This document shows positions 1-64,000 of a DNA stretch of 64,000 nt, in pieces. The notes under the pieces are model-generated. The model saw only the letters and a list, made by a program, of their open reading frames with translations. It had not been told where the DNA came from and searched no databases. The stretch is from contig OY760175.1 in assembly GCA_963663165.1 (NCBI GenBank), positions 3,520,001 to 3,584,000 on the forward strand. Reading direction: 5' to 3'. Source of the stretch: an uncultured Desulfospira sp. (GTDB lineage: Bacteria > Desulfobacterota > Desulfobacteria > Desulfobacterales > Desulfobacteraceae). The position numbers and the translations under genes were made by a program. Every line of letters begins with the position of its first letter. Positions within the stretch are counted from its first letter, which is position 1.

Positions 1-3000
1 GCATGGCCCGCACCGTGTAATCCCCGGATTCACCGGACAGGGGGGTAAATGCATAGGAAAACTGTCCGCTGCTGTCGGTGATGACGGTGTCGGTCCGTTC
101 AAACCCGCTAACGTCGATTTCCAGCCGCAGGGGCACAAAGGCCATGGGGCTTCCGGAATCTCTTTCAATGGCCTGCCCCTGGATGATAATATCCTGGGCC
201 CCGTCGGAAAGGGCAGGGTCAACCTGCCGCAGGGTACCATAATAAGCGGTATCGGCCAAAGAGACATCCTCAACGGCAGCGGGCCCGTCCATGCGCACCG
301 CCTGGCCGGTACCCAGGGCATAATGGACCTGGGCGATATCAAGCCTGAGAACGGCATTGTCCGGGCAGGTGTCGGGAACCGGCAATGCCACCTCATCACT
401 GGTAAAAGACTGCCCCGGGTCCAGGCGGACAATGGTCCGGCCATCGGTCAGGGTCACCACATCCGTCCCGGTGGCCTGGTGGAGGCAGGCCGTGGAAAGG
501 ACATTTTCTTCCGGGTCCAGCAGGGAAAAACAAACTTCATCGCTGGCCGCAGTCCCGGTGTCCCGGGCCGTGATCATCTCCATGGTTTCGTCACTGGTGT
601 TTTCCAGGGTAAAGTGGACCATGGCACTGCCGCCCCGGACCGGTTCCTCATTATAGATATTGAGCATGAAGGTGCCGTCCAGGACCTGGATACGGGAGTT
701 TTGGATAATGGAAACCCGCTCACCGGTATCGGGCTCAAATTCAATGGCAAGGGTCAGATCGGCAAGGTCGGAAAGATCCTCATATCCGCCCACGGTGACG
801 GGAACGACAATTGAAGCACCGGCCGGAATGGAAACATCCGTTGAAATATGCTCCCGGCCCCCCAGGGCCACCTTGAGCCGGACCGGTTCCACCGCGGTGC
901 TTGACAGGTTGGTGACGGTATATTCAAGGCGGTTCATCAGGCCCCTGAAAACTTGAGAATCCCCATCCAGGGCTGCCTCTATCACGGGCAGAAAAATGGT
1001 TCTGGCAAGGCTCTCCTCCCCATTGTGATCCACAGCCAGGACACGGTACAGGCGCTCATCGCCCGTATAGCCACTGTCGGTATAGGTGGTGGCGGCCATC
1101 AGGCCGTCATTGAGTTTCACCTCCCCTGAATCAAGGGTCACATAAAGGTTATATCCTTCAATGGTGCTGCCGTTGTGGGTCCATGACAGCACGGGAAAAG
1201 AATCGTCTTCCAGAATCACAGCCGGATCACTGATGGGAAGCAGATCAAAATTTAAATAAACCGCATCGCACGGCTCAGACTCGTTTCCGGCCTCGTCCAC
1301 GGCCGTTACCAGATAATAATGGGCCTCCTGGGAAGGCGTTGTATCAATGGCCGTCAGGGCAGAGATGCCGGTCAGAACGGGATCAAGGCCAGATACCGGC
1401 AAAAGCCCTGGTTCATCACACCGGTAAAGGCTGTAGGTGATCTCCTCTGTGCCGGCCGGGGCCTGCCAGGCCGCCTCGATACCCTGGGAGATGAGTTCCA
1501 GGGAGAGATCTTTTGGCGGTTGAGGCGGCGTGGCATCCGATGAGGCGGAAACCTGCGAACTCAAACCGCTTTGGGATGAATCCCCATTTTCTTCCCGGAC
1601 TGAGGCCACCGCAAAGGTGTAAAGGCCCTCTGCCGCCGGGGCGTCGGTAAAGCCGGTCTCCAGGTCACAGTCGGCATAAAAGGTTAACTGGGTTTCGTCG
1701 GGTGCCTGGCGGTAGAGGACATAGCCGGCCGCATCCTGGACCGAATTCCAGGACAGCCGGATCTCTCCGCCGGGAAGGGATGTTGCCCCAAGGCCGGCGG
1801 GAGCGGACAATGGGGGCAGATCGCCCTGGTAGACCTGGAAGGCGTTGTCACAATCGATTTCATCACTCACATTGCCCAGGTCATCATTGCCGCTAAAGGT
1901 GAATGTCAGGGTTTCGGCTTCAGCAAGGCCCGCATCTGCCGGCAATGAAAACTGGGCCTGATAAGTCTGGGCATGGCCGGCCCGGGTCGCCACAAGGGTC
2001 AGGGTGTCAATGGACACCAGCTCCCTTAGTGTTCCCGATAGAAGATAAGACAATGCGGGGACGGTTCCGTCTTCAAGGGCCTCATCAAGCCCCAGGGTCA
2101 CCTGCACCAGGACCGGTTCTTCTTCATCATTCTTTATGGGCCGGCCGGGTTCAACAATAAGTTCAATGACCCGGGGCCCCTGGGTGTCTATGGTGATCTG
2201 ATCCCCGGAACCAATGCCGGTCCCCCGGTTTCCGGCCCCATCCCGGGCGGAAAAAATGGCGTAAGCAGTTCCGTCGGGCGTCTGGTCTTCAATGGTAAAG
2301 AATCCGGTATATTCGGTGTCACCGGTCTGGGCCAGAGACACCGTCAGGGGCACGCCCCCCACTGAATTGATGCTCAAAAACGGTGTGGTCCCAAGGGTCT
2401 CGCTGACGGAGAGAACCACAGAGACCTTCCCCGGGGCCATACGCCCCGTGTCCGGATCAAATGCGCCGGACGGGGTGTAATCAATGGACAGGGCCTCAGG
2501 GGCCTCCCGGTCGCTGATCCCGGCCACCTGGTCCGAGGCAGGCCCCTGGCTGCCCGCATAGCTGACCGCTGTGATGCGGTAATAATAGGTGCCGTCCTCT
2601 GCCGGCAGATCCTCATAGGTCGTGCCGGTGACCAGCTGGGCATTGACCTGTTCTGCGCCGGCCGTATCCTCAAAGGGAGCCGTGGACCGGAAGATATAAT
2701 ACCCCTCTATAGACCCTTGCTGGGGCCGGGTCCAGGTCAGGCTGACGGCCCCGGCGGCCTTGGATTGGGCCGTGGGGTTGGTCGGGCTTTCGGGAATGCT
2801 GGTGTCCAGGGTGACCAGAACCGCATCGCATAAGGGCCCCTGCCCGGTGCGGTTGCGGGCCGCTGCCTGGATCCGGTTTTCCCCCTGGACCGTCAAATCG
2901 GCCGTAAAACTGAAGCCGCCCTGAGTGTCAACACCCTGCCATGATCCGGTCTGTTCATCGTTGATATATAGAATCACCTCGCTCCCTTCCGGGGCCGATC

Positions 3001-6000
3001 CTTTAACCGTAACCTGCCGGGTATTGGCCAGGGTTCCTGAAACCGGCTGGTCAATTACCGGGGCCACCGGGGCTGCCAGGGCCACCGTAAAGTCCTGGGA
3101 GACCGTGGTCGAATTCCCTAAAGTATCATAGACCGTGACGGTCAGAGTATGAGAGCCGTCGGTGAGTGAGGCGGGATCAATCCCCCATTGAACCACCGAT
3201 GTGGTGCTGTATGCGGTCCCGAGGACCTCGCCGTCAACGGCAAATTCCACCCGGCTGACACCGGCGGGATCTGACACCGTTACTTCGATGGTCCCCTCCG
3301 TGGTCAGGGTCTGGCCGTTTTCCATAACCGCGCCGTCAAGATTGAGACTTCCCATCTCAGGACCGGCGGTGTCGGCCAGGGGGGTTCCCGATACCGATGT
3401 CACGGTTTTGCTTTCACCGCCGGACAGATTAACGGCGGTCACAGCAAAGTAATAGGGCGTGCCGTCGGAAAGTCCGGAAATACCGGCATAGGTCTCTGTA
3501 ACCGTTGCAACGGGAGTTAAATCGGCCACACTGGAAAAGCTGCTCTCCTGGACATAGACATGGTATTGGGCCACATAAGCGGCGGGCAGGGCATCATCCC
3601 ATGCCAGGGTGACATACCCGCTGCAGGGGGTCACCGTATGAACTCCTGGGTTTTCCAGCAGGGTGTAGCCGGTCATGGAGATCCCGGTGCTTTCATTTCC
3701 CAAAGGGCTGTTGTCAACGCTTGTGATGGTAAAATTACAGGCAGCGGCCCTGTCCAGCCCTGTCTTTTCAAACTGGGTATCCCCCGGTGGAATCAGTTCG
3801 GATTCAGGCTGGCCATCAATGGAGATCCGGTAACCGGAAAGCTCCCCATAGGGATCTGAAACCGGCTCCCAGGTGAACACCAGGCGATCTTCATAAGATT
3901 CAACCGATAACTGGGTGATATCCGCCAACGGGGTGTTATCGGCCAGGAGAAAGATTTCCGCCGGGGACAGGGAACGGTTATAAATCCGGACCTCATCTAA
4001 GTCTCCTGAAAAAAAGGTATCCTGCCCGGACCGTGCCCCAACCATCAACTTAAACTGTTCCTGGATGAGCCGGCTTCCGGCTGCCTCAAGATGGATGGAA
4101 GACAGCTGGCCGTCCATATAGATCAGGCTGGCCTGGCCCTGAAGGGTCACCGCCACATGATGCCATGCCTGGTCATTGATCAGGGCATCGGCACCGCCTG
4201 AGTGGTGGTGGAAATAGCCGTCCTGATCCCCGTTGCCCATGGCAAACGAAACCTGGCCGCCGGTATCGGACGAATCCAGCTCCAGTAAAAACTGATGGTC
4301 AACAGCACTGCCGGCGTCCCCCGTCCCCAGGGCAAGAAGAGAGCCTGTCCGGCTGATGTCGTCCCGCCGGACCCATGCGGCCAGGGTCAGGTCCCGGGGA
4401 AAGGACGCCCCCACCAGACTCTCCGGTCCAACGGCCGCCCCGTCACCGTCAAAGGCATAGGCCTCGTCGCTTTGGCCATTCACATTGGCCGTCAGCTGGG
4501 CCTGGACAACGGCGGCATGAACCCCATTGCCGCTTTCATCATCGGCATTGCCGTGAAAGGGATAGTACACCGCAAGGCCTGACCCGATATCCGGTGCATC
4601 CCAGTTATAAAGGGTTTGAACATCATCAAGCTCCAGGACGCGGTTGTAGACCCTTAATTCATCTATGGCCCCGTCATAACGCGGCGAGGAATCATTATAC
4701 TGATCCCGCCCCAGGGCAAGCCCCGGTGCCAGATCCGGTGAGGCCGAAAGCGTGTCCATCATGGCGGTCCGGGTGCTGATCAGGGCGCCGTCCACATAGA
4801 GTTTCCAGACATTGGCCCGGTTGTCCCCGGTCAGCACCACATGGTGCCAGAGACCGTCATTTACAATCGGGGTCTCTTCAAACGCAATGGTGTTCACCCC
4901 GTCGAAGATGCCGGCATAAAGGCCATTGGGCGCCAGGGCATCCGGGGCATTGACCCTGATCCTTGCATAATAGGGATAATCGCCCTCGCCCCTGGAATCG
5001 TAAACCCATCCCTCGCCACCCGTTTGGACATCAGGTTTGACCCAGAGGCTGACGGCATACTGGGCATCGCCGACATCCAGGCTTGAGGCATAGGGGATTT
5101 CAAGGGAATCCGCCTGACCGTCAAAGGCCAGGGCCGTGTTCCTTGACCCGAACCGGTCATCTTCCCAATCCATCTGGCCGGACATGGCGGCGTCATTGCC
5201 GTATCCGCTGTGATCGGCGGCATCATTGTCCAGGGGCAGATAGAGCACCAGCCCGCTGTTGATGCCGGCATCCGGGATCTGGGCGGTAACATCCACCCAT
5301 AACGTCTCACTCTGGTTGCCGGCCCTGTCCGTAAGAAAGACTTCAAAAGAGTTGAGCCCTGAAACCAGGTCCAGGAGAACCACCCAGCCGCCGGACCCGG
5401 TTTCCGCCAAAGTTTCCCCGTTAATCCGGACACTGGTATCGTCTTCACGGGTGCCGGTCAGGGTGATGGTCAGGGTATCGGACAGGTTTCCGGCCGGCCG
5501 GACCTGGAGCACGCCGCTGACGGTTTCTCCCCCGGTGATGGTCAGGTTTCCGGGCGCCACTTGATCCAGGGTGAAGGAAAAGGTATGGGCCCCGCTGTTG
5601 CCCTCAACATCAACGGCCAGAAAAGAGACGGTAATCAGGCCGTCGGTGAGCGCCTGGTCCGGAACAAAGGTAAACTTATCATTGGATTCTAAAACAGTGC
5701 CGGCCACGGCCCCTGAGTTGGCATCAAGGACCGTGAAGCTTTGAATAACCGCGGTATCGTCCACCTTTGTATGGGCGTCCACAAGGGTGATCACAATCTG
5801 GTCTGCCGACTGGACAAAGTCGCCGTCACCGGGGGATGATCCCGTGAACTCGGGCGGGTCCGGATCAATGATGTCTTCCAGCGAAACAGTGATGGTGTTG
5901 TTGTCTTCCTCAGACTCAACCACACTGTCCTGGCTGTCGGCCGTCACCTCAAGGGTATGCTCGCCCGCCTGGGCTGTCCAGGTCGCACTCACCTCAACGG

Positions 6001-9000
6001 ACTGGCCCGCCGGGATGATCCGGTCATATTCGACGGCGGCGATCACGGCATTGTCCACGGTGAACTCAACGGTAAAGGCGTCCACGGCAGGACCTGCCCC
6101 ATTATTGGATATGGTGGCGGGAAAAGAGACCATGTCTTTGGGCACCACACCGGTTTGGGGCTCCTGGGAAACAGCTGAAACCGTCAGGTCCGGCGGGTCC
6201 CCCAGGGTGGTGAAGGTCCAGACCGGTCCCTGGGTTTGGGCTCCGGCATCGTCCCGGGCCGTCACTTTCCAATAATAGGTTGCCCCTGCTTCCAGATTGG
6301 ACAGGGATTGTTCGGCCGTTGAAAGCCCCTGACCATTCAATGTTAATGCGTCGGGGTCCGTCCCAAAGTAAACATCATACGTCACGGTGTCCCAGGGATT
6401 GGGATCATTTCCGGTCCAGGACAATTGAACATCTATGGCCTGGCCGTCCTGGGATGCCGGAACCCTGACGGCATTATGGGCCGGTGTGGGATTGTTGGGA
6501 ACAAAGGGGGGATCATTTTCCGCCGGCAGATCAACACAGTCTGCATGGCTGGTGAGCCAGGGATCAACATCCACATTGCCCAGGGCCTGGTCTCCTGACT
6601 GGTTGGGGCCGCCTGTATCGTTCCACCAGTTGTTTTCAGCCGTTACCGAGGCATTAGGTCCGGTGTTAAGTCCCCAATTTTTGTTTTCAATAAAGTGGTT
6701 GCTGCTGATGACGGGGTGATAGCTGGTTGTATTGACATAGACGCCATAAACGTTTTCCTTGATATTGTTGCAGTAAAAGTTTGAACTGTCACCGTAGCCT
6801 GTAAATAAAACCCCGTAGGTGGAACTGGCCCTGAAAGTATTATACCGGAGGGTGGGGCCGGCATCATAAAGCCAGATATTGGCCGTGTTGCTGTAACCGC
6901 CGTATTCCACCAGGCAGTGTTCCATGATGCTGTTATCGTTATCTGTGGCACTGTTAAAATAGATCCCCCGCCAGTCCCCCGGAGCCGGGGAATCGGCATT
7001 GGAGGTAAACACAATGGGCTCTGATTCCGTTCCCCGGGCCACCAGGGCGGACGTTCCCCCGTAAGACCCAGTGATATACAGTCCTGTACCGGGTTCAAAC
7101 TTTACCGTCACTCCGGGGTCAATGGTCAGGATGGCCAGTGAACCGGACGGCTTTAACTGGGTTGTGTCCAGGATCACCACCTCAGGCAGGGCATTACTCC
7201 AGGTGCGGTTCCCCAGGATATTCTGCCCCACCAGCTCAATACGGCGTAATCCCGACCCCGAATAGGTATTGCCGGAAAAGTCCGTGCCCGCCCCCACCCG
7301 CATGGCCGGGCTCTGGGCTCCCCAGTCCGAAAGGGTGTTGTTGGAGGCGACAGCATAGGTGTACTCGCTGTCCAGGTAGATACAATAAGTGCCGCAGCCG
7401 CTGATGGTGTTGCCGTTGTCGGCTCCGATCACGGGATTGCCGCCGCCGGTACCATAGATGCCGGCATGGCCGCAGTCACTGATCTGACTGCCTTTGATCA
7501 CCGGTGACCCGCTGTTTTGAAAGTAGATGCCGTGGCCGGCGCTGCCGGCAATAGTACAGCCGGTCACCTGGGGGGCGGAGTAATAATCCAGATAAAGACC
7601 GTTTGAACTGTTTTCTTCAATCCGGCAGTTTTCTATGGCCGATGAATTTTTATACCCCCTGAATCCGTTCCCACTGCTGTACCGGATGGTGCAGTTATGG
7701 ATGGCGGGGCTGGAATTACTGGCATAAACATTGGCATTGTTGGTGAGCCCTGCGTATTCCACCACACAGTATGCCAGAAGACATGCATCGTCATCTGCGG
7801 TATCGGCAAAATAAATCCCCAGCCAGTCCCCGGGGGCCGGGCAATCGGTATTGGAGGTAAATACAATGGGCTCTGATTCCGTGCCCTGGGCCACCAGGGC
7901 GGACGTTCCCCCGTAAGACCCGCTGATATACAGCCCCGCGCCCGGATCAAACTTTACCGTTACCCCGGCTTCAATGGTCAGGGTAGCCGTTGTCCCGGAC
8001 GGTTTTAACTGGATTGTGTCCAGGACCACCACCTCGGGCAGGGCATTGCTCCAGGTGCGGTTCCCCAGGATATTCTGCCCCACCAGCTCAATACGGCGTA
8101 ATCCCGACCCCGAATAGGTATTGCCGGAAAAGTCCGTGCCCGCCCCCACCCGCATGGCCGGGCTCTGGGCTCCCCAGTCCGAAAGGGTGTTGTTGGAGGC
8201 GACAGCATAGGTGTACTCGCTGTCCAGGTAGATACAATAAGTGCCGCAGCCGCTGATGGTGTTGCCGTTGTCGGCTCCGATCACGGGATTGCCGCCGCCG
8301 GTACCATAGATGCCGGCATGGCCGCAGTCACTGATCTGACTGCCTTTGATCACCGGTGACCCGCTGTTTTGAAAGTAGATGCCGTGGCCGGCGCTGCCGG
8401 CAATAGTACAGCCGGTCACCTGGGGGGCGGAGTAATAATCCAGATAAAGACCGTTTGAACTGTTTTCTTCAATCCGGCAGTTTTCTATGGCCGATGAATT
8501 TTTATACCCCCTGAATCCGTTCCCACTGCTGTACCGGATGGTGCAGTTATGGATGGCGGGGCTGGAATTACTGGCATAAACATTGGCATTGTTGGTGAGC
8601 CCTGCGTATTCCACCACACAGTATGCCAGAAGACATGCATCGTCATCTGCGGTATCGGCAAAATAAATCCCCAGCCAGTCCCCCGGGGCCGGGCAATCGG
8701 TATTGGAGGTAAATACAATGGGCTCTGATTCCGTGCCCTGGGCCACCAGGGCGGACGTTCCCCCGTAAGACCCGCTGATATACAGCCCCGCGCCCGGATC
8801 AAACTTTACCGTTACCCCGGCTTCAATGGTCAGGGTAGCCGTTGTCCCGGACGGTTTTAACTGGATTGTGTCCAGGACCACCACCTCGGGCAGGGCATTG
8901 CTCCAGGTACGGGTCCCCTGAATATTCTGCCCCACCAGTTCGACCCGGCGAAGGCCCGTACCGGAACAGGTATTGCCGGAAAAATCCGTGGCCGCCCCCA

Positions 9001-9949
9001 CCCGCATGGCCGGGCTTTGGGTCCCCCAGTCCGAAAGAATGTTGTTGGAGGCGACGGCATAGGTGTACTCGCTGTCCAGGTAAATACAATAAGTGCCGCA
9101 ACCGCTGATGGTGTTGCCGTTGTCGGCTCCGATCACGGGGGTGCCGCCGCCGGTACCATAGATGCCGGCATGGCCGCAGTCACTGATCTGATTGCCCTTG
9201 ATCACCGGTGACCCGCTGTTTTGAAAGTAGATGCCGTGTCCGGCGTTGCCGGTAATGGTACAGCCGGTCACCTGGGGGGCGGAATAATAATCCAGATAAA
9301 GACCGTTTGATCTGTTTTCGTCAATCCGGCAGTTTTCTATGGCCGATGAATTTTTGTACCCCCTGAACCCGCTTCCACTGCTGTACCGAAGGGTGCAGTT
9401 ACGGATGGCGGGGCTGGATTCATAGGCATAAATATTGGCACCGTTGGTAAGTCCTGCGTATTCCACCACGCAGTGTTCCAGAATGCTTGCGGTGTCATCG
9501 GCATAATAGCCAAAATAAATCCCCTTCCAGTCCCCCGGAGCCGGGGAGCCGGCATTGGAAGTAAACACAATAGGCTCTGATTCCGTGCCCTGGGCCACCA
9601 GGGCCGGGACTCTTCCTGAGGACCCGCTGATGTAAAGCCCTGTACCCTGCTCAAACGTTATGGTCACTCCGGCTTCAATGGTCAGGGTGGCCGTTGTCCC
9701 GGACGGCCGAAGGGTGACATCGGATGTAACGATATAAGGGCTACCCGAAAGATCCCAGGTGGTGTCCGCTGTGATGTACCCGCCGACACTGGTCTCGGCC
9801 CGGCCGCTGCCGGCAATGGCGATCAGGAAGGTCCAGAAGACCAGAACATATAGGACCAATGGTTTAAAATTGAATTTACAGAAACTTTCTTTGGATTTAC
9901 CCGATTCAAGCCCAAGAATAACGTCACACTCATCTGTTGCCGGTGCCAT
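1..9949 (-). CDS. Giant secreted multidomain surface protein, 5' part (>3300 aa, runs off the left edge): signal peptide, ~3.4x parallel beta-helix repeats, FN3, CARDB, Ig-like, 2x LamG-like, FN3/Ig core paralogous to 36066..47258
   Basis: ATG at 9949 with AGGAG 6 nt upstream. Manual translation gives MAPATDECDV...LVLYVLVFWTFLIAIAGSGRA|ETSVGGYITADTTWDLSGSPY. Spot checks near 4700, 2050 and 1-60 are all in the same frame (...DGAIDELRVYNRVL..., ...FQVYQGDLPPL..., ...FSYAFTPLSGESGDYTVRAM). It is absent from the ORF track, consistent with no stop inside the window. Confidence 0.9.
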   Translation of the reverse strand, partial: MAPATDECDVILGLESGKSKESFCKFNFKPLVLYVLVFWTFLIAIAGSGRAETSVGGYITADTTWDLSGSPYIVTSDVTLRPSGTTATLTIEAGVTITFEQGTGLYISGSSGRVPALVAQGTESEPIVFTSNAGSPAPGDWKGIYFGYYADDTASILEHCVVEYAGLTNGANIYAYESSPAIRNCTLRYSSGSGFRGYKNSSAIENCRIDENRSNGLYLDYYSAPQVTGCTITGNAGHGIYFQNSGSPVIKGNQISDCGHAGIYGTGGGTPVIGADNGNTISGCGTYCIYLDSEYTYAVASNNILSDWGTQSPAMRVGAATDFSGNTCSGTGLRRVELVGQNIQGTRTWSNALPEVVVLDTIQLKPSGTTATLTIEAGVTVKFDPGAGLYISGSYGGTSALVAQGTESEPIVFTSNTDCPAPGDWLGIYFADTADDDACLLAYCVVEYAGLTNNANVYASNSSPAIHNCTIRYSSGNGFRGYKNSSAIENCRIEENSSNGLYLDYYSAPQVTGCTIAGSAGHGIYFQNSGSPVIKGSQISDCGHAGIYGTGGGNPVIGADNGNTISGCGTYCIYLDSEYTYAVASNNTLSDWGAQSPAMRVGAGTDFSGNTYSGSGLRRIELVGQNILGNRTWSNALPEVVVLDTIQLKPSGTTATLTIEAGVTVKFDPGAGLYISGSYGGTSALVAQGTESEPIVFTSNTDCPAPGDWLGIYFADTADDDACLLAYCVVEYAGLTNNANVYASNSSPAIHNCTIRYSSGNGFRGYKNSSAIENCRIEENSSNGLYLDYYSAPQVTGCTIAGSAGHGIYFQNSGSPVIKGSQISDCGHAGIYGTGGGNPVIGADNGNTISGCGTYCIYLDSEYTYAVASNNTLSDWGAQSPAMRVGAGTDFSGNTYSGSGLRRIELVGQNILGNRTWSNALPEVVILDTTQLKPSGSLAILTIDPGVTVKFEPGTGLYITGSYGGTSALVARGTESEPIVFTSNADSPAPGDWRGIYFNSATDNDNSIMEHCLVEYGGYSNTANIWLYDAGPTLRYNTFRASSTYGVLFTGYGDSSNFYCNNIKENVYGVYVNTTSYHPVISSNHFIENKNWGLNTGPNASVTAENNWWNDTGGPNQSGDQALGNVDVDPWLTSHADCVDLPAENDPPFVPNNPTPAHNAVRVPASQDGQAIDVQLSWTGNDPNPWDTVTYDVYFGTDPDALTLNGQGLSTAEQSLSNLEAGATYYWKVTARDDAGAQTQGPVWTFTTLGDPPDLTVSAVSQEPQTGVVPKDMVSFPATISNNGAGPAVDAFTVEFTVDNAVIAAVEYDRIIPAGQSVEVSATWTAQAGEHTLEVTADSQDSVVESEEDNNTITVSLEDIIDPDPPEFTGSSPGDGDFVQSADQIVITLVDAHTKVDDTAVIQSFTVLDANSGAVAGTVLESNDKFTFVPDQALTDGLITVSFLAVDVEGNSGAHTFSFTLDQVAPGNLTITGGETVSGVLQVRPAGNLSDTLTITLTGTREDDTSVRINGETLAETGSGGWVVLLDLVSGLNSFEVFLTDRAGNQSETLWVDVTAQIPDAGINSGLVLYLPLDNDAADHSGYGNDAAMSGQMDWEDDRFGSRNTALAFDGQADSLEIPYASSLDVGDAQYAVSLWVKPDVQTGGEGWVYDSRGEGDYPYYARIRVNAPDALAPNGLYAGIFDGVNTIAFEETPIVNDGLWHHVVLTGDNRANVWKLYVDGALISTRTAMMDTLSASPDLAPGLALGRDQYNDSSPRYDGAIDELRVYNRVLELDDVQTLYNWDAPDIGSGLAVYYPFHGNADDESGNGVHAAVVQAQLTANVNGQSDEAYAFDGDGAAVGPESLVGASFPRDLTLAAWVRRDDISRTGSLLALGTGDAGSAVDHQFLLELDSSDTGGQVSFAMGNGDQDGYFHHHSGGADALINDQAWHHVAVTLQGQASLIYMDGQLSSIHLEAAGSRLIQEQFKLMVGARSGQDTFFSGDLDEVRIYNRSLSPAEIFLLADNTPLADITQLSVESYEDRLVFTWEPVSDPYGELSGYRISIDGQPESELIPPGDTQFEKTGLDRAAACNFTITSVDNSPLGNESTGISMTGYTLLENPGVHTVTPCSGYVTLAWDDALPAAYVAQYHVYVQESSFSSVADLTPVATVTETYAGISGLSDGTPYYFAVTAVNLSGGESKTVTSVSGTPLADTAGPEMGSLNLDGAVMENGQTLTTEGTIEVTVSDPAGVSRVEFAVDGEVLGTAYSTTSVVQWGIDPASLTDGSHTLTVTVYDTLGNSTTVSQDFTVALAAPVAPVIDQPVSGTLANTRQVTVKGSAPEGSEVILYINDEQTGSWQGVDTQGGFSFTADLTVQGENRIQAAARNRTGQGPLCDAVLVTLDTSIPESPTNPTAQSKAAGAVSLTWTRPQQGSIEGYYIFRSTAPFEDTAGAEQVNAQLVTGTTYEDLPAEDGTYYYRITAVSYAGSQGPASDQVAGISDREAPEALSIDYTPSGAFDPDTGRMAPGKVSVVLSVSETLGTTPFLSINSVGGVPLTVSLAQTGDTEYTGFFTIEDQTPDGTAYAIFSARDGAGNRGTGIGSGDQITIDTQGPRVIELIVEPGRPIKNDEEEPVLVQVTLGLDEALEDGTVPALSYLLSGTLRELVSIDTLTLVATRAGHAQTYQAQFSLPADAGLAEAETLTFTFSGNDDLGNVSDEIDCDNAFQVYQGDLPPLSAPAGLGATSLPGGEIRLSWNSVQDAAGYVLYRQAPDETQLTFYADCDLETGFTDAPAAEGLYTFAVASVREENGDSSQSGLSSQVSASSDATPPQPPKDLSLELISQGIEAAWQAPAGTEEITYSLYRCDEPGLLPVSGLDPVLTGISALTAIDTTPSQEAHYYLVTAVDEAGNESEPCDAVYLNFDLLPISDPAVILEDDSFPVLSWTHNGSTIEGYNLYVTLDSGEVKLNDGLMAATTYTDSGYTGDERLYRVLAVDHNGEESLARTIFLPVIEAALDGDSQVFRGLMNRLEYTVTNLSSTAVEPVRLKVALGGREHISTDVSIPAGASIVVPVTVGGYEDLSDLADLTLAIEFEPDTGERVSIIQNSRIQVLDGTFMLNIYNEEPVRGGSAMVHFTLENTSDETMEMITARDTGTAASDEVCFSLLDPEENVLSTACLHQATGTDVVTLTDGRTIVRLDPGQSFTSDEVALPVPDTCPDNAVLRLDIAQVHYALGTGQAVRMDGPAAVEDVSLADTAYYGTLRQVDPALSDGAQDIIIQGQAIERDSGSPMAFVPLRLEIDVSGFERTDTVITDSSGQFSYAFTPLSGESGDYTVRAM
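3960..5265 (-). other. Two tandem LamG/concanavalin-A-like domains within the giant ORF
   Basis: First copy GLVLYLPLDNDAADHSGYGN...WHHVVLT...LYVDG...DELRVYNR; second copy GLAVYYPFHGNADDESGNG...WHHVAVT...IYMDG...DEVRIYNRSL. Confidence 0.75.
6830..9710. repeat. Intragenic tandem repeat, 852-bp (284-aa) unit, 3 full copies plus a partial copy
   Basis: The anchor GGACGG recurs at 7145, 7997, 8849 and 9701. Shadow ORFs recur at 852-bp spacing (7138/7990/8842; 7633/8485/9337). The two middle units are nearly identical. Confidence 0.95.
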
Positions 9950-10093
9950 GCTCGCTCCTGTCTCTTATCTGCCCGGAACCGTTCAATTTTCCTTGCCAGC
10001 AAACTATCATACGCGCTGGGCCACAGGATCCGACAGCGTTCAGTACAATTTTTCAGCGGTTGTGCGATATTTACCGTATCCTTATCGAAACAT

Positions 10094-10110
10094 TGCAATT
10101 TTTGATCCAA
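10094..10110 (-). promoter_or_regulatory. Candidate sigma54 promoter (TTGGATCAAAAATTGCA) for the left giant gene
   Basis: GG-N10-GC spacing with TTGG and TTGCA. An IHF-like TAACAAGATGTTA lies at 10137-10149 in AT-rich upstream DNA. Confidence 0.45.
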
Positions 10111-10365
10111 GCAAAAACAAAATCGCTCGATCGCGTTAACATCTTGTTATCACATAAAAACATCATGCATTGACATTATTTGGATTTAATTAGGCGAGGA
10201 GAAAATATGAAATAAATGTGTTATTGCTATGAAAAAAAATACATAGAATTAACGAGCGGTTGGGTAAAAAATTACCGTCCCCGAATTAAACTTTGTGCCT
10301 TTGTATCGTGTTTTTGAGCAGGCCGGCAGAGCCGTAACCTGAATAGATGATCCTCACGGTCAATT

Positions 10366-10465
10366 GAATAAAAAAAGGAAACCGGAGGAAGGGAGACGGG
10401 AGACCGGATCGCGCATCTTTAGATGTTTCGCATTCCGGTCTGCGGTCTCCTTTCCTCCGGTCTCC
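10366..10465 (-). terminator. Long hairpin (32-bp imperfect arms) followed by a T-tract; likely terminator of the che operon
   Basis: Arms 10377-10408 and 10434-10465 match at 28/32. TTTTTTTATT follows on the minus strand, just downstream of the cheD stop. Confidence 0.6.
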
Positions 10466-10491
10466 CTACGTTAACTGTATTTAGAAACCCT

Positions 10492-11058
10492 TTAGAAAAG
10501 CGTCACGTCTCCAGGTTCATCAATTTTCTTTTTCAGGAGTTCGAGTCTCTTTTTTTCTAAGGCGGCCATGGATTTTTTGGCATTGATCCGCTTGAGGAAG
10601 ACCTCGCCGGTGTCTGTATGGAAATATACCTTTCGGGTATCGGTTCCGCCAAAATCCCGGCTGACAATCTTGATTTTTTCATTGGCCAGAAAGTCTGTGA
10701 CAAAATCAATAATTTTCTGGCCTACAGCAGATTCTTTTGAAATGGATGCAATGACATTGCCCCCGCCAAAGGTTTTGGCCACCAGGTTCTTGCGTTTTCC
10801 CCCAAGCTTCATGATCCCGTTGATCAGAAGCTCCATGGCGTTGACCCCGTAGCGGGCCGAGGCGTCAAATTTGCCCAACTGGGGCTCTCCGGGCATGAAA
10901 ATATGGTTCATGCCGCCGATTTTGTTTTCAGGGTCCCGCAGGCAGACAGCCACACAGGAGCCTAACACCGTATGAATAATCACCCCGTCCCGGCTGGCGT
11001 AATATTCACCGATACCGATGTTGACCAGTGTTTTATCGTCTGTTATCGGGTCAGGCAT
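10492..11058 (-). CDS. cheD: Chemoreceptor glutamine deamidase CheD
   Basis: [38 protein letters not shown] and DFGGTDTRK motifs. Confidence 0.95.
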
Positions 11059-12113
11059 TGTTGCAGGACAGCCGCGGTCAATTTTTCAAGGGGAAGGATT
11101 TTGTCAACCCCCCCCATTTTGATGGCCTCTTTGGGCATCCCGAAGACCACACAGGTGGCTTCGTCCTGGGCAAAGGTATAGGCCCCGGCATTTTTCATTT
11201 CCAGCATGCCCCGGGCCCCGTCATCTCCCATGCCCGTCATGATCACGCCCACGGCATTTTTACCGGCATACCGGGCCGTGGACCGGAACAGGACATCCAC
11301 CGAGGGGCGGTGGCGGGAGACCAGGGGACCCTGGCGGGTTTCCACAAAATATCGAGCCCCGCTGCGCTTGAGGATCATGTGCTGGCTGCCCGGGGCAATC
11401 AGGACCCTTCCCCGCAGGACACTGTCGTTGTTTTCAGCCTCTTTGACATTGACCTTGCTGATGGAGTCCAGCCGGTCGGCAAAGGTTTTGGTAAATTTCT
11501 CGGGCATGTGCTGGACAATCACCATACCCGGGGCGTCATGGGGCAGTGCCTCGATAAAAACCCTTAATGCCTCGGTGCCGCCGGTAGAGGCCCCCACAGC
11601 GACAATTTTTTCCGTTGTTTCGACCATGGCCCGGGTGCCGGGTTCGGGCAGCACCGCGTCTGCAGTCAGCTTGGGTTCAACTTTCATGGGCTTGGAAATT
11701 TTCCTGGGCGTTGCCATGGCCGCTGCTTTAACGGCATCGCAGATTCTGATTTTGGATTCCTCAAAAAATTGTTTGGCCCCCAGATTGGGTTTCTCGATAA
11801 TTTCCACGGCACCGTATTCCAGGGCCTTGAATGCCGTCTGGGTTCCCTGGCCGGCCAGGGTTGAGCAGATCACCACGGGAATGGGATGCTGGCTCATGAT
11901 TTTTTTTAAAAATGTAATCCCGTCCATCCTGGGCATTTCAACATCCAGGGTAATCACATCCGGTGTCTGCTCACGCATCCTGGATGCAGCCACAAACGGA
12001 TCTGATGCCATTCCCATGATTTCAATGTCAGGGTCCGATGAAAGAACTTGCGAAAGTGCATTTCGGACCAGGGCCGAATCGTCTACAATAAGAACTTTAA
12101 GTTTCTTACCCAT
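11043..12113 (-). CDS. cheB: Chemotaxis response regulator methylesterase CheB
   Basis: N-terminal receiver domain (VDDS, LDVEMP) and catalytic motifs [28 protein letters not shown] 12113 chosen; the track uses GTG 12125. Confidence 0.97.
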
Positions 12114-12219
12114 GCTTATTCCCACCCCATTATGTGGATATCCACAGTCAAATTAAAACAACCCGTCTTGTTTTTCCTTTTTATAAAACTGAACCCAAGC
12201 CCGTTTTTAAGGCCATGAT

Positions 12220-13092
12220 TCAGCCCACCTTCTGATAAACTGTTATTTCCGGGGAAACCAGGGGAAAATCGTCGATCTGGAGAACCTCGGAATGTCCCAC
12301 AAACAGATACCCGCCTTTTTTAAGATGTTTCAGCATATTATGAACCAGCGCCGTCTGGGTCTGCCTGTCAAAATAGATCATGACATTTCTGCAAAAAATA
12401 ATATCCACCTGATCCACCATGGGATAGGACCTGTCCATGAGGTTCAGCCGGTGAAATTTCACCTTGGACCGGATATTGGGGGCGATTCTGACCAGATTTT
12501 TGCTGCTGTCCTTGCTGCGCAGCAGATATTTTTTGCGCAGGTTCAGGGGCACCGGTTCAATCTCGTCATGATCATAAACCGCTCTTCTGGCAATACTGAG
12601 GACTTTGGTGGAAATATCCGTACCCACAATATCAAAATAAACCTTTGTACCGTTATGGGTTTCAGCAAATTCATTCAACACCATGGCCAGGGTATAGGGT
12701 TCATGCCCTCTGGAACAGGCGGCGCTCCAGACGGACACTTTTTTGGCTCCCATGGGAGAACCCGAACCAAGCAGATTGGGAAGCGCTTTCTGGGATAAAA
12801 ATTGAAAATGGGCCGATTCCCTGAAAAAATCGGTTTTATTGGTGGTGATCACATCAAGGAATTCGCTTAATTCTTCTTTCATGCCTTCCGGGCTGAACAG
12901 ATAGTCGCAGTATTCCTCGTAAGTTTTCAGTTTAAGCAGGCTCAGCCGCTTTCGTAGCCGGGATTCCACCATCACCCTTTTGGCTTCGGGCATTTTAATC
13001 CCTACCTTGGATTTAATAAAGGTGGACAGCTTTTGAAAATCCTTCATGGACAGGGTTTGAAGGTGAAAGGCGGGCGCTTCTTTTTTTTTCAT
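12220..13092 (-). CDS. cheR: Chemotaxis methyltransferase CheR
   Basis: TTNKTDFFRE, WSAACSRGHEPY, GTDIS, IFCRNVMIYF and GHSE motifs. Confidence 0.96.
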   Translation of the reverse strand: MKKKEAPAFHLQTLSMKDFQKLSTFIKSKVGIKMPEAKRVMVESRLRKRLSLLKLKTYEEYCDYLFSPEGMKEELSEFLDVITTNKTDFFRESAHFQFLSQKALPNLLGSGSPMGAKKVSVWSAACSRGHEPYTLAMVLNEFAETHNGTKVYFDIVGTDISTKVLSIARRAVYDHDEIEPVPLNLRKKYLLRSKDSSKNLVRIAPNIRSKVKFHRLNLMDRSYPMVDQVDIIFCRNVMIYFDRQTQTALVHNMLKHLKKGGYLFVGHSEVLQIDDFPLVSPEITVYQKVG

Positions 13093-13125
13093 GGGACAGT
13101 TGCTCTCCTGGCTGTGAATTCACAA

Positions 13126-13680
13126 TTACGAGGGATCATCGGTTTCTTCAACAGCTTTTTCCTCACCCTTATGTTCGTTACCCATTAACCGGGCATCCTG
13201 TTCAACCACCTGGACAACGGCAAGCTCTTCAGCAGAAAAGACCTTCCGGCTTTCCAGAATAATGATAAAATCATTCTCCTTTTTTCCCATTCCCTTGATA
13301 AATTCGGTTTTCAGACGGGTGCCGATCCTCGGGGGCGGTTCAATCTGGTCCGGTTCCAGGCTCATCACCTCCTGGACCGAATCCACCAGGATCCCAAGGA
13401 TGGTCTCCTCGCTTTCCAGGGAAACCTCAATAATGATGATACAGGTGTTCACATCCGGTTCCGCCTCTGGCAGGCCGAATTTCAAGCGCAGGTCCACCAC
13501 CGGGACCACGCCGCCCCTCAGGTTGATCACACCGCGCATGAACGCCGGCATACGGGGCACCTTGGTCATCTGGGTAAAATCAAGCACCTCGCGCACCTGG
13601 TTGATGTCCAGCGCATAAATTTCCTCATCCAGTTTAAATGAAAGGTACTGGCTGGTCTGTGTTATGCCCGCCACACTCAT
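13126..13680 (-). CDS. cheW: Chemotaxis coupling protein CheW
   Basis: VREVL, VPRMPAFMRGVINLRGGVVPVVDL and GILVDSV motifs. Confidence 0.96.
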   Translation of the reverse strand: MSVAGITQTSQYLSFKLDEEIYALDINQVREVLDFTQMTKVPRMPAFMRGVINLRGGVVPVVDLRLKFGLPEAEPDVNTCIIIIEVSLESEETILGILVDSVQEVMSLEPDQIEPPPRIGTRLKTEFIKGMGKKENDFIIILESRKVFSAEELAVVQVVEQDARLMGNEHKGEEKAVEETDDPS

Positions 13681-13736
13681 TGGAGTTCCTCCTTTTGAAC
13701 ATCATTTTTTCAAGGCTGCCGGGCCAGGGGCAAAAC

Positions 13737-15854
13737 TTAGGCCTTTTCCAGCAGCACATTGGTATCAATAATCAGGGCAACCGTACCATCCCCGAGGATG
13801 GTGGCCCCGGATATATCCCGCACGTTTTTAAAGGCCGGCCCCAAGGGTTTGATAACCGTCTGGTGGCCGCCGATGACATGGTCCACCACAAAGCCGATCC
13901 GGTTGTCGTTGACTTCTGTGATCACAACGTGTTCGGATTTGGGCCGTGTGCCGTTTATTCTAAAATAGTCCCTGAGCCGGACATAGGGGACCATCTCCCC
14001 CCTGACATTGAGGATGTTTCTGCCGTTGATCTTTTCCGACTCCCGGGAGTTGATCTCCACACACTCATCCACCGCCATCAGGGGCAGGACAAAAAAGTCC
14101 TGGCCAATCTGAACCAGAAGGCCGTTGATGATGGCCAGGGTCAAGGGCAGCTTCAGGGTAACCACGGTCCCTTCGCCCAGGTTGCTGTCAATGTCGATGA
14201 CGCCCCTCAAGTTTTCAATGGTCCGCTTGACCACATCCATGCCCACGCCCCGCCCGGAAACACTGGTCACCTCCTGAGATGTGGAAAAACCCGGTGCAAA
14301 AATCTGGGCATATATCTGTTTTTCGGAAAGGTCGTCGGATTCAGAGATCAACCCCTTTTCCAATGCTTTTTGCTTGATGCGCTCGGCGTTGAGCCCGGCC
14401 CCGTCATCTTTAATGGTGATCATCACGCTGGTTCCCTTATGGGCCGCCGAAAGAAGGATGGTGCCGGTTTCCCGTTTCCCGGTATTTTTCCTGGCTTCAG
14501 GGGATTCGACCCCATGGTCGATACTGTTCCGGATCAGGTGAACCAGGGGATCGCCCAGTTTTTCCAGAACGGTTTTGTCCATTTCCGTTTCAGCCCCTTC
14601 GGTCACCAGTTCAATTTTTTTCTTGAGCTGGGAAGACAGATCCCGGACCAGGCGCCGGAATTTGTTGAAGGTGGTCCCGATGGGCATCATTCTGATATTG
14701 AGGACACTGTCCCTTAATTCGCCGGTCAGCCGTTCGATTTCTTCCACCGGCTCGGCCAGTTCCATGTCCTCCCGCTCCGAAGCCACCTGGGTGAGGCGGG
14801 CCTGGGTAATGACCAGCTCCCCGACCAGGTTGATCAGCTTGTCCAGCCGTTCGGAAGGCACCCGGACCGAAGAGGCCTCGGCGGTTTTCCGGATATTGCT
14901 GGCCAGCTTCTGCTCGTTTAAGGCTGATTTTAATTTTTCCTTGGACACGGCACCGGATTCAACCAGCAGTTCCCCAAGATGTTTGCGCTGGGTATAGCTT
15001 TTTTCCACATCTTCCCGGGTAATATCGCCACGCTCAATGAGGATATCCCCCAGCCGCTGAATCTCATCGTCTGCACCGGCCCCGAGCTGATCTTCGATCA
15101 CCTCGATGTTGATCTCGCAGTCATTTTCCACAAAGATAAAAACATCTCTGATGGAGTTTCTATCCCTTGACGTGGACAGGGTGACATCCCAGTAAATATA
15201 ACAGGTCTCCGGGTCCAGTTCCTCAAGTTCCGGCACCTTGTCGGTCTGGGCCACCACACTTCCCTCACCCAGGTCTTTGAGATCCTCTATCAGCAGTACG
15301 GGATCCATCCCGGTTGCGAAAATGTTGGGAGAAGGGGTCATCCGTATCCGGTAAAGGGTCTGTACCTCATCGCCTTTTTCGTCGCCATCCTCTTTTTTCT
15401 TTGATTCCGGGGCGGCCGCCGGTTCCGGTTCTTTGACTCCTTTGGCCGGTGCTTTGGCCGGGGGCTCATCTCCGCTTAAAAGGGCCTCAAGGGAGGCGAT
15501 GATATCCTCTCCTTCCTGAGGATCCACGGCCGGCCCCCCGCCAGCCTCCTCAAGCAAGGCGGTGATCCGGTCCCGGGAAACCAGAATCAGGTCGATCAGT
15601 GTCTTGGAGACCGGGATGGTGCCGCCCCTGACTTTGTCCAAAACCGTCTCCACATGGTGGGTAAAATCAGAAATGGCGTCAAAGCCGAACATGGCCCCGG
15701 AGCCTTTAATGGTATGCATGGCCCGGAACAGCTTGTTGATGGCCTCCTTATCTTCGGGATCATCTTCAATATCCAGCACGGTGTCTTCGATACCCGTCAA
15801 CAGCTCTTCGGCTTCCTGGCGGAACTCTTCAATGAATCTGCTGGAGTCATTCAT
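13737..15854 (-). CDS. cheA: Chemotaxis histidine kinase CheA (Hpt, MshEN-like linker, dimerisation, HATPase, CheW)
   Basis: LFRAMHTIKG, LINLVGELVI, HLIRNSIDHG, DDGAGL and SGRGVGMDVV motifs. Confidence 0.97.
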   Translation of the reverse strand: MNDSSRFIEEFRQEAEELLTGIEDTVLDIEDDPEDKEAINKLFRAMHTIKGSGAMFGFDAISDFTHHVETVLDKVRGGTIPVSKTLIDLILVSRDRITALLEEAGGGPAVDPQEGEDIIASLEALLSGDEPPAKAPAKGVKEPEPAAAPESKKKEDGDEKGDEVQTLYRIRMTPSPNIFATGMDPVLLIEDLKDLGEGSVVAQTDKVPELEELDPETCYIYWDVTLSTSRDRNSIRDVFIFVENDCEINIEVIEDQLGAGADDEIQRLGDILIERGDITREDVEKSYTQRKHLGELLVESGAVSKEKLKSALNEQKLASNIRKTAEASSVRVPSERLDKLINLVGELVITQARLTQVASEREDMELAEPVEEIERLTGELRDSVLNIRMMPIGTTFNKFRRLVRDLSSQLKKKIELVTEGAETEMDKTVLEKLGDPLVHLIRNSIDHGVESPEARKNTGKRETGTILLSAAHKGTSVMITIKDDGAGLNAERIKQKALEKGLISESDDLSEKQIYAQIFAPGFSTSQEVTSVSGRGVGMDVVKRTIENLRGVIDIDSNLGEGTVVTLKLPLTLAIINGLLVQIGQDFFVLPLMAVDECVEINSRESEKINGRNILNVRGEMVPYVRLRDYFRINGTRPKSEHVVITEVNDNRIGFVVDHVIGGHQTVIKPLGPAFKNVRDISGATILGDGTVALIIDTNVLLEKA

Positions 15855-15909
15855 ATGCGCACTCCTTTGATCAACCTGGTGGCAGGGACCTTATGTCCCA
15901 CATTATTAA

Positions 15910-16275
15910 TTACCGGAGAACTTTTTTAATGACCGCAAGGAGCTGCTCCGGCTTGAACGGCTTTACAATCCATCCCGTGGCCCCGACGGCTTTGCCTTTT
16001 TGTTTCATATCGCCCTGGGATTCCGTGGTCAGCATGATAATGGGCATGAATTTAAACTTGGGCATTTCCCTGACCTGCTGAATCAGGCCAAATCCGTCCA
16101 GATTGGGCATATTCAAATCCGTAATCAGCATATCCACATGGGTATTGCCCAGTTTATTCACGGCGTCCTGCCCGTCCACAGCCTGAACCACTTCATATCC
16201 CGCTTGCGTTAAGGTAAAGCTCACCATCTGTCTGATGCTCGTAGAATCATCTGCTGTCATGATGACCTTTGACAT
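15910..16275 (-). CDS. cheY: Chemotaxis response regulator CheY
   Basis: Single receiver domain (ADDS, TDLNMP, LTTES, KPF). ATG 16275 has an AGGAG RBS. Confidence 0.93.
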   Translation of the reverse strand: MSKVIMTADDSTSIRQMVSFTLTQAGYEVVQAVDGQDAVNKLGNTHVDMLITDLNMPNLDGFGLIQQVREMPKFKFMPIIMLTTESQGDMKQKGKAVGATGWIVKPFKPEQLLAVIKKVLR

Positions 16276-16286
16276 GTCACGTCTCC

Positions 16287-16589
16287 TCAATTAGAAATAT
16301 AATCTTCCGGATCCAATCCGATCCCGGACGCAGCCTCCCAGCAGACCTTTGAATTACCGGTTATCAAAAATTTCTTTTTCATGCTTTTGGCTGTTTTAAA
16401 GGCTGAAAAAAGAAGCTGAACCCCCAGGGTGTCACAGGCGGTCACCCCGTCAATATTAATGACCAGTTTTTCATATTGATTCAGCCCGTCCAGTATCTTT
16501 TCTTTGATATCGGCAACCTCATAAGCCGATAATGACCCTTCAAGGTTCAATTCCATTTTTCTGTTTGCATTGTTCTCGGCTGAAGCCAT
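16287..16589 (-). CDS. STAS domain protein of the chemotaxis cluster
   Basis: 100 aa with the STAS signature IDGVTACDTLGVQLL; its stop overlaps the cheY RBS region. Confidence 0.85.
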   Translation of the reverse strand: MASAENNANRKMELNLEGSLSAYEVADIKEKILDGLNQYEKLVINIDGVTACDTLGVQLLFSAFKTAKSMKKKFLITGNSKVCWEAASGIGLDPEDYISN

Positions 16590-16613
16590 ACCGTATCCTC
16601 ACTTACGTAAGCG

Positions 16614-18413
16614 TTAAAACAATTCAATGTTATCATCGAGATCACCGTCTTCGGAACCACCCCCGTTTTGATCCGGTCCGGATTCACTGCTGATGCCGGC
16701 CATTTGTTCATGAATCCGCCGCTCACTTTCCATGGTGTACCTTTGGGCGATCTTTTCTGCCTTGTCCTGGGGTAAATTCTTGATCAAATCCTCCCAGGGG
16801 CGAAGTTCCTCTAAAAGATCTTGTATCTGTTGAAAGGCCTGTTCGTTTTTCAGGCTCCATTGCGCCATAAACTCCAGGTCTTCCACTGTTTTGGCAATAG
16901 ACTCCAGAAGTATCCCGGCCCTCTGGCCGGCATTGGAAAAGGTCTGGTCATACTGTTCGAAAGACTGGGCGATCTGTTCAACCCCATGCTCTAAGGACAT
17001 ATCCTCCGGTTCGGTCTGCCCGGATTCTTGGGCCTCGCCCCGGGCAGCGGGGCCTTCTCCCCCGGACAGCTTTGTAATAGCTTCAATGACGTTAAGCACG
17101 TCCCCTACCTGTGTATTTGAAGCCGCCGCAAGATCCCTCACCCCCCGGGCAAGGACCCCGAGTGTCGCCCCTTTCTCCCCTAGCTTGCTGGTCATGATAA
17201 TGGCATTGATGGCCTTGTACTGCAGATCAATATTGATGTTATTAACCTGATCCGTATACTGGGACAGGACGGATACGGCTGTGGCCGAGCGGTCCATGGT
17301 TTCCCCGATTTTGCTTTCCAGGTCATCTCCCTTTGTCAGCAGCTCCTGGAGTTTTTCAAGTTTGGTCTGAAAATTTTTCACCTCATACCCCAGATCCATG
17401 GTTTTGGCCTCTTCTGAATCTGATCCCGCGATATCCTGCGTCAGCTGATCCACCATGGCACTGACCCGGCCAAAGGCATCTTTCATTTTTTCATACACAT
17501 CCCTTGCGTCATCCACCACCAGCTTGAGCTGTGCCGCCTGGAGGGTTAAAAGGGACTGGATCTGCCCCCTGCACACCAGTTTATCCTCATCCTGGGCCGC
17601 TTCTTCCTCCTGCATCAGAGACCCGATATCGTCCAGCGCCGAAACAATATGTTCCACCTGCTGCCGGGCAATATCGTGAAACTGGATGGACATCACAATT
17701 TCCCCGACGATCTGGGAAATTTCCCGGGAATGCCCCCCGGCCTTGTCCAGGGTCTGGGCGGCCAGGTTTCCAATGGACTCCATTTTTTCTTCGGCATGAC
17801 GAACCGCATCCTGGGTGGATTCGGAAATCCGGTTAAAAAAGTCCAGCCCTTGGGTGATTTCCCGGTGGACATCCAGTTGATCGGTCTGGACCTGCCTGGA
17901 ATCTTTCTGGATTTTAGAAGAGATATCGCCGATATTTCTGGCCAGGGCCTTGATTTCCTCGCCAAAACCGCCGAACATATTCCTGGCCTCATCGGTCCGG
18001 CTGCCCTCCACACTGATATTCAGCCCGATGATATTCAGAAAATTGGAACTTTTTTTCATCCTCTCACAAATGGAACACAGCTCTGCCAGGTGGGCGGTTC
18101 CGGAATTAATGCTGCCCAGACTTTCGTTGATGGCCTCCTGGCAGCCGGAAAGGCCGGCCAGAGATTTATTTACAATTTTTTCGATCTGCAAAAGGATACC
18201 GCCGGTGTCCCCGCCGGACATGGTTCCGGCAAAAGCCGATATTTCTTTCGTCAGGGCCTCGGATTCTGCGTACAGGTTCTGCAAGTCCTGGCCAAGATCC
18301 TGAAAACGGGGTTCAATGCCGTGGAGCCCGTCTTCAAGCGATTTAGACAGCGGGGGGATAACGGCCATTATTTTCGCCGCCGGGTATTCTGGTTTCTGAT
18401 TGCTATTATTCAT
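16614..18413 (-). CDS. Soluble MCP-like protein with two degenerate signalling tips, a QFHDxxRQ motif and a C-terminal DDNIELF tail
   Basis: LNIIGLNISVEGSR...FGGFGEEIKALA; YKAINAIIMTSKLGEKGATLGVLARGVRDLA; RYTMESERRIHE. No transmembrane segment. First gene of the che operon. Confidence 0.8.
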   Translation of the reverse strand: MNNSNQKPEYPAAKIMAVIPPLSKSLEDGLHGIEPRFQDLGQDLQNLYAESEALTKEISAFAGTMSGGDTGGILLQIEKIVNKSLAGLSGCQEAINESLGSINSGTAHLAELCSICERMKKSSNFLNIIGLNISVEGSRTDEARNMFGGFGEEIKALARNIGDISSKIQKDSRQVQTDQLDVHREITQGLDFFNRISESTQDAVRHAEEKMESIGNLAAQTLDKAGGHSREISQIVGEIVMSIQFHDIARQQVEHIVSALDDIGSLMQEEEAAQDEDKLVCRGQIQSLLTLQAAQLKLVVDDARDVYEKMKDAFGRVSAMVDQLTQDIAGSDSEEAKTMDLGYEVKNFQTKLEKLQELLTKGDDLESKIGETMDRSATAVSVLSQYTDQVNNINIDLQYKAINAIIMTSKLGEKGATLGVLARGVRDLAAASNTQVGDVLNVIEAITKLSGGEGPAARGEAQESGQTEPEDMSLEHGVEQIAQSFEQYDQTFSNAGQRAGILLESIAKTVEDLEFMAQWSLKNEQAFQQIQDLLEELRPWEDLIKNLPQDKAEKIAQRYTMESERRIHEQMAGISSESGPDQNGGGSEDGDLDDNIELF

Positions 18414-18902
18414 AACCTTTCTCTTCCTTAGGAAACCAATGTGCCGATAACAAATTAATTATTTATGATAAGATAACGAAAATTTTTAAAAAAATCGCCT
18501 TTGTCTTGTCGATTTCTTTTTTTTAATTCTAAACATATACCACTATGAAACGGTCCTGTCAAAAGCGAACCGCCTTAAAAATGCGATTTTATCAATTTAT
18601 TTTTCAGCCGGTAAATTTTTTGTCCGCGAAAAGTTATAATTTAACAACGCCCGATTACGATTCCATGTTGACAGGCACCGGCGATATGATGTAAAAAGTT
18701 TAGCATACAGGCAAATTTGGTTATACATTCTTAACGAAATCAACTTCAACATGGTAGAAACTAACCAACAAGTTATACTGATACCATCGTAACCTTAACC
18801 TTGGGGTGTGTTCCAAGCGGCACTTCAAGTTTTTTTAATTCATAACTTTTTCAATCCGCCAGTTTCGATTTGGTATATTCAAAAAGGAGAAAAGGAGGGG
18901 GC

Positions 18903-21137
18903 ATGATACGGTTCAAGGACTTGAAAATCAAAATCAAGATTGTCATCATCGTTATATTGGGGATTCTCATTTCCGTGGGCATCGTCGGGGGGTATTCCCT
19001 GTACAGTATTCACACAAAGGGGCATGATGATGTCATCAGCTTTGAAACGGAATTGATGAATCAAACCCGGGCCGAATTAAAGGATCACATGGATTCAGCC
19101 TACACGGTTATAAAAAGAATGTATGACCGGTCCGCCACTGTCGAAGCCATCAAAAAACAATATGGAGGCCAGCTCAAATCTCTTGTGGATGTTCCCTACA
19201 CCATGATTTTTGAATCCCATGCCGCCATGAAGAATTCATCAGCCTTTACCGGCCCCACCGAAGAAGAGACCCAGGACAATGTTAAAAGCATTATCCGAAA
19301 GATGAGATACGGCGACGGAAATTACTTTTGGATCAACGACTCCCATTTCCGCATGGTCATGCATCCCACGGTAACAGATCTGGTCGGTAAAGACCTGTCC
19401 CGGTTTTCAAAAAACGGAAAAGTTATTATGGCCGAAGGGACCAGCACGCCTATGTTCCAGGAAATGGTCAAAATCTGCCGGGATTCCGGGGAAGGGTTTA
19501 TCACCTACCTGTGGCCGGCGGAAGGGGATTCATCGAAACTGGTCAGAAAGCTTTCATATGTTCGTTTATTCAAGCCCTGGGACTGGATCATTGGAACAGG
19601 AATTTTGGTGGACGATGCAGAAAAATCAGGCCGGGACGAAGCTGCAGCGATCATTACCAACATCAAATTCGGTGACGACAGTTACTTTTATATCATGGAT
19701 ACCAAAGGGGTGATCCTGGCCCATCCCAACAAGGACCTGGTGAACAAAAGCCTGTACGAAAACAAGGACGCCAATGGAAAATACGTCTGGAAGGAAATGA
19801 TAGAAATCGCCAAAAGCAGCGGCGAAGGGTTCCATGATTACGTATTCAACAAACTTGGGTCGGATAAACCTGAGCCCAAGCTGGGCTACTTAAAATATTT
19901 CAAGCAGTGGGACTGGATCATTTCAACCGGTGTCTACCTTGATACCCTTCAAGCCCGGGTTCAAGAAAAAAAAGAAGCGGTTGAAGCCGGTGTTCATCAT
20001 CAGATTATCTTCATGGCCATTACCATTACCATCCTGGTTGTGGTGGCCTTTTTCTGGGTGTTGATCATGAGCCGGGCCTTCATTGAACGCCCCTTGAACC
20101 AGGGGGTTGAAGTGGCCAACAATCTGGCCAAAGGAAATCTCAATGTGGGCATTGAAATTTCCAGTAAAGATGAAATCGGACAACTCCAGGCGGCCATGAA
20201 ACACATGGTGGATTCCCTTCAGGACATTGTGGGCGAGGTTCAAAATGCGGTCAGCAATGTGGCTGCCGGCAGCGAGGAACTCAGCTCCACGGCCGAGCAG
20301 ATGTCCCAGGGGGCAACGGAACAGGCCTCGTCGGCAGAACAGGCGTCGTCTTCCATGGAAGAGATGTCCGGCAATATTAAACAGAACGCCGACAATGCCC
20401 AGCAGACAGAACGTTTGGCCGTTCAGGCTGCCGGCGATGCCGAAAACGGCGGCACAGCCGTAGCCCAAACCGTTAACGCCATGAAAGAAATCGCCGATAA
20501 AATCCTTATCATCGAAGAGATCGCAAGGCAAACCAACATGCTGGCCTTGAATGCCGCCATTGAAGCGGCCCGGGCCGGGGATCACGGCAAGGGCTTTGCC
20601 GTGGTTGCCGATGCCGTCCGGAAACTGGCCGAAAGAAGCCAGGCCGCGGCCAGCGAAATCAGCAATCTGTCTACGTCCAGTGTTGAAATTGCCGAAAATG
20701 CCGGCGACATGCTCAATAAAATTGTGCCGGATATCCGGAAAACATCGGAACTGGTGCAGGAAATCAATGCGGCCTCATCTGAACAGAGCATGGGGGCCGA
20801 ACAGATCAACACCGCCTTACAGCAGCTGGATCAGGTGATTCAGCAGAATGCCAGCTCAGCCGAAGAAATGTCATCCACGGCAGAACAGCTCTCAGCCCAG
20901 GCCGAACAGCTTCAGCAGGCCATTTCATTTTTCAAGATCGGCCGAAGCGCCGGGTCAAAAAGGCGGCAGGATCAGCCATCGCGCCAGGCTGAATCATCAG
21001 GGCCGTCCTCAAGAGGCCATGAACCCCGGCCCACCGTGGTGACCAATAAACCTGAACCCCAGCACACCTCCTCTGGGGGCGGGATCTCATTGGATATGGG
21101 CGATGACGCCCTGGATGATGACTTTGAAAAATATTAA
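18903..21137 (+). CDS. Methyl-accepting chemotaxis protein (2 TM, tandem Cache-type sensor, HAMP, MA domain, C-terminal pentapeptide DFEKY)
   Basis: ATG 18903 after AAGGAGG. YFWIND...MVMHP and YFYIMD...LAHP Cache motifs; QTNMLALNAAIEAARAGDHGKGFAVVA signalling tip. Confidence 0.95.
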   Translation: MIRFKDLKIKIKIVIIVILGILISVGIVGGYSLYSIHTKGHDDVISFETELMNQTRAELKDHMDSAYTVIKRMYDRSATVEAIKKQYGGQLKSLVDVPYTMIFESHAAMKNSSAFTGPTEEETQDNVKSIIRKMRYGDGNYFWINDSHFRMVMHPTVTDLVGKDLSRFSKNGKVIMAEGTSTPMFQEMVKICRDSGEGFITYLWPAEGDSSKLVRKLSYVRLFKPWDWIIGTGILVDDAEKSGRDEAAAIITNIKFGDDSYFYIMDTKGVILAHPNKDLVNKSLYENKDANGKYVWKEMIEIAKSSGEGFHDYVFNKLGSDKPEPKLGYLKYFKQWDWIISTGVYLDTLQARVQEKKEAVEAGVHHQIIFMAITITILVVVAFFWVLIMSRAFIERPLNQGVEVANNLAKGNLNVGIEISSKDEIGQLQAAMKHMVDSLQDIVGEVQNAVSNVAAGSEELSSTAEQMSQGATEQASSAEQASSSMEEMSGNIKQNADNAQQTERLAVQAAGDAENGGTAVAQTVNAMKEIADKILIIEEIARQTNMLALNAAIEAARAGDHGKGFAVVADAVRKLAERSQAAASEISNLSTSSVEIAENAGDMLNKIVPDIRKTSELVQEINAASSEQSMGAEQINTALQQLDQVIQQNASSAEEMSSTAEQLSAQAEQLQQAISFFKIGRSAGSKRRQDQPSRQAESSGPSSRGHEPRPTVVTNKPEPQHTSSGGGISLDMGDDALDDDFEKY

Positions 21138-21139
21138 GG

Positions 21140-21236
21140 CGTTAGGTTGAAAGCCGTTAGGCTGAAGACTGAAGGCTGAAGGTGGATAGACTGCGGGGAT
21201 TCCCCCTTCAGCCGAAACACCTTCAGCCTAATTCCC
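21140..21236. repeat. Heptamer-periodic (GGCTGAA) inverted repeat between convergent genes; probable bidirectional terminator
   Basis: TTAGGCTGAAGACTGAAGGCTGAAGG ... CCTTCAGCCGAAACACCTTCAGCCTAA. A related copy lies at 29356-29421. Confidence 0.65.
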
Positions 21237-21242
21237 TTCCCA

Positions 21243-22397
21243 TCAGGGTTTTCGCTTGTCATTGAGAATATGATTCGAAATCACAATCCGCTGGATCTCA
21301 CTGGTTCCCTCGTAAATGGTAAATACCCGGGCATCCCTGTAAAACCGTTCCACCTCGTAATCCTTGGTAAACCCGTAGCCGCCGTGCATCTGAATGGCCC
21401 GGGCCGTTATCTGGTTGACCATTTCCGAAGCAAAAAGCTTGGCCATGGAGGCCTCCCGGGTGTAGGCTTCGCCCCTGTCCTTCATGCTGGCCGCTGAAAA
21501 GATCAACTGGCGGGCCGCTTCGATCTGGGTAGCCATATCCGCGATCTGGAACCGGATGGCCTGGTGTTTGGATATGGGGGTTCCAAACTGTTTTCTGTTT
21601 TTGGTGTATTTTACCGCCGCGTCAAAGGCGGCCTGGGCCACCCCTAAAGACTGGGCCGCAATCCCGATTCTGCCGCTGTCCAGCCCGGACATGGCAATTT
21701 TAAACCCGTCGCCTTCTTTTCCCAGGATCTGGTCTGCCGGCACCCTGCAGTTTTCAAATATTAAATCCGTGGTATCCGAAGCCCGCAGCCCCATTTTATC
21801 CTCAATATGGCCCACAGTAAGCCCGGGGGTATCTTTGGGGACAATAAAACAGGAAATCCCCTTATGGACCGCGGCTTCATCGGTTTTGGCCGTGACCAGG
21901 ACCACTTTGCAGTTTTTCCCGGATGTGATAAAGCGTTTGGTCCCGTTAATCACATACCCGTCCCCGTCTTTTTGGGCAGTGGTGGTCTGGCTGACCGGGT
22001 CGGAACCGGCGTCAGGCTCAGTTAAGGCAAACGCACCGATCATCTGCCCTGAAGCCAGAGGGATCAGAAATCTTTGTTTTTGGTCTTCAGTGCCAAACTT
22101 ATAAAGGCTTTCACAGACAATGGAGTTCTGGACAGACATGACAACGGAAGTTGATGCACAGGAATAGGCAATTTCGGACAGGGCCAGCACATAGGAAACC
22201 GCATCGGCATCTTCTCCCCCGTAATCCACGGGGATCATCATGCCCATAAGCCCGAGTTCACCCATCTGCTTAAAATTTTCAGCCGGAAATTCCTTGGTTT
22301 TATCCCGCTCGGCAGCCGTGGCCGCCACCACCTTTCTGGAAAACTCCCGGACCATATTCTGGATCATCAACTGTTCGTCGGTAAGCTTAAATAACAT
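21243..22397 (-). CDS. Acyl-CoA dehydrogenase (short/branched-chain type)
   Basis: FALTEPDAGSD, INGTKRFIT, KMGLRAS, GRIGIAAQ, RKQFG, QMHGGYG and IYEGTSEIQR motifs. Confidence 0.95.
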   Translation of the reverse strand: MLFKLTDEQLMIQNMVREFSRKVVAATAAERDKTKEFPAENFKQMGELGLMGMMIPVDYGGEDADAVSYVLALSEIAYSCASTSVVMSVQNSIVCESLYKFGTEDQKQRFLIPLASGQMIGAFALTEPDAGSDPVSQTTTAQKDGDGYVINGTKRFITSGKNCKVVLVTAKTDEAAVHKGISCFIVPKDTPGLTVGHIEDKMGLRASDTTDLIFENCRVPADQILGKEGDGFKIAMSGLDSGRIGIAAQSLGVAQAAFDAAVKYTKNRKQFGTPISKHQAIRFQIADMATQIEAARQLIFSAASMKDRGEAYTREASMAKLFASEMVNQITARAIQMHGGYGFTKDYEVERFYRDARVFTIYEGTSEIQRIVISNHILNDKRKP

Positions 22398-22512
22398 GGA
22401 AATCTCCTTTAACCGGACTGACTGGTTGTTTGATTTTGTTTAACCCACGACAAAAAACAGCTTATAGCCAACAGCCCATGGCGCACAGCTGAAAGCTAAC
22501 GGCTAACCGCTT

Positions 22513-23058
22513 TCAGGGCGCATAAACCACAACAATCAACTGGGCATCGACATCAGAGACATTGCGCAGGTCATGTTTGATTCCGGAATTAAAATGTAGG
22601 GATTCCCCTGGATTCAAGGTATTGACATGATCCCCGACCTGAATCTCCACTTTGCCTTCCAGCACATAGACAAATTCCTCTCCGTCGTGCTGAAACCCGA
22701 CCCCGTCATGATGGCTTCCCGCTTCCACCACAATGCGAAAGGCCTTTAGGTGCTTGTTTTCCGCACCAGGGGTCAGTGGGGTATAGGCATAGTTGTCGGT
22801 CCGTTTGGTATAGGCATCCGATCGTTTTTCCAGAGTGTCTTCCTGATCCTTGAGCAGGATAGATGAGTCCAGTTGAAGGGTTCTGGAAATCTGCAGCAGG
22901 GTCCCCACAGATGGTCTTTTCTCTCCCCCTTCAATCTGCTTAATCAGCTCCTTTGACATGCCCGTATCATTGGCCATGGCATCCAGGCTCATCTTTTTAT
23001 CGAGCCTTGCCCGCCTGATCCGCTTGCCAATAGGAATTATTTCTTTTTTATCCGGCAT
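22513..23058 (-). CDS. XRE-family transcriptional regulator with cupin domain
   Basis: N-terminal HTH (IGKRIRRAR...IEGGEKRPSVGTL) and C-terminal cupin (HDGEEFVYVLEG...GESLHFNSGIKH). ATG 23058 has a GGAGA RBS. Confidence 0.9.
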   Translation of the reverse strand: MPDKKEIIPIGKRIRRARLDKKMSLDAMANDTGMSKELIKQIEGGEKRPSVGTLLQISRTLQLDSSILLKDQEDTLEKRSDAYTKRTDNYAYTPLTPGAENKHLKAFRIVVEAGSHHDGVGFQHDGEEFVYVLEGKVEIQVGDHVNTLNPGESLHFNSGIKHDLRNVSDVDAQLIVVVYAP

Positions 23059-23127
23059 AATATCTCCAATAGTTTGAGGGTTGTTCAAACTCCATCTTCG
23101 ATTTATGATCTATTATCATTTGTCTGC

Positions 23128-24192
23128 TTAATCTACCAGTTCAATCCAGCCTTCTGTATCCTCAGCCTTTCCATATTGAATGGCGGTCAGGGCATCGTAA
23201 AGTTTAATGGCCGTGGGACCGGGTTTTCCGTCTCCCACATGGATGGTCTTATGGTCATAGGTGATCTCTCCTACCGGTGAGATGACCGCAGCCGTGCCCG
23301 ATCCAAATACCTCATTGAGACGTCCCGCTTCATGGGCCTTGAACACCTCATCAATGGAAATTTTGCGTTCGCTGACGGGCATGCCCCATTTTTTGGCCAG
23401 ATCAATGACTGAAAAGCGGGTAATCCCGGGAAGGATACTGCCGTTAAGGACCGGGGTGACCAGTTCGTTATCAATGATAAAAAAGATATTCATGGCCCCG
23501 ACTTCTTCGATGTACTTTCTTTCCAACGCATCCAGCCAGAGCACCTGGGCATACCCTTCTTTTTTGGCCACTTCACCGGCATAGAGGCTTGCGGCGTAGT
23601 TTCCCGGGGTTTTAAACTCGCCAACCCCGCCCCGGACGGCCCGGACATGGTTTTTGGATACCCAGATTTTTACGGGGTTAAACCCCTCGCTGTAATAGGC
23701 CCCCACCGAACATAAAATAATAAAAAATTTGAAGGTGTAAGAGGACCTTACCCCGAGAAAGGGATCCGTTGAAATCACAAAGGGGCGGACATAAAGGGAG
23801 GTCCCCAAGGTCTCGGGAATCCATTTTTCTTCCAGCCGGATCAGCTGTTTCATGGCGGCCATGCAAAAATCGATATCCAGTTCAGGGATGCAAAGCCCCT
23901 GGGCGGATTTGTTCATCCGTTTGAAATTGTCCCTTGCCCTGAACAGCTGAATATTGCCGTCAGCGGTTTTATATGCCTTAAGGCCTTCAAAAATAGCCTG
24001 GCCGTAATGATAGACCATGGCGGCCGGGGACAGGGAAAATTCAGCAAAGGGCTCAATCCTGGGATCATGCCATCCCTTATCCACGGAATAATCCATTACA
24101 AACATGTGGTCGGTAAATGCCGTGCCAAATCCTAAATTTTCATCCTTTGGCCGGGTACCCGGCGTTTTGACTTGGCTGATTTTAATCTTCAT
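23128..24192 (-). CDS. ilvE: Branched-chain amino acid aminotransferase
   Basis: FGTAFTDHM, HYGQAIFEGLKAY, YVRP, KTPGNYAAS, EEVGAMN, ILPGITR and FGSGTAAVISP motifs. Confidence 0.95.
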   Translation of the reverse strand: MKIKISQVKTPGTRPKDENLGFGTAFTDHMFVMDYSVDKGWHDPRIEPFAEFSLSPAAMVYHYGQAIFEGLKAYKTADGNIQLFRARDNFKRMNKSAQGLCIPELDIDFCMAAMKQLIRLEEKWIPETLGTSLYVRPFVISTDPFLGVRSSYTFKFFIILCSVGAYYSEGFNPVKIWVSKNHVRAVRGGVGEFKTPGNYAASLYAGEVAKKEGYAQVLWLDALERKYIEEVGAMNIFFIIDNELVTPVLNGSILPGITRFSVIDLAKKWGMPVSERKISIDEVFKAHEAGRLNEVFGSGTAAVISPVGEITYDHKTIHVGDGKPGPTAIKLYDALTAIQYGKAEDTEGWIELVD

Positions 24193-24481
24193 CTTTCCTC
24201 CATTAGGTTAAGATTAAATTTAAATAACTCAGTATAATAGGCCATTCAACCCGGTAAAGCAAAACAATTTTAAGCCGCTTCCAGGGATGACGGCAGGACA
24301 GAAGGCCAAGTATTCAAAGGTACCCAAATTCCCTTTGGACCGGTTAAAAAACACAGATAAAATATGATATTTTTTTGCTTTACGGTTAAAAAACGGCCGC
24401 ATTTCTTTTTTGAGTTGCCCATGCGTGGATTGAAAAAAGGCTTTGACAAACCGGCTGCCTTTCCATTATTACTGAAAAAAC

Positions 24482-24499
24482 AGACTGAGCGCTCGTTCT
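24482..24499. promoter_or_regulatory. Imperfect palindrome AGACTGAGCGCTCGTTCT downstream of a TTGACA (24443); possible repressor operator of the acyl-CoA synthetase gene
   Basis: Dyad core GAGCGCTC, located between a -35-like hexamer and the start codon. Confidence 0.35.
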
Positions 24500-24578
24500 A
24501 AACACCGTTAAGAACCAATCATGCGCCGGAACCCCTAAAGGAATACCCAGCCGTTTTGCCGGGGAAGGGAGAAGTGTC

Positions 24579-26081
24579 ATGAACCGTCTTCGGGACCTTG
24601 CCTTTTTTGATATCTACCGGAAAAACGCACGGATTTTTAAAGACCGATGCGCTGTCCACTGGAACCAGGAGGACATCTCCTATGCAGATCTTTTTTCCCG
24701 GGTTCAAAAACTTTCAGCCGGCCTTGCCGGCCTTGATCTGTCTTCCGGGGCCAGAATCGCGGTGCTTTCAAAAAACCACCCCGTGTTTTTTGATCTTTTC
24801 GGGGCCGCCTCGGTTCTTGGCCTTTGCCTGGTTTTAATTAACCGGCGGCTGAGCCGGGATGAAATCCGGCACATCATTAAAGACACCGCCCCTGAAATCC
24901 TCATCTGTGACCAGGAAATGGCCCCAGGCGCCGGTGAGCTGATGCCGGATTTTCCTTTCTTAAAACAACAGTTTGTTATAGACGGCCCGGATGAAACCTT
25001 GCCGGACCTGTACCTGGATGCCCCCGGGGGTTCATCCGGCAGGATCGACATGGATGCCCCCTTTGCCATTATCCATACGGCCGCCGTCCAGGGAAAGCCC
25101 CGGGGCGCGGTATTAAGCCAGGCCAATATTATCCTGGCCAACCTCCAGATCATGCACCATTATAAATTGGACCCCTCCAAAACCCATTTAAACATCCTGC
25201 CCCTGTTCCATATTATGGGGCTTAATTTAGGGCTTGGCACCCTCCAGGCCGGGGGCAAAAACGTTATTCTTGAAAAATTTGATCCCGTAAAAGCCCTTGA
25301 CCTGATCCAGGAGCAGAAAGTGAACCTGATCGGCTCTTTTCCCCCCATCCTGTCCAACCTGTTAGAGGCCATTGACGAGGGCTGCCCGGACCTTGGCAGC
25401 CTTGAAATCGCCGTGGGCCTTGAAACCCCGGAAACGGCCAAACGCTGGGAATCGGTGACCAAATCCGAATTCTGGACCATGTACGGCCAGACCGAGACCT
25501 CAGGGCTGATCACCTTTGCCCCTTACTTTAAACGGGAAGGGTCTGCCGGGCAGGTTTCAAGCCTTGCCGATATCACTATTGTGGATGACCTTGACACCCC
25601 CCTGCCCTGTGGTGAAACCGGGGAAATTGCCGTCAAAGGCCCCCTGGTCTTCCAGGGGTACTGGAATGCCCCGTCTTTAAATGAATTCACCTTCCGGGAA
25701 GGGCGGCACCATACCGGGGATCTGGGCATGCTGGACTCAGACGGATTTTTGTTTTTTAAAGGGCGTAAAGCCGAAAAAGAACTCATCAAACCCGGCGGAG
25801 AAAACGTTTTTCCGGCTGAAGTGGAAAAAGCGGTTCTCGCACACCCGGCGGTAAAAGAGGTCTGCGTCTTTGGTGTACCGGATCCAAAGTTCGGGGAAGG
25901 CATCAAGGCCGTGGTCATCTTAAATCCCGGGGAAACGGTTGCCGAAAAAGATCTGATCGCCTTTACCGGGACCCTGATTGCCGGGTATAAAAAACCCAGA
26001 TATGTTGAATTTGCAAAAGATTTTCCCCGGTTGGACAATGGCGGCATTGACCGGGCCGCCGTAAAAAAAGCCTTTCTATGA
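24579..26081 (+). CDS. Acyl-CoA synthetase (AMP-forming, long-chain fatty-acid-CoA ligase family)
   Basis: IIHTAAVQGKPRG (variant P-loop), LPLFH, YGQTET, HTGDLG, KPGGENVFPAEVE and KKPRYV motifs. Confidence 0.9.
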   Translation: MNRLRDLAFFDIYRKNARIFKDRCAVHWNQEDISYADLFSRVQKLSAGLAGLDLSSGARIAVLSKNHPVFFDLFGAASVLGLCLVLINRRLSRDEIRHIIKDTAPEILICDQEMAPGAGELMPDFPFLKQQFVIDGPDETLPDLYLDAPGGSSGRIDMDAPFAIIHTAAVQGKPRGAVLSQANIILANLQIMHHYKLDPSKTHLNILPLFHIMGLNLGLGTLQAGGKNVILEKFDPVKALDLIQEQKVNLIGSFPPILSNLLEAIDEGCPDLGSLEIAVGLETPETAKRWESVTKSEFWTMYGQTETSGLITFAPYFKREGSAGQVSSLADITIVDDLDTPLPCGETGEIAVKGPLVFQGYWNAPSLNEFTFREGRHHTGDLGMLDSDGFLFFKGRKAEKELIKPGGENVFPAEVEKAVLAHPAVKEVCVFGVPDPKFGEGIKAVVILNPGETVAEKDLIAFTGTLIAGYKKPRYVEFAKDFPRLDNGGIDRAAVKKAFL

Positions 26082-27578
26082 TCATCGGGTTTGTGCCGGG
26101 TCTTTTGAATCCCGGGTTTCGGTCTGGGAAGTTTTGGATAAATCCAGAATTTGTTCGTTGAGATAGTCCTTGGTCTGATACCGCGATATTTTCATTATTT
26201 TTTTGGTAATATCAGACATCCGCTCAAGCTGCGCTTTTATTTTAAGGACGCTTTTTTGAACCGGTTCATTGTCCGGCAGATCCATCCGGAGCAGGTCAAG
26301 ATACCCGAAAGCCGACATCAACGGCTGGTTCATTTCATGGCAGACCGCACCGGACAGTTCAAGGATGCCCTGGATCCGGTCATTTTCCCGGAGGGTCCGC
26401 TCAGACTCTTTTCTACCGGTAATATCAGAGACCACAATGATATACCCCCTGGAAAGATCCCGGATATCAAAGGGACATGCCTGGAGGTTGCAGTCAAACA
26501 CCGAGCCGTCCCTTCGGATCCACTGGGTTTCCACATTGCAGGGATCCCATTTGGTAAAGCTGGCGGACGCCACCTCCCGGCCCACCCGCTCATATTCTTC
26601 CGGGTCCGCATACAACAGCGCCGTACTTTTGCTCAAAATTGAATCCTTTGGATATCCGACCATACGGCACAGGGTATCGTTGGCCCATTCCAGATTCCGG
26701 CCGACCACCAGCCCCATCCCCACAGGCGACGAGCGAAGGATGGCCGTTAACCGCCCTTCACTGGTTTTAAGCAGGTCCTGGGTCAGCTGGCGGTTCTGAA
26801 TTTCATTTTCAAGCTTCTGGTTTAGCCCCTCAAGTTCCCAGGTTCGCCGGGCAACCATCTCTTCTAAGTTGTCGCTGTGGCCTTTCAGGGACTGTTCAGC
26901 CTTTTTAAGATCATTCATCTGGGATTCGATGGTTTGGCCCATGTCAACCAGAACCGATACAATGGGTTCAAACTCCTGATACACTGCGGCCTCGACCCGG
27001 GGGCGGTAATCGCCTCTTGAATAGGATTGGGCAATGGCCGCCATACCGTCAATGGGGCCCCGGATGATTTTTCTGAGCAGAAAACCGGTCAGCACGGCCA
27101 TACCGGCAATCAGGATTAAAATGGCGGTGGCAATGGCCCTGAACATCTCATATTTGACCCGGGTGAATTCAAAGGAACTAAAAGAAAGCAGGATGGTGCC
27201 GATTTTTTCTTTGCCGTAATGAATATCCCGGGTCCGGACGGTTTCTTTGCCGGAGGCCGTTGTTTTGGCCCGGGTGTGCTTATCAATCATGGTGTTGCCT
27301 GACGCATCAATCAACTTGACCATAACAATGTATTCATTGCTGCTGTAGTAGCTGCAGATCATATCAATGCTTTCCCAGTCCATCCGCCACAGTGGGGCTT
27401 TTAAGGTGTTGGCCATGGAAGAAACGGCTTCGTTGGCCGTTTCTTCAAACCGCTGGTCTAATCTTCCGGATATCTGGACATAATACAGCCCTAAGAATGA
27501 ACAGGACAACAAGGCCATAACCGCCACCAGGCTGATGGTCAAATTTTTGGATATGGATCTTTTCCGATACCCTGTCAT
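26082..27578 (-). CDS. Membrane sensor (2 TM, HAMP-like, PAS, HisKA-like H-box) with no HATPase domain
   Basis: PAS ends VSDITGRK. H-box GAVCHEMNQPL. The protein ends about 80 aa later with no N/G1/G2 boxes. Confidence 0.8.
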   Translation of the reverse strand: MTGYRKRSISKNLTISLVAVMALLSCSFLGLYYVQISGRLDQRFEETANEAVSSMANTLKAPLWRMDWESIDMICSYYSSNEYIVMVKLIDASGNTMIDKHTRAKTTASGKETVRTRDIHYGKEKIGTILLSFSSFEFTRVKYEMFRAIATAILILIAGMAVLTGFLLRKIIRGPIDGMAAIAQSYSRGDYRPRVEAAVYQEFEPIVSVLVDMGQTIESQMNDLKKAEQSLKGHSDNLEEMVARRTWELEGLNQKLENEIQNRQLTQDLLKTSEGRLTAILRSSPVGMGLVVGRNLEWANDTLCRMVGYPKDSILSKSTALLYADPEEYERVGREVASASFTKWDPCNVETQWIRRDGSVFDCNLQACPFDIRDLSRGYIIVVSDITGRKESERTLRENDRIQGILELSGAVCHEMNQPLMSAFGYLDLLRMDLPDNEPVQKSVLKIKAQLERMSDITKKIMKISRYQTKDYLNEQILDLSKTSQTETRDSKDPAQTR

Positions 27579-28333
27579 TGAAGAATTCCAGTTGCCGGAT
27601 CACAGAGAACCGGCGGAATAAGGCCTTTGTCCAGGCACCGCCTTAAGGCCTGATTAAACCGCTCTAATAGTTTTGCGGACCCGGGGTACCCCTTGGATAC
27701 AATCAACCGAAGGGGGTTTAAGCTGATGGGGGGCCCGATGGTTTTAAAGTGTTTCACATGATCCGGAAAATGGTCGGAAATCAACTGGCGGCCCACCCGT
27801 TCATTGAGGGGAATCAGATCAAGCCGGCCCAGCCTTAGCATTTCCACCATGTGCAACTCCTTGTTGGTATAAAAGACATTCAATCCCTTTTTTTTAAAGG
27901 TTTCTTCATAGAAGTAACCGCCAACCCCGCCTATTCGATAAGGCTTTAAATCCTCTAAACGGACGATATCATAAAGGGGGAGAAATGCATCTTCAGTATA
28001 GCAGAAAAGCCGGGTCGTTGAACAGGACAAGGGATCGGAAAACCAAACCTTCTCGGATCTTTCTCTGGTGTATGAATAGGGGAACCCCGCCCATACCCTG
28101 TTTTTTTCCACCGAGTCAAAACACCTTCGCCAGGGATAAAAGCAATAGTCCGGTTCAATACCCATTTCCTTGAATACAATGGTGGCCAGCCGTGTAAATT
28201 CACCATACCCTTCCATCTTTCTGGAAGTGATGGGGGCCCACTCTCCCGTGGCGATTTTAAGACTCTGGGCACTGGAAACAGAACACCATAACAAAATAAC
28301 CAGGGCCCACAGGCTGTGTCGTAAAACTTTCAT
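27575..28333 (-). CDS. Periplasmic substrate-binding protein (family 3-like)
   Basis: Signal peptide, ATGEWAP, YPWRRC, GRLDL and FNQAL motifs. 4-bp ATGA overlap with the sensor gene. Confidence 0.85.
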   Translation of the reverse strand: MKVLRHSLWALVILLWCSVSSAQSLKIATGEWAPITSRKMEGYGEFTRLATIVFKEMGIEPDYCFYPWRRCFDSVEKNRVWAGFPYSYTRERSEKVWFSDPLSCSTTRLFCYTEDAFLPLYDIVRLEDLKPYRIGGVGGYFYEETFKKKGLNVFYTNKELHMVEMLRLGRLDLIPLNERVGRQLISDHFPDHVKHFKTIGPPISLNPLRLIVSKGYPGSAKLLERFNQALRRCLDKGLIPPVLCDPATGILQ

Positions 28334-28381
28334 ATCATTTTACGTGGTGTTTGATCAGTTACTCCATGAAATTTTATAAGA

Positions 28382-28468
28382 AAGTCTCACTAACAAGCTG
28401 AAAAGACTTTCATTTTTCGTTGTGGGCGGTGCTTGGTTGGATAACCAAGACGGCCCGTGGCCGTTAGT
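28382..28468. repeat. Dispersed ~85-bp hairpin element, copy 1 (others at 59101-59185 and 61543-61618)
   Basis: 27 bp identical to 59101 (AAGTCTCACTAACAAGCTGAAAAGACT) and 18 bp identical to 61601 (CGGCCCGTGGCCGTTAGT). Confidence 0.85.
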
Positions 28469-28499
28469 AAATAAATTGTGGCGCTGCCCCTGAGCCCGG

Positions 28500-29165
28500 T
28501 TAGGAATTATCGTCATGCCACTGAAGGGCTCCTTTAAGAAAAATCGCTACTGATTCTACCACATTCTGGGAAAACTCAACAGCAAAGATCTCTATTTGTG
28601 CTTCTTTAAGCAGCCGGCGAACCTGGGGAGGGCTGTAAAACATTTGCCAGAGCCCGAAAATCAGGGCATAAATCCGCAAATGAACCTTTCGCCACTGGCC
28701 CATGGTCAGGCCGGGAAACAGCCGGCTGGTCAACTGGCTGCGTTGATCCAGAATCTGGGCCAGCTGAATTTTCACATCCAGAACAGCCCCTTTTCCGGGC
28801 TGCTCCCCTAACGCGCCGGTGGCCATGCCCCCCATTCTCAACAGCAGCGGATTTTCAACCACATACCGGGTGGTCACCCGGGCATATTGCTCAACACTGA
28901 TGGTGTCCGGACAATCTTCAAGTTCCTGTTCAACGGCCAGATGCCATTGCCTGAGCTGGTGGATAAACAGGTGGAGGATAATATCATCTTTGGTTTTGAA
29001 ATACAGATAAACACTGCCTTTGGACAGGCCCGCCTTTTCGGCAATAACCGAAACCGTGGGGAACTGCCCGTCCCCGCTCTTATAAAGATCCCAGGCGGTT
29101 TTCAAAATTTTCTCTTTGCGCTTAAGCTTGTCTTTCTCTTTGATGGCACGTTTCTGCACAGGCAT
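28500..29165 (-). CDS. TetR/AcrR-family transcriptional regulator
   Basis: HTH motif TVSVIAEKAGLSKGSVYLYFKTKDDI. Confidence 0.92.
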   Translation of the reverse strand: MPVQKRAIKEKDKLKRKEKILKTAWDLYKSGDGQFPTVSVIAEKAGLSKGSVYLYFKTKDDIILHLFIHQLRQWHLAVEQELEDCPDTISVEQYARVTTRYVVENPLLLRMGGMATGALGEQPGKGAVLDVKIQLAQILDQRSQLTSRLFPGLTMGQWRKVHLRIYALIFGLWQMFYSPPQVRRLLKEAQIEIFAVEFSQNVVESVAIFLKGALQWHDDNS

Positions 29166-29467
29166 GGTAAGGCCTTTTTCCTTTTCTTGGGTTTATCGGC
29201 GGTCGTGGTGTTGGGCACAATATACTACCAAACCCTTCGTCAATACAATTGCTATGCCATTAAAAAAATATTTGACTGTGGGGCCAGGTAACCGCGTTTG
29301 TAATCCGGCATGATATTGGGGTCTCATTGGTAAGTTTAATGTAGAAAAGGTAATCAGACTGAAGGTGGTTAGGCGGAAGGGATGCGCAACCCTAAACCCC
29401 TTCAGCCTTCAGCCTAAATCCCTACGTTTTATTGGAGATCAAATGTGATATTCCAAACACAAATACC

Positions 29468-29542
29468 TGACCATGGGTCATTTATATGTTGACAACCGAC
29501 CATTGGTCACTTATATTATGCAAAACTGACCGATGGTCAGTT
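29468..29542 (+). promoter_or_regulatory. Sigma70 promoter (TTGACA 29489-94, 17 nt, TATATT 29512-17) overlapped by three TGACC-N3-GGTCA operators
   Basis: TGACCatgGGTCA at 29468-80, CGACCattGGTCA at 29497-509, AACTGACCgatGGTCAGTT at 29524-42. Confidence 0.85.
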
Positions 29543-29590
29543 AAAAATAGCCGGGAAACCGGCATAAAGCATAACTTCAAGGAGGTTGTC

Positions 29591-29836
29591 ATGATAAAAA
29601 AAGGTTTTGTAATCTGCATCACCGTATTAGCCCTGGCCGGCTTTGGAACCGCACCCGCAGCCCAGGCATTTGTTGAACCGGTTTCCCTGACCCTTATCTT
29701 AGGCACGGCCTTTGTCGGCATTGTTTCAGGATCTGAGGCCGTTAAGCATGCGAAAGAAGAACAGGTAAAGGCTGACCAGAAGACCGAAAAGCCCCAGGAG
29801 GTTCAAGCAGTCACCAGCATCACCCCCGGATCATGA
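29591..29836 (+). CDS. Small secreted/membrane protein, 81 aa, unknown function
   Basis: AAGGAGG RBS, signal peptide ending AQA|F, second hydrophobic stretch, own promoter and terminator. Confidence 0.75.
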   Translation: MIKKGFVICITVLALAGFGTAPAAQAFVEPVSLTLILGTAFVGIVSGSEAVKHAKEEQVKADQKTEKPQEVQAVTSITPGS

Positions 29837-29846
29837 AAAAACAACT

Positions 29847-29887
29847 AAACCGGTGAAAGGACAACAAACGCCTTTCACCGGTTTTGG
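29847..29887 (+). terminator. Rho-independent terminator
   Basis: AAACCGGTGAAAGG ... CCTTTCACCGGTTTT directly after the stop codon. Confidence 0.8.
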
Positions 29888-30248
29888 TTCGGACCTTACA
29901 CCCTGATTTTTGTCAAAATTCGCGAAACAAAACAACTGACGTATTCTTTGCCGGTAAATTTACCCTATGATCACAAATAACGGTTGGATTCAATAATGTC
30001 AATCGGTTACAAGCCAAAAAATGCCATACTTGATCATTTTTTTATGACATTTTTTCTCATTCTTAATTTGACCCATAAAAAACAAAAAATTGTAAAAGAC
30101 CCGAAAATAAAGGATCCTGGGTTATATTACTTGCTAGTAAAAATTCAAATCAAGGCTTGTAATGTCAGCCCGCTTTTGATAAAGTATTGCATATATTTGG
30201 TTAGTTCTGAGTATATTTGCAATACTTTATCAGGAGGTGCTGGTACAT

Positions 30249-30878
30249 ATGGACAAAACACCAGACCTGAAGCTGATTTCAGCCTTTCAGGAAAACAAAT
30301 GCTGGATGATCCAACCACTGGCCGAGCGAATGAACTACTCCATCCCTTCAGTTCGGCGATTCCTGGCCAAAACCGGTTACTTCAGCAGTTTTTCCCACAA
30401 TGGGAAATGGTACACCCTGGCCTCGATACCCCGTTTCAGCAGCAAGGGTCTTTGGTTTTACCGGGATATCGGTTTTTCAAGACATGGCCCGCTTACCCAT
30501 ACGCTGGTGAATCTGGTCGAGAAAAGCACATCGGGGATGACAGCCGATCAACTGGGGCAGTTGCTTCGGTGCCGCTGCCATGCCGTTCTGGTTCAATTAT
30601 ACCGCAAGGGGCAGCTGCAAAGACAAAAGCACGGCAGTTCCTATGTGTACCTGGCCATCGATCCTGTCAAAGCCGATGTTCAGGAAAAAGCCCTTCAAAC
30701 GGAATATACACCCCTGCCGGCGGAGTTGGCTGTACAGATCCTCGTGGTATTTATCCAGAAACCCGGTTTGGATTTGAAACAGTTGGCCAAATCTGTTTTT
30801 CAAAAAACAGGAGTGCGGATCAACACAGATCAGATTCAAACGCTTTTCGATACACACGGGATAAAAAAAAAGGCCTGA
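30249..30878 (+). CDS. IS orfA (putative DNA-binding N-terminal part of the transposase)
   Basis: AGGAGG RBS and ATG at 30249; ends ...THGIKKKA* at an A9G run. Confidence 0.8.
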   Translation: MDKTPDLKLISAFQENKCWMIQPLAERMNYSIPSVRRFLAKTGYFSSFSHNGKWYTLASIPRFSSKGLWFYRDIGFSRHGPLTHTLVNLVEKSTSGMTADQLGQLLRCRCHAVLVQLYRKGQLQRQKHGSSYVYLAIDPVKADVQEKALQTEYTPLPAELAVQILVVFIQKPGLDLKQLAKSVFQKTGVRINTDQIQTLFDTHGIKKKA

Positions 30879-32686
30879 ATTCCGGAGCCAAGGCCTGGCT
30901 CGCGCTCAGCCGGAATTTAACCCGGCTTTACCACGATACACTGCCGGGGGCATTGTTCCCGAATCCCCCGGACGTCAGGTTTCGGCCCAAAGAGAATCGT
31001 TGTTCTTGCGGCAGGACTCTTTTTGTCCAGAAAACCAGACGAAAAACCGTGTTTACCATGAGCGGTCCTTTTAAAGCCCATGAGACCCTGTACCACTGCC
31101 GGACATGCCGAAAAGTTTACCGTTCGAAAGATTTGCGGAACATCGTTGCCAGATATTGTAATGTGGCATGGGATGTCCTTGTCTTTGTCGGTAAAAGTCT
31201 TTACCATCGCTGTCTGACAACTGATGAGGTCTGCCTTGAACTTATGCTCAAAAATATTGATTTGAGCCCTTCAGAAGTCGAATACCTTGGACGCAAATTC
31301 ATTCTCTACCTCGCATTGGCGCACCAGCAGGCCACCCCTCGCATTGAACAGGCCATGAACCGCAGCGGCGGATACATATTGCACCTGGATGCCACCCATG
31401 AAGGAGATGCTCCAGTTCTGATGACCGGGATGGACGGTCTGAAGCAGATTGTACTGGGCAATGTAAAAATCCCCAGCGAACATACCGACCATATCGTACC
31501 TTTCCTTGAGCAACTGCAAAGAAACTACGGCCCCCCCATTGCCTGTGTCCATGACATGGGGACTGGTATCTGTAAAGCAGTGTCCCTGGTTTTTCCTGGT
31601 ACCCGAGACTTTGTCTGCCATTTTCATTTTCTGCGGGATGCTGGAAAGGATCTGCTCGAACCCTCTTACGGTCAATTAAGAAAAACCCTGCAAAAACATG
31701 CCGCCACCACCAGGCTGGGTGAAATTATCCGCGATCTTCACCAACGGATTGATAACCATGCTCTTGATGCGGAGCACCTGACAGCTGCCATTACAGAAGG
31801 ACATACGTTAGAAACTATGGATCAGACATCTTCGGCTTCGATCTATTCTCTGTGCCTGTGGTGCCTACAGGGTAAAAAAGAAGGAAACGGATATGGGTTC
31901 CCGTTTGATCGACCACTTCTGGCCTTTGCCCGCAGAATTGCGCAATTGAAAGATTCTCTACCCTCCATTCAAAAAAAGGTCCCCCGGGACAAAGTTGGAG
32001 AACGGTTATTTGGCAAGCTCAATAACCTGGCCAAAAATATCTGTAATGATCCCGATTTCATTCGATCTATTGATGATCTTGAATGGCGGACCCTGCTTTT
32101 TGATGACCTCCGGAGAAAAATGCGTATTGCAGATCCTTCCGGACGGAACGGCTTGAATGATGATGGATCGAACAAATCCATGAACAGTATCCAAAAAGCC
32201 GTAGGCCGATTCCGTTCGAGACTTGATAAAAACACCAAGTACAAAAGAGATCTGCTTTGTCAAAAGTTGGCTAAACAGATCGATAAATACGATGAACGAC
32301 TGTTTGCAGATCCCATTGAGGTCGACACTCCGTCCGGAAAAATAACCATCTATCCTCAGCGCACCAACAACCTGTTGGAACAATTTTTTCGGGGGCTGCG
32401 CCGTGATCATCGAAGAAAAACCGGTAACAACTCAATGCGGCGGATTTTGCATGCAATGCTGGCTGACACGCCCCTGATAAAAAATTTGGGAAATCCTGAG
32501 TATATGCACTTGCTTCTGAATGGGAAGAAAAATCTTGAAGAACTGTTCGCGGACCTCGAAATCGACGGATATGAACCTATTTCTTCAATTTCTCATACCG
32601 ACCGGGTACTGCCGGGCTTTAGGAAATTGATAATAATGGATAATCTGCCGGAAAAAATTCAACTGGCTTTGGAGAAATGTTCATGA
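30860..32686 (+). CDS. IS orfB, transposase catalytic part (-1 frame relative to orfA)
   Basis: Zn-ribbon CSCG...CRTC; D (HLDAT), D (VHDMG), CHFH (CxxH) and E (RTNNLLEQFFR). Confidence 0.85.
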   Translation, partial: DKKKGLNSGAKAWLALSRNLTRLYHDTLPGALFPNPPDVRFRPKENRCSCGRTLFVQKTRRKTVFTMSGPFKAHETLYHCRTCRKVYRSKDLRNIVARYCNVAWDVLVFVGKSLYHRCLTTDEVCLELMLKNIDLSPSEVEYLGRKFILYLALAHQQATPRIEQAMNRSGGYILHLDATHEGDAPVLMTGMDGLKQIVLGNVKIPSEHTDHIVPFLEQLQRNYGPPIACVHDMGTGICKAVSLVFPGTRDFVCHFHFLRDAGKDLLEPSYGQLRKTLQKHAATTRLGEIIRDLHQRIDNHALDAEHLTAAITEGHTLETMDQTSSASIYSLCLWCLQGKKEGNGYGFPFDRPLLAFARRIAQLKDSLPSIQKKVPRDKVGERLFGKLNNLAKNICNDPDFIRSIDDLEWRTLLFDDLRRKMRIADPSGRNGLNDDGSNKSMNSIQKAVGRFRSRLDKNTKYKRDLLCQKLAKQIDKYDERLFADPIEVDTPSGKITIYPQRTNNLLEQFFRGLRRDHRRKTGNNSMRRILHAMLADTPLIKNLGNPEYMHLLLNGKKNLEELFADLEIDGYEPISSISHTDRVLPGFRKLIIMDNLPEKIQLALEKCS

Positions 32687-32751
32687 TTCTACAAAATCCA
32701 ACTGAATTTTGTGGTCATAGAATTTACCTGTTGAATCTTTCCACTTATATT

Positions 32752-33258
32752 CTATCTCAAATTTGATATTCCTTCTTTTCTACTGAACCTGGAAATTCCT
32801 AAAACACCAATTCCCAACAAAATTATAGTTGAGGGAATCGGCACAGATGAATAAGTCAAATCAACCTGGCCTATTATATAATCGCCTTCACTTGAGGAGC
32901 CTTTGCTAAAGCTTATTAGATTTAATCCATCAATTAGCATTCCAGTCACATCAAAGGTTATATATTGCGGATTAGGAAAATATGCTTGATTAGCCACAAA
33001 ATTCCCTGCAAGAGATCCATTAAAATAGACATTAACGTCAACGTCAGGGCTGTTATAAAGGCCAAATTTAATATCTAAAGTTGCACTAAAAGAATTCGAA
33101 GGTGTCACTGCATTTAGTTCGACTTCAACATTTCCTGCACTGTCACTAACCCCGGTTATACCCAGATCCCCTGTCGACACAATAGCGGCTTCGCTTTTGG
33201 TCATCAAACCCACAGATAACAATGTCAATATTAACCCAATTAGAATTTTTTTCCCCAT
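32752..33258 (-). CDS. PEP-CTERM-type (VPIP variant) exosortase target protein, 168 aa
   Basis: Signal peptide MGKKILIGLILTLLSVGLMTKSEA. C-terminus VPIPSTIILLGIGVLGISRFSRK (motif, TM helix, basic tail). Visibly AT-richer than the upstream genes. Confidence 0.85.
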   Translation of the reverse strand: MGKKILIGLILTLLSVGLMTKSEAAIVSTGDLGITGVSDSAGNVEVELNAVTPSNSFSATLDIKFGLYNSPDVDVNVYFNGSLAGNFVANQAYFPNPQYITFDVTGMLIDGLNLISFSKGSSSEGDYIIGQVDLTYSSVPIPSTIILLGIGVLGISRFSRKEGISNLR

Positions 33259-33374
33259 AACATACCCCCATAATGTTGATGTCACTAATAAATGAAATAG
33301 TATACATTGATGACTGTTAACGCACTCTTTATGATAATAAATCCCTTTTTTAGGTTCAAGGCAGCCAAAGGCGG

Positions 33375-36002
33375 TCATTGGGATTCAACCGTACAGCCAA
33401 AATAAACCCGGAACAGCAGCAGGTCCCACTGGTTGACTTCACCATCCAGGGTGAGGTCTCCGCTGGCACCCGGGGCTAAACCGGTAAGGCCCATCAGGCC
33501 GCTGAAAATGGCAACATCCTTTCCGTCCACATCCCCGTCATTGTCCAGGTCGGCATCTGGGCTGCACGGGAAATCCGGGGAATACCCATAGACCCGGGTG
33601 AACCATTCAAGATCTGTGGCGTCAACCAAACCGTCTGAATTAAAATCGGCCCGGTCTATCATATCGGCATCCACAATGGTGCCGGTCAAAATGCCCATGA
33701 GCAGCGAAAGATCCTTGCCGTCAATATCCCAATCCTGGTCCAGGTCGCCGTACCGGGGCGGGTAGAAAGGCCGGTTGCCGCTGTCGGCCGGGTTAAAGCC
33801 GGTATGGTATTCTTCGCCGTCCCAGTATCCGTCCTTGTCGCTGTCCGTATCAAAGGGATCGGTGCCGCTGTCGATTTCCAGGGTATTGGTCAGGCCGTCA
33901 TTGTCCTCGTCGCCTGAAGCGGTAAAGGTGGTAAACGACCAGACAGGCCCTTCAGCCTGAGCCCCGTGGGTGTCCGTTGCAATGATCTGCCAGAAATAGG
34001 TGGTGCCGAATAATAACTGCGCTGGCTCGTAGATTTCAAGGTCCAGGGTGGCCAGGGATTCAAGGGTCTCTTCACTCATCCCCATCAGGACCTCGTACTC
34101 AACCTCATCCCCGTCCGGATCTCCGCCGGTCCACAGCAGTGTCAGATCAACCGACATATTTTCGGCTTCATCCCCGGGTTCCGGATAAGAGGGCACATCA
34201 GGTGCCGCATTCTCGGCCGGGTCGGTATTGTAAAGATATTCATCCAGATCCGTTATTCCGTCACCGTCATAATCCCCGGTGCCGTCACGGTCCAGGGTGC
34301 CGAAATGATCAAGCTCCCACTGGTCGTCCATGCCGTCCCCGTCTGAGTCAATTTCAGAATAGATCACCAGGGTGGCGGTCCGGGAATGGGCTAATTCGCC
34401 GTCCGAGGCCGTGAAGGTCACGGTATAGGATCCGGCCTGGCCGGTTGCCGGGGTCCAGTCAAACAGGCCCTCACCGTCCCCCTTGTCCTGAAAGGATGCC
34501 CCGGCCGGCAGGGTGGACGTTGACAAAGATGGAATGGTGCCGTTGGGGTCACTTGCCTCAACAATAAACGACAACTGCCGTGTTTCGCTGCGTTTTTTGT
34601 CCGGGATGTATTGAAGCACCGGGGCCTGGGCCAGCACTTCCGGATCTTCGAACACGATGGTGTAATAGGTGTCCTCAGGAACATTGGTGTCAAACAGGTA
34701 AAAATGATACTCCCAGGGGTTGTTCTTTTCCCGGGTTTTGCATAGCCAGACATTGTCTTCGGGCATGGCTTTACCGTCGGAACGGATGGCGGACAGGATC
34801 TCCTTGGTGCCGGACAGGGGGTCTGTGAATTTAACCAGCATGGGGCCGTCCGTTTCCGGTACGGTCACGATGTAAGTGGTCTGGGTGCCGCTGGTCCCGC
34901 TTTTCGTCATCGAAGTTGAGGCGGCTCCGCTCTGGTCTGTTACACTGGTCCGGCCCACATTATCCGATTCGTAGACAAGGTAGTCATTGTCGGAGGGATC
35001 TGCGGTTTCCAGGGCCAGAAAATCCCGGATCTCATCCCGGCCATCCAGGTCCACCAGCACATCATGGACCAGAAAATGGGTATTGGCCGCTGAAACCAGG
35101 GAGGTCAGCTCCCCGCCCAGCTCATCGGAGTGGGTATATTCAGCCGTGAATTCCACAAACTCCCCGTAAAGGGAACAGGTCATGATCCACCGGGCCGTGC
35201 CCGCATCATTGGGCGCAATATCGCCAAAGTCCACCAGCAGGCTTTCGCTCTCTTCCTGCCCGTTCACCTCACTGCCATGGATATAAAAATTGATCAAAAG
35301 GCCATGCTCATTTTCCACGATCTTGGGCTGGGCCGATTCAATGGCCAGGGAATGGGCGGTTCCATCGCCGGTGTTGCTCACCCGGACCCCTAAGGAAAAG
35401 GGAATCTCAGCCTCAATTTCATCGGTAAAGGGATCATCGGCGTAAACATAATGGGGAATAAAATAATCCAGAATGAGATCCGGCAACGGCTTGACATAGA
35501 TATAATCCGGGGACACCTCGGTCACATATTCCACACCATTAATGGTGTAGGTTAACTTTGCCCCCACATAATAAAGGGTGCCTGATTCAAACCCCTGGCT
35601 TGCCCCCTGGGCCGGGATAATCAGCCAGTGGATATCGGCCACGGTATCCGCCGCCACAATGCCGGCACCATCAACGTCGTCTATGTTGCTCTTGGTATCC
35701 ACCTTGATGAAAAACAGGGCATTATCATCCTTGGGGTCTGATGAGGCACCCACACTGTTGCCGTCTTCATCGGCAAAGGAAACTTCGATTTTAACATCTT
35801 CTAAGGATACGAGGGTCAGGCCGTTGGTAATCCTCATGTGGGCATCAAAGGCCTGGCGCTCCAGGGTCAGTTCCTGGTCAATCTGGATTTTTACCCGGGC
35901 ACAGACCGATTCATCCCCCATGGCAGTTAAAGGAAAAAACAATCCCGTGGCGGCCAGCACCGCCATCATCACAACTTTGGCAATATATCCATTCTTTTTC
36001 AT
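33375..36002 (-). CDS. Secreted 875-aa protein: uncharacterised N-terminal domain, Ig/cadherin-like, TSP3-like Ca-binding repeats, FN3, C-terminal dockerin-like repeats
   Basis: Signal peptide; DSDGDGMDD, DYDGDGITD, DEDNDGL and DSDKDGY repeats; four DxNxDGxxDxxD-type loops (GDLDQDWDIDGKDL, ADFNSDGLVDATDL, ADLDNDGDVDGKDV, GDLTLDGEVNQWDL). Confidence 0.85.
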   Translation of the reverse strand: MKKNGYIAKVVMMAVLAATGLFFPLTAMGDESVCARVKIQIDQELTLERQAFDAHMRITNGLTLVSLEDVKIEVSFADEDGNSVGASSDPKDDNALFFIKVDTKSNIDDVDGAGIVAADTVADIHWLIIPAQGASQGFESGTLYYVGAKLTYTINGVEYVTEVSPDYIYVKPLPDLILDYFIPHYVYADDPFTDEIEAEIPFSLGVRVSNTGDGTAHSLAIESAQPKIVENEHGLLINFYIHGSEVNGQEESESLLVDFGDIAPNDAGTARWIMTCSLYGEFVEFTAEYTHSDELGGELTSLVSAANTHFLVHDVLVDLDGRDEIRDFLALETADPSDNDYLVYESDNVGRTSVTDQSGAASTSMTKSGTSGTQTTYIVTVPETDGPMLVKFTDPLSGTKEILSAIRSDGKAMPEDNVWLCKTREKNNPWEYHFYLFDTNVPEDTYYTIVFEDPEVLAQAPVLQYIPDKKRSETRQLSFIVEASDPNGTIPSLSTSTLPAGASFQDKGDGEGLFDWTPATGQAGSYTVTFTASDGELAHSRTATLVIYSEIDSDGDGMDDQWELDHFGTLDRDGTGDYDGDGITDLDEYLYNTDPAENAAPDVPSYPEPGDEAENMSVDLTLLWTGGDPDGDEVEYEVLMGMSEETLESLATLDLEIYEPAQLLFGTTYFWQIIATDTHGAQAEGPVWSFTTFTASGDEDNDGLTNTLEIDSGTDPFDTDSDKDGYWDGEEYHTGFNPADSGNRPFYPPRYGDLDQDWDIDGKDLSLLMGILTGTIVDADMIDRADFNSDGLVDATDLEWFTRVYGYSPDFPCSPDADLDNDGDVDGKDVAIFSGLMGLTGLAPGASGDLTLDGEVNQWDLLLFRVYFGCTVESQ

Positions 36003-36065
36003 TGTTCTTCCCCAGCCTGTTGTCCCCGTCTATATTTCTTCAAATTGCCGCCCGCCATGTATCCG

Positions 36066-39000
36066 TTAGAATGAAACACTGGCACATCCCCCGGCAGAGC
36101 AGGACAAGGCCCCTAAATCCACACTGCCGTCAAATCCAAGTATGGTTCCTGTCGCACAGTTGCCGGTCACATTTGAAGGCGGAAAAGGCTTTAGGGGAAT
36201 GTCCACAGAGCAGCTGACAGGGCCGAAATTACATGAGCCGTACAGTTTAGCCGACCCCTCGGCTTCCTTTGGACAGCATGTGGTCTTCCCAACACCCATC
36301 AGCGGGCGCCATCCCGGCCCGGCAACACCAACGCAGGCAGCGATACACGCCTCAATGGTAATGACCTCGTCCATTTGCATGGTTTCACAATCACAGCACT
36401 CTTTGGCTTCAAGCTTTCCACTGATCTCAAAACCGGCCAGCCCCATGACCGGCATACACCCGGTAGATCCTTGAAAGCCGGCACTGACACTTCTCGTGCC
36501 AAAGGGATCGATTTTATTGCCGGGGTTGGCATCGGCATACACATAATAATTGATATCAATGTCCGAAAAAGCGCCGAAGCAGGTTTTACCGGCCCGGTAA
36601 TTGCCGACAACCGGACGGTTCCCCAATCCCAACGGATCCGGCTGCAGATACCGGCCGGTTGACGGATCATAATACCTGAAATAATTGTAATGGAGCCCGG
36701 ACTCCTCATCCCTGTAGTGCCCGGGCAGCCGCAGCGGGTTGGTAATGGTAGACCCCGCATCCACCCGGGCCGTCCCATAGACATCATAATCCGCCGACCA
36801 TACCGTTATTCCGTTGATATCCGTCATCTTGACGGGTTTTCCAATCCGGTCGGTATGGTAAAAAAAGCAGTCATCGCCGGTTCTCATAAAGACAGGGTTA
36901 TAAGAGTTCATGGTCCCGGGAACATAACCATAGGTGCGGATAAAATCGCCGTCATCATCACATTCCCCCACCAGCCCTTCATCGGCATAGATGAAAAAGG
37001 TGTTTACCCCGCCAACCTCTTTGCTGATGCGCCGGCCAAAAGGATCATAACCGTATGCGGCAATCTCACCGGCTGAATCGGATTGAATCTTGATCAACCT
37101 GTTTTCATGATCATAGGTGTAGTAGAATTTATCTGTGGCGGTTTCTTTTGAAGCCACATTTCCATTGGCGTCATAGGTGTAGGCGGCACCATCGCCGGCC
37201 GTCAGCTGGTCATTGGTATTATAGGCCCAGGTTCCCGGTGACATCCGGTTGTTCATGCCATCAAAGGTGTATTCGGTGATTCCTCGGGCAGGATCATCCA
37301 CCCGGACCAGGCGATACAGGTTGTCATACGCATAGGAAACCGTTCCGGCCAACGATGATATGGAGGTCACGTTGGCCTGGTTATCCAATTCATAGCCAAG
37401 ATCCATCACCGACGTTCCGCCCGGGTCTTTGGCCGTAATGGCCTTGGCCTGGTTGAAGGCATCGTATTCAAATTCTTTCAGGGTTCCTCCCGGCAGCAGG
37501 ATGCTGGCGGGGCTGGACCATTCATAGGCGTTGTAAGAGACAATCCCCGCATCCGGAATGGAGATGGTGCTGATCCGGTTGTCTTTGGTATGGGTGTAGT
37601 CAACCGTTATTCCGTCGGGGCCGGTAAAGCTTTTGACCAGTCCATTGCCGTAATACGCATACGCATAGGTCTTGGTAAAGGAACCATAATGCACAGTCGC
37701 GGAGGTTTTCTGATGGGCCCGGTCATATGTAAATTCTGCGGACAGGGTTCCGTCACTATAACCGGTCATGTTCCCGCCCATATCCCAGGTAAAGGTCACG
37801 GTTTTAGACGCAGTTGTTTCACCGGCATTGATATAACGGATGGCCGCCAGTTTATTAACGGCATTGTAATCATATGCCGTAACCTGTCCTTTGGCATCGG
37901 TCCGGCTTGCCAAATTTCCGTTCTCATCATAGGTATACGTGGTTTCCTGCCCGCCAGGCCGGGTTTCCTTAACCAGCCGGTTGTTCAAATCGTATTCAAA
38001 GGCAGTGGTGTGTCCGTTGGCATCAGTTAAGCCGGTCATGTTTTTTTGTTCATCATAGGTATAGGAGATACTGGTCCCGCCGGGCCGGATTTCCTTAACC
38101 TTTCTTCCCACAGCGTCATATTCATAGCTGGTGGTCAGGCCGTTCATGTCGGTAACGGCAGTGACATTGCCCGTCTCATCATACTCGGTGGTCCGCTCCC
38201 GGGCGGCTGTGCCGTCAAGGGGTTCATACCGGTCCCTTATTTTCCGGCCCAGGCGGTCATAATCCTGGCCCACTTCCATGGTGGGATACTGTATCACTGA
38301 CGGCTCCCCGGTTCCCGAACCGGAGCAGGCCGGGCATCCCACCGCCGAATCCTGGTCATATTCAAAAGTGGCCTGCTTTCCGGCGGAGGTGCCTTTGGAA
38401 ATCAACCGGCCCAAATTGTCATACCCGAAAACCAGATAGCTCCCCTCAGCATCGGTCTGCTGAAGGACCTTGCCTTCGAAATCGCGCTGATAAACGGTTT
38501 CGTTCCCTAAGGGATCGGTCTGTTTGACCAACCGGTCCTTGATGTCATAGGCAAATTGAACCACACCGCCCAGGGGATCGGTCTGCGTTGTCCGGTTGCC
38601 CACGGCATCGTATGTATAGGTAATCACATTGGGCTCGGATTCATCTTCCGAAGGACCGGTTTCCGTTATCAAATTGCCGGCATTATCGTATTCGTACGTC
38701 CAGGTATTTCCCCGGGGATCGGTTTTGGTCAGGGGCATGCCAAGATAGTTGTGGGTGTAAGTTGTTGTATTCCCTTCCGGATCAGTGCTTGAGGTCATAT
38801 TCCCGTATCCATCGTATGCCATTTCTATGACGCTGTCCGGCACGCTCTCATCTCCCATCACAGTGGTCTGTTTTAACTCATTGCCGTATTCGTCATAGGT
38901 GAACTCGTGGATAATCTCATCATCGGTTCCCGGGGCCTGGACCCGCCGGGTCAGGTTCCTGTCGTCATCATATTCATAGGTGACCACGGTTCCGTTCTTT

Positions 39001-42000
39001 TTGACCCGTCTGACTTTTAATTTGGTGGCCGGATCATACTCGGTTTCTTCCACGGACCCGTCAGGATAGGTCTTTTTGATCAACTGGTTCCATTCATCAA
39101 ATTCATAGATGGTTTTATATCCCCGCTCATCGGTTTTGATCCGTTTCCGGTTCCCGTATACATTTTCCTCAATGGTCGTCCCGTTGAGGTCTGTCCGGGT
39201 CACCCGCCCGAGTTCATCATACCAGATTTCCTTTACCCGGCCGTTGGGATAGGTCACCATGGCGTAAATCTCGTTCTGGGCATCGTTCTGGGCATAGCTG
39301 TAGGATGTCCGGTTGCCCTTGTCGTCGACAATGGCCGAAACCCAGCCAAAGGCATTGTATTCCATTTGCGTGGTCCGCCCGGCCGGGTCGGTCTTTGAAA
39401 TCATCCACCCGTTTTCATCATAGGTATACTGGAATGTATTTTCCAGTACATCCGTGACCTGGGTGAGCCGGCCGTCGGCATCATAATCATAAGAGACCTG
39501 CCGGCCGTAACCGTCTTCGACAAGTTTCACCTGTCCGTCTGCGGTATAGTCATACCAGAGAACGGCATTTCCCTTATTGTCTTCGATATGGGAAAGCCGG
39601 TCCGGATCGGTGCTGTCATACACATAGGTAAAATAGGTCTGATCATGGTTTCCCCTGGTTTTAACCCGTCCCTCAAGATCATAACGGATCCAGTTTTCAA
39701 GCTTATCTTTCCATAAAAAGCCGTCTGCGTCCCTGAAGATATGCTTGACCTTATTAAAGGTGTAGACGGTTCCCAGGGCGTCGGATTTTTCGTATTTCAC
39801 CCCGTCTTTTGAAATGGTGTAGGGAATGGAAGCATTGGCTGAATCATAGTTGAGCCCCAGCACCGACCCCACATTTTTAAAGTGCCATTCCTGGTCATAG
39901 TAATACCGGCGGACCGCCAGTGTCTCCCCCGGAATCTTCAAAAACAGATCAACCTCATCATCCTCGTAATCACCGCTCATCAGGTTGACGTAACTGGCCA
40001 CCTCATCTCTGGCAAACTCTTTGCAGCACTCGTCATCCACTTCGCACACCGCAACGATTCTGCAAATCACACCAATGGGAATTTCTTCCGGCGGGGTGTA
40101 ACTGGTGTCGAAGCCTGTAATGGTAAATCCTGGCCCGCCACTGCTGTCACCGGGCTCCGCCGCAAAATTAAAGCAGTCGCCGTCAATATAGACAAACCGT
40201 ACACACCGGACTTCTTCCCAGACACTGCCATTGGTACATTCAAACAAATACCACAGGCAGGTTTCATCCCCGTAGCTGAAGCAGTCTCCCCCGGCACCCT
40301 CATCGTTTCCGGTGAGGCTGGCAAGACAGGTGACCCGGTAAGGAACCGTTATGGATTCCTTGGCTTCAATGGTGTCCGGGATATTGGCCAGAAGCTCATA
40401 TTTAAAATACTCATTGGACTCGGGCAACGTAAACTCAATCTCTTCAGCCCGGATCAGGCCGTAATTGGTAAACCGGATTTCACCGGTGAGCACATCGCCG
40501 GGTTCCATATCCGGCAGGGTAATGGACGCGGGCTCGGCAATGACAACGGCTGCCGGCACATCGGTCTCGTAAGTGGCGTTTAACACCACCTCGTATTTGT
40601 CTTGAATACTGGTCTCCACCACGGACCACTCCACACTGACCAGGTTGTACCCCATGAACACGTCTTCAGTGGCGGTAATGTCCGGTTTGATCCAGACCCG
40701 CCCAATGACCTGGTCATGGTTATCCGCAGTCAAACGGTATTTATACCGGCCTGTGGGAAGGTCTGAAAAGGTAAGCTCACCGTATTGGTCGGTTTGACCG
40801 CTGTAGGTCTGGCTTGTATCGGCTTCATACGCCAAGGTCAGGTTTGCACCGGCAAGCCCCTGAATCACTTCGTTGTTCTCGTCTTTGGTGCCGGTATAAA
40901 TATCCGACACCTTGAACAGGATATTTCCAATCCCGGAATCGGACACCGTCACCCTAACCGGGATATCAACCGCGGTGTAGTTGGAGCTGGTCACCCTGAC
41001 ATAAAAATCATAGTCCCCTTCAGCAGCACTGCCGTCTATGGGGGCAAAAACAACGGATAAATCCATGCTTTCGCCAACGTCAAGGGCGTCCACTCCCGAG
41101 GGCTGGTTCAGCAGTGCCCAGTCCGGCACCGGGGTATCATCCTGGGTGACCAGTTCAATGGCCAGATCCGTAAGCCGGATAAACCCCTGGTTTTCAAGGG
41201 CCAGATTTTCGGTCACACTGTCATCCAAGGCCACGCTGGTTTCAATGGCGCTGGGGGTATAGGAAAGGATGGGACCCACATCGGTGAGCCCGATATCCAC
41301 GGCAAGGGTTCCCAGGCTTCCGTCCGGCTGTTCATCGCTGACCAGGGTAAGGGTCAAAGACAGGGTCTCTTCGGCCGTGTTATCGGCCCACAGGCTGATG
41401 GTGATGGTCCCGGTTTCCCCGGCACCAAGGCTTGAAAGCCCATCGCCCGTATCCACATGAATGCCCTGGGGGATATCTGATGCTTCAAATGCCAGGTGGG
41501 TGGCCGAAGCCGCCTCACCCGCCGTAAGGGTGACCACGATATCCCGGGTATAGTTCCGGGCCATGGTCAGTTCATAGCTTCCCGGTGTAAAGGTGATCCG
41601 GGCGGTGTTTGGATCCGTGATGGTAAAACTGCCCTGAACAGGGCGGTCCCTTAAGTCCGGATGGATAACGCAGACCTGGTATTCCCCGTATTCGCCCTCA
41701 CTGGGTTCAAAGGGATAGGAAAAGCAGCCGTCACTGCCCGTAAACACATCAACGGTTCTCTCAAACCCGTCCAGGGTAATGACCAGGGTCAACGGGACCT
41801 CGGCCAGGGCTGCCCCGTCATTTCGGTCCACGGCCTGACCGGTGATCACGATATCCTGATCACCCAGGGATTCATCGGGGTCAATGCTTAACAGTTCACC
41901 GGTATAGGCCGTATCCACCAGGGTGATGTCCCGGCCGGTTTGCACCCCGTCCATTTCCACGGCCGGATCTTCTCCCAGGTGGTAATAGACACTGCTGATT

Positions 42001-45000
42001 TCCAGGGTCAGTTCAAGTTCATCCGGCGCATTGGCCGGCACATCAATGGCCATGGCCTGGGATTCAAAGCGGTCGCCGGATGCAATCCGGGCCACGGTCC
42101 GGCCGTTGGCAAGCTTGACCACGCTGCTGCCCAGAACCTGGGTATAAGTTCCCGTGGAAAGGATGTTGCCGTCTTCATCACTGAGGTACAGGGTGATGTC
42201 CAGGGAAGCGCTGCCGTCGGATTCAGCGGTAACGATCTCGATTTCTTCATCCCCGGTATTTTCCAGGGTAAAGGCAATCTGGCCCGTACCGCCCCGGACA
42301 AACTCGTTATTGGTAAAGGACAGCTGGAGCATGCCGATGCCCACGCTGATTTCACTGTTGGTCCCGATTTGGACCAGTTCCCCCTCATTGGGGGTGATCT
42401 CAATTGCCGAATAAAGGGCGGCCGTATCGGGCAGGTCACTGTATCCGCCGACCACCACCGGCACGGTTAAGGACTGTCCGGCCCCAAGGTCAAAGCTTTG
42501 GGACACATGCTCAACCCCTTCCACGGTGACCCTTAAGACGGCATCTGCCACATCAGAAGACCCGCTGTTGGTCACGATGTAGTCAAGCCGGTTCATCAGC
42601 CCGCGTCTCAGGCTTGCATCTTCGCCCAGGGTGGCCGTCATCAGCGGCAGGACAATGCTGCGGCCAAGGCTCTGCTGGCCATCGGTATTTTCGGCAAAAA
42701 CCGTATACCGCCGTTCACTGCCGTCAAATGTCTCATCGGTAAAAACGGATGCCGTCACCAGGGCGGTGTTAAGCTGTACGGCACTGCCCTCGGGTCCCTG
42801 GTAGATATCATAACCCGCGATACTTGACCCGGAATGGGTCCAGGAAATCTCCGGATTGCCATCATCCACCCGGATCACCGTCAAGGTTTCAACGGGCAGC
42901 AGTTCAAAGTCAAGGTAACCCGTCCCGGACGGGACAGACTCGTTACCGGCCTGGTCCACCGCCGTCACCGCGTAACAGTGGTGGCTGGCCGATGGGCTTG
43001 TATCTATAGCTGCGATACCCTCAATTCCTGTATGGACGGACACCAGTCCTTCAACAGAATTAAATACGGTGTTGGCGTCCCCGGCACCCCGGTACAGGGA
43101 ATAGGTAAGGGTCTGTGTTGAAGCGGATACCGATGGGGTCCAGGCCGCCTGTATCCCCTGGGGGGTCAGGGTCAGGGTAAAGTTGGTCGGCGCGTCCGGC
43201 GCTGTGGCGTCAGAGACAACGTTAATGGGGTCACACATATCGCTTTGGGCTGTCTCGCCGTTTTCATGGCGCAGGCTGGCCAGGGCATAGGTATAGGTGC
43301 CTTCTGTTTCAGGCTCGTCTGTGTATTCCGTAACCGCACCCAGGGTTGCCAGCTCGGTCAGTTCCGATTCCCCGGGAGCCATGCGGTAAAGTTTATACCC
43401 GGATGCCAGGTCCACGGCATCCCAGGAAAGCTTTATCTTTCCAAGGGGCAGTCCGGTGCCGGTGAAGTTTTCGGGCACATCCAGGGGCGGCAGGTCTCCC
43501 TGATAAACCTGAAAAGTATTGGCTGCGGTAATTTTGCCGGACAAATTGTCCAGATCATCCACAGCTGAATAGGTAAACTTCAGGGTTTCGGCCTGGGCTT
43601 CTCCGGCATTGGCCGGCAGGGTAAACGCGGCCTGCCAGGTCTGGGCATGGCCGTCCATGGTGCTGATCCGGCTGATGGCGTCAATAGTGACCGGACTTGC
43701 CTGTGTAATGGAAAGGGTATAGGCCAGTGCCGGCGCCTGTCCGTCTTTAACGGCTTCGGTCAGCCCGAGTACAACCGTTATATCAACAGGTTCAACCGGA
43801 TTAGTTCCCTCTTTTTCGTTCTTTACAGGGGCCCCGGGGGTTATCCGGATATCCGCCAGGACCGGGCCGTCCGTGTCAATGGTTACGGAACCGCCTGAAG
43901 CGATACTGTCCCCCCGGTTCCCGGCCTCGTCTTTGGCTGAGAATACGGCATAGGCCGTGCCCGTGGGCGTATCTGAATCAATGACAAACAAGCCGGAGTA
44001 GACCAGGTCGGAATCCTGATCCAGGTCAACGGTCATGGGAACGGCCCCCACCGGGTTAATGCTCAGGAAGGGGGTGGTGGCAAGGGGTTCGCTGACCCTA
44101 AGGGTCAGGTAGACAATCCCGGGTCCCATGCGGCCGGTACCGGCATCATAGGGACCGGTGGGCGAGTATTCAATGGACACAGCCTGAGGGGCCACCCGGT
44201 CCGATCCCCCTGACACCACACTGGACAACGGGCTTTCATTGCCGGCATAGTCCACGGCTGTAACCGCATAATAATATATTCCGTCCTGTCCGGGCAGGTC
44301 TTTATACAAGGTTGCCGTGATCAGGCCCGTATTGAGCAAAGCGGCCTGGCCTACAGTCGTAAATGCTGAATCCGACCGGTAAAGGTGATACCCCGCCACC
44401 GTGGTGTCCAGGGGCTTGCTCCAGCTAAGGGACACAACGCCCGAAGCCTGGGACTGGGCTTTAAGGTGTTTGGGACTTTCAGGAACGGAGCGGTCCAGGG
44501 TTACCGTAATAACGGCACTCAAAGGCCCGGCCCCTTTCCGGTTAACCGCTTGAAAGGTCAGCTCATTGTTTCCGTCCGTCAGGGTCACCGTACCTGAAAA
44601 GCTGCCGTTAAAGGCACTGAGGGTGGCCGCAAGGGTGCCGTTCTGGTAGACTTTCACGGATGTGACGTCTGCTGATACGGTTCCGGCAACCGCCAGTATG
44701 GGATTGCTGGTGGTCAGGCCTGAAACCGGCTGGGTAACATTCGGGGCATCGGGCAAAGAAAGTGCCAGTTCCCCGGTAAAGGTTTTCTGGGATGAATACC
44801 CGGTGGTGGAATGAACCGCCACACGCAATTCAAAATCGCCGTCCGTCAGGCTGCTCACCGGCACAACCCCGCTCAATCCGTCACCGGCCGAGGTATCCTG
44901 GGCCAGCAGGCGCCAGGCGCCATCCGGCAGATCCCTGCCGTAAATATTGGCCATGGCAATGCCGTCTGCATCGGCAGCGGTCACGGCAACGGTTACGGTT

Positions 45001-47258
45001 GCCGTTGTAAAGGTAAATCCGTCACCCAGCGCCGCCCCCTGGGCCGTAACACCGGTGATCACCGGAGACAGCCTTAAGGTGTAGCTTGCTTTTGCCGGCC
45101 AGTAATCCTCATTGCCGTCCTGGATGGCGGTCACGGTAACGGGTCCGCCCTGAAGCACGGTGAAGATATCTGAATCAACCGTGGCAATCGATGTGTTGCT
45201 TGACACAAACCGGACTAAAAGCCCGCTGGTGGCCGTGGCGGTCAGTGCAGAACCAGCAACCGGTTCGGTAAAATTGACGGTTTGACTTTCTTTGGTTCCT
45301 GAAACCGAGGACACCGCCGGATTCAGACCGTCAGAAACATTAACGGCGGCCACGGCAAAATAATACCCTGAAACATCCGAGATGGTGCCCAGGGATGCCT
45401 GGGTACCGGACAGGGTTGTCACAGGCGTCAGGCCGGTGACATCTACAATGGGTGAACTATCTTTGTAAACCGCATAATATTGCAGCAGGCCTGAAGATCC
45501 TGCCGCATCCCAGGTCAGATAGACGTTATCGCCGTCAGCGGTAATAGAGACATTTTCCGGATTGGCAAGCCAGGTGGCACCGGTAACGGAGTTGCCTTGA
45601 CTCTCATTGCCGAACTTGTCCACCGTGGTGATCTTAAAGGGATACCCGGTGGCTGCGGACAGGTCTGTCGTCGTCCAGGATGTCTGGTCTGCGGCCAGCG
45701 TAAGCGGCTCGGTGCTGCCGCCAAAATAAATCAGATAATGGGATAAGAATGATCCCGCCCCTTCAGGGGGATCCCAGGTAAAGGTAAGGCTGGTTTCATC
45801 GCTTTGGACCGCCAGGTTGGAAACCTCTCCCACACCGGACACCGATGTCAGGCCCGAGCGGGCATAGACCGTGGCATTATAATTGCCCATTGCGTCTTTG
45901 GCCACCACGGCAAAATAGCGGATGGCCCCACCGGGCAGACCGGAAAGGGTATACTGCTGAATACCCGCCCCAACTGAGGCAAAGGGGACCATGCCGGTAA
46001 CGTCCGTAAAAAATGCGGTACTCACATAAATATCATATTGCAGCACATCCAGCTGGACCGCCTCTTCATAACTGCTCCAGTCCAGGATCACCGCGCTGTA
46101 TTCGTCAGAAGCGGTTTCTACGGAAAAACCGCTGTCGCTGCCCGTGACCGGGTCCGGCACCGCTGAATCCGGGGTAAGGATGGATGCGGCCCGGGATATG
46201 ATCTCTTGGAACGGTATGGGCTTTTGGTTGCCGGTGAACAGTGACACTTCTCGGGAAATTACCTGGGGACTAAGCACATATGAGGCTGAATACACAACGG
46301 TTTCGTTATAGTTGCCCAGGCCGTCTACGGGCACCACGGCAAAATAATAATCGGTGAAGGCGGTCAGCCCTTCAAGGGTGACAGAGGTACTCTCTGCCGA
46401 GACACTGACCACGGAAAGTCCTTGTGCCGGAACCGTGTCAAAGGGGCCGTCGCTGGTGTAATAGATGTCAAATCGGGTAATATCCGCCTGGGACCACTGG
46501 TCATAGCTTTCCCAATCCAGGGTGACCGTACTGCCGTCACCGGAGACGGTGATCACCGGATCATCCACGATGTCCGGGGGATCGTTTGTAACCGAGACAA
46601 TACTCACCGATCTTGACACCGGCGAGCTTAAGGCGACATCCCTGGGCCCTGCATCAACAAACAGGGTCATTTCCCGGGAAACCACCTCGGGGCAGAGTAC
46701 ATACCCGGCCGCGTATGAGACATCGGGGTCTGAATTGCCCAGACCGTCCACGGGCACCACCACAAAAAAATGATCCGTAAACTCGGGCAGATTTTCAATG
46801 GTAACGGTTGTGGTTTCAGCCGATACGGTGATGGTGTTCAGGCCTTCGGCATTAAGATCGGTAATGGGGCCGTCGGATGAATAATAGATCACAAACTCAA
46901 CAACATCCCCGACAGACCACTGGTCATAGCTGCTCCAGTCCAGAACCGCCGTATCCCCGGTGGGGGACAGGGTAACGTCAAGGTCTTCTATAGGTGCGGG
47001 CGCCGTGCTGTCTACATTTAACAGCCCCACACTCCGGCTTGTGATTTCACGGATTTCATCGGGCCGGCCATTGGGAACAAACAGGGACACCTCTTTGGAA
47101 AAGACCTCATTAATTCCCGGGCCTTTCTCAAATCTGATGATACTGGTTTCCCTGGAAAAAACCTCCTTAATCAGGATGGTTTCATCGGCAAACCCCTGGG
47201 CCGTAAGCCCGTACAAAAGGGCAAAAAAAGCGACTGCGGCAAGAACAAACCGGTGCAT
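36066..47258 (-). CDS. Giant Sec-exported FN3/Ig-RHS (YD-repeat) protein, 3730 aa, with RHS core and 143-aa Cys-rich C-terminal domain
   Basis: Signal peptide [24 protein letters not shown]; many FN3 repeats; DUF6531-like VNLMSGDY...LAVRRYY; YD repeats; core [37 protein letters not shown]...[10 protein letters not shown]. Confidence 0.95.
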   Translation of the reverse strand: [3730 protein letters not shown]

Positions 47259-47297
47259 GGCGGACTCTCCCCCCTAACGATCAGGGTGATTCAGGTT

Positions 47298-48725
47298 TTA
47301 GGGCCGGATCACTTTAACCTGTACGGCAGCATACCCGGTGGAAACCGGCAGCTCCGCTGTCCAACGGATCGTGAGTGGATCTTCACCAACCTGTACTTTA
47401 TCTTCGGCATCTACCTCCACCTCAGTATAAGTAGCATTAAACTTGGGGGTAACCCGGACCTTAACCGTGGACTCCCACTCAACATTCGTGGTCTCAATCA
47501 ACACCGAGGCCGTGGACACCTCATCAAGGACCACATCTGCACCGTTGGTCCCAAAAGAGGCATAGGGGTCATCCGGGCTCTCCACTGTCTGCTCCTCTCC
47601 CTCCGGGCCATAAGTAAAGGAAATAATCTTTACCGTTGGAGCAGTGGACGGCGGCCATATAACCGGTGCGGTATTGTCCTCAAGAGCCAAAAGGCTGGCG
47701 TCAGGCGTAACAGCCAAAGTATTGCTGTTATTTACCCTTTCAATGCGGATACGCCCATCGCCGCCAGTCTGATAGCCGCCGCCGCCGATAGCTTCCACGA
47801 TTCCCGTCCCAGCCAGGGTGGTGGCCACAAGCCTTATGCCGCCGCCACTTCCGCCGCCGGTTTCTGAAGAAGAGTAGTTTCTGCCCGTCCCCCCATCGGC
47901 CTGGATGATGCCGTTAACGGTAAGGGTGCCCTGACAGATAATGAGTATGGCACCGCCTCCGCCTCCGCCTCCATATGGCCTTTCCGGGTCACCACCGCCC
48001 CCGGACCCACCGATCAAAGGGACAAGGGCCGGATTTCCATATGTCTCGGGTCCCCCACCACCTTGTGTTCCATAGCTGCCGGCATAACCACGGTAGGATA
48101 TCCGCCCCCCGCCGCCGGGCCCCAAGCCTGCAGCGCCTGTAGCACTGGCAGAATAGGTACCATCTTCGTCCTGATAGGTACCCATCCCCCCCCTGAAGCC
48201 GCCGGGGCCGGATTCGGCAAGCGTCGGAGAAGCCTGATAGCTCTGCCCGTTCAGGCTCAGGGTGCCGTTAATGGTCACATCTCCGCTGACCAGCCAGACC
48301 ACGGGGGCCCGCTTGGGATGGTTGGAAAAGCTTAACGTCACGCCGGAATCAACGGTAACGCTGGTATACTTAAACACCACCGCCCACTTGTCTCCATCAT
48401 AAATTCCTTTCCCGGCATTGGCCGAGTTGTCGGCACTCCAGATACCATCCTCAGCTTCAGACAGGTCAATCTGTGTATCAGTAGAAATTTGCAGCGCACT
48501 GTCAGAGTAGACACTTACATCCGGAATCGTTATCGCTGCCATGGCCTCAGGCACGGCAAATGCCAGAAACAGAAAGACAGCCAGGCAAAAAAGCCCGGCC
48601 CAGGAACCGCCGGACCTGGCCGGATTCCCCTCCGGTGCTGGTTTGAATTTAACAGAAAAAAAACGGGTTAACAAATAATCCCCGCCCACATATTGTTTTT
48701 GATGATCACCCCTGGACTTGCCCAT
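47298..48725 (-). CDS. Secreted glycine-rich protein (GGGSGG/GGGGG repeats), first gene of the RHS locus
   Basis: GGAGG RBS before ATG 48725; hydrophobic segment ending EAMA|A; GPGGFRGG, YGNPALVPLIGGSGGGG, GGGGGGGAILI and GGGSGGGIRL motifs. Confidence 0.85.
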   Translation of the reverse strand: MGKSRGDHQKQYVGGDYLLTRFFSVKFKPAPEGNPARSGGSWAGLFCLAVFLFLAFAVPEAMAAITIPDVSVYSDSALQISTDTQIDLSEAEDGIWSADNSANAGKGIYDGDKWAVVFKYTSVTVDSGVTLSFSNHPKRAPVVWLVSGDVTINGTLSLNGQSYQASPTLAESGPGGFRGGMGTYQDEDGTYSASATGAAGLGPGGGGRISYRGYAGSYGTQGGGGPETYGNPALVPLIGGSGGGGDPERPYGGGGGGGAILIICQGTLTVNGIIQADGGTGRNYSSSETGGGSGGGIRLVATTLAGTGIVEAIGGGGYQTGGDGRIRIERVNNSNTLAVTPDASLLALEDNTAPVIWPPSTAPTVKIISFTYGPEGEEQTVESPDDPYASFGTNGADVVLDEVSTASVLIETTNVEWESTVKVRVTPKFNATYTEVEVDAEDKVQVGEDPLTIRWTAELPVSTGYAAVQVKVIRP

Positions 48726-48832
48726 GTGTCCCTCCAAATTGATATAATGTAGTGCTTTTAGTTTTATAAATTCACGACCCGGCACACCGGATCACATTTT
48801 TTTCAATAAAGAACGGTAACAATATAAATAAA

Positions 48833-48983
48833 AGCAATTTTCGTACCTGAATCGTACAAAAATATTTATCCTTATTATATCAACAGGTTATTTATTTAAC
48901 GCAAAATTTCGCCGACGAGGATTATTACTTTTTTTACACACATTGTGGAAAAAACTTCACAATGTGTCCAAAAAAATTCACAC
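48833..48983 (-). promoter_or_regulatory. Sigma54-type promoter module: -24/-12 box, IHF site and upstream enhancer palindrome
   Basis: CAGGTACGAAAATTGCT (GG-N10-GC, 48833-49); TATCAACAGGTTA is an exact WATCAANNNNTTR match (48878-90); ACACATTGTG-N10-CACAATGTGT (48938-67). Confidence 0.7.
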
Positions 48984-49261
48984 TTCGTACTCCCTGGATC
49001 AAAAGATCGCCGGCGATCATCAAAAGGGAAAAAAAGGAGGCCAGCGAAAGGAAACGGGAGACCGGATGGTGCGAAATCTACATACAGAAGTATAGCGGGA
49101 TAGTTTCTACCCCTTGGGATATGCTTCTCTGTGGTGTTTGGCGCAAGTCAAACCTCTGTGCCCCTCGGTGGTTTAAAACAAGAAATCCCGAAGGGTTTGA
49201 AAGGTTCTTATAACCTTTTTAGGATGTTAAAATCGATGGCTTCGCCCTCTTTTTTATATAT

Positions 49262-49331
49262 TCACGCAAAGGCGCTAAGGCGCAAAGAATTTCACTGTCC
49301 AAAAAAATTTAATCTTTGCGCCTTTGCGTGA
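49262..49331. repeat. Octamer-periodic inverted repeat (CGCAAAGG) downstream of glnE; possible terminator
   Basis: TCACGCAAAGGCGCTAAGGCGCAAAGA ... TCTTTGCGCCTTTGCGTGA. Confidence 0.6.
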
Positions 49332-49397
49332 TTTTTTAGTTTTTTTTTGCAATCAGACTGCAAAATATCCGCATCCGAATGAAGAAAAATCACGTTT

Positions 49398-52319
49398 CTA
49401 GGAGCCCAGCTGAGCCGGGCCGCCCAGATACCGGTCGTAGATCTGCCGGACCGCCCGGGCGGCTTCAGCGAATTCATCCTCAGGCACCAGGGATTTTTGT
49501 TCCTGGAGGGCCATGCGGTGGATCCGTTTTCGCATGGTCACATAGGCCTGCTGAAGGATCCCGCTTTCCTCTCCGGAGATCAGCCCTTCCACACTCAAGC
49601 CCTCCAAAAGCCTGACATTGTCTGTCCAGTCCGCCACATCCGGATAGTTGTGGGCGTATTTCAGTGTCAGGTACTGAACCAGGAATTCAATGTCCACGAT
49701 CCCTCCCCGGTCCTGTTTGAGATTAAACAACCCAGGTTCCGGAGACAGGCGCTGCTTTCGCATTTTCTCGCGCATGTCCTTTACTTCCCGGCCAAGGTCC
49801 GGGTCCTTTCGCTCCCGGCAGAGGACGGATTTGCGAATCTCCTGGAACCGGTCCATGAGAAGGGGATCTCCGGCCACCGGCCTTGCCCGGATCAGGGCCT
49901 GGTGTTCCCAGGTCCAGGCCTCTGACACCAGATATTCTTCATAGGCATCAATGTGGGAGACAATCATCCCCGAATCCCCCCCGGGACGCAGCCGCATGTC
50001 GGCCCCGTAAAGGGTGCCGGCCGCCGTGTGCATGGTCAGGATATTGATGATCCGCCTGCCCAGGTTGGCGTAAAACAGGATGGTCTCAATGGAGCGCTTC
50101 CCTCCCGAAGTGACGCCCGGTTCCCCTTTAAACAGAAAAACCAGGTCAAGGTCCGAAGTATATCCCATCTCAAACCCGCCGGCCTTGCCGTAAGCCACAA
50201 TGGCGAACCCCTTTGATTGCGTATTTCCCCCATCCATTCCCTCGGGGACCCCGTATTTTTCAGTAACAATATCCCAGGCAATATCAAGGACCTGTCTTAA
50301 AACGGTCTGGGCAATATAGGTCAGGTGGTCAGACACCTTCATTAAGGGGTAGCCCCCGCTCACATCGGCTGCCGCTACCCGCAAGGTGTTCACCTGCTTA
50401 AAAATATTGAGTTCTTCAAAAATATATTCCAAATCCTGGGAAGCACTTTTTTCCATGCGGGCCGCCATATCTTTTTTTAAGGCTTCAAGCTTGGGCGGCG
50501 CATACAAGGTGGCCGGATGCATGAGCTCGTCCAGCAGTACGGGATGATGGCTTAAAAAACGGATGATCCAGGGACTTTTCCGGGCCAGGGCGATCAGGGT
50601 CTCCAGAGCGCCTTTGTTCTCCAAAAGCAGAGACAAATAGCAGGTCCGTTGTTCAATGGTAATGATCAGGTCAATAAGTTTGCCCAAAATCGCATCGGCA
50701 TTGGGTGTTCCGCCGGCTTTTCGGACCAGCCGCGGCACCAGCCGGGCCAGTTTTTTCCGGCCGTTTTCCGTAAGCCCCCGGGTATGGGGGTGAACCGCCA
50801 GGGTCTGAAGCAGGCTCAACACCCGGTCCGGGTCTTCATAGCCGGACACGGCTTTGATGCCGGAGGTATACTGGGGATCATTGGCATTGAGCCATACCGA
50901 CTGAAGGTCCCGGCTTTCTTTGTCCGGCTGTTCATCTTCTTCGGTGACCAGCAGCTGGGCAAAATGGGCATGAACCCGGGATAGTTCTTGGGACAGGCGT
51001 TGATGAAAGGTTTGAAAGTCCTTAAACCCCGTGGACAGGGCCAGGATAAGCCGGGACTCCCGGGATTCAGGGATATCGTGGGTCTGAAGGTCCCGGTATT
51101 CCTGGAGCCGATTTTCCACCTGCCGCAGGAATATGTAAGCTGTTTTCAGTTCGTCCCGGGTTTTGCCGGGGAGCATCTCCAGGGAAACGAGCAGGTCCAG
51201 AACCTTCAGCACCTTTGGTTCCTGCAAAGAGGGCTCTACCCCGCCCCGGATCAGCTGAAACAGCTGGGCAAAAAACTCAATCTCCCGGATGCCCCCGGCC
51301 CCTAATTTGATATTGTGTTTAAGCTTGGCGTTTTTGACCTGAAGGGCAATGCGCTGTTTCATGTCCCTGAAAGAATCAAAGGAGCCGTAGTCAAAATACC
51401 GCCGGTATATAAACGGGTTGAGCTTTTTTAACACCCGGTACCCGCCGGCCATGTCCCCGGCAACAGGCCTTGCCTTGATCATGGCGTACCGCTCCCATTC
51501 CCGGCCGTGGGCCTGGTAATACTCTTCAAAGGCTGCCGCGCTCATGACAATGGGGCCGCTGTCCCCAAAGGGGCGCAGCCGGGTATCCACCCTGAAAAAA
51601 TTCAGGCCGTCGCCCGAGGAAAACAACTGGATCAGTTTGCGGCAAAGCCGGATAAAAAATTCATTGGCCGAAGATTTTTCATTGCCGGATTCGTCCCGGG
51701 TGACCCCCTCCTTTGGATAGACAAAGATCAGGTCAATGTCTGAAGAAAAATTCAGCTCCCCGGCCCCGAGCTTTCCCATACCCAGGACGATGAGCTCCAT
51801 GGGCCGGCCCGTTTCATCCACGGGGGTCCCGAAGGTTTGGCACAGGCTCCGGTAAAGATGATTCAAACCTGCGGCAATACAGGCCCGGGCCAGGTTGGAA
51901 AGGTCTGCCATGGTCTCTTCAAGGCCGGCCCGCCCATTGGTGTCCCGCCAGGCAATCCGGATGGTTTCATAAAGCTTGAACCGGAGCATGACCTCTTTAA
52001 GGCCGGTTGAACCTGCCAGCCTTTTGTCAAGGCGCTGTGCATAGGTCTGGTCCGAATAGGACCGCTCAAGATCCCCTGAAGATAAAAGGTCATTGAGCAG
52101 GGCCGTATCCCGGATCAGTTGATCGGCGGCAAACTCGCTGAACAGAAACAGCCGGATCAGTTCGGATTTAAGGTCCTGACCCGTCGGCGGGTCAAATGCT
52201 GCCCCATTTTTTTCAAGGCTTTCCTGTAACCGGGAAAGCCGGCCTTCAAGCAATTGATAAAGATCAGGGTCAAGATCGGGAAAAACCGCCTCAATATCTG
52301 CCAGGGTGATGGGATTCAT
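49398..52319 (-). CDS. glnE: Bifunctional glutamine synthetase adenylyltransferase/deadenylyltransferase
   Basis: Two nucleotidyltransferase halves: GMGKLGAGELNFSSDIDLIF...DTRLRPFG...GREWERYAMIKAR and YGKAGGFEMGYTSDLDLVF...DMRLRPGG...AWTWEHQALIRAR. Confidence 0.97.
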   Translation of the reverse strand: MNPITLADIEAVFPDLDPDLYQLLEGRLSRLQESLEKNGAAFDPPTGQDLKSELIRLFLFSEFAADQLIRDTALLNDLLSSGDLERSYSDQTYAQRLDKRLAGSTGLKEVMLRFKLYETIRIAWRDTNGRAGLEETMADLSNLARACIAAGLNHLYRSLCQTFGTPVDETGRPMELIVLGMGKLGAGELNFSSDIDLIFVYPKEGVTRDESGNEKSSANEFFIRLCRKLIQLFSSGDGLNFFRVDTRLRPFGDSGPIVMSAAAFEEYYQAHGREWERYAMIKARPVAGDMAGGYRVLKKLNPFIYRRYFDYGSFDSFRDMKQRIALQVKNAKLKHNIKLGAGGIREIEFFAQLFQLIRGGVEPSLQEPKVLKVLDLLVSLEMLPGKTRDELKTAYIFLRQVENRLQEYRDLQTHDIPESRESRLILALSTGFKDFQTFHQRLSQELSRVHAHFAQLLVTEEDEQPDKESRDLQSVWLNANDPQYTSGIKAVSGYEDPDRVLSLLQTLAVHPHTRGLTENGRKKLARLVPRLVRKAGGTPNADAILGKLIDLIITIEQRTCYLSLLLENKGALETLIALARKSPWIIRFLSHHPVLLDELMHPATLYAPPKLEALKKDMAARMEKSASQDLEYIFEELNIFKQVNTLRVAAADVSGGYPLMKVSDHLTYIAQTVLRQVLDIAWDIVTEKYGVPEGMDGGNTQSKGFAIVAYGKAGGFEMGYTSDLDLVFLFKGEPGVTSGGKRSIETILFYANLGRRIINILTMHTAAGTLYGADMRLRPGGDSGMIVSHIDAYEEYLVSEAWTWEHQALIRARPVAGDPLLMDRFQEIRKSVLCRERKDPDLGREVKDMREKMRKQRLSPEPGLFNLKQDRGGIVDIEFLVQYLTLKYAHNYPDVADWTDNVRLLEGLSVEGLISGEESGILQQAYVTMRKRIHRMALQEQKSLVPEDEFAEAARAVRQIYDRYLGGPAQLGS

Positions 52320-52391
52320 TTCTCTGCCTGTTTAATTATGGTTATCATCGGCCCGGATATGCCAGGGGGGTAATTTGTCTTAATTCCGGAA

Positions 52392-52682
52392 TTACGTTAA
52401 AGAACCGTTCAGATATTTGTGTACAATACTTGAAATAAGTGTCTGATAAGGGATACCTTCTTCAATTGCCTTGATCTGGATCTGATGGTAATCCTTTTGA
52501 GAAAGACGAAGATTTATTCTTTTATCTTTTTTCAGTGTATTTCGTGCGGCTTCAATGGCTTTTTTTTTCTCCCGGCCCAAATTTTTAACCGGCTGCCACT
52601 CATCGCGTTCAATTGATTCCATCAGGTCTTTTTCTTCCTGATCAACTGGTTTAAATGAATTTTCATTGAATTTATTCATCAC
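52392..52682 (-). CDS. Type II antitoxin (CopG/RHH, BrnA-like)
   Basis: KDKRINLRLSQKD...AIEEGIPYQTLISSIVHKY; 4-bp overlap with the toxin gene. Confidence 0.85.
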   Translation of the reverse strand: MMNKFNENSFKPVDQEEKDLMESIERDEWQPVKNLGREKKKAIEAARNTLKKDKRINLRLSQKDYHQIQIKAIEEGIPYQTLISSIVHKYLNGSLT

Positions 52683-52948
52683 TCTCCTTTCAAGCCGTAT
52701 TTTTTTGTGTATTTCCGGATGGGAAAAGCTGTTTTTAAAAATATTTCATCATCATTTTCTACATAAGGCACAATAACAGCATAGTTGTTGATTTCTAAAA
52801 TATACATTCTTTGATTAGGGTATCCTGGATTTTCCTCAATTCCAATTATCTGGTCTAATTCAATTAAATAGGCAATTTCTTCAAAAGATATTCCACGGTC
52901 ACGCTTTAAAATTTTGTTTTTCTCAGAATTCCAATTCAGATATTTCAT
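52679..52948 (-). CDS. Type II toxin, BrnT-like ribonuclease
   Basis: WNSEKNKILKRDRGISFEEI...YPNQ...VPYVE...FLKTAFP.RK; toxin-first gene order. Confidence 0.85.
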   Translation of the reverse strand: MKYLNWNSEKNKILKRDRGISFEEIAYLIELDQIIGIEENPGYPNQRMYILEINNYAVIVPYVENDDEIFLKTAFPIRKYTKKYGLKGE

Positions 52949-52949
52949 A

Positions 52950-52983
52950 TGACAAATATAGGCGAACGTCTGCCTTTTGTCAA
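52950..52983 (-). promoter_or_regulatory. Sigma70 promoter of the TA operon (TTGACA-17-TATATT), 6 nt from the ATG, embedded in an inverted repeat
   Basis: Minus strand reads TTGACAaaaggcagacgttcgccTATATTtgtcatATG, containing TGACAAA...TTTGTCA and AGGC...GCCT dyads. Confidence 0.75.
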
Positions 52984-53175
52984 CACGCTTCAGAAGGATT
53001 GCCAGGGCAATCGCGTGTAAACAAAACGGCCTGTAACCCGGCAGGTTCTTTATGACGGGACCATTGATTCATGGCGTTTATGGGCGGTCAGATTGTCAAA
53101 TATACTTGACAAGAAATAGGTATCATGGATGCCCCCGGAATAAACAATTTGGCAAGGCTGCCCTGGGGAAAGACG

Positions 53176-53208
53176 GCCGGCACCCGCCATGGAGGAAGGC
53201 GGATGCCG
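53176..53208 (-). terminator. GC-rich hairpin after the oxidoreductase operon
   Basis: CCGGCACCCGCC ... GGCGGATGCCGG, 12 nt after the stop at 53221; no clear T-tract. Confidence 0.45.
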
Positions 53209-53220
53209 GAAAGGCAAGGT

Positions 53221-54435
53221 TTAAAAATGGGGTTTTAACGGCCACTCTTTTTTATAGACAAGTTCCTGTTTCAAGGCGCTCAGCTCCTGCATGCGGTTGA
53301 TCAGGTTCACCCCGGTGAGGACCCCGTCGGCGTATACAGACAGTTTGTAACCGCCTTCCTCTTCCGGGTGGCCCTCAATCCGGGTTTCCACATGGTCCCC
53401 TGTGGGATTGATATCGCCGATCTGGGCATAGGTCCAGTCAAAAAGCGGGCTGATGTGCTGGGGAACGCCACCCGGGTAGGCACACGGGGCCTGGGCCATA
53501 TTTGAACCGGCGGTCCGCCCCTGATAGCAGGCGTTGGCCCAGGTGCCGAGCCACTCCTGGCGGCCGGTCAGCAGGCTGGGTCCCTGGCAGACATCCCCTG
53601 CGGCATACAGGTCCGGGGCAGAGGTCTGCATCTGCCGGTCCACCAGAACCGCTAAGTCCATGGCCACCTGATCCGGATCAAGAAATTGACTGTTGGGCCG
53701 GATGCCGGTGCAGACCGCCACAAAATCCGCCTCTTCCATGACCGCTTCGGGGAAAAAGCAGCACACACCCTCCTCTGAGCCTTCGATGCCCTCAATACTG
53801 CATCCTAAGCGGACATCAATGCCGTGGCTTTCAAAAAAAGTTCTCAGCAATGCCGCGGCTTCAGGGTGGGCCCCCCGGGGCAGCATCTGGGGCGCGGCAT
53901 CCATCAAAATGACGTCAATGTGGCGTTTGGTTAATATTTCCGCCACCTTGACACCCACCAGGGAGGCGCCCAGAACCAGCACCTTCCGGGCCTTTGCCAT
54001 GGCTTTTTCCATGGAAAGCGTACTTTTGGAGGTTCGCAAGGGAAATGCAAAATCAGGGTTATCAAGGCCCGGAATGGGAGGGATGGAGACCCTGGCGCCG
54101 GTGGCCACCAGGCATTTGTCATAATGAAGGATGCCGCCGCTGCCGGTATGAACGACTTTATTTTCCGCATCGATACGCTCAACCGGCGTCCCCAGATGGC
54201 ATTGCACATCATGGTTCTGATAAAAATCACGGCCGTAAGGAAAGCAGTGTTTCCAGGAAAGCATGCCCTTGAGGTAATAAGGGGCCAGCATGGGGTTGAA
54301 AGCCGCTTCTTCAGTATCCGACACCAGATGCAGGGCGCCGTCAAATCCGGCCAGGCGGATGGACCGGACCGCATGGGCCGCGGCACCGCCGTTCCCGGCG
54401 ATCACAATCTGTTTAACCTGTTCGCGGCCCATCAT
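53221..54435 (-). CDS. FAD-dependent pyridine nucleotide-disulfide-family oxidoreductase
   Basis: IVIAGNGGAA, LVATGA, VLVLGASLVG and TSAPDLYAAGD motifs. Confidence 0.9.
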   Translation of the reverse strand: MMGREQVKQIVIAGNGGAAAHAVRSIRLAGFDGALHLVSDTEEAAFNPMLAPYYLKGMLSWKHCFPYGRDFYQNHDVQCHLGTPVERIDAENKVVHTGSGGILHYDKCLVATGARVSIPPIPGLDNPDFAFPLRTSKSTLSMEKAMAKARKVLVLGASLVGVKVAEILTKRHIDVILMDAAPQMLPRGAHPEAAALLRTFFESHGIDVRLGCSIEGIEGSEEGVCCFFPEAVMEEADFVAVCTGIRPNSQFLDPDQVAMDLAVLVDRQMQTSAPDLYAAGDVCQGPSLLTGRQEWLGTWANACYQGRTAGSNMAQAPCAYPGGVPQHISPLFDWTYAQIGDINPTGDHVETRIEGHPEEEGGYKLSVYADGVLTGVNLINRMQELSALKQELVYKKEWPLKPHF

Positions 54436-54944
54436 TCAAGCATTCCGGCAGCTTTGGCCAATACTTGTGACGCCTGGGCTGATTTTTCGCTGGAGATGGT
54501 GTCCAGTTCCCCAAATTGCAACGCCCCGGTGGTGCAGGTATGGACACAGGAAGGCAGCAGGCCGTGGGCCACACGGACATGGCACAGGTCGCATTTCACC
54601 ATTTTTCCCTGACTTGTAAACTTGGGAGCGCCAACGGGGCAGGCCAGGGCGCAGCTGCGGCAGCCGATACAAAGGTCCGGGTTGACATCCACTACCCCGT
54701 CTTCCGGGTGGCGGAACAAAGCGCCCGAAGGACAGACCATCAGGCAGGGGGCATCACTGCAATGCATGCAGGCTATGGAAATAGACGCCACCCGGGCCGG
54801 ATAGGTGCCCTCTTCAAAACAGGTTACGGTCCTGAAACCGGTCAGATCCGATTTTTCATCATTCTGGTCCTGGCAGGCCACCACACAGGCCATACAGCCG
54901 GTGCACCGTTTCGCATCAAATGAAAAAGCCAATTGTTTGCTCAT
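54432..54944 (-). CDS. Four-cluster 4Fe-4S protein (DmsB/NrfC-like)
   Basis: CTGCMACVVAC, CMHCSDAPCLMVCP, CIGCRSCALACP and CDLC...CVHTC motifs. Confidence 0.93.
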   Translation of the reverse strand: MSKQLAFSFDAKRCTGCMACVVACQDQNDEKSDLTGFRTVTCFEEGTYPARVASISIACMHCSDAPCLMVCPSGALFRHPEDGVVDVNPDLCIGCRSCALACPVGAPKFTSQGKMVKCDLCHVRVAHGLLPSCVHTCTTGALQFGELDTISSEKSAQASQVLAKAAGMLE

Positions 54945-54956
54945 AACGTTTTTTCC

Positions 54957-57104
54957 TTACTCTTTCTCGGGCGCTTTTTGTATATCGCAGATCAGTGATT
55001 TAAATCCGGGAAATCCGGATATGGGGTCCAGATAGTCCGGCTCAATCAAAAGGTTCACTTCCACATTGGTCCAGCCATGGTAAATATTGGCTGCCCCCGG
55101 CGCAATGGTCCCCGTCACCTTGGCCCAGACAGTTATGGCATGCCGGGGTGTGGACAGGACGACCTGATCCCCGTCTGATATATTGCGCGCCCTGGCATCA
55201 TCAACATTGATCATCACCGTGGGATTGGGGTGTAACCTGCGGTTCCAGGAATTTCTGAAGGTGCGTGAATGCACATACATGGGAAGCCGGGTCCCGGTCC
55301 CCAGCACCAGGGGAAATTTTTGGGCCATCTCAGGGGTTGAGGCAGGGCTTAAGGCCGGCTCTTTATAAACCGGCAAAGGTTCCATTCCTTCCTGGGCCAG
55401 CCGTGTGGATTCAAATTCCATTTTTCCCGACGGGGTGGCAAATCCGGTCTCCCGGTATTTGTAATATGGCGGCATTTCCAGATTTTCCACGGTGATGCCT
55501 GAAGGGTTTTGTTTAAGCTGGGCCACGGTCAGACCTGAGGGTTCCAGAATCCAGTCCAGACAAGCCTCATAGCCCTGCTGCATTAATTCATCATCCGGTG
55601 CAATCCGTTTGGCCAGTTCAAAAATGATGTCACTGTCGGGCTTGGATTCCCCAATGGGCGAAATGGCAGGCTGGGTAAGAATCACATGGTTGCAGCCGTA
55701 AAACCGCAGCTCACTTCGCTCATAAGAGGTACAGGCCGGCAGGACAATATCCGCAAGTTTGGCCGTATCCGTCATAAACAGATCCACATCAACAAAAAAG
55801 TCCAGTTTGTTGAAGGCTTCCACCAGACGGTCATTGCCCGGCCACATGCGGTGGTTATAGCCAAAGGCCAGGACCGCTTTGATGGGATAGGGATCTTCAT
55901 TCAGAATCTGATCCGGCAGCTGCATGGCCTGGGATTCATGGACACACTCGGCCCAGATGGGGAATTTTTCCTGGCCGATTCTTTCGGGCATGTCCAGGAC
56001 CGATTTGGGGAAAATAAATTCATCCTGCCGGGTTTTATAGCCCGTGTTCACGTGGACCCAGGTTTCCGGCACCACGTAGTTGCCCCCCGGGGCGTCATAA
56101 TTTCCCGTAAGCCCGCACAAACTGATAATGGCCCTATGGTTCTGGACCCCGTTGGTATGGTGAACCGTGGGGCTGGCACTGGTCATGATGCAGGCAGCCC
56201 TGGCCTTGGCATACATGCGGGCGGCCGCCTGGATCAAATGGGCCGGAACCCCCGTAATCTCTTGAGTTTTTTCCAGTGTAAATTCTTTTGCATATTCCTT
56301 ATAGGCGTCAAACCCTTTGGTCCACTGGGCCACGAACTCAGCGTCGTGCAGGTTTTCGCCAATAATCACATTGGCCATGCCAAGAGCCAGGGCCCCGTCC
56401 GTTCCCGGGCGCAACCCTAAGCGCATATCCGTAAAACGGGTCATGTGGGTGACCATGGGGCTGACTTCGATAATTTTTAAACCCTTTTCCCGGGCCGCGA
56501 TAATCCGCTTGGCATTGGGTGTTCCGGCGGTAAAGGTGTTTTTGCTCCAGATCAAAAGGCATTCGGAATTTTTAATGTCCGGTCCGCCCCAGGGCCCATA
56601 GGTCAATTTGGTGGCCACATCGGTAGCGTAGTAACAGGTGCTGGATTCAGTGGCGAAATTCGGGGTTCCAAAGCTGATCCCCAGCCGCTGGGCAAAGGGG
56701 CGCAGCCATTTGGTATACCCCACCCCAAAGGCCACGGACTCAGGCCCGCTCTCGGCTTTGATGTCCAGCAGACGCCGGGCAATCTCATCGTAGGCCGCCT
56801 CCCAGGAAATGGGTTCAAATTGTCCTGACCCCCGGGGACCGGTCCGTTTTAGCGGGGTTCTGATCCGCTCCGGATTGTAGATGTACTGCCGTCCGGCACA
56901 CCCTTTGGCACACAGGGTGCCCTGGTTATGGGGAAATTCCGGCATGCCCTCCACCTTGATCACCTTACCGTCTTTCACATAGGCATTGACGCCGCAGCTG
57001 GTGATCAGGCCTTCACATATGGCACAGATGGTCTTTTTTATTTCAATCCCGGTCTCTTTTCCCGGGATTTTGTTTTTTAACAAACACGCTTGGTCGAACT
57101 GCAT
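54957..57104 (-). CDS. Cytoplasmic Mo/W-bisPGD oxidoreductase catalytic subunit, acetylene-hydratase-like clade
   Basis: CAICEGLITSC...LCAKG FeS motif, FGTPNFATESSTC (Cys ligand position), RPGTDGALALG, ADIVLPA and TPSGKMEF motifs. No twin-arginine signal. Confidence 0.88.
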   Translation of the reverse strand: MQFDQACLLKNKIPGKETGIEIKKTICAICEGLITSCGVNAYVKDGKVIKVEGMPEFPHNQGTLCAKGCAGRQYIYNPERIRTPLKRTGPRGSGQFEPISWEAAYDEIARRLLDIKAESGPESVAFGVGYTKWLRPFAQRLGISFGTPNFATESSTCYYATDVATKLTYGPWGGPDIKNSECLLIWSKNTFTAGTPNAKRIIAAREKGLKIIEVSPMVTHMTRFTDMRLGLRPGTDGALALGMANVIIGENLHDAEFVAQWTKGFDAYKEYAKEFTLEKTQEITGVPAHLIQAAARMYAKARAACIMTSASPTVHHTNGVQNHRAIISLCGLTGNYDAPGGNYVVPETWVHVNTGYKTRQDEFIFPKSVLDMPERIGQEKFPIWAECVHESQAMQLPDQILNEDPYPIKAVLAFGYNHRMWPGNDRLVEAFNKLDFFVDVDLFMTDTAKLADIVLPACTSYERSELRFYGCNHVILTQPAISPIGESKPDSDIIFELAKRIAPDDELMQQGYEACLDWILEPSGLTVAQLKQNPSGITVENLEMPPYYKYRETGFATPSGKMEFESTRLAQEGMEPLPVYKEPALSPASTPEMAQKFPLVLGTGTRLPMYVHSRTFRNSWNRRLHPNPTVMINVDDARARNISDGDQVVLSTPRHAITVWAKVTGTIAPGAANIYHGWTNVEVNLLIEPDYLDPISGFPGFKSLICDIQKAPEKE

Positions 57105-57117
57105 TCATTTGCCTCCA

Positions 57118-58422
57118 TTAGCCCTTCATTACATTGGGAAGATACAGCACAATATCAGGAAATACCATGATCAGTGCCACCACGATCAACTCCACGATAA
57201 TAAAGGGAATAACACTTTTAAATATCTGTACAAGATCGGCGTCATCCACGGCGCCTTTCAAAACAAAAACATTGAGACCCACCGGGGGGGTCAGCAGACT
57301 GATCTCGATCATGATGATGACCATAATCCCGAACCAGACCCCGTCAACCCCCATTTGCTGGAGGATGGGAAAGGTTAAGGGCAGGGTCAGCAAAATCATG
57401 CTCATGGGTTCTAAAAACATGCCCAACGGAATGTACATCAGCAAAAACAGGATAATGAGCATGGTCGGCGGCGCATTCAGCGCGGTCACAAGATCAATGA
57501 ACCGTGCCGCAAATCCGGCCCGGGCCAGGAACAGGGTAAAAATCTGGGCCCCGATGGAGATGGTCAGGATCATGGAACCGATCTTAACGGTATCCAGCAG
57601 GGCTTCCTTGAATACAGGCCAGGTCAGCTTTCGCCGGAAAAAGGCCATCATCAGTGCACCCAGGCAGCCCATGGCACCGGCTTCGGTAGGGGTGGCAATG
57701 CCGGTATAGATGGCCCCCATCACCGCCACAAACAAAAACAACACCCCCCAGATATTTTTAAGGGATATCAGCGAATCCACCCAGCTGATACCGGTGGCCC
57801 GGGGGCCTAATTCCGGGGTAATCACCGCTCTGAGCATGATCATTAAAATAAAGAGTACTGCCGTCAATACACCGGGCAGAATAGAGCCCACCAGAATGTG
57901 GCCCACAGACTGTTCCGTGGTAATGGCGTAAATAACCGCGATAATACTGGGCGGAATCAAGACCCCCAGGGTCCCGGCCCCGGCAATGGAACCAAGACTT
58001 AAGGCACGGTCGTATTTATACCGGTCCATTTCCGGCAGCGCCACTTTGCTCATGGCCGCCACCATGCCCACACTTGAGCCTGTTGATGCGGCAAAACCGG
58101 CACTGGCAAAGGTGGTGGCCATGGCAAGCCCGCCGGGCAGGCGGCCAAACCATTTGTACCCGGTATCATATAAATTGCTGGTAATCCCGGCGGCAAAGGC
58201 CAGATTTCCCATGAAGATAAACAAAGGGATAACCACCAGACCGTAAGAGTTAACGGAACTTAACGGGAGCAGCGACAGGGAGGCCATGGTGATTTTCGGC
58301 CCGGTGGTGACCAGCAGGCCAACGGTTCCCACCAGGGCCATGCTAAAGGCAATGTGCAGCCCCGAAGCCAGCACTAAAAGCAGCATGACAAACCCGATAA
58401 TTCCAATCCACAACGGATCCAT
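57118..58422 (-). CDS. dctM: TRAP transporter large permease
   Basis: IPLFIFMG, GRLPGGLA, GTLGVLIPPS, TPTEAG and TPPVGLNVF motifs. Confidence 0.93.
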   Translation of the reverse strand: MDPLWIGIIGFVMLLLVLASGLHIAFSMALVGTVGLLVTTGPKITMASLSLLPLSSVNSYGLVVIPLFIFMGNLAFAAGITSNLYDTGYKWFGRLPGGLAMATTFASAGFAASTGSSVGMVAAMSKVALPEMDRYKYDRALSLGSIAGAGTLGVLIPPSIIAVIYAITTEQSVGHILVGSILPGVLTAVLFILMIMLRAVITPELGPRATGISWVDSLISLKNIWGVLFLFVAVMGAIYTGIATPTEAGAMGCLGALMMAFFRRKLTWPVFKEALLDTVKIGSMILTISIGAQIFTLFLARAGFAARFIDLVTALNAPPTMLIILFLLMYIPLGMFLEPMSMILLTLPLTFPILQQMGVDGVWFGIMVIIMIEISLLTPPVGLNVFVLKGAVDDADLVQIFKSVIPFIIVELIVVALIMVFPDIVLYLPNVMKG

Positions 58423-58458
58423 TATTCTATATCCTTTTCCAAAGTTTCAGGTTGATGC

Positions 58459-58624
58459 TTAGGGACTCGGAAAAAATAAATGCCACAGATTTTGCGCTGA
58501 ATTTTTATTCGTACTCAAGGCGCGTTTCAGGGAGCATATTGGAATATGAGCCCTGAACCGCAACGAAGAATACGGATAAAAAGGCACGCAAAATGGGGGA
58601 TTTATTTTTTTTTGCGGCCCTTAA
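58459..58624. repeat. ~165-bp nested palindromic element with ERIC-like core, overlapping the dctQ 3' end
   Basis: Nested arms TTAGGG..AAAAAATAAAT / TTTTGCG / TTTTTATTCGTA / TTCAGGG / CATATT with mirrored partners; CAAGGCG...GGAGC...TGA...CAACG landmarks. Confidence 0.75.
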
Positions 58625-59072
58625 ATTCGTCATAGAGGCAGATCACAAACTGGATGCATAAAAACAATGCCCCCGCAGCAACAACCCCTTTAATGGGGTA
58701 AATCGGCAGGGGCAGCGCCCCCCAACGCACCTCCTTCATGTCCCAGGATTCCAGAAACGCGATAAAGGTCTGCCGGGTGATCAGGGCGTATACGGGCAGG
58801 GCAAGGAAATAACCGGTGATCCGCAAAATCCGCTGCCGTTCCTGGCTGAAATTGCGGGTAAACAAATCTATTTTGATATGGCCGCCAACCGCCTGGGTAT
58901 AAGACATCCCGCTGAAAACAAACAGGACCAGCAGATAAGAACTGATTTCCACCACTCCCAGAATCGGACGGTTCAGCACATACCGGCAGAAAACCTCGGC
59001 GCACATCAACACCATGATCACCACCAGAACCAGGCCGGAAAGCATGCCAAGCCAGCTAATTATTTTTCTCAT
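58602..59072 (-). CDS. dctQ: TRAP transporter small permease
   Basis: Four hydrophobic helices; EVFCRYVLNRPILGVVEI and GGHIKIDLF motifs. Confidence 0.9.
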   Translation of the reverse strand: MRKIISWLGMLSGLVLVVIMVLMCAEVFCRYVLNRPILGVVEISSYLLVLFVFSGMSYTQAVGGHIKIDLFTRNFSQERQRILRITGYFLALPVYALITRQTFIAFLESWDMKEVRWGALPLPIYPIKGVVAAGALFLCIQFVICLYDEFKGRKKK

Positions 59073-59100
59073 TTTTCACACCCGTTATTATTTTGTATCA

Positions 59101-59185
59101 AAGTCTCACTAACAAGCTGAAAAGACTATTTTTTTGTCACGGGCCGATGTTTGGCCGGATAACCGAAGACGGTCCATGACCGTTA
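59101..59185. repeat. Dispersed hairpin element, copy 2
   Basis: Shares a 27-bp identical start with 28382; hairpin TCACGGGCCG...CGGTCCATGA. Confidence 0.8.
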
Positions 59186-59208
59186 TTTAGTACCCCAACG
59201 GAAACCCC

Positions 59209-59269
59209 GTGTTTGGACGAAAAATTGTCCAGATGCAAGGCGCAGATGGGTGGCTTTTCGTTCAAACAC
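59209..59269. repeat. Short palindromic element (15-bp arms) containing GCAAGGCGCAG; looks like an internally deleted relative of the 58459 type
   Basis: GTGTTTGGACGAAAA ... TTTTCGTTCAAACAC (14/15). Confidence 0.6.
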
Positions 59270-59347
59270 TATTTAACCTGTTGGCCGCCCGGGCCGGAAC
59301 GGTAGCTGCACCAATTTTCCAGCCCGGGGGTTGGGAAGGTTAAAGAA

Positions 59348-60442
59348 TCACTGCACAGTGAACGGAGTTTTGTACTTGTCCTGGGGTAAATATTTTTCAA
59401 TCAGTCCCCTGTAAACCTGCAGGGTTTGCCTGCCCGGAAGTTTGCGGTTTTCCATTTTCTGAATCCAGTTGTCATAAATTTTGGGAATCAAAACGGATTT
59501 GCAGTCTTCCACCACCGGGTCGGGGAAGGTGTAAAAAGTGCAATGGGCATCCTTGAGCTTACCGGTGATCTTGGTGAACAGCTGATTGGTTAACTCAACA
59601 TAACGGTCCGGAACAGCAGCATTGGTTTCCTCTATGATCTGCTTGATATTGTCGGGCAGGCCATCCCATACGTCCTGGTTCATGTAGTACCCGCCGCTGG
59701 CATAACATCCCATGCGCAGCCCAACGATATTTTTGGCCACTTCCTGGAACTTAAAGGCGGCAATCAAATGGTAGGGGATCCCGGTTACCGCATCAAGGGT
59801 TCCCCGCTCCAGAGCCTCATAAACCTCGGGCAGGGGCATGGCCACAGGGGTTGCGCCCAGCAGCTTCATGGCATCATTCATCAGCCCCATGGCCCGGACC
59901 TTCTTGCCCTTTAAATCCGCAAGGGATTTAATAGGTTCAATGGATGCCATGGCCACCTCTCCGGCAGACAGGGAAATGAGAAATTTAAGATTATTTTTTT
60001 TCATCATTTTTTGAAACGGCGGATAGGTCTCATGCATTTCAGTGCAGGCTTTGTCCATCAGATAGCCGGAATCAGACTGGTACAGCAAATGAAGGCCCCC
60101 GATCAGGGGAAGCTGGGATGGATAATACCCGTCAGCCACGAACTGGATATCAGCGATACCCGATGAAACCGCTGAAAGGGCATCCATGGTTTTCACCAAC
60201 GCCTGGGCAAAATAATACTCAATCTTGACGCTGCCATTGCTTTTTTTCTCGATCTCATCGCCCCACCACCTGACAATCTGTCCTTCATTGGTGGATTCAG
60301 GAAGGTAGCTTGAAAGCTTAAGTACAATCGGTTTTGTTGATTTTGCAGCCGCGTGATCAACATTCAAGAATCCCATTGCTGCCGTCATCATTGCACAGAT
60401 ACCGGTGATGGCGATAATTTTTCCCATAATACGCTTTTTCAT
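59348..60442 (-). CDS. dctP: TRAP transporter substrate-binding protein
   Basis: Signal peptide; PIKSLADLKGKKVR...LGATPVAMPLPEVYEALERGTLD. ATG 60442 has an AAGGAG RBS. Confidence 0.92.
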   Translation of the reverse strand: MKKRIMGKIIAITGICAMMTAAMGFLNVDHAAAKSTKPIVLKLSSYLPESTNEGQIVRWWGDEIEKKSNGSVKIEYYFAQALVKTMDALSAVSSGIADIQFVADGYYPSQLPLIGGLHLLYQSDSGYLMDKACTEMHETYPPFQKMMKKNNLKFLISLSAGEVAMASIEPIKSLADLKGKKVRAMGLMNDAMKLLGATPVAMPLPEVYEALERGTLDAVTGIPYHLIAAFKFQEVAKNIVGLRMGCYASGGYYMNQDVWDGLPDNIKQIIEETNAAVPDRYVELTNQLFTKITGKLKDAHCTFYTFPDPVVEDCKSVLIPKIYDNWIQKMENRKLPGRQTLQVYRGLIEKYLPQDKYKTPFTVQ

Positions 60443-60498
60443 GATCGCTCCTTTTTGAGTTATAAAAAAACATAGCAACCGGCAAAATGCCGTTACCA

Positions 60499-61161
60499 TC
60501 ATTTATTGGTGCTTGAATCCCGCTTTAAATTTTCAAGGTGTTCGCGAATGGCTGTTTCCGCCTTTGATAAATCCTTTTCCATCAATGCCTCCAGCATATG
60601 TTTATGGCCTTCCACGGCGTCCATGAGGCCGTCTTTTTTCAGCCCTGTTATTCTGGAGCGGATCATATCGTTCCTCAAAGACAGGATAATATTCACCAGC
60701 TGCCGGCTGCCGCTGGCCTTGGCCAGCAGTTCATGAAATTCCCCATCCAGACTTACAAAAGCCGGCAAATCACCATCCGCCAGTTTTCTTTCAGCGGTGA
60801 CAACATTTTCTTTGAGGGCATGGATCTGATCTTGTGTAATCCGCTCAATGGCCCATTTTGCCGCGATGGTTTCCAGAGCGCAGCGGATTTCACAAATTTC
60901 TTCAAGCTCCCGGCGGTCCACAGCCCGGACTTTGTACCCCTTCTTGGGCAGTGCGTACAGCATTCCTTCTTTTTCCAGATAATGCAGCGCTTCCCGAACC
61001 GGTGTGCGGGAAATCCCCAGCTGCTTGGACAGGTTCAGCTCTGTCAGGATTTCAGATGGCGGTATATTGCCTTCTATGATCTGGGTTTTTACATAGTCGT
61101 AAACCCGGTCCCGGAGCGAAACCGGGGGTTTGAGCTTAATGGATGTCGATTTTTTCGGCAT
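60499..61161 (-). CDS. GntR/FadR-family regulator (FCD domain)
   Basis: LSKQLGISRTPVREAL; DGEFH...ASGS...H...IREH. Confidence 0.93.
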   Translation of the reverse strand: MPKKSTSIKLKPPVSLRDRVYDYVKTQIIEGNIPPSEILTELNLSKQLGISRTPVREALHYLEKEGMLYALPKKGYKVRAVDRRELEEICEIRCALETIAAKWAIERITQDQIHALKENVVTAERKLADGDLPAFVSLDGEFHELLAKASGSRQLVNIILSLRNDMIRSRITGLKKDGLMDAVEGHKHMLEALMEKDLSKAETAIREHLENLKRDSSTNK

Positions 61162-61233
61162 TGCTTACCCCCCAATAGTTTTTGGTTTACTGCGCATTGT
61201 CTTTGTTGCCTCCCCTGCCGTTAACCTCAACTT

Positions 61234-61273
61234 TTTATGGGTACTTGGGCTCATGTACCCAAGTACCCATAAA
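61234..61273. promoter_or_regulatory. Perfect 16-bp inverted repeat upstream of the GntR operon; probable operator
   Basis: TTTATGGGTACTTGGG-ctcatgta-CCCAAGTACCCATAAA; a minus-strand TTGACA lies at 61292-97. Confidence 0.7.
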
Positions 61274-61542
61274 TCACAAAATCAACCATCTTGTCAACTG
61301 TTAATCTTCCAACAGGGGATAAGCGCCAACTCGGGAATATACTAACAAATTTTTTCGGCCAGGCAGACCTATAACGAGTATGGCTTGTGTTAGCAGATAA
61401 AGGCAAACTTGCCAGGGTCTGCTCTGGATGAAATAAAGAAAAAATCCAGAGTAACTATTCAGCTATTTCTGAAAAATAAGCAAAAACCAAGGTCAGTAAC
61501 TGTTCATCAGTGCTTCATATTTGTTTTATATGAAAGAATCTG

Positions 61543-61618
61543 CAAGCTGCTGTAATTCTTTCATGCTTTGTTGTGGGCCGAACCGGATTAACAATCCAAT
61601 CGGCCCGTGGCCGTTAGT
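61543..61618. repeat. Dispersed hairpin element, copy 3
   Basis: GTTGTGGGCCGA-ACCGGATT-AAC-AATCC-AA-TCGGCCCGTGGCCGTTAGT. Confidence 0.75.
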
Positions 61619-61632
61619 CAAGCCTTGGTAGC

Positions 61633-61797
61633 ATACTTGATGCCGATGTTTCAGCATTCTTCGATAAAATCAATCACGACTGGATGCTGAAGTTCATTGA
61701 GCATCGTGTGACAGATAAAAGAATGCTACGGCTGATCAGGAAATGGCTCAAAGTAGGTATTGTCGAACAAAAGACAACCCAGACGCAAGTTTCATAG
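61633..61797 (+). pseudogene. Group II intron reverse transcriptase/maturase fragment
   Basis: Translates ILDADVSAFFDKINHDWMLKFIEHRVTDKRMLRLIRKWLKVGIVE, the region typical of LtrA-type RTs upstream of PQG. No start codon and no YADD; stops at 61797. Confidence 0.85.
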
Positions 61798-61891
61798 ATG
61801 TTAAGATGATTTTTATGAGCAAAGTTAGTCTATGCAATTTTAGAAACCCAAAAAACACCGTATCTTCAAACCTAAGACAAACTTAATCACA

Positions 61892-61910
61892 TGTTCAATA
61901 AAATTGAACA
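61892..61910. promoter_or_regulatory. Palindrome TGTTCAAT-AAA-ATTGAACA upstream of tctC; probable operator
   Basis: Perfect 8-3-8 dyad 65 nt before the ATG. Confidence 0.6.
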
Positions 61911-61975
61911 CAATTTAAGTTAACCCCCAACAAAGAGAGTTTAGAATTTAATACTTACAACAAGGAGAGTTTGAG

Positions 61976-62914
61976 ATGAAAAAACTAGGTTTATCATTAT
62001 TCCTGGCCCTGGTGATGGCCCTTCCCCTGACCGCAGATGCCTCCGAAAACCCCTACAAAAAACCGGTGAAAGTCATCAGCGGCATGGCACCAGGCAGCGG
62101 ACCGGGCATCAATGATGCCTTTTACGCGGACCTTCTGGCAGAAGAGCTGGGCGTGCCTGTGAAGGTGGTCTATTCCCCGGGCGCCGGAACCATTGTCTCC
62201 CATAACGAGCTTTTGTCAAACCGCGCTGACGGACAGACCATATTGATGAGCTATATTGCCGGTTCTCTCTTAAGTCCGGCCATCAACAAGACCCCCTATA
62301 AAGAAGAAGAGTTTGAAATTATCGGCAACTATGTGGGGAACGTGATCACCGCCGTTGTCCGGGAAGATTCCCCCTATAAAACCCTCCAGGACGCCTTTGA
62401 CCATGCAAAAAAAACAGGGGAGCCGCTTCGTATGAACGTCACCTCCTTTTACGGCATCCCTTTTGTTTCCATGATTGCCGCCACCAACCACTTTGACATC
62501 CCGGCCAAATATACTGAAATCCGAGGGGCCTGTCCCCTGTATCTGGAGCGGGGGGATCTTGACATTCTCCTGGCCTCCCCGTTGGGATGGCTCTCTTATG
62601 CTGAAAAAGGCAGTGTCCGGGCCCTGGCCACCATGACAGCCGGCCCGAGTCTGCCCGGTGTCCCTACCCTTAAAGAGGCCGTAGGCTTTGATGCCTATGG
62701 CGGATTCCAGACCGTCATAGTAAAAAAAGGGATTCCCAGAAACAAATACAACGCCCTGGTGGCTGCCCACGAGCGGGTGATGAAGAGTGAAAAAATGAAA
62801 GAATATTCCGGAAGGACCCACTACATGAACTATTGGGCAACGCCTGAAGACTCTAACAAGCTGCGCCAGGAAGTAAAAAGCTATTTTATATACAATTTTA
62901 AAGATCCCCAATAA
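61976..62914 (+). CDS. tctC: Tripartite tricarboxylate transporter substrate-binding protein (Bug/TctC, divergent)
   Basis: Signal peptide; YKKPVKVI...PGSG, PGAGT...ADGQTI and LPGVPTLKEA motifs. Confidence 0.8.
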   Translation: MKKLGLSLFLALVMALPLTADASENPYKKPVKVISGMAPGSGPGINDAFYADLLAEELGVPVKVVYSPGAGTIVSHNELLSNRADGQTILMSYIAGSLLSPAINKTPYKEEEFEIIGNYVGNVITAVVREDSPYKTLQDAFDHAKKTGEPLRMNVTSFYGIPFVSMIAATNHFDIPAKYTEIRGACPLYLERGDLDILLASPLGWLSYAEKGSVRALATMTAGPSLPGVPTLKEAVGFDAYGGFQTVIVKKGIPRNKYNALVAAHERVMKSEKMKEYSGRTHYMNYWATPEDSNKLRQEVKSYFIYNFKDPQ

Positions 62915-63016
62915 GGGAGATCTCCCTCCCCCCCCTGCGTCTTGGGTCAAACGGATGGTGTTATCAGCCCCAAGGGGCAGGGGGAATACTATAAAGATTT
63001 TCAGGAAGGCATAATT

Positions 63017-63508
63017 ATGAATAAAAATGAACCCACAAGCGCAAGTGATTATTGCCAGGCAGGGCTTGGATTAACCGGCCTGATCTTGATTGGCCTTTCT
63101 CCCTGGCAGCTGGGCCTCTTTGAAACAGGCGAGGGCTGGTACAGGGGAGATCTTTTAGTGCCTTTTATCAGCCTGGGAATTATGGTTTTAGCCTCCATCC
63201 CAGCCTGGGTGCGGCTGTGGCAAAAGCGGGGCCGAAAGTTTGAGGCAGACAAAGAGGGCCTGATGCTGAGCACCCTCTATATCTTTATCTTTATGCTGAT
63301 ATTTATTGGCGGCCTGATTTTTGTCGGCGTTGTCCCTTCCATTCTTATCCTCATGCCAGTCACCCTCTACCTTTTAGGCCAGAGGAACTGGCTGATCATC
63401 AGCATTTCAACCGCTGTCATCACCACATTGGCATGGCTGTTTTTCATCAAAATCCTGGATCTGTATTTTCCGGATCCCCTGTTATTTGAAATTTTAGGCT
63501 GGGTATAG
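63017..63508 (+). CDS. tctB: TctB-family small membrane subunit
   Basis: Several hydrophobic helices ending FIKILDLYFP; lies between tctC and tctA. Confidence 0.75.
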   Translation: MNKNEPTSASDYCQAGLGLTGLILIGLSPWQLGLFETGEGWYRGDLLVPFISLGIMVLASIPAWVRLWQKRGRKFEADKEGLMLSTLYIFIFMLIFIGGLIFVGVVPSILILMPVTLYLLGQRNWLIISISTAVITTLAWLFFIKILDLYFPDPLLFEILGWV

Positions 63509-63518
63509 GGAGAAGAAT

Positions 63519-64000
63519 ATGAACGTATTTATTGAAGCCCTTCAAGCATCTTTTGCATTGGAAAATGTCCTGTTCATGCTCATCGGCACCCTGTTAGGGG
63601 CCATTGTGGGCATCATACCGGGCCTGGGGGCGCTTGTGGGAATTGTCATTATCCTGCCCATCACCTTTACCCTGGAACCCAATGTGGCCATTTCCATGCT
63701 CCTTGGGGTATATTGTGCCTGTTACTACACCGGCGCCATCCCAGCTGTACTTCTGCGCACCCCCGGCACTCCCCAGTCGCTGATCACCTGCTATGACGGT
63801 TTTCCTTTGACCCAGCAGGGCAAACCGGATCTGGCCATGTCCGCCTGTTTTACCGGCTCCTTTGTGGGCGGTATCATCAGCCTGCTGCTGCTCATCTGCA
63901 TCGCCCCGATTCTGGCAAAAGCAGCCGCCTCCTTCGGGCCTCCGGAGTTCTTTGCTGTGGCGCTTTTCGGCATGTGCTTTGTGGTCATGACCGGCCGGAC
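63519..64000 (+). CDS. tctA: TctA-family permease, 5' part (runs off the right edge; not in the ORF track)
   Basis: Manual translation MNVFIEALQ...GTLLGAIVGIIPGLG...LRTPGTPQSLITCYDGFPLTQQGKPDLA...GPPEFFAV. Confidence 0.92.
   Translation, partial: MNVFIEALQASFALENVLFMLIGTLLGAIVGIIPGLGALVGIVIILPITFTLEPNVAISMLLGVYCACYYTGAIPAVLLRTPGTPQSLITCYDGFPLTQQGKPDLAMSACFTGSFVGGIISLLLLICIAPILAKAAASFGPPEFFAVALFGMCFVVMTGR

Follow-up and report, generated by a model that had tools for sequence, protein, structure and literature searches.

The window analysed here is a stretch of 64,000 nucleotides from an uncultured Desulfospira sp. (contig OY760175.1, positions 3,520,001 to 3,584,000). It contains two giant genes, and all features described below lie on the minus strand. 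The right giant (36066..47258) encodes 3730 amino acids and begins with a Sec-type signal peptide, as judged by eye. Its head (45834..47186) is made of FN3 domains alternating with ExxSRExS motifs, and a pattern search found five motifs of this type between the FN3 domains. The conserved stalk (39999..45833) consists of FN3, Big and carboxypeptidase-regulatory-like domains, with a hairpin rich in Cys and a Gly-rich linker at its end. A β-hairpin at the stalk end (residues 2205–2236; 40551..40646) is the modelled docking element for the partner protein described below. The RHS/YD shell and core (36498..39998) carries both autoprotease-type Asp motifs. The chain closes with a tip of 143 residues, 13 of them Cys (36069..36497), for which no family was found. 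No immunity gene lies in the gap of 63 nt between the right giant and the partner gene. The partner (33375..36002) is 875 residues long and comprises a signal peptide (by eye), an N-domain, an Ig domain, acidic repeats and a dockerin-like tail. Behind it is a small PEP-CTERM-like gene (32752..33378, probable start 33258), whose match to NF033554 is below the cut-off and whose membership of the operon is uncertain. The promoter and terminator scan gave 18 terminators against 19.1 by chance and is therefore uninformative on the operon. On the other side, 39 nt upstream of the right giant, the gene GLY (47298..48785) encodes a glycine-rich β-helix and Ig protein.

The left giant is a 5226-aa ORF, of which the window holds the 5′ part (1..9949). 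It starts at 9949 and, read in the genome, ends at window position −5731, 5.7 kb beyond the window. The chain consists of a hydrophobic signal-like segment at the N-terminus, a head, a stalk, an RHS shell and a 129-aa tip. The head opens with a β-helix region (6590..9796; Pfam Beta_helix and NosD), in which self-BLASTN shows internal repeats of 852 bp that are 86–92 % identical. CARDB, Ig and two LamG domains follow (3950..6193; Pfam, two stretches of Laminin_G_3). The start of the conserved FN3/Ig stalk (1..3928) is collinear with 45833–41650 of the right giant. An initial annotation had described the two genes as paralogues 26 kb apart with a shared core and different heads, and most of this held. 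The gap from 9949 to 36066 is 26.1 kb, all eight of the peptides it quoted are present in the translations, and the collinearity begins where it was placed (about 3930 and 45830), with left residue 2008 at 3928 and right residue 476 at 45833. BLASTP aligned right residues 476–3587 to left residues 2008–5097 at 38 % identity (3239 columns, 2050 bits). The heads could not be aligned except for two weak FN3-level matches (E about 5e-6 and 5e-5). The DNA identity is patchy, at 67–82 % in pieces of at most 330 bp, in agreement with the old divergence that had been proposed. Over right residues 884–1928 the identity is 42–55 %, and Pfam finds only scattered FN3/Ig matches there; the likeness is thus not generic FN3 similarity. 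A PDB profile search with the stalk alignment gave matches only at FN3/Ig-type positions 318–682 and RHS-core positions 2070–2193. RHS_repeat (PF05593) scores 288 bits in both giants, TIGR01643 scores 187 and 218 bits, and the TIGR03696 RHS core scores 62.9 and 80.3 bits against a cut-off of 32.5; the two Asp motifs are present in both. The proposed architecture of head, stalk and RHS is supported. The RHS region predicted to lie left of the window was found there (RHS_repeat, 288 bits; Rhs_assc_core, 80 bits).

The second partner gene predicted for the same place is absent from both the ORF listing and a tblastn search of the genome, which returned six partner domains, none near the left giant. 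The left ORF does end in RHS repeats, but neither a partner nor an immunity gene comes after it. The stop codon is followed by about 500 nt with ORFs of at most 72 aa in the ORF listing, none of them a partner or a plausible immunity gene, and then by a probable solute-binding-protein gene (by eye). The paralogy itself stood only in part. The two giants are homologous, but they are not each other's nearest copies: the tree distance between them is 1.68, and the right giant is 0.50–0.59 from three other copies. The tree (FastTree, 130 rows, midpoint root; rows with fewer than 600 aligned residues or with X dropped) does not separate duplication from transfer. These distances rule out a local duplication of the pair, and the proximity of 26 kb therefore looks incidental. 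We also considered a solo partner of 1557 aa as the cognate of the left giant and found this unsupported; it is without the invariant Cys, sits on a long branch of its own, and is kept in a genome (G213) in which only a remnant of 638 aa is left of the left giant. The left giant would be a partnerless, dispensable copy, and it could dock on a partner made in trans. In total, this genome encodes six full giants and six partners, along with three orphan cassettes.

The N-domain of the partner (34620..35918) is made of three β-sandwiches and has one invariant Cys. No Pfam or NCBIfam model covers it, and it has 2825 matching clusters at 50 % identity. It occurs in sulfate reducers, on Pseudomonadota plasmids, and in cyanobacteria and Verrucomicrobiota. 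The fold search returned only generic matches to single β-sandwiches (best Z 8.0, rmsd 2.3, 96 aligned). A complex model placed the stalk-end hairpin in the sheets of the partner with an ipSAE of 0.90 in three runs, against 0.01 for the best of three controls; shared contacts were at least 92 %, and the partner pLDDT was at least 88. In a rough calibration in which own alignments were used, 116 of 157 solved pairs and 2 of 215 mismatched pairs attained this level; two chains that correspond to halves of a protein fused elsewhere can also pass such a test by likeness. Natural fusions of the stalk end with the partner domain are found in Nostoc, in a T9SS-sorted protein, at two further loci (L019 and L020) and in others. 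The model suggests that the stalk-end β-hairpin pairs into the first two β-sandwiches of the partner, rebuilding a unit that is a single chain in other phyla. The invariant Cys of the partner may lock this joint by a disulfide. No Cys of the stalk chain is listed in the modelled interface.

The tails of the partners vary: some are PEP-CTERM or MYXO-CTERM, both scoring above cut-off, and others have dockerin-like repeats. Such repeats close the window partner (PF00404, 29.5 bits against a cut-off of 22.9), which has no transmembrane segment. At the Methylomonas locus, a gene annotated as cohesin is present. The interchangeable tail of the partner would hold the assembly on the cell or matrix, while at the opposite end of the stalk the head, which is likewise exchangeable, would bind a surface or a neighbour. 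The partner could alternatively be a secretion chaperone or cap that binds the stalk end during export, with the complex released to the medium or matrix. The dockerin-like tail of the window partner fits this, as does the fact that most partner tails carry no membrane sorting signal recognisable by eye. We nevertheless judge it decidedly unlikely, given the PEP-CTERM and MYXO-CTERM tails and the fused forms, which terminate in a T9SS sorting domain or, as judged by eye, in an RTX-like end or a transmembrane segment. We prefer to read the partner as an anchor chain.

In a survey of 301 genomes of the class, the giants co-occur with the partner, a transglutaminase-like enzyme and a rhodanese-like protein. 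The partner was found in 47 of them, the stalk in 42 and both in 37, and all 38 genomes with the enzyme subfamily are among the 47 with the partner; the genomes are related, and these counts are not independent. The enzyme match lies at most 600 nt upstream of the partner match in 31 of 45 cases and within 30 kb in 41. Plasmids with the partner have the stalk adjacent or fused in five out of five, the Pseudomonadota being covered by three plasmid records and not genome-wide. In Eleftheria, the gene order is stalk, RHS, ankyrin, partner, type II secretion system (T2SS), rhodanese and transglutaminase. The transglutaminase-like, rhodanese-like and glycine-rich β-helix genes are members of the system that the initial annotation did not mention. 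RHS proteins of large size that carry Ig domains and signal peptides form a known class (PMC3482391, as far as the accessible part of that source describes it) and would be the default reading: ordinary, unrelated RHS paralogues of generic FN3 likeness, forming no system. The stalk alignment and the gene coupling, which is tight in two phyla and on plasmids, already refute it, and the natural fusions and the complex model agree on the pairing; we give it practically no credence.

The enzyme belongs to PF01841, with 75–83 bits in the three copies of this genome. A pattern search found all of the Cys-His-Asp motifs in 27 of 36 locus copies, the misses including truncated ORFs and pattern variants. 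After the stalk-end hairpin comes a slot that is filled by a helical insert, a Hint domain or RHS. In its distribution the enzyme follows RHS, and it was not detected near Hint loci. In the six Hint-bearing, RHS-less loci, the rhodanese is kept and the enzyme gene is absent from the flanking DNA examined; in five genomes with Hint loci, enzyme matches were generic (E 1e-9 or weaker) or none. From this gene distribution, we infer a role of the enzyme at the RHS joint. The membrane-tethered Cys-His-Asp enzyme, together with the rhodanese-like protein, which has a C-terminal CxxC, would mature the RHS-bearing joint. For the chemistry, our first guess is a cut in the Gly-rich linker and our second is acyl transfer. 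At the window locus, copies of both proteins encoded elsewhere in the genome would serve.

That the enzyme is instead an isopeptide cross-linker, stiffening the stalk or tying it to the envelope, or a non-specific passenger, in either case with no role at the RHS joint, seems doubtful to us. The transglutaminase fold family holds both cross-linkers and proteases, and the enzyme gene usually abuts the partner and not the giant. Two genomes (G022 and G266, 97 % and 100 % complete) keep the partner and the enzyme with no stalk match. What such a function does not account for is that the enzyme was not found with the Hint-type or single-chain architectures, which share the stalk and the partner domain. 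One genome (G251, an assembly in 200 contigs) has an RHS giant and a partner with no enzyme match. We retain a role at the RHS joint as the working model. The RHS-less class carries, at the cargo slot, a Hint domain with Cys1 and no terminal Asn, a likeness to Hedgehog-type and bacterial intein-like Hint autoprocessing; unlike these, it lies where a bacterial stalk ends, and the partner of that stalk is encoded as a separate chain.

The tips are unrelated across the family and the body is conserved, a trait of polymorphic toxins. No family was found above cut-off for 6 of 7 tips of this genome and 13 of 15 elsewhere; the families that were found are phospholipase A2, SLT (lytic transglycosylase) and PT-HINT. 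Neither window tip matched Pfam, and for the right tip no homologue was found and the best Atlas match was 0.80, which is weak evidence. The right tip is 39–46 % identical to the tips of two other copies in the genome. In five of the six full giants of this genome, neither the interval from tip to partner nor the DNA behind the tip holds a gene that could confer immunity; small genes do follow other family members. Behind a copy of 4787 aa lie three stalk-RHS orphans and shorter fragments with 88–98 % DNA identity to the parent gene. Several of these cassettes are followed by small hydrophobic genes, and there are none at the two window loci. One orphan array in the genome has a phospholipase A2 tip and small downstream genes. 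Contigs aligned to the locus gave no reliable tip swap. The RHS shell at the stalk–partner joint would enclose the tip, which would be freed by the RHS aspartyl autoprotease; the motifs are present, and the mechanism is carried over from the family. Many tips of the family would be antibacterial enzymes that are followed by a small gene. The two window copies have no such gene and are probably versions that are unarmed or harmless to their own cell.

A substantial possibility, although we lean against it, is that the giants are first of all adhesins for biofilm or partner cells. The RHS tip would here be structural or signalling, as in animal teneurins, and the toxin tips a side branch. The heads are adhesin-type domains, RHS-less versions exist, neither window copy has an immunity gene behind it, and three copies share one disulfide-rich tip rather than varying, all of which would fit; the phospholipase A2 array in the same genome and the members elsewhere with SLT and Hint-released tips followed by small genes speak for toxins. 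The adhesin reading is compatible with the anchor model and differs on the cargo only. On balance, we consider it fairly probable that the giants supply the stalk and the cargo of an RHS display and toxin assembly that has two chains, is exported through Sec and is anchored at the surface; both partner binding and the enzyme role are inferred. Giant and partner would be exported through Sec, on the strength of signal peptides seen by eye. They would probably leave the periplasm through the T2SS, as such a cluster lies next to the Eleftheria locus and gsp homologues are present at other places in this genome; no T2SS genes were found beside the loci examined from this class.

The pairing of a giant surface adhesin with a periplasmic cysteine enzyme of the transglutaminase fold is known from LapA and LapG. 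LapA, secreted by a type I system, is retained by an N-terminal module of its own, and LapG belongs to the BTLCP family. Here, in contrast, the enzyme is a Transglut_core protein that has an additional N-terminal domain and is anchored in the membrane, and its substrate would be a Sec-exported, RHS-bearing chain. Bacterial teneurin-like proteins have an NHL propeller before the YD shell. The Pfam scan found no NHL family at this place, where the segment consists of the Cys hairpin and Gly linker. The accessible part of PMC13018210 describes teneurin-like proteins as Sec-exported YD shells with variable adhesion heads and polymorphic tips, much as here, and treats their delivery and anchoring in Gram-negative bacteria as an open question. 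They have a TIP domain, their own N-terminal anchor (lipoprotein or S-layer) and an immunity gene almost always directly behind; here, anchoring would run through a second chain. The Sec-exported RHS polymorphic toxins of the T2SS/Sec class (Zhang et al. 2012, PMC3482391) are, in the part of that source at hand, alike in signal peptide, RHS repeats, variable tips, orphan cassettes and Hint-released tips. Unlike these, the present system has a conserved stalk of about 1900 aa, swappable heads, a separate anchor chain, and enzyme and rhodanese genes, and the window copies are without an immunity gene. The transglutaminase domains described there are inactive and fused, whereas here the enzyme has a gene of its own and its triad is intact. 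T6SS Rhs effectors (PDB 8h8b, 7q97 and 8qjc) share the RHS core and autoprotease motifs, but Pfam and NCBIfam scans found no PAAR or VgrG here, and the giants have hydrophobic signal-like N-termini and a stalk.

The system is apparently undescribed and widespread in bacteria. No description of the module was found in full-text searches of the freely accessible literature, nor does one occur in the accessible parts of PMC10553843, PMC13274458 and 10.1101/2023.11.21.568195. An anchor on a second chain, with its modelled docking interface, and a dedicated enzyme together offer a testable answer to how such RHS proteins are held and delivered, and the system defines a large unnamed domain, the partner N-domain. 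Compact loci occur in the culturable hosts Eleftheria terrae, Methylomonas koyamae and Nostoc PCC 7120. Hint and enzyme are distributed in a complementary way, which may point to a new protein-ligation chemistry. A bolder scheme, unlikely in our view, would have an ancestral one-chain surface protein split at the cargo slot, with the docking hairpin on one side and a base of three sandwiches on the other. The enzyme would stand in for Hint in trans, cutting the stalk end as an acyl-enzyme and acting as a protein ligase that joins the stalk to the partner or the RHS chain. The product would be a covalent toxin fibre exported by the T2SS, its head decorated by several β-helix subunits on the ExxSRExS motifs.

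The GLY model has a pLDDT of 94.7, and its best match is a TPS β-helix (Z 10.2, rmsd 3.0, 139 aligned). A donor-strand mechanism, in which ExxSRExS motifs would complete the Ig domain of GLY, was considered and is kept as a tentative lead; no strand is obviously missing from the secondary structure of the model. GLY homologues lie directly upstream of ExxSRExS genes, the motif being present in 32 of the 47 next genes.

The two giant proteins of the window are a real feature. Both open reading frames lie where the initial annotation had placed them (left, minus strand from 9949 and past the left edge; right, 36066..47258, minus strand), and all of the peptides quoted from them are found in the two translations. 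Read in the genome, the left ORF encodes 5226 aa and extends 5.7 kb beyond the window edge. The proposed collinearity holds at the protein level: the aligned region begins at residue 2008 of the left and residue 476 of the right protein and reaches the RHS core (38% identity over 3239 columns). In bins of 150 columns, identity is 42–55% at right residues 884–1928, then 24–40% across the shell and 12% within the tip. An NCBIfam scan of right residues 1481–2380 found no family, and the shared region is thus a conserved and specific stalk. The two heads match the first description, with β-helix repeats, CARDB and two LamG domains in one and ExxSRExS repeats and FN3 in the other.

An RHS region had been predicted just left of the window, and it is present (RHS_repeat 288 bits, associated core 80 bits, both Asp motifs). 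The second partner gene predicted beside it is absent: the left giant's stop is followed by about 500 nt with no plausible gene. In a genome of the same genus (G213), the position of the left giant holds only a 638-aa head remnant, with fewer head repeats and everything after the head lost; the G213 stalk matches all lie elsewhere. Hence, the left giant is a dispensable copy without a partner. Its head has been enlarged by recent 852-bp tandem repeats that are 92% identical (window 6590–9796). A chemotaxis cluster on the same strand (window 10492–18413) lies directly upstream, with CheA- and MCP-like genes by Pfam and CheB, CheD and CheR-like genes by eye. Behind the stop, just left of the window, there is a 93-bp element (L001:4041–4133) with five further genomic sites at 88% identity; four are among the RHS orphan cassettes, and the fifth is close to a stalk fragment at 0.91 Mb. 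The element may represent the end of a mobile element or a scar left by recombination.

A single polypeptide carries both the stalk end and the partner domain in Nostoc, in a T9SS-sorted protein, at loci L019 and L020 and in genomes G202 and G198. They are also one chain in P0174, a protein of 7485 aa in which the stalk-end/partner unit occurs three times; by eye, it also has a transmembrane segment at the C-terminus and polybasic furin-like sites in the insert. P0174 looks eukaryotic by eye, which suggests that the unit may occur in animals too. In P0198, P0223 and L173, the partner domain is fused after the RHS end or before the stalk; the parts can thus be reordered.

We modeled right residues 2105–2425 with the partner N-domain. 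The complex scored 0.90 in three runs, with 0.01 for the best control, although halves of a protein that is fused elsewhere can score by likeness. The runs had at least 92% of contacts in common, with a partner pLDDT of at least 88. Of 157 solved complexes, 116 reached a mark at the 0.90 level, as did 2 of 215 mismatched pairs; this calibration is approximate for complexes run with our own alignments. In the model, a hairpin (2205–2236) pairs antiparallel with partner strands in 4–34 and 250–264. The model supports binding of the stalk end to the partner N-domain. A profile search of the PDB gave matches only at FN3/Ig-type and RHS-core positions. The left giant retains the hairpin and could dock on a partner supplied in trans. 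Two stalk residues, Cys2341 and Cys2399, show conservation of 90% or more; since both lie outside the confident modeled interface, a disulfide from stalk Cys to partner Cys is something that we infer rather than see in the model.

The N-terminal 433 residues of the partner (33375..36002, minus strand) match 2825 cluster representatives at E≤0.001 and 1797 at 1e-30. The N-domain has no family in Pfam or NCBIfam, and its nearest Atlas clusters are unnamed. It is predicted to fold into three β-sandwiches (pLDDT 94.9) with only generic structural neighbors (best Z 8.0, rmsd 2.3, 96 aligned). A Cys close to the N-terminus is shared by all 81 sequences of the alignment. Across this genome and the fetched loci it is present in 48 of 50, the exceptions being a solo partner and its G213 orthologue. 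The solo partner (L007, G000:C1:1394819–1399492 in this genome), conserved in G213, has no neighboring giant and may have a different ligand. Partner tails vary freely. In the window partner, the C-terminal domain is dockerin-like, and among seven homologues chosen by eye for a sorting-like end, PEP-CTERM and MYXO-CTERM each passed in one and choice-of-anchor U domains in two. Two overlapping ORFs (window 29984–32686) lie directly behind the giant–partner–PEP-CTERM run. The longer has no Pfam match, and the stretch is probably an insertion sequence, as its edge has a contig depth roughly 5x that of the locus.

The gene 39 nt upstream of the right giant (window 47298–48785) encodes a glycine-rich β-helix and Ig domain protein according to its structure model (pLDDT 94.7; best structural match Z 10.2, rmsd 3.0, 139 aligned). 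An ExxSRExS-type motif occurs in the next ORF at 32 of 47 metagenomic loci with a homologue of this protein; the 47 are those of 75 loci where the downstream sequence reached at least 300 nt and the next ORF could be called, several from one dataset. Among the 11,616 ORFs of this genome, a single motif of this type occurs in 15, and two or more occur only in the right giant. The same pairing also precedes stalk–partner fusions in L019 and G110; thus, the right head is a second, separable module. The β-helix protein could plausibly dock on it at several sites.

Among 301 genomes of the class, many of them fragmented, the partner N-domain matches in 47, the stalk in 42 (best three candidates at most scored per genome) and both in 37. 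The transglutaminase-like enzyme subfamily (E≤1e-40) is found in 38 genomes, every one within the 47. For 41 of its 45 matches there is a partner match within 30 kb, and 31 sit no more than 600 nt upstream of one; the genomes are related, and these co-occurrence counts are not independent. Strict coupling has exceptions: G022 and G266 have enzyme and partner with no stalk match, and G251 has no enzyme match. The commonest order at the fetched loci is enzyme, partner, rhodanese-like gene, giant. Among 36 enzyme copies, the triad motifs were detected in 27; of 27 rhodanese-like copies, 22 carry a Cys motif at the C-terminus. In a second phylum (251 genomes), the partner is found in 12 and the enzyme in 5; both occur in three, adjacent in two of these, and each of the remaining two enzyme genes has a rhodanese-like neighbor, while the DNA fetched around them contains no partner. 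Five plasmid records contain the partner, and the stalk is present in every one. Eleftheria terrae has a fully split form, in the order β-helix protein, glycine-rich protein, 2121-aa stalk, 1529-aa RHS, ankyrin protein, partner, T2SS cluster, rhodanese and transglutaminase. In Methylomonas, the order is giant, rhodanese, transglutaminase, partner.

The slot after the hairpin and the Cys/Gly segment has three alternative contents. In class A, a helical insert continues into the partner domain as a single chain. In class B, an insert is followed by a C-terminal Hint domain (with Cys1 and, by eye, no terminal Asn), and a separate partner and rhodanese gene lie behind; this class was seen at six loci in two phyla (G001, G012, G255, G213, G442, G536). 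In class C, the RHS shell is fused or is the next gene. G258 has a fourth, split form with neither Hint nor RHS. No enzyme was found in the DNA fetched at the six Hint loci. In five of these genomes, the search gave nothing or only partial generic hits at E 1e-9 or weaker; in the sixth, G213, the enzyme lies at the RHS loci. The subfamily was not found in the single-chain genomes G202, G198, G303 and G304, the exception being G110, where the gene is fused and a separate contig carries an enzyme gene. So the enzyme seems dispensable for the predicted docking and tracks RHS. This distribution suggests that, at the RHS joint, it may take the role that Hint has in cis, through an acyl-enzyme cut or transfer. 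An extra gene family lies 3′ of the rhodanese gene in four Hint-class loci and also before the Methylomonas locus (copies at L094:2053–2979, L060:3705–5378 and L021:37052–38092); one copy, scanned against Pfam, had no match.

Of the seven tips of this genome, one, an orphan tip, is a phospholipase A2. Among 15 tips at other loci, SLT and PT-HINT were each above cut-off in one, CHAP was weak in one, and 12 had no family; several have small genes next, some with signal-like N-termini by eye. By these tips and small genes, the family behaves like a polymorphic toxin system. These traits were not seen in the window copies. The right giant's tip (143 aa, 13 Cys) is common to three copies at 39–46% identity, lies 63 nt from the partner and has no relative in Pfam, the Atlas or a homologue search. 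We read the window copies as unarmed or self-harmless. In our reading, the system acts as an RHS toxin or adhesin displayed at the surface, with a two-chain anchoring design and accessory enzymes, and the nearest known systems are the Sec-class RHS polymorphic toxins (PMC3482391) and teneurin-like proteins (PMC13018210). Neither a second anchor chain nor an active transglutaminase-like enzyme encoded by its own gene is mentioned in the available parts of both sources. In the open full texts searched, we found no description of the module and none of a two-chain anchoring design with accessory enzymes. LapA/LapG and Hint are further comparison systems.

The genome has six full giants (3730–5454 aa), three orphan stalk–RHS cassettes and six partner genes, five of which adjoin a giant and one of which is solo. 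All three orphans follow the 4787-aa copy, with which they share 88–98% DNA identity, and insertion-sequence-like ORFs and small hydrophobic genes are interspersed among them. In a stalk tree of 130 rows, the right giant groups with three distant copies at 0.50–0.59 substitutions per site and the left giant is at a distance of 1.68, on a long branch; these distances rule out a local duplication as the origin of the window pair. A Transglut_core gene of 296–320 aa with an N-terminal hydrophobic segment is present at three loci, a single rhodanese-like homologue lies elsewhere, and gspG, gspE and gspF homologues cluster at 0.53 Mb. The closest named relative is an uncultured Desulfospira sp. MAG (partner identity 92%), and named stalk homologues are mostly from Desulfobacterales. 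A second, unrelated RHS family forms tandem arrays at G000:C1:1769214–1800911 and 3245552–3254804; its proteins (1955–2765 aa, about 25% identity, shell only) stand outside the stalk–partner system.
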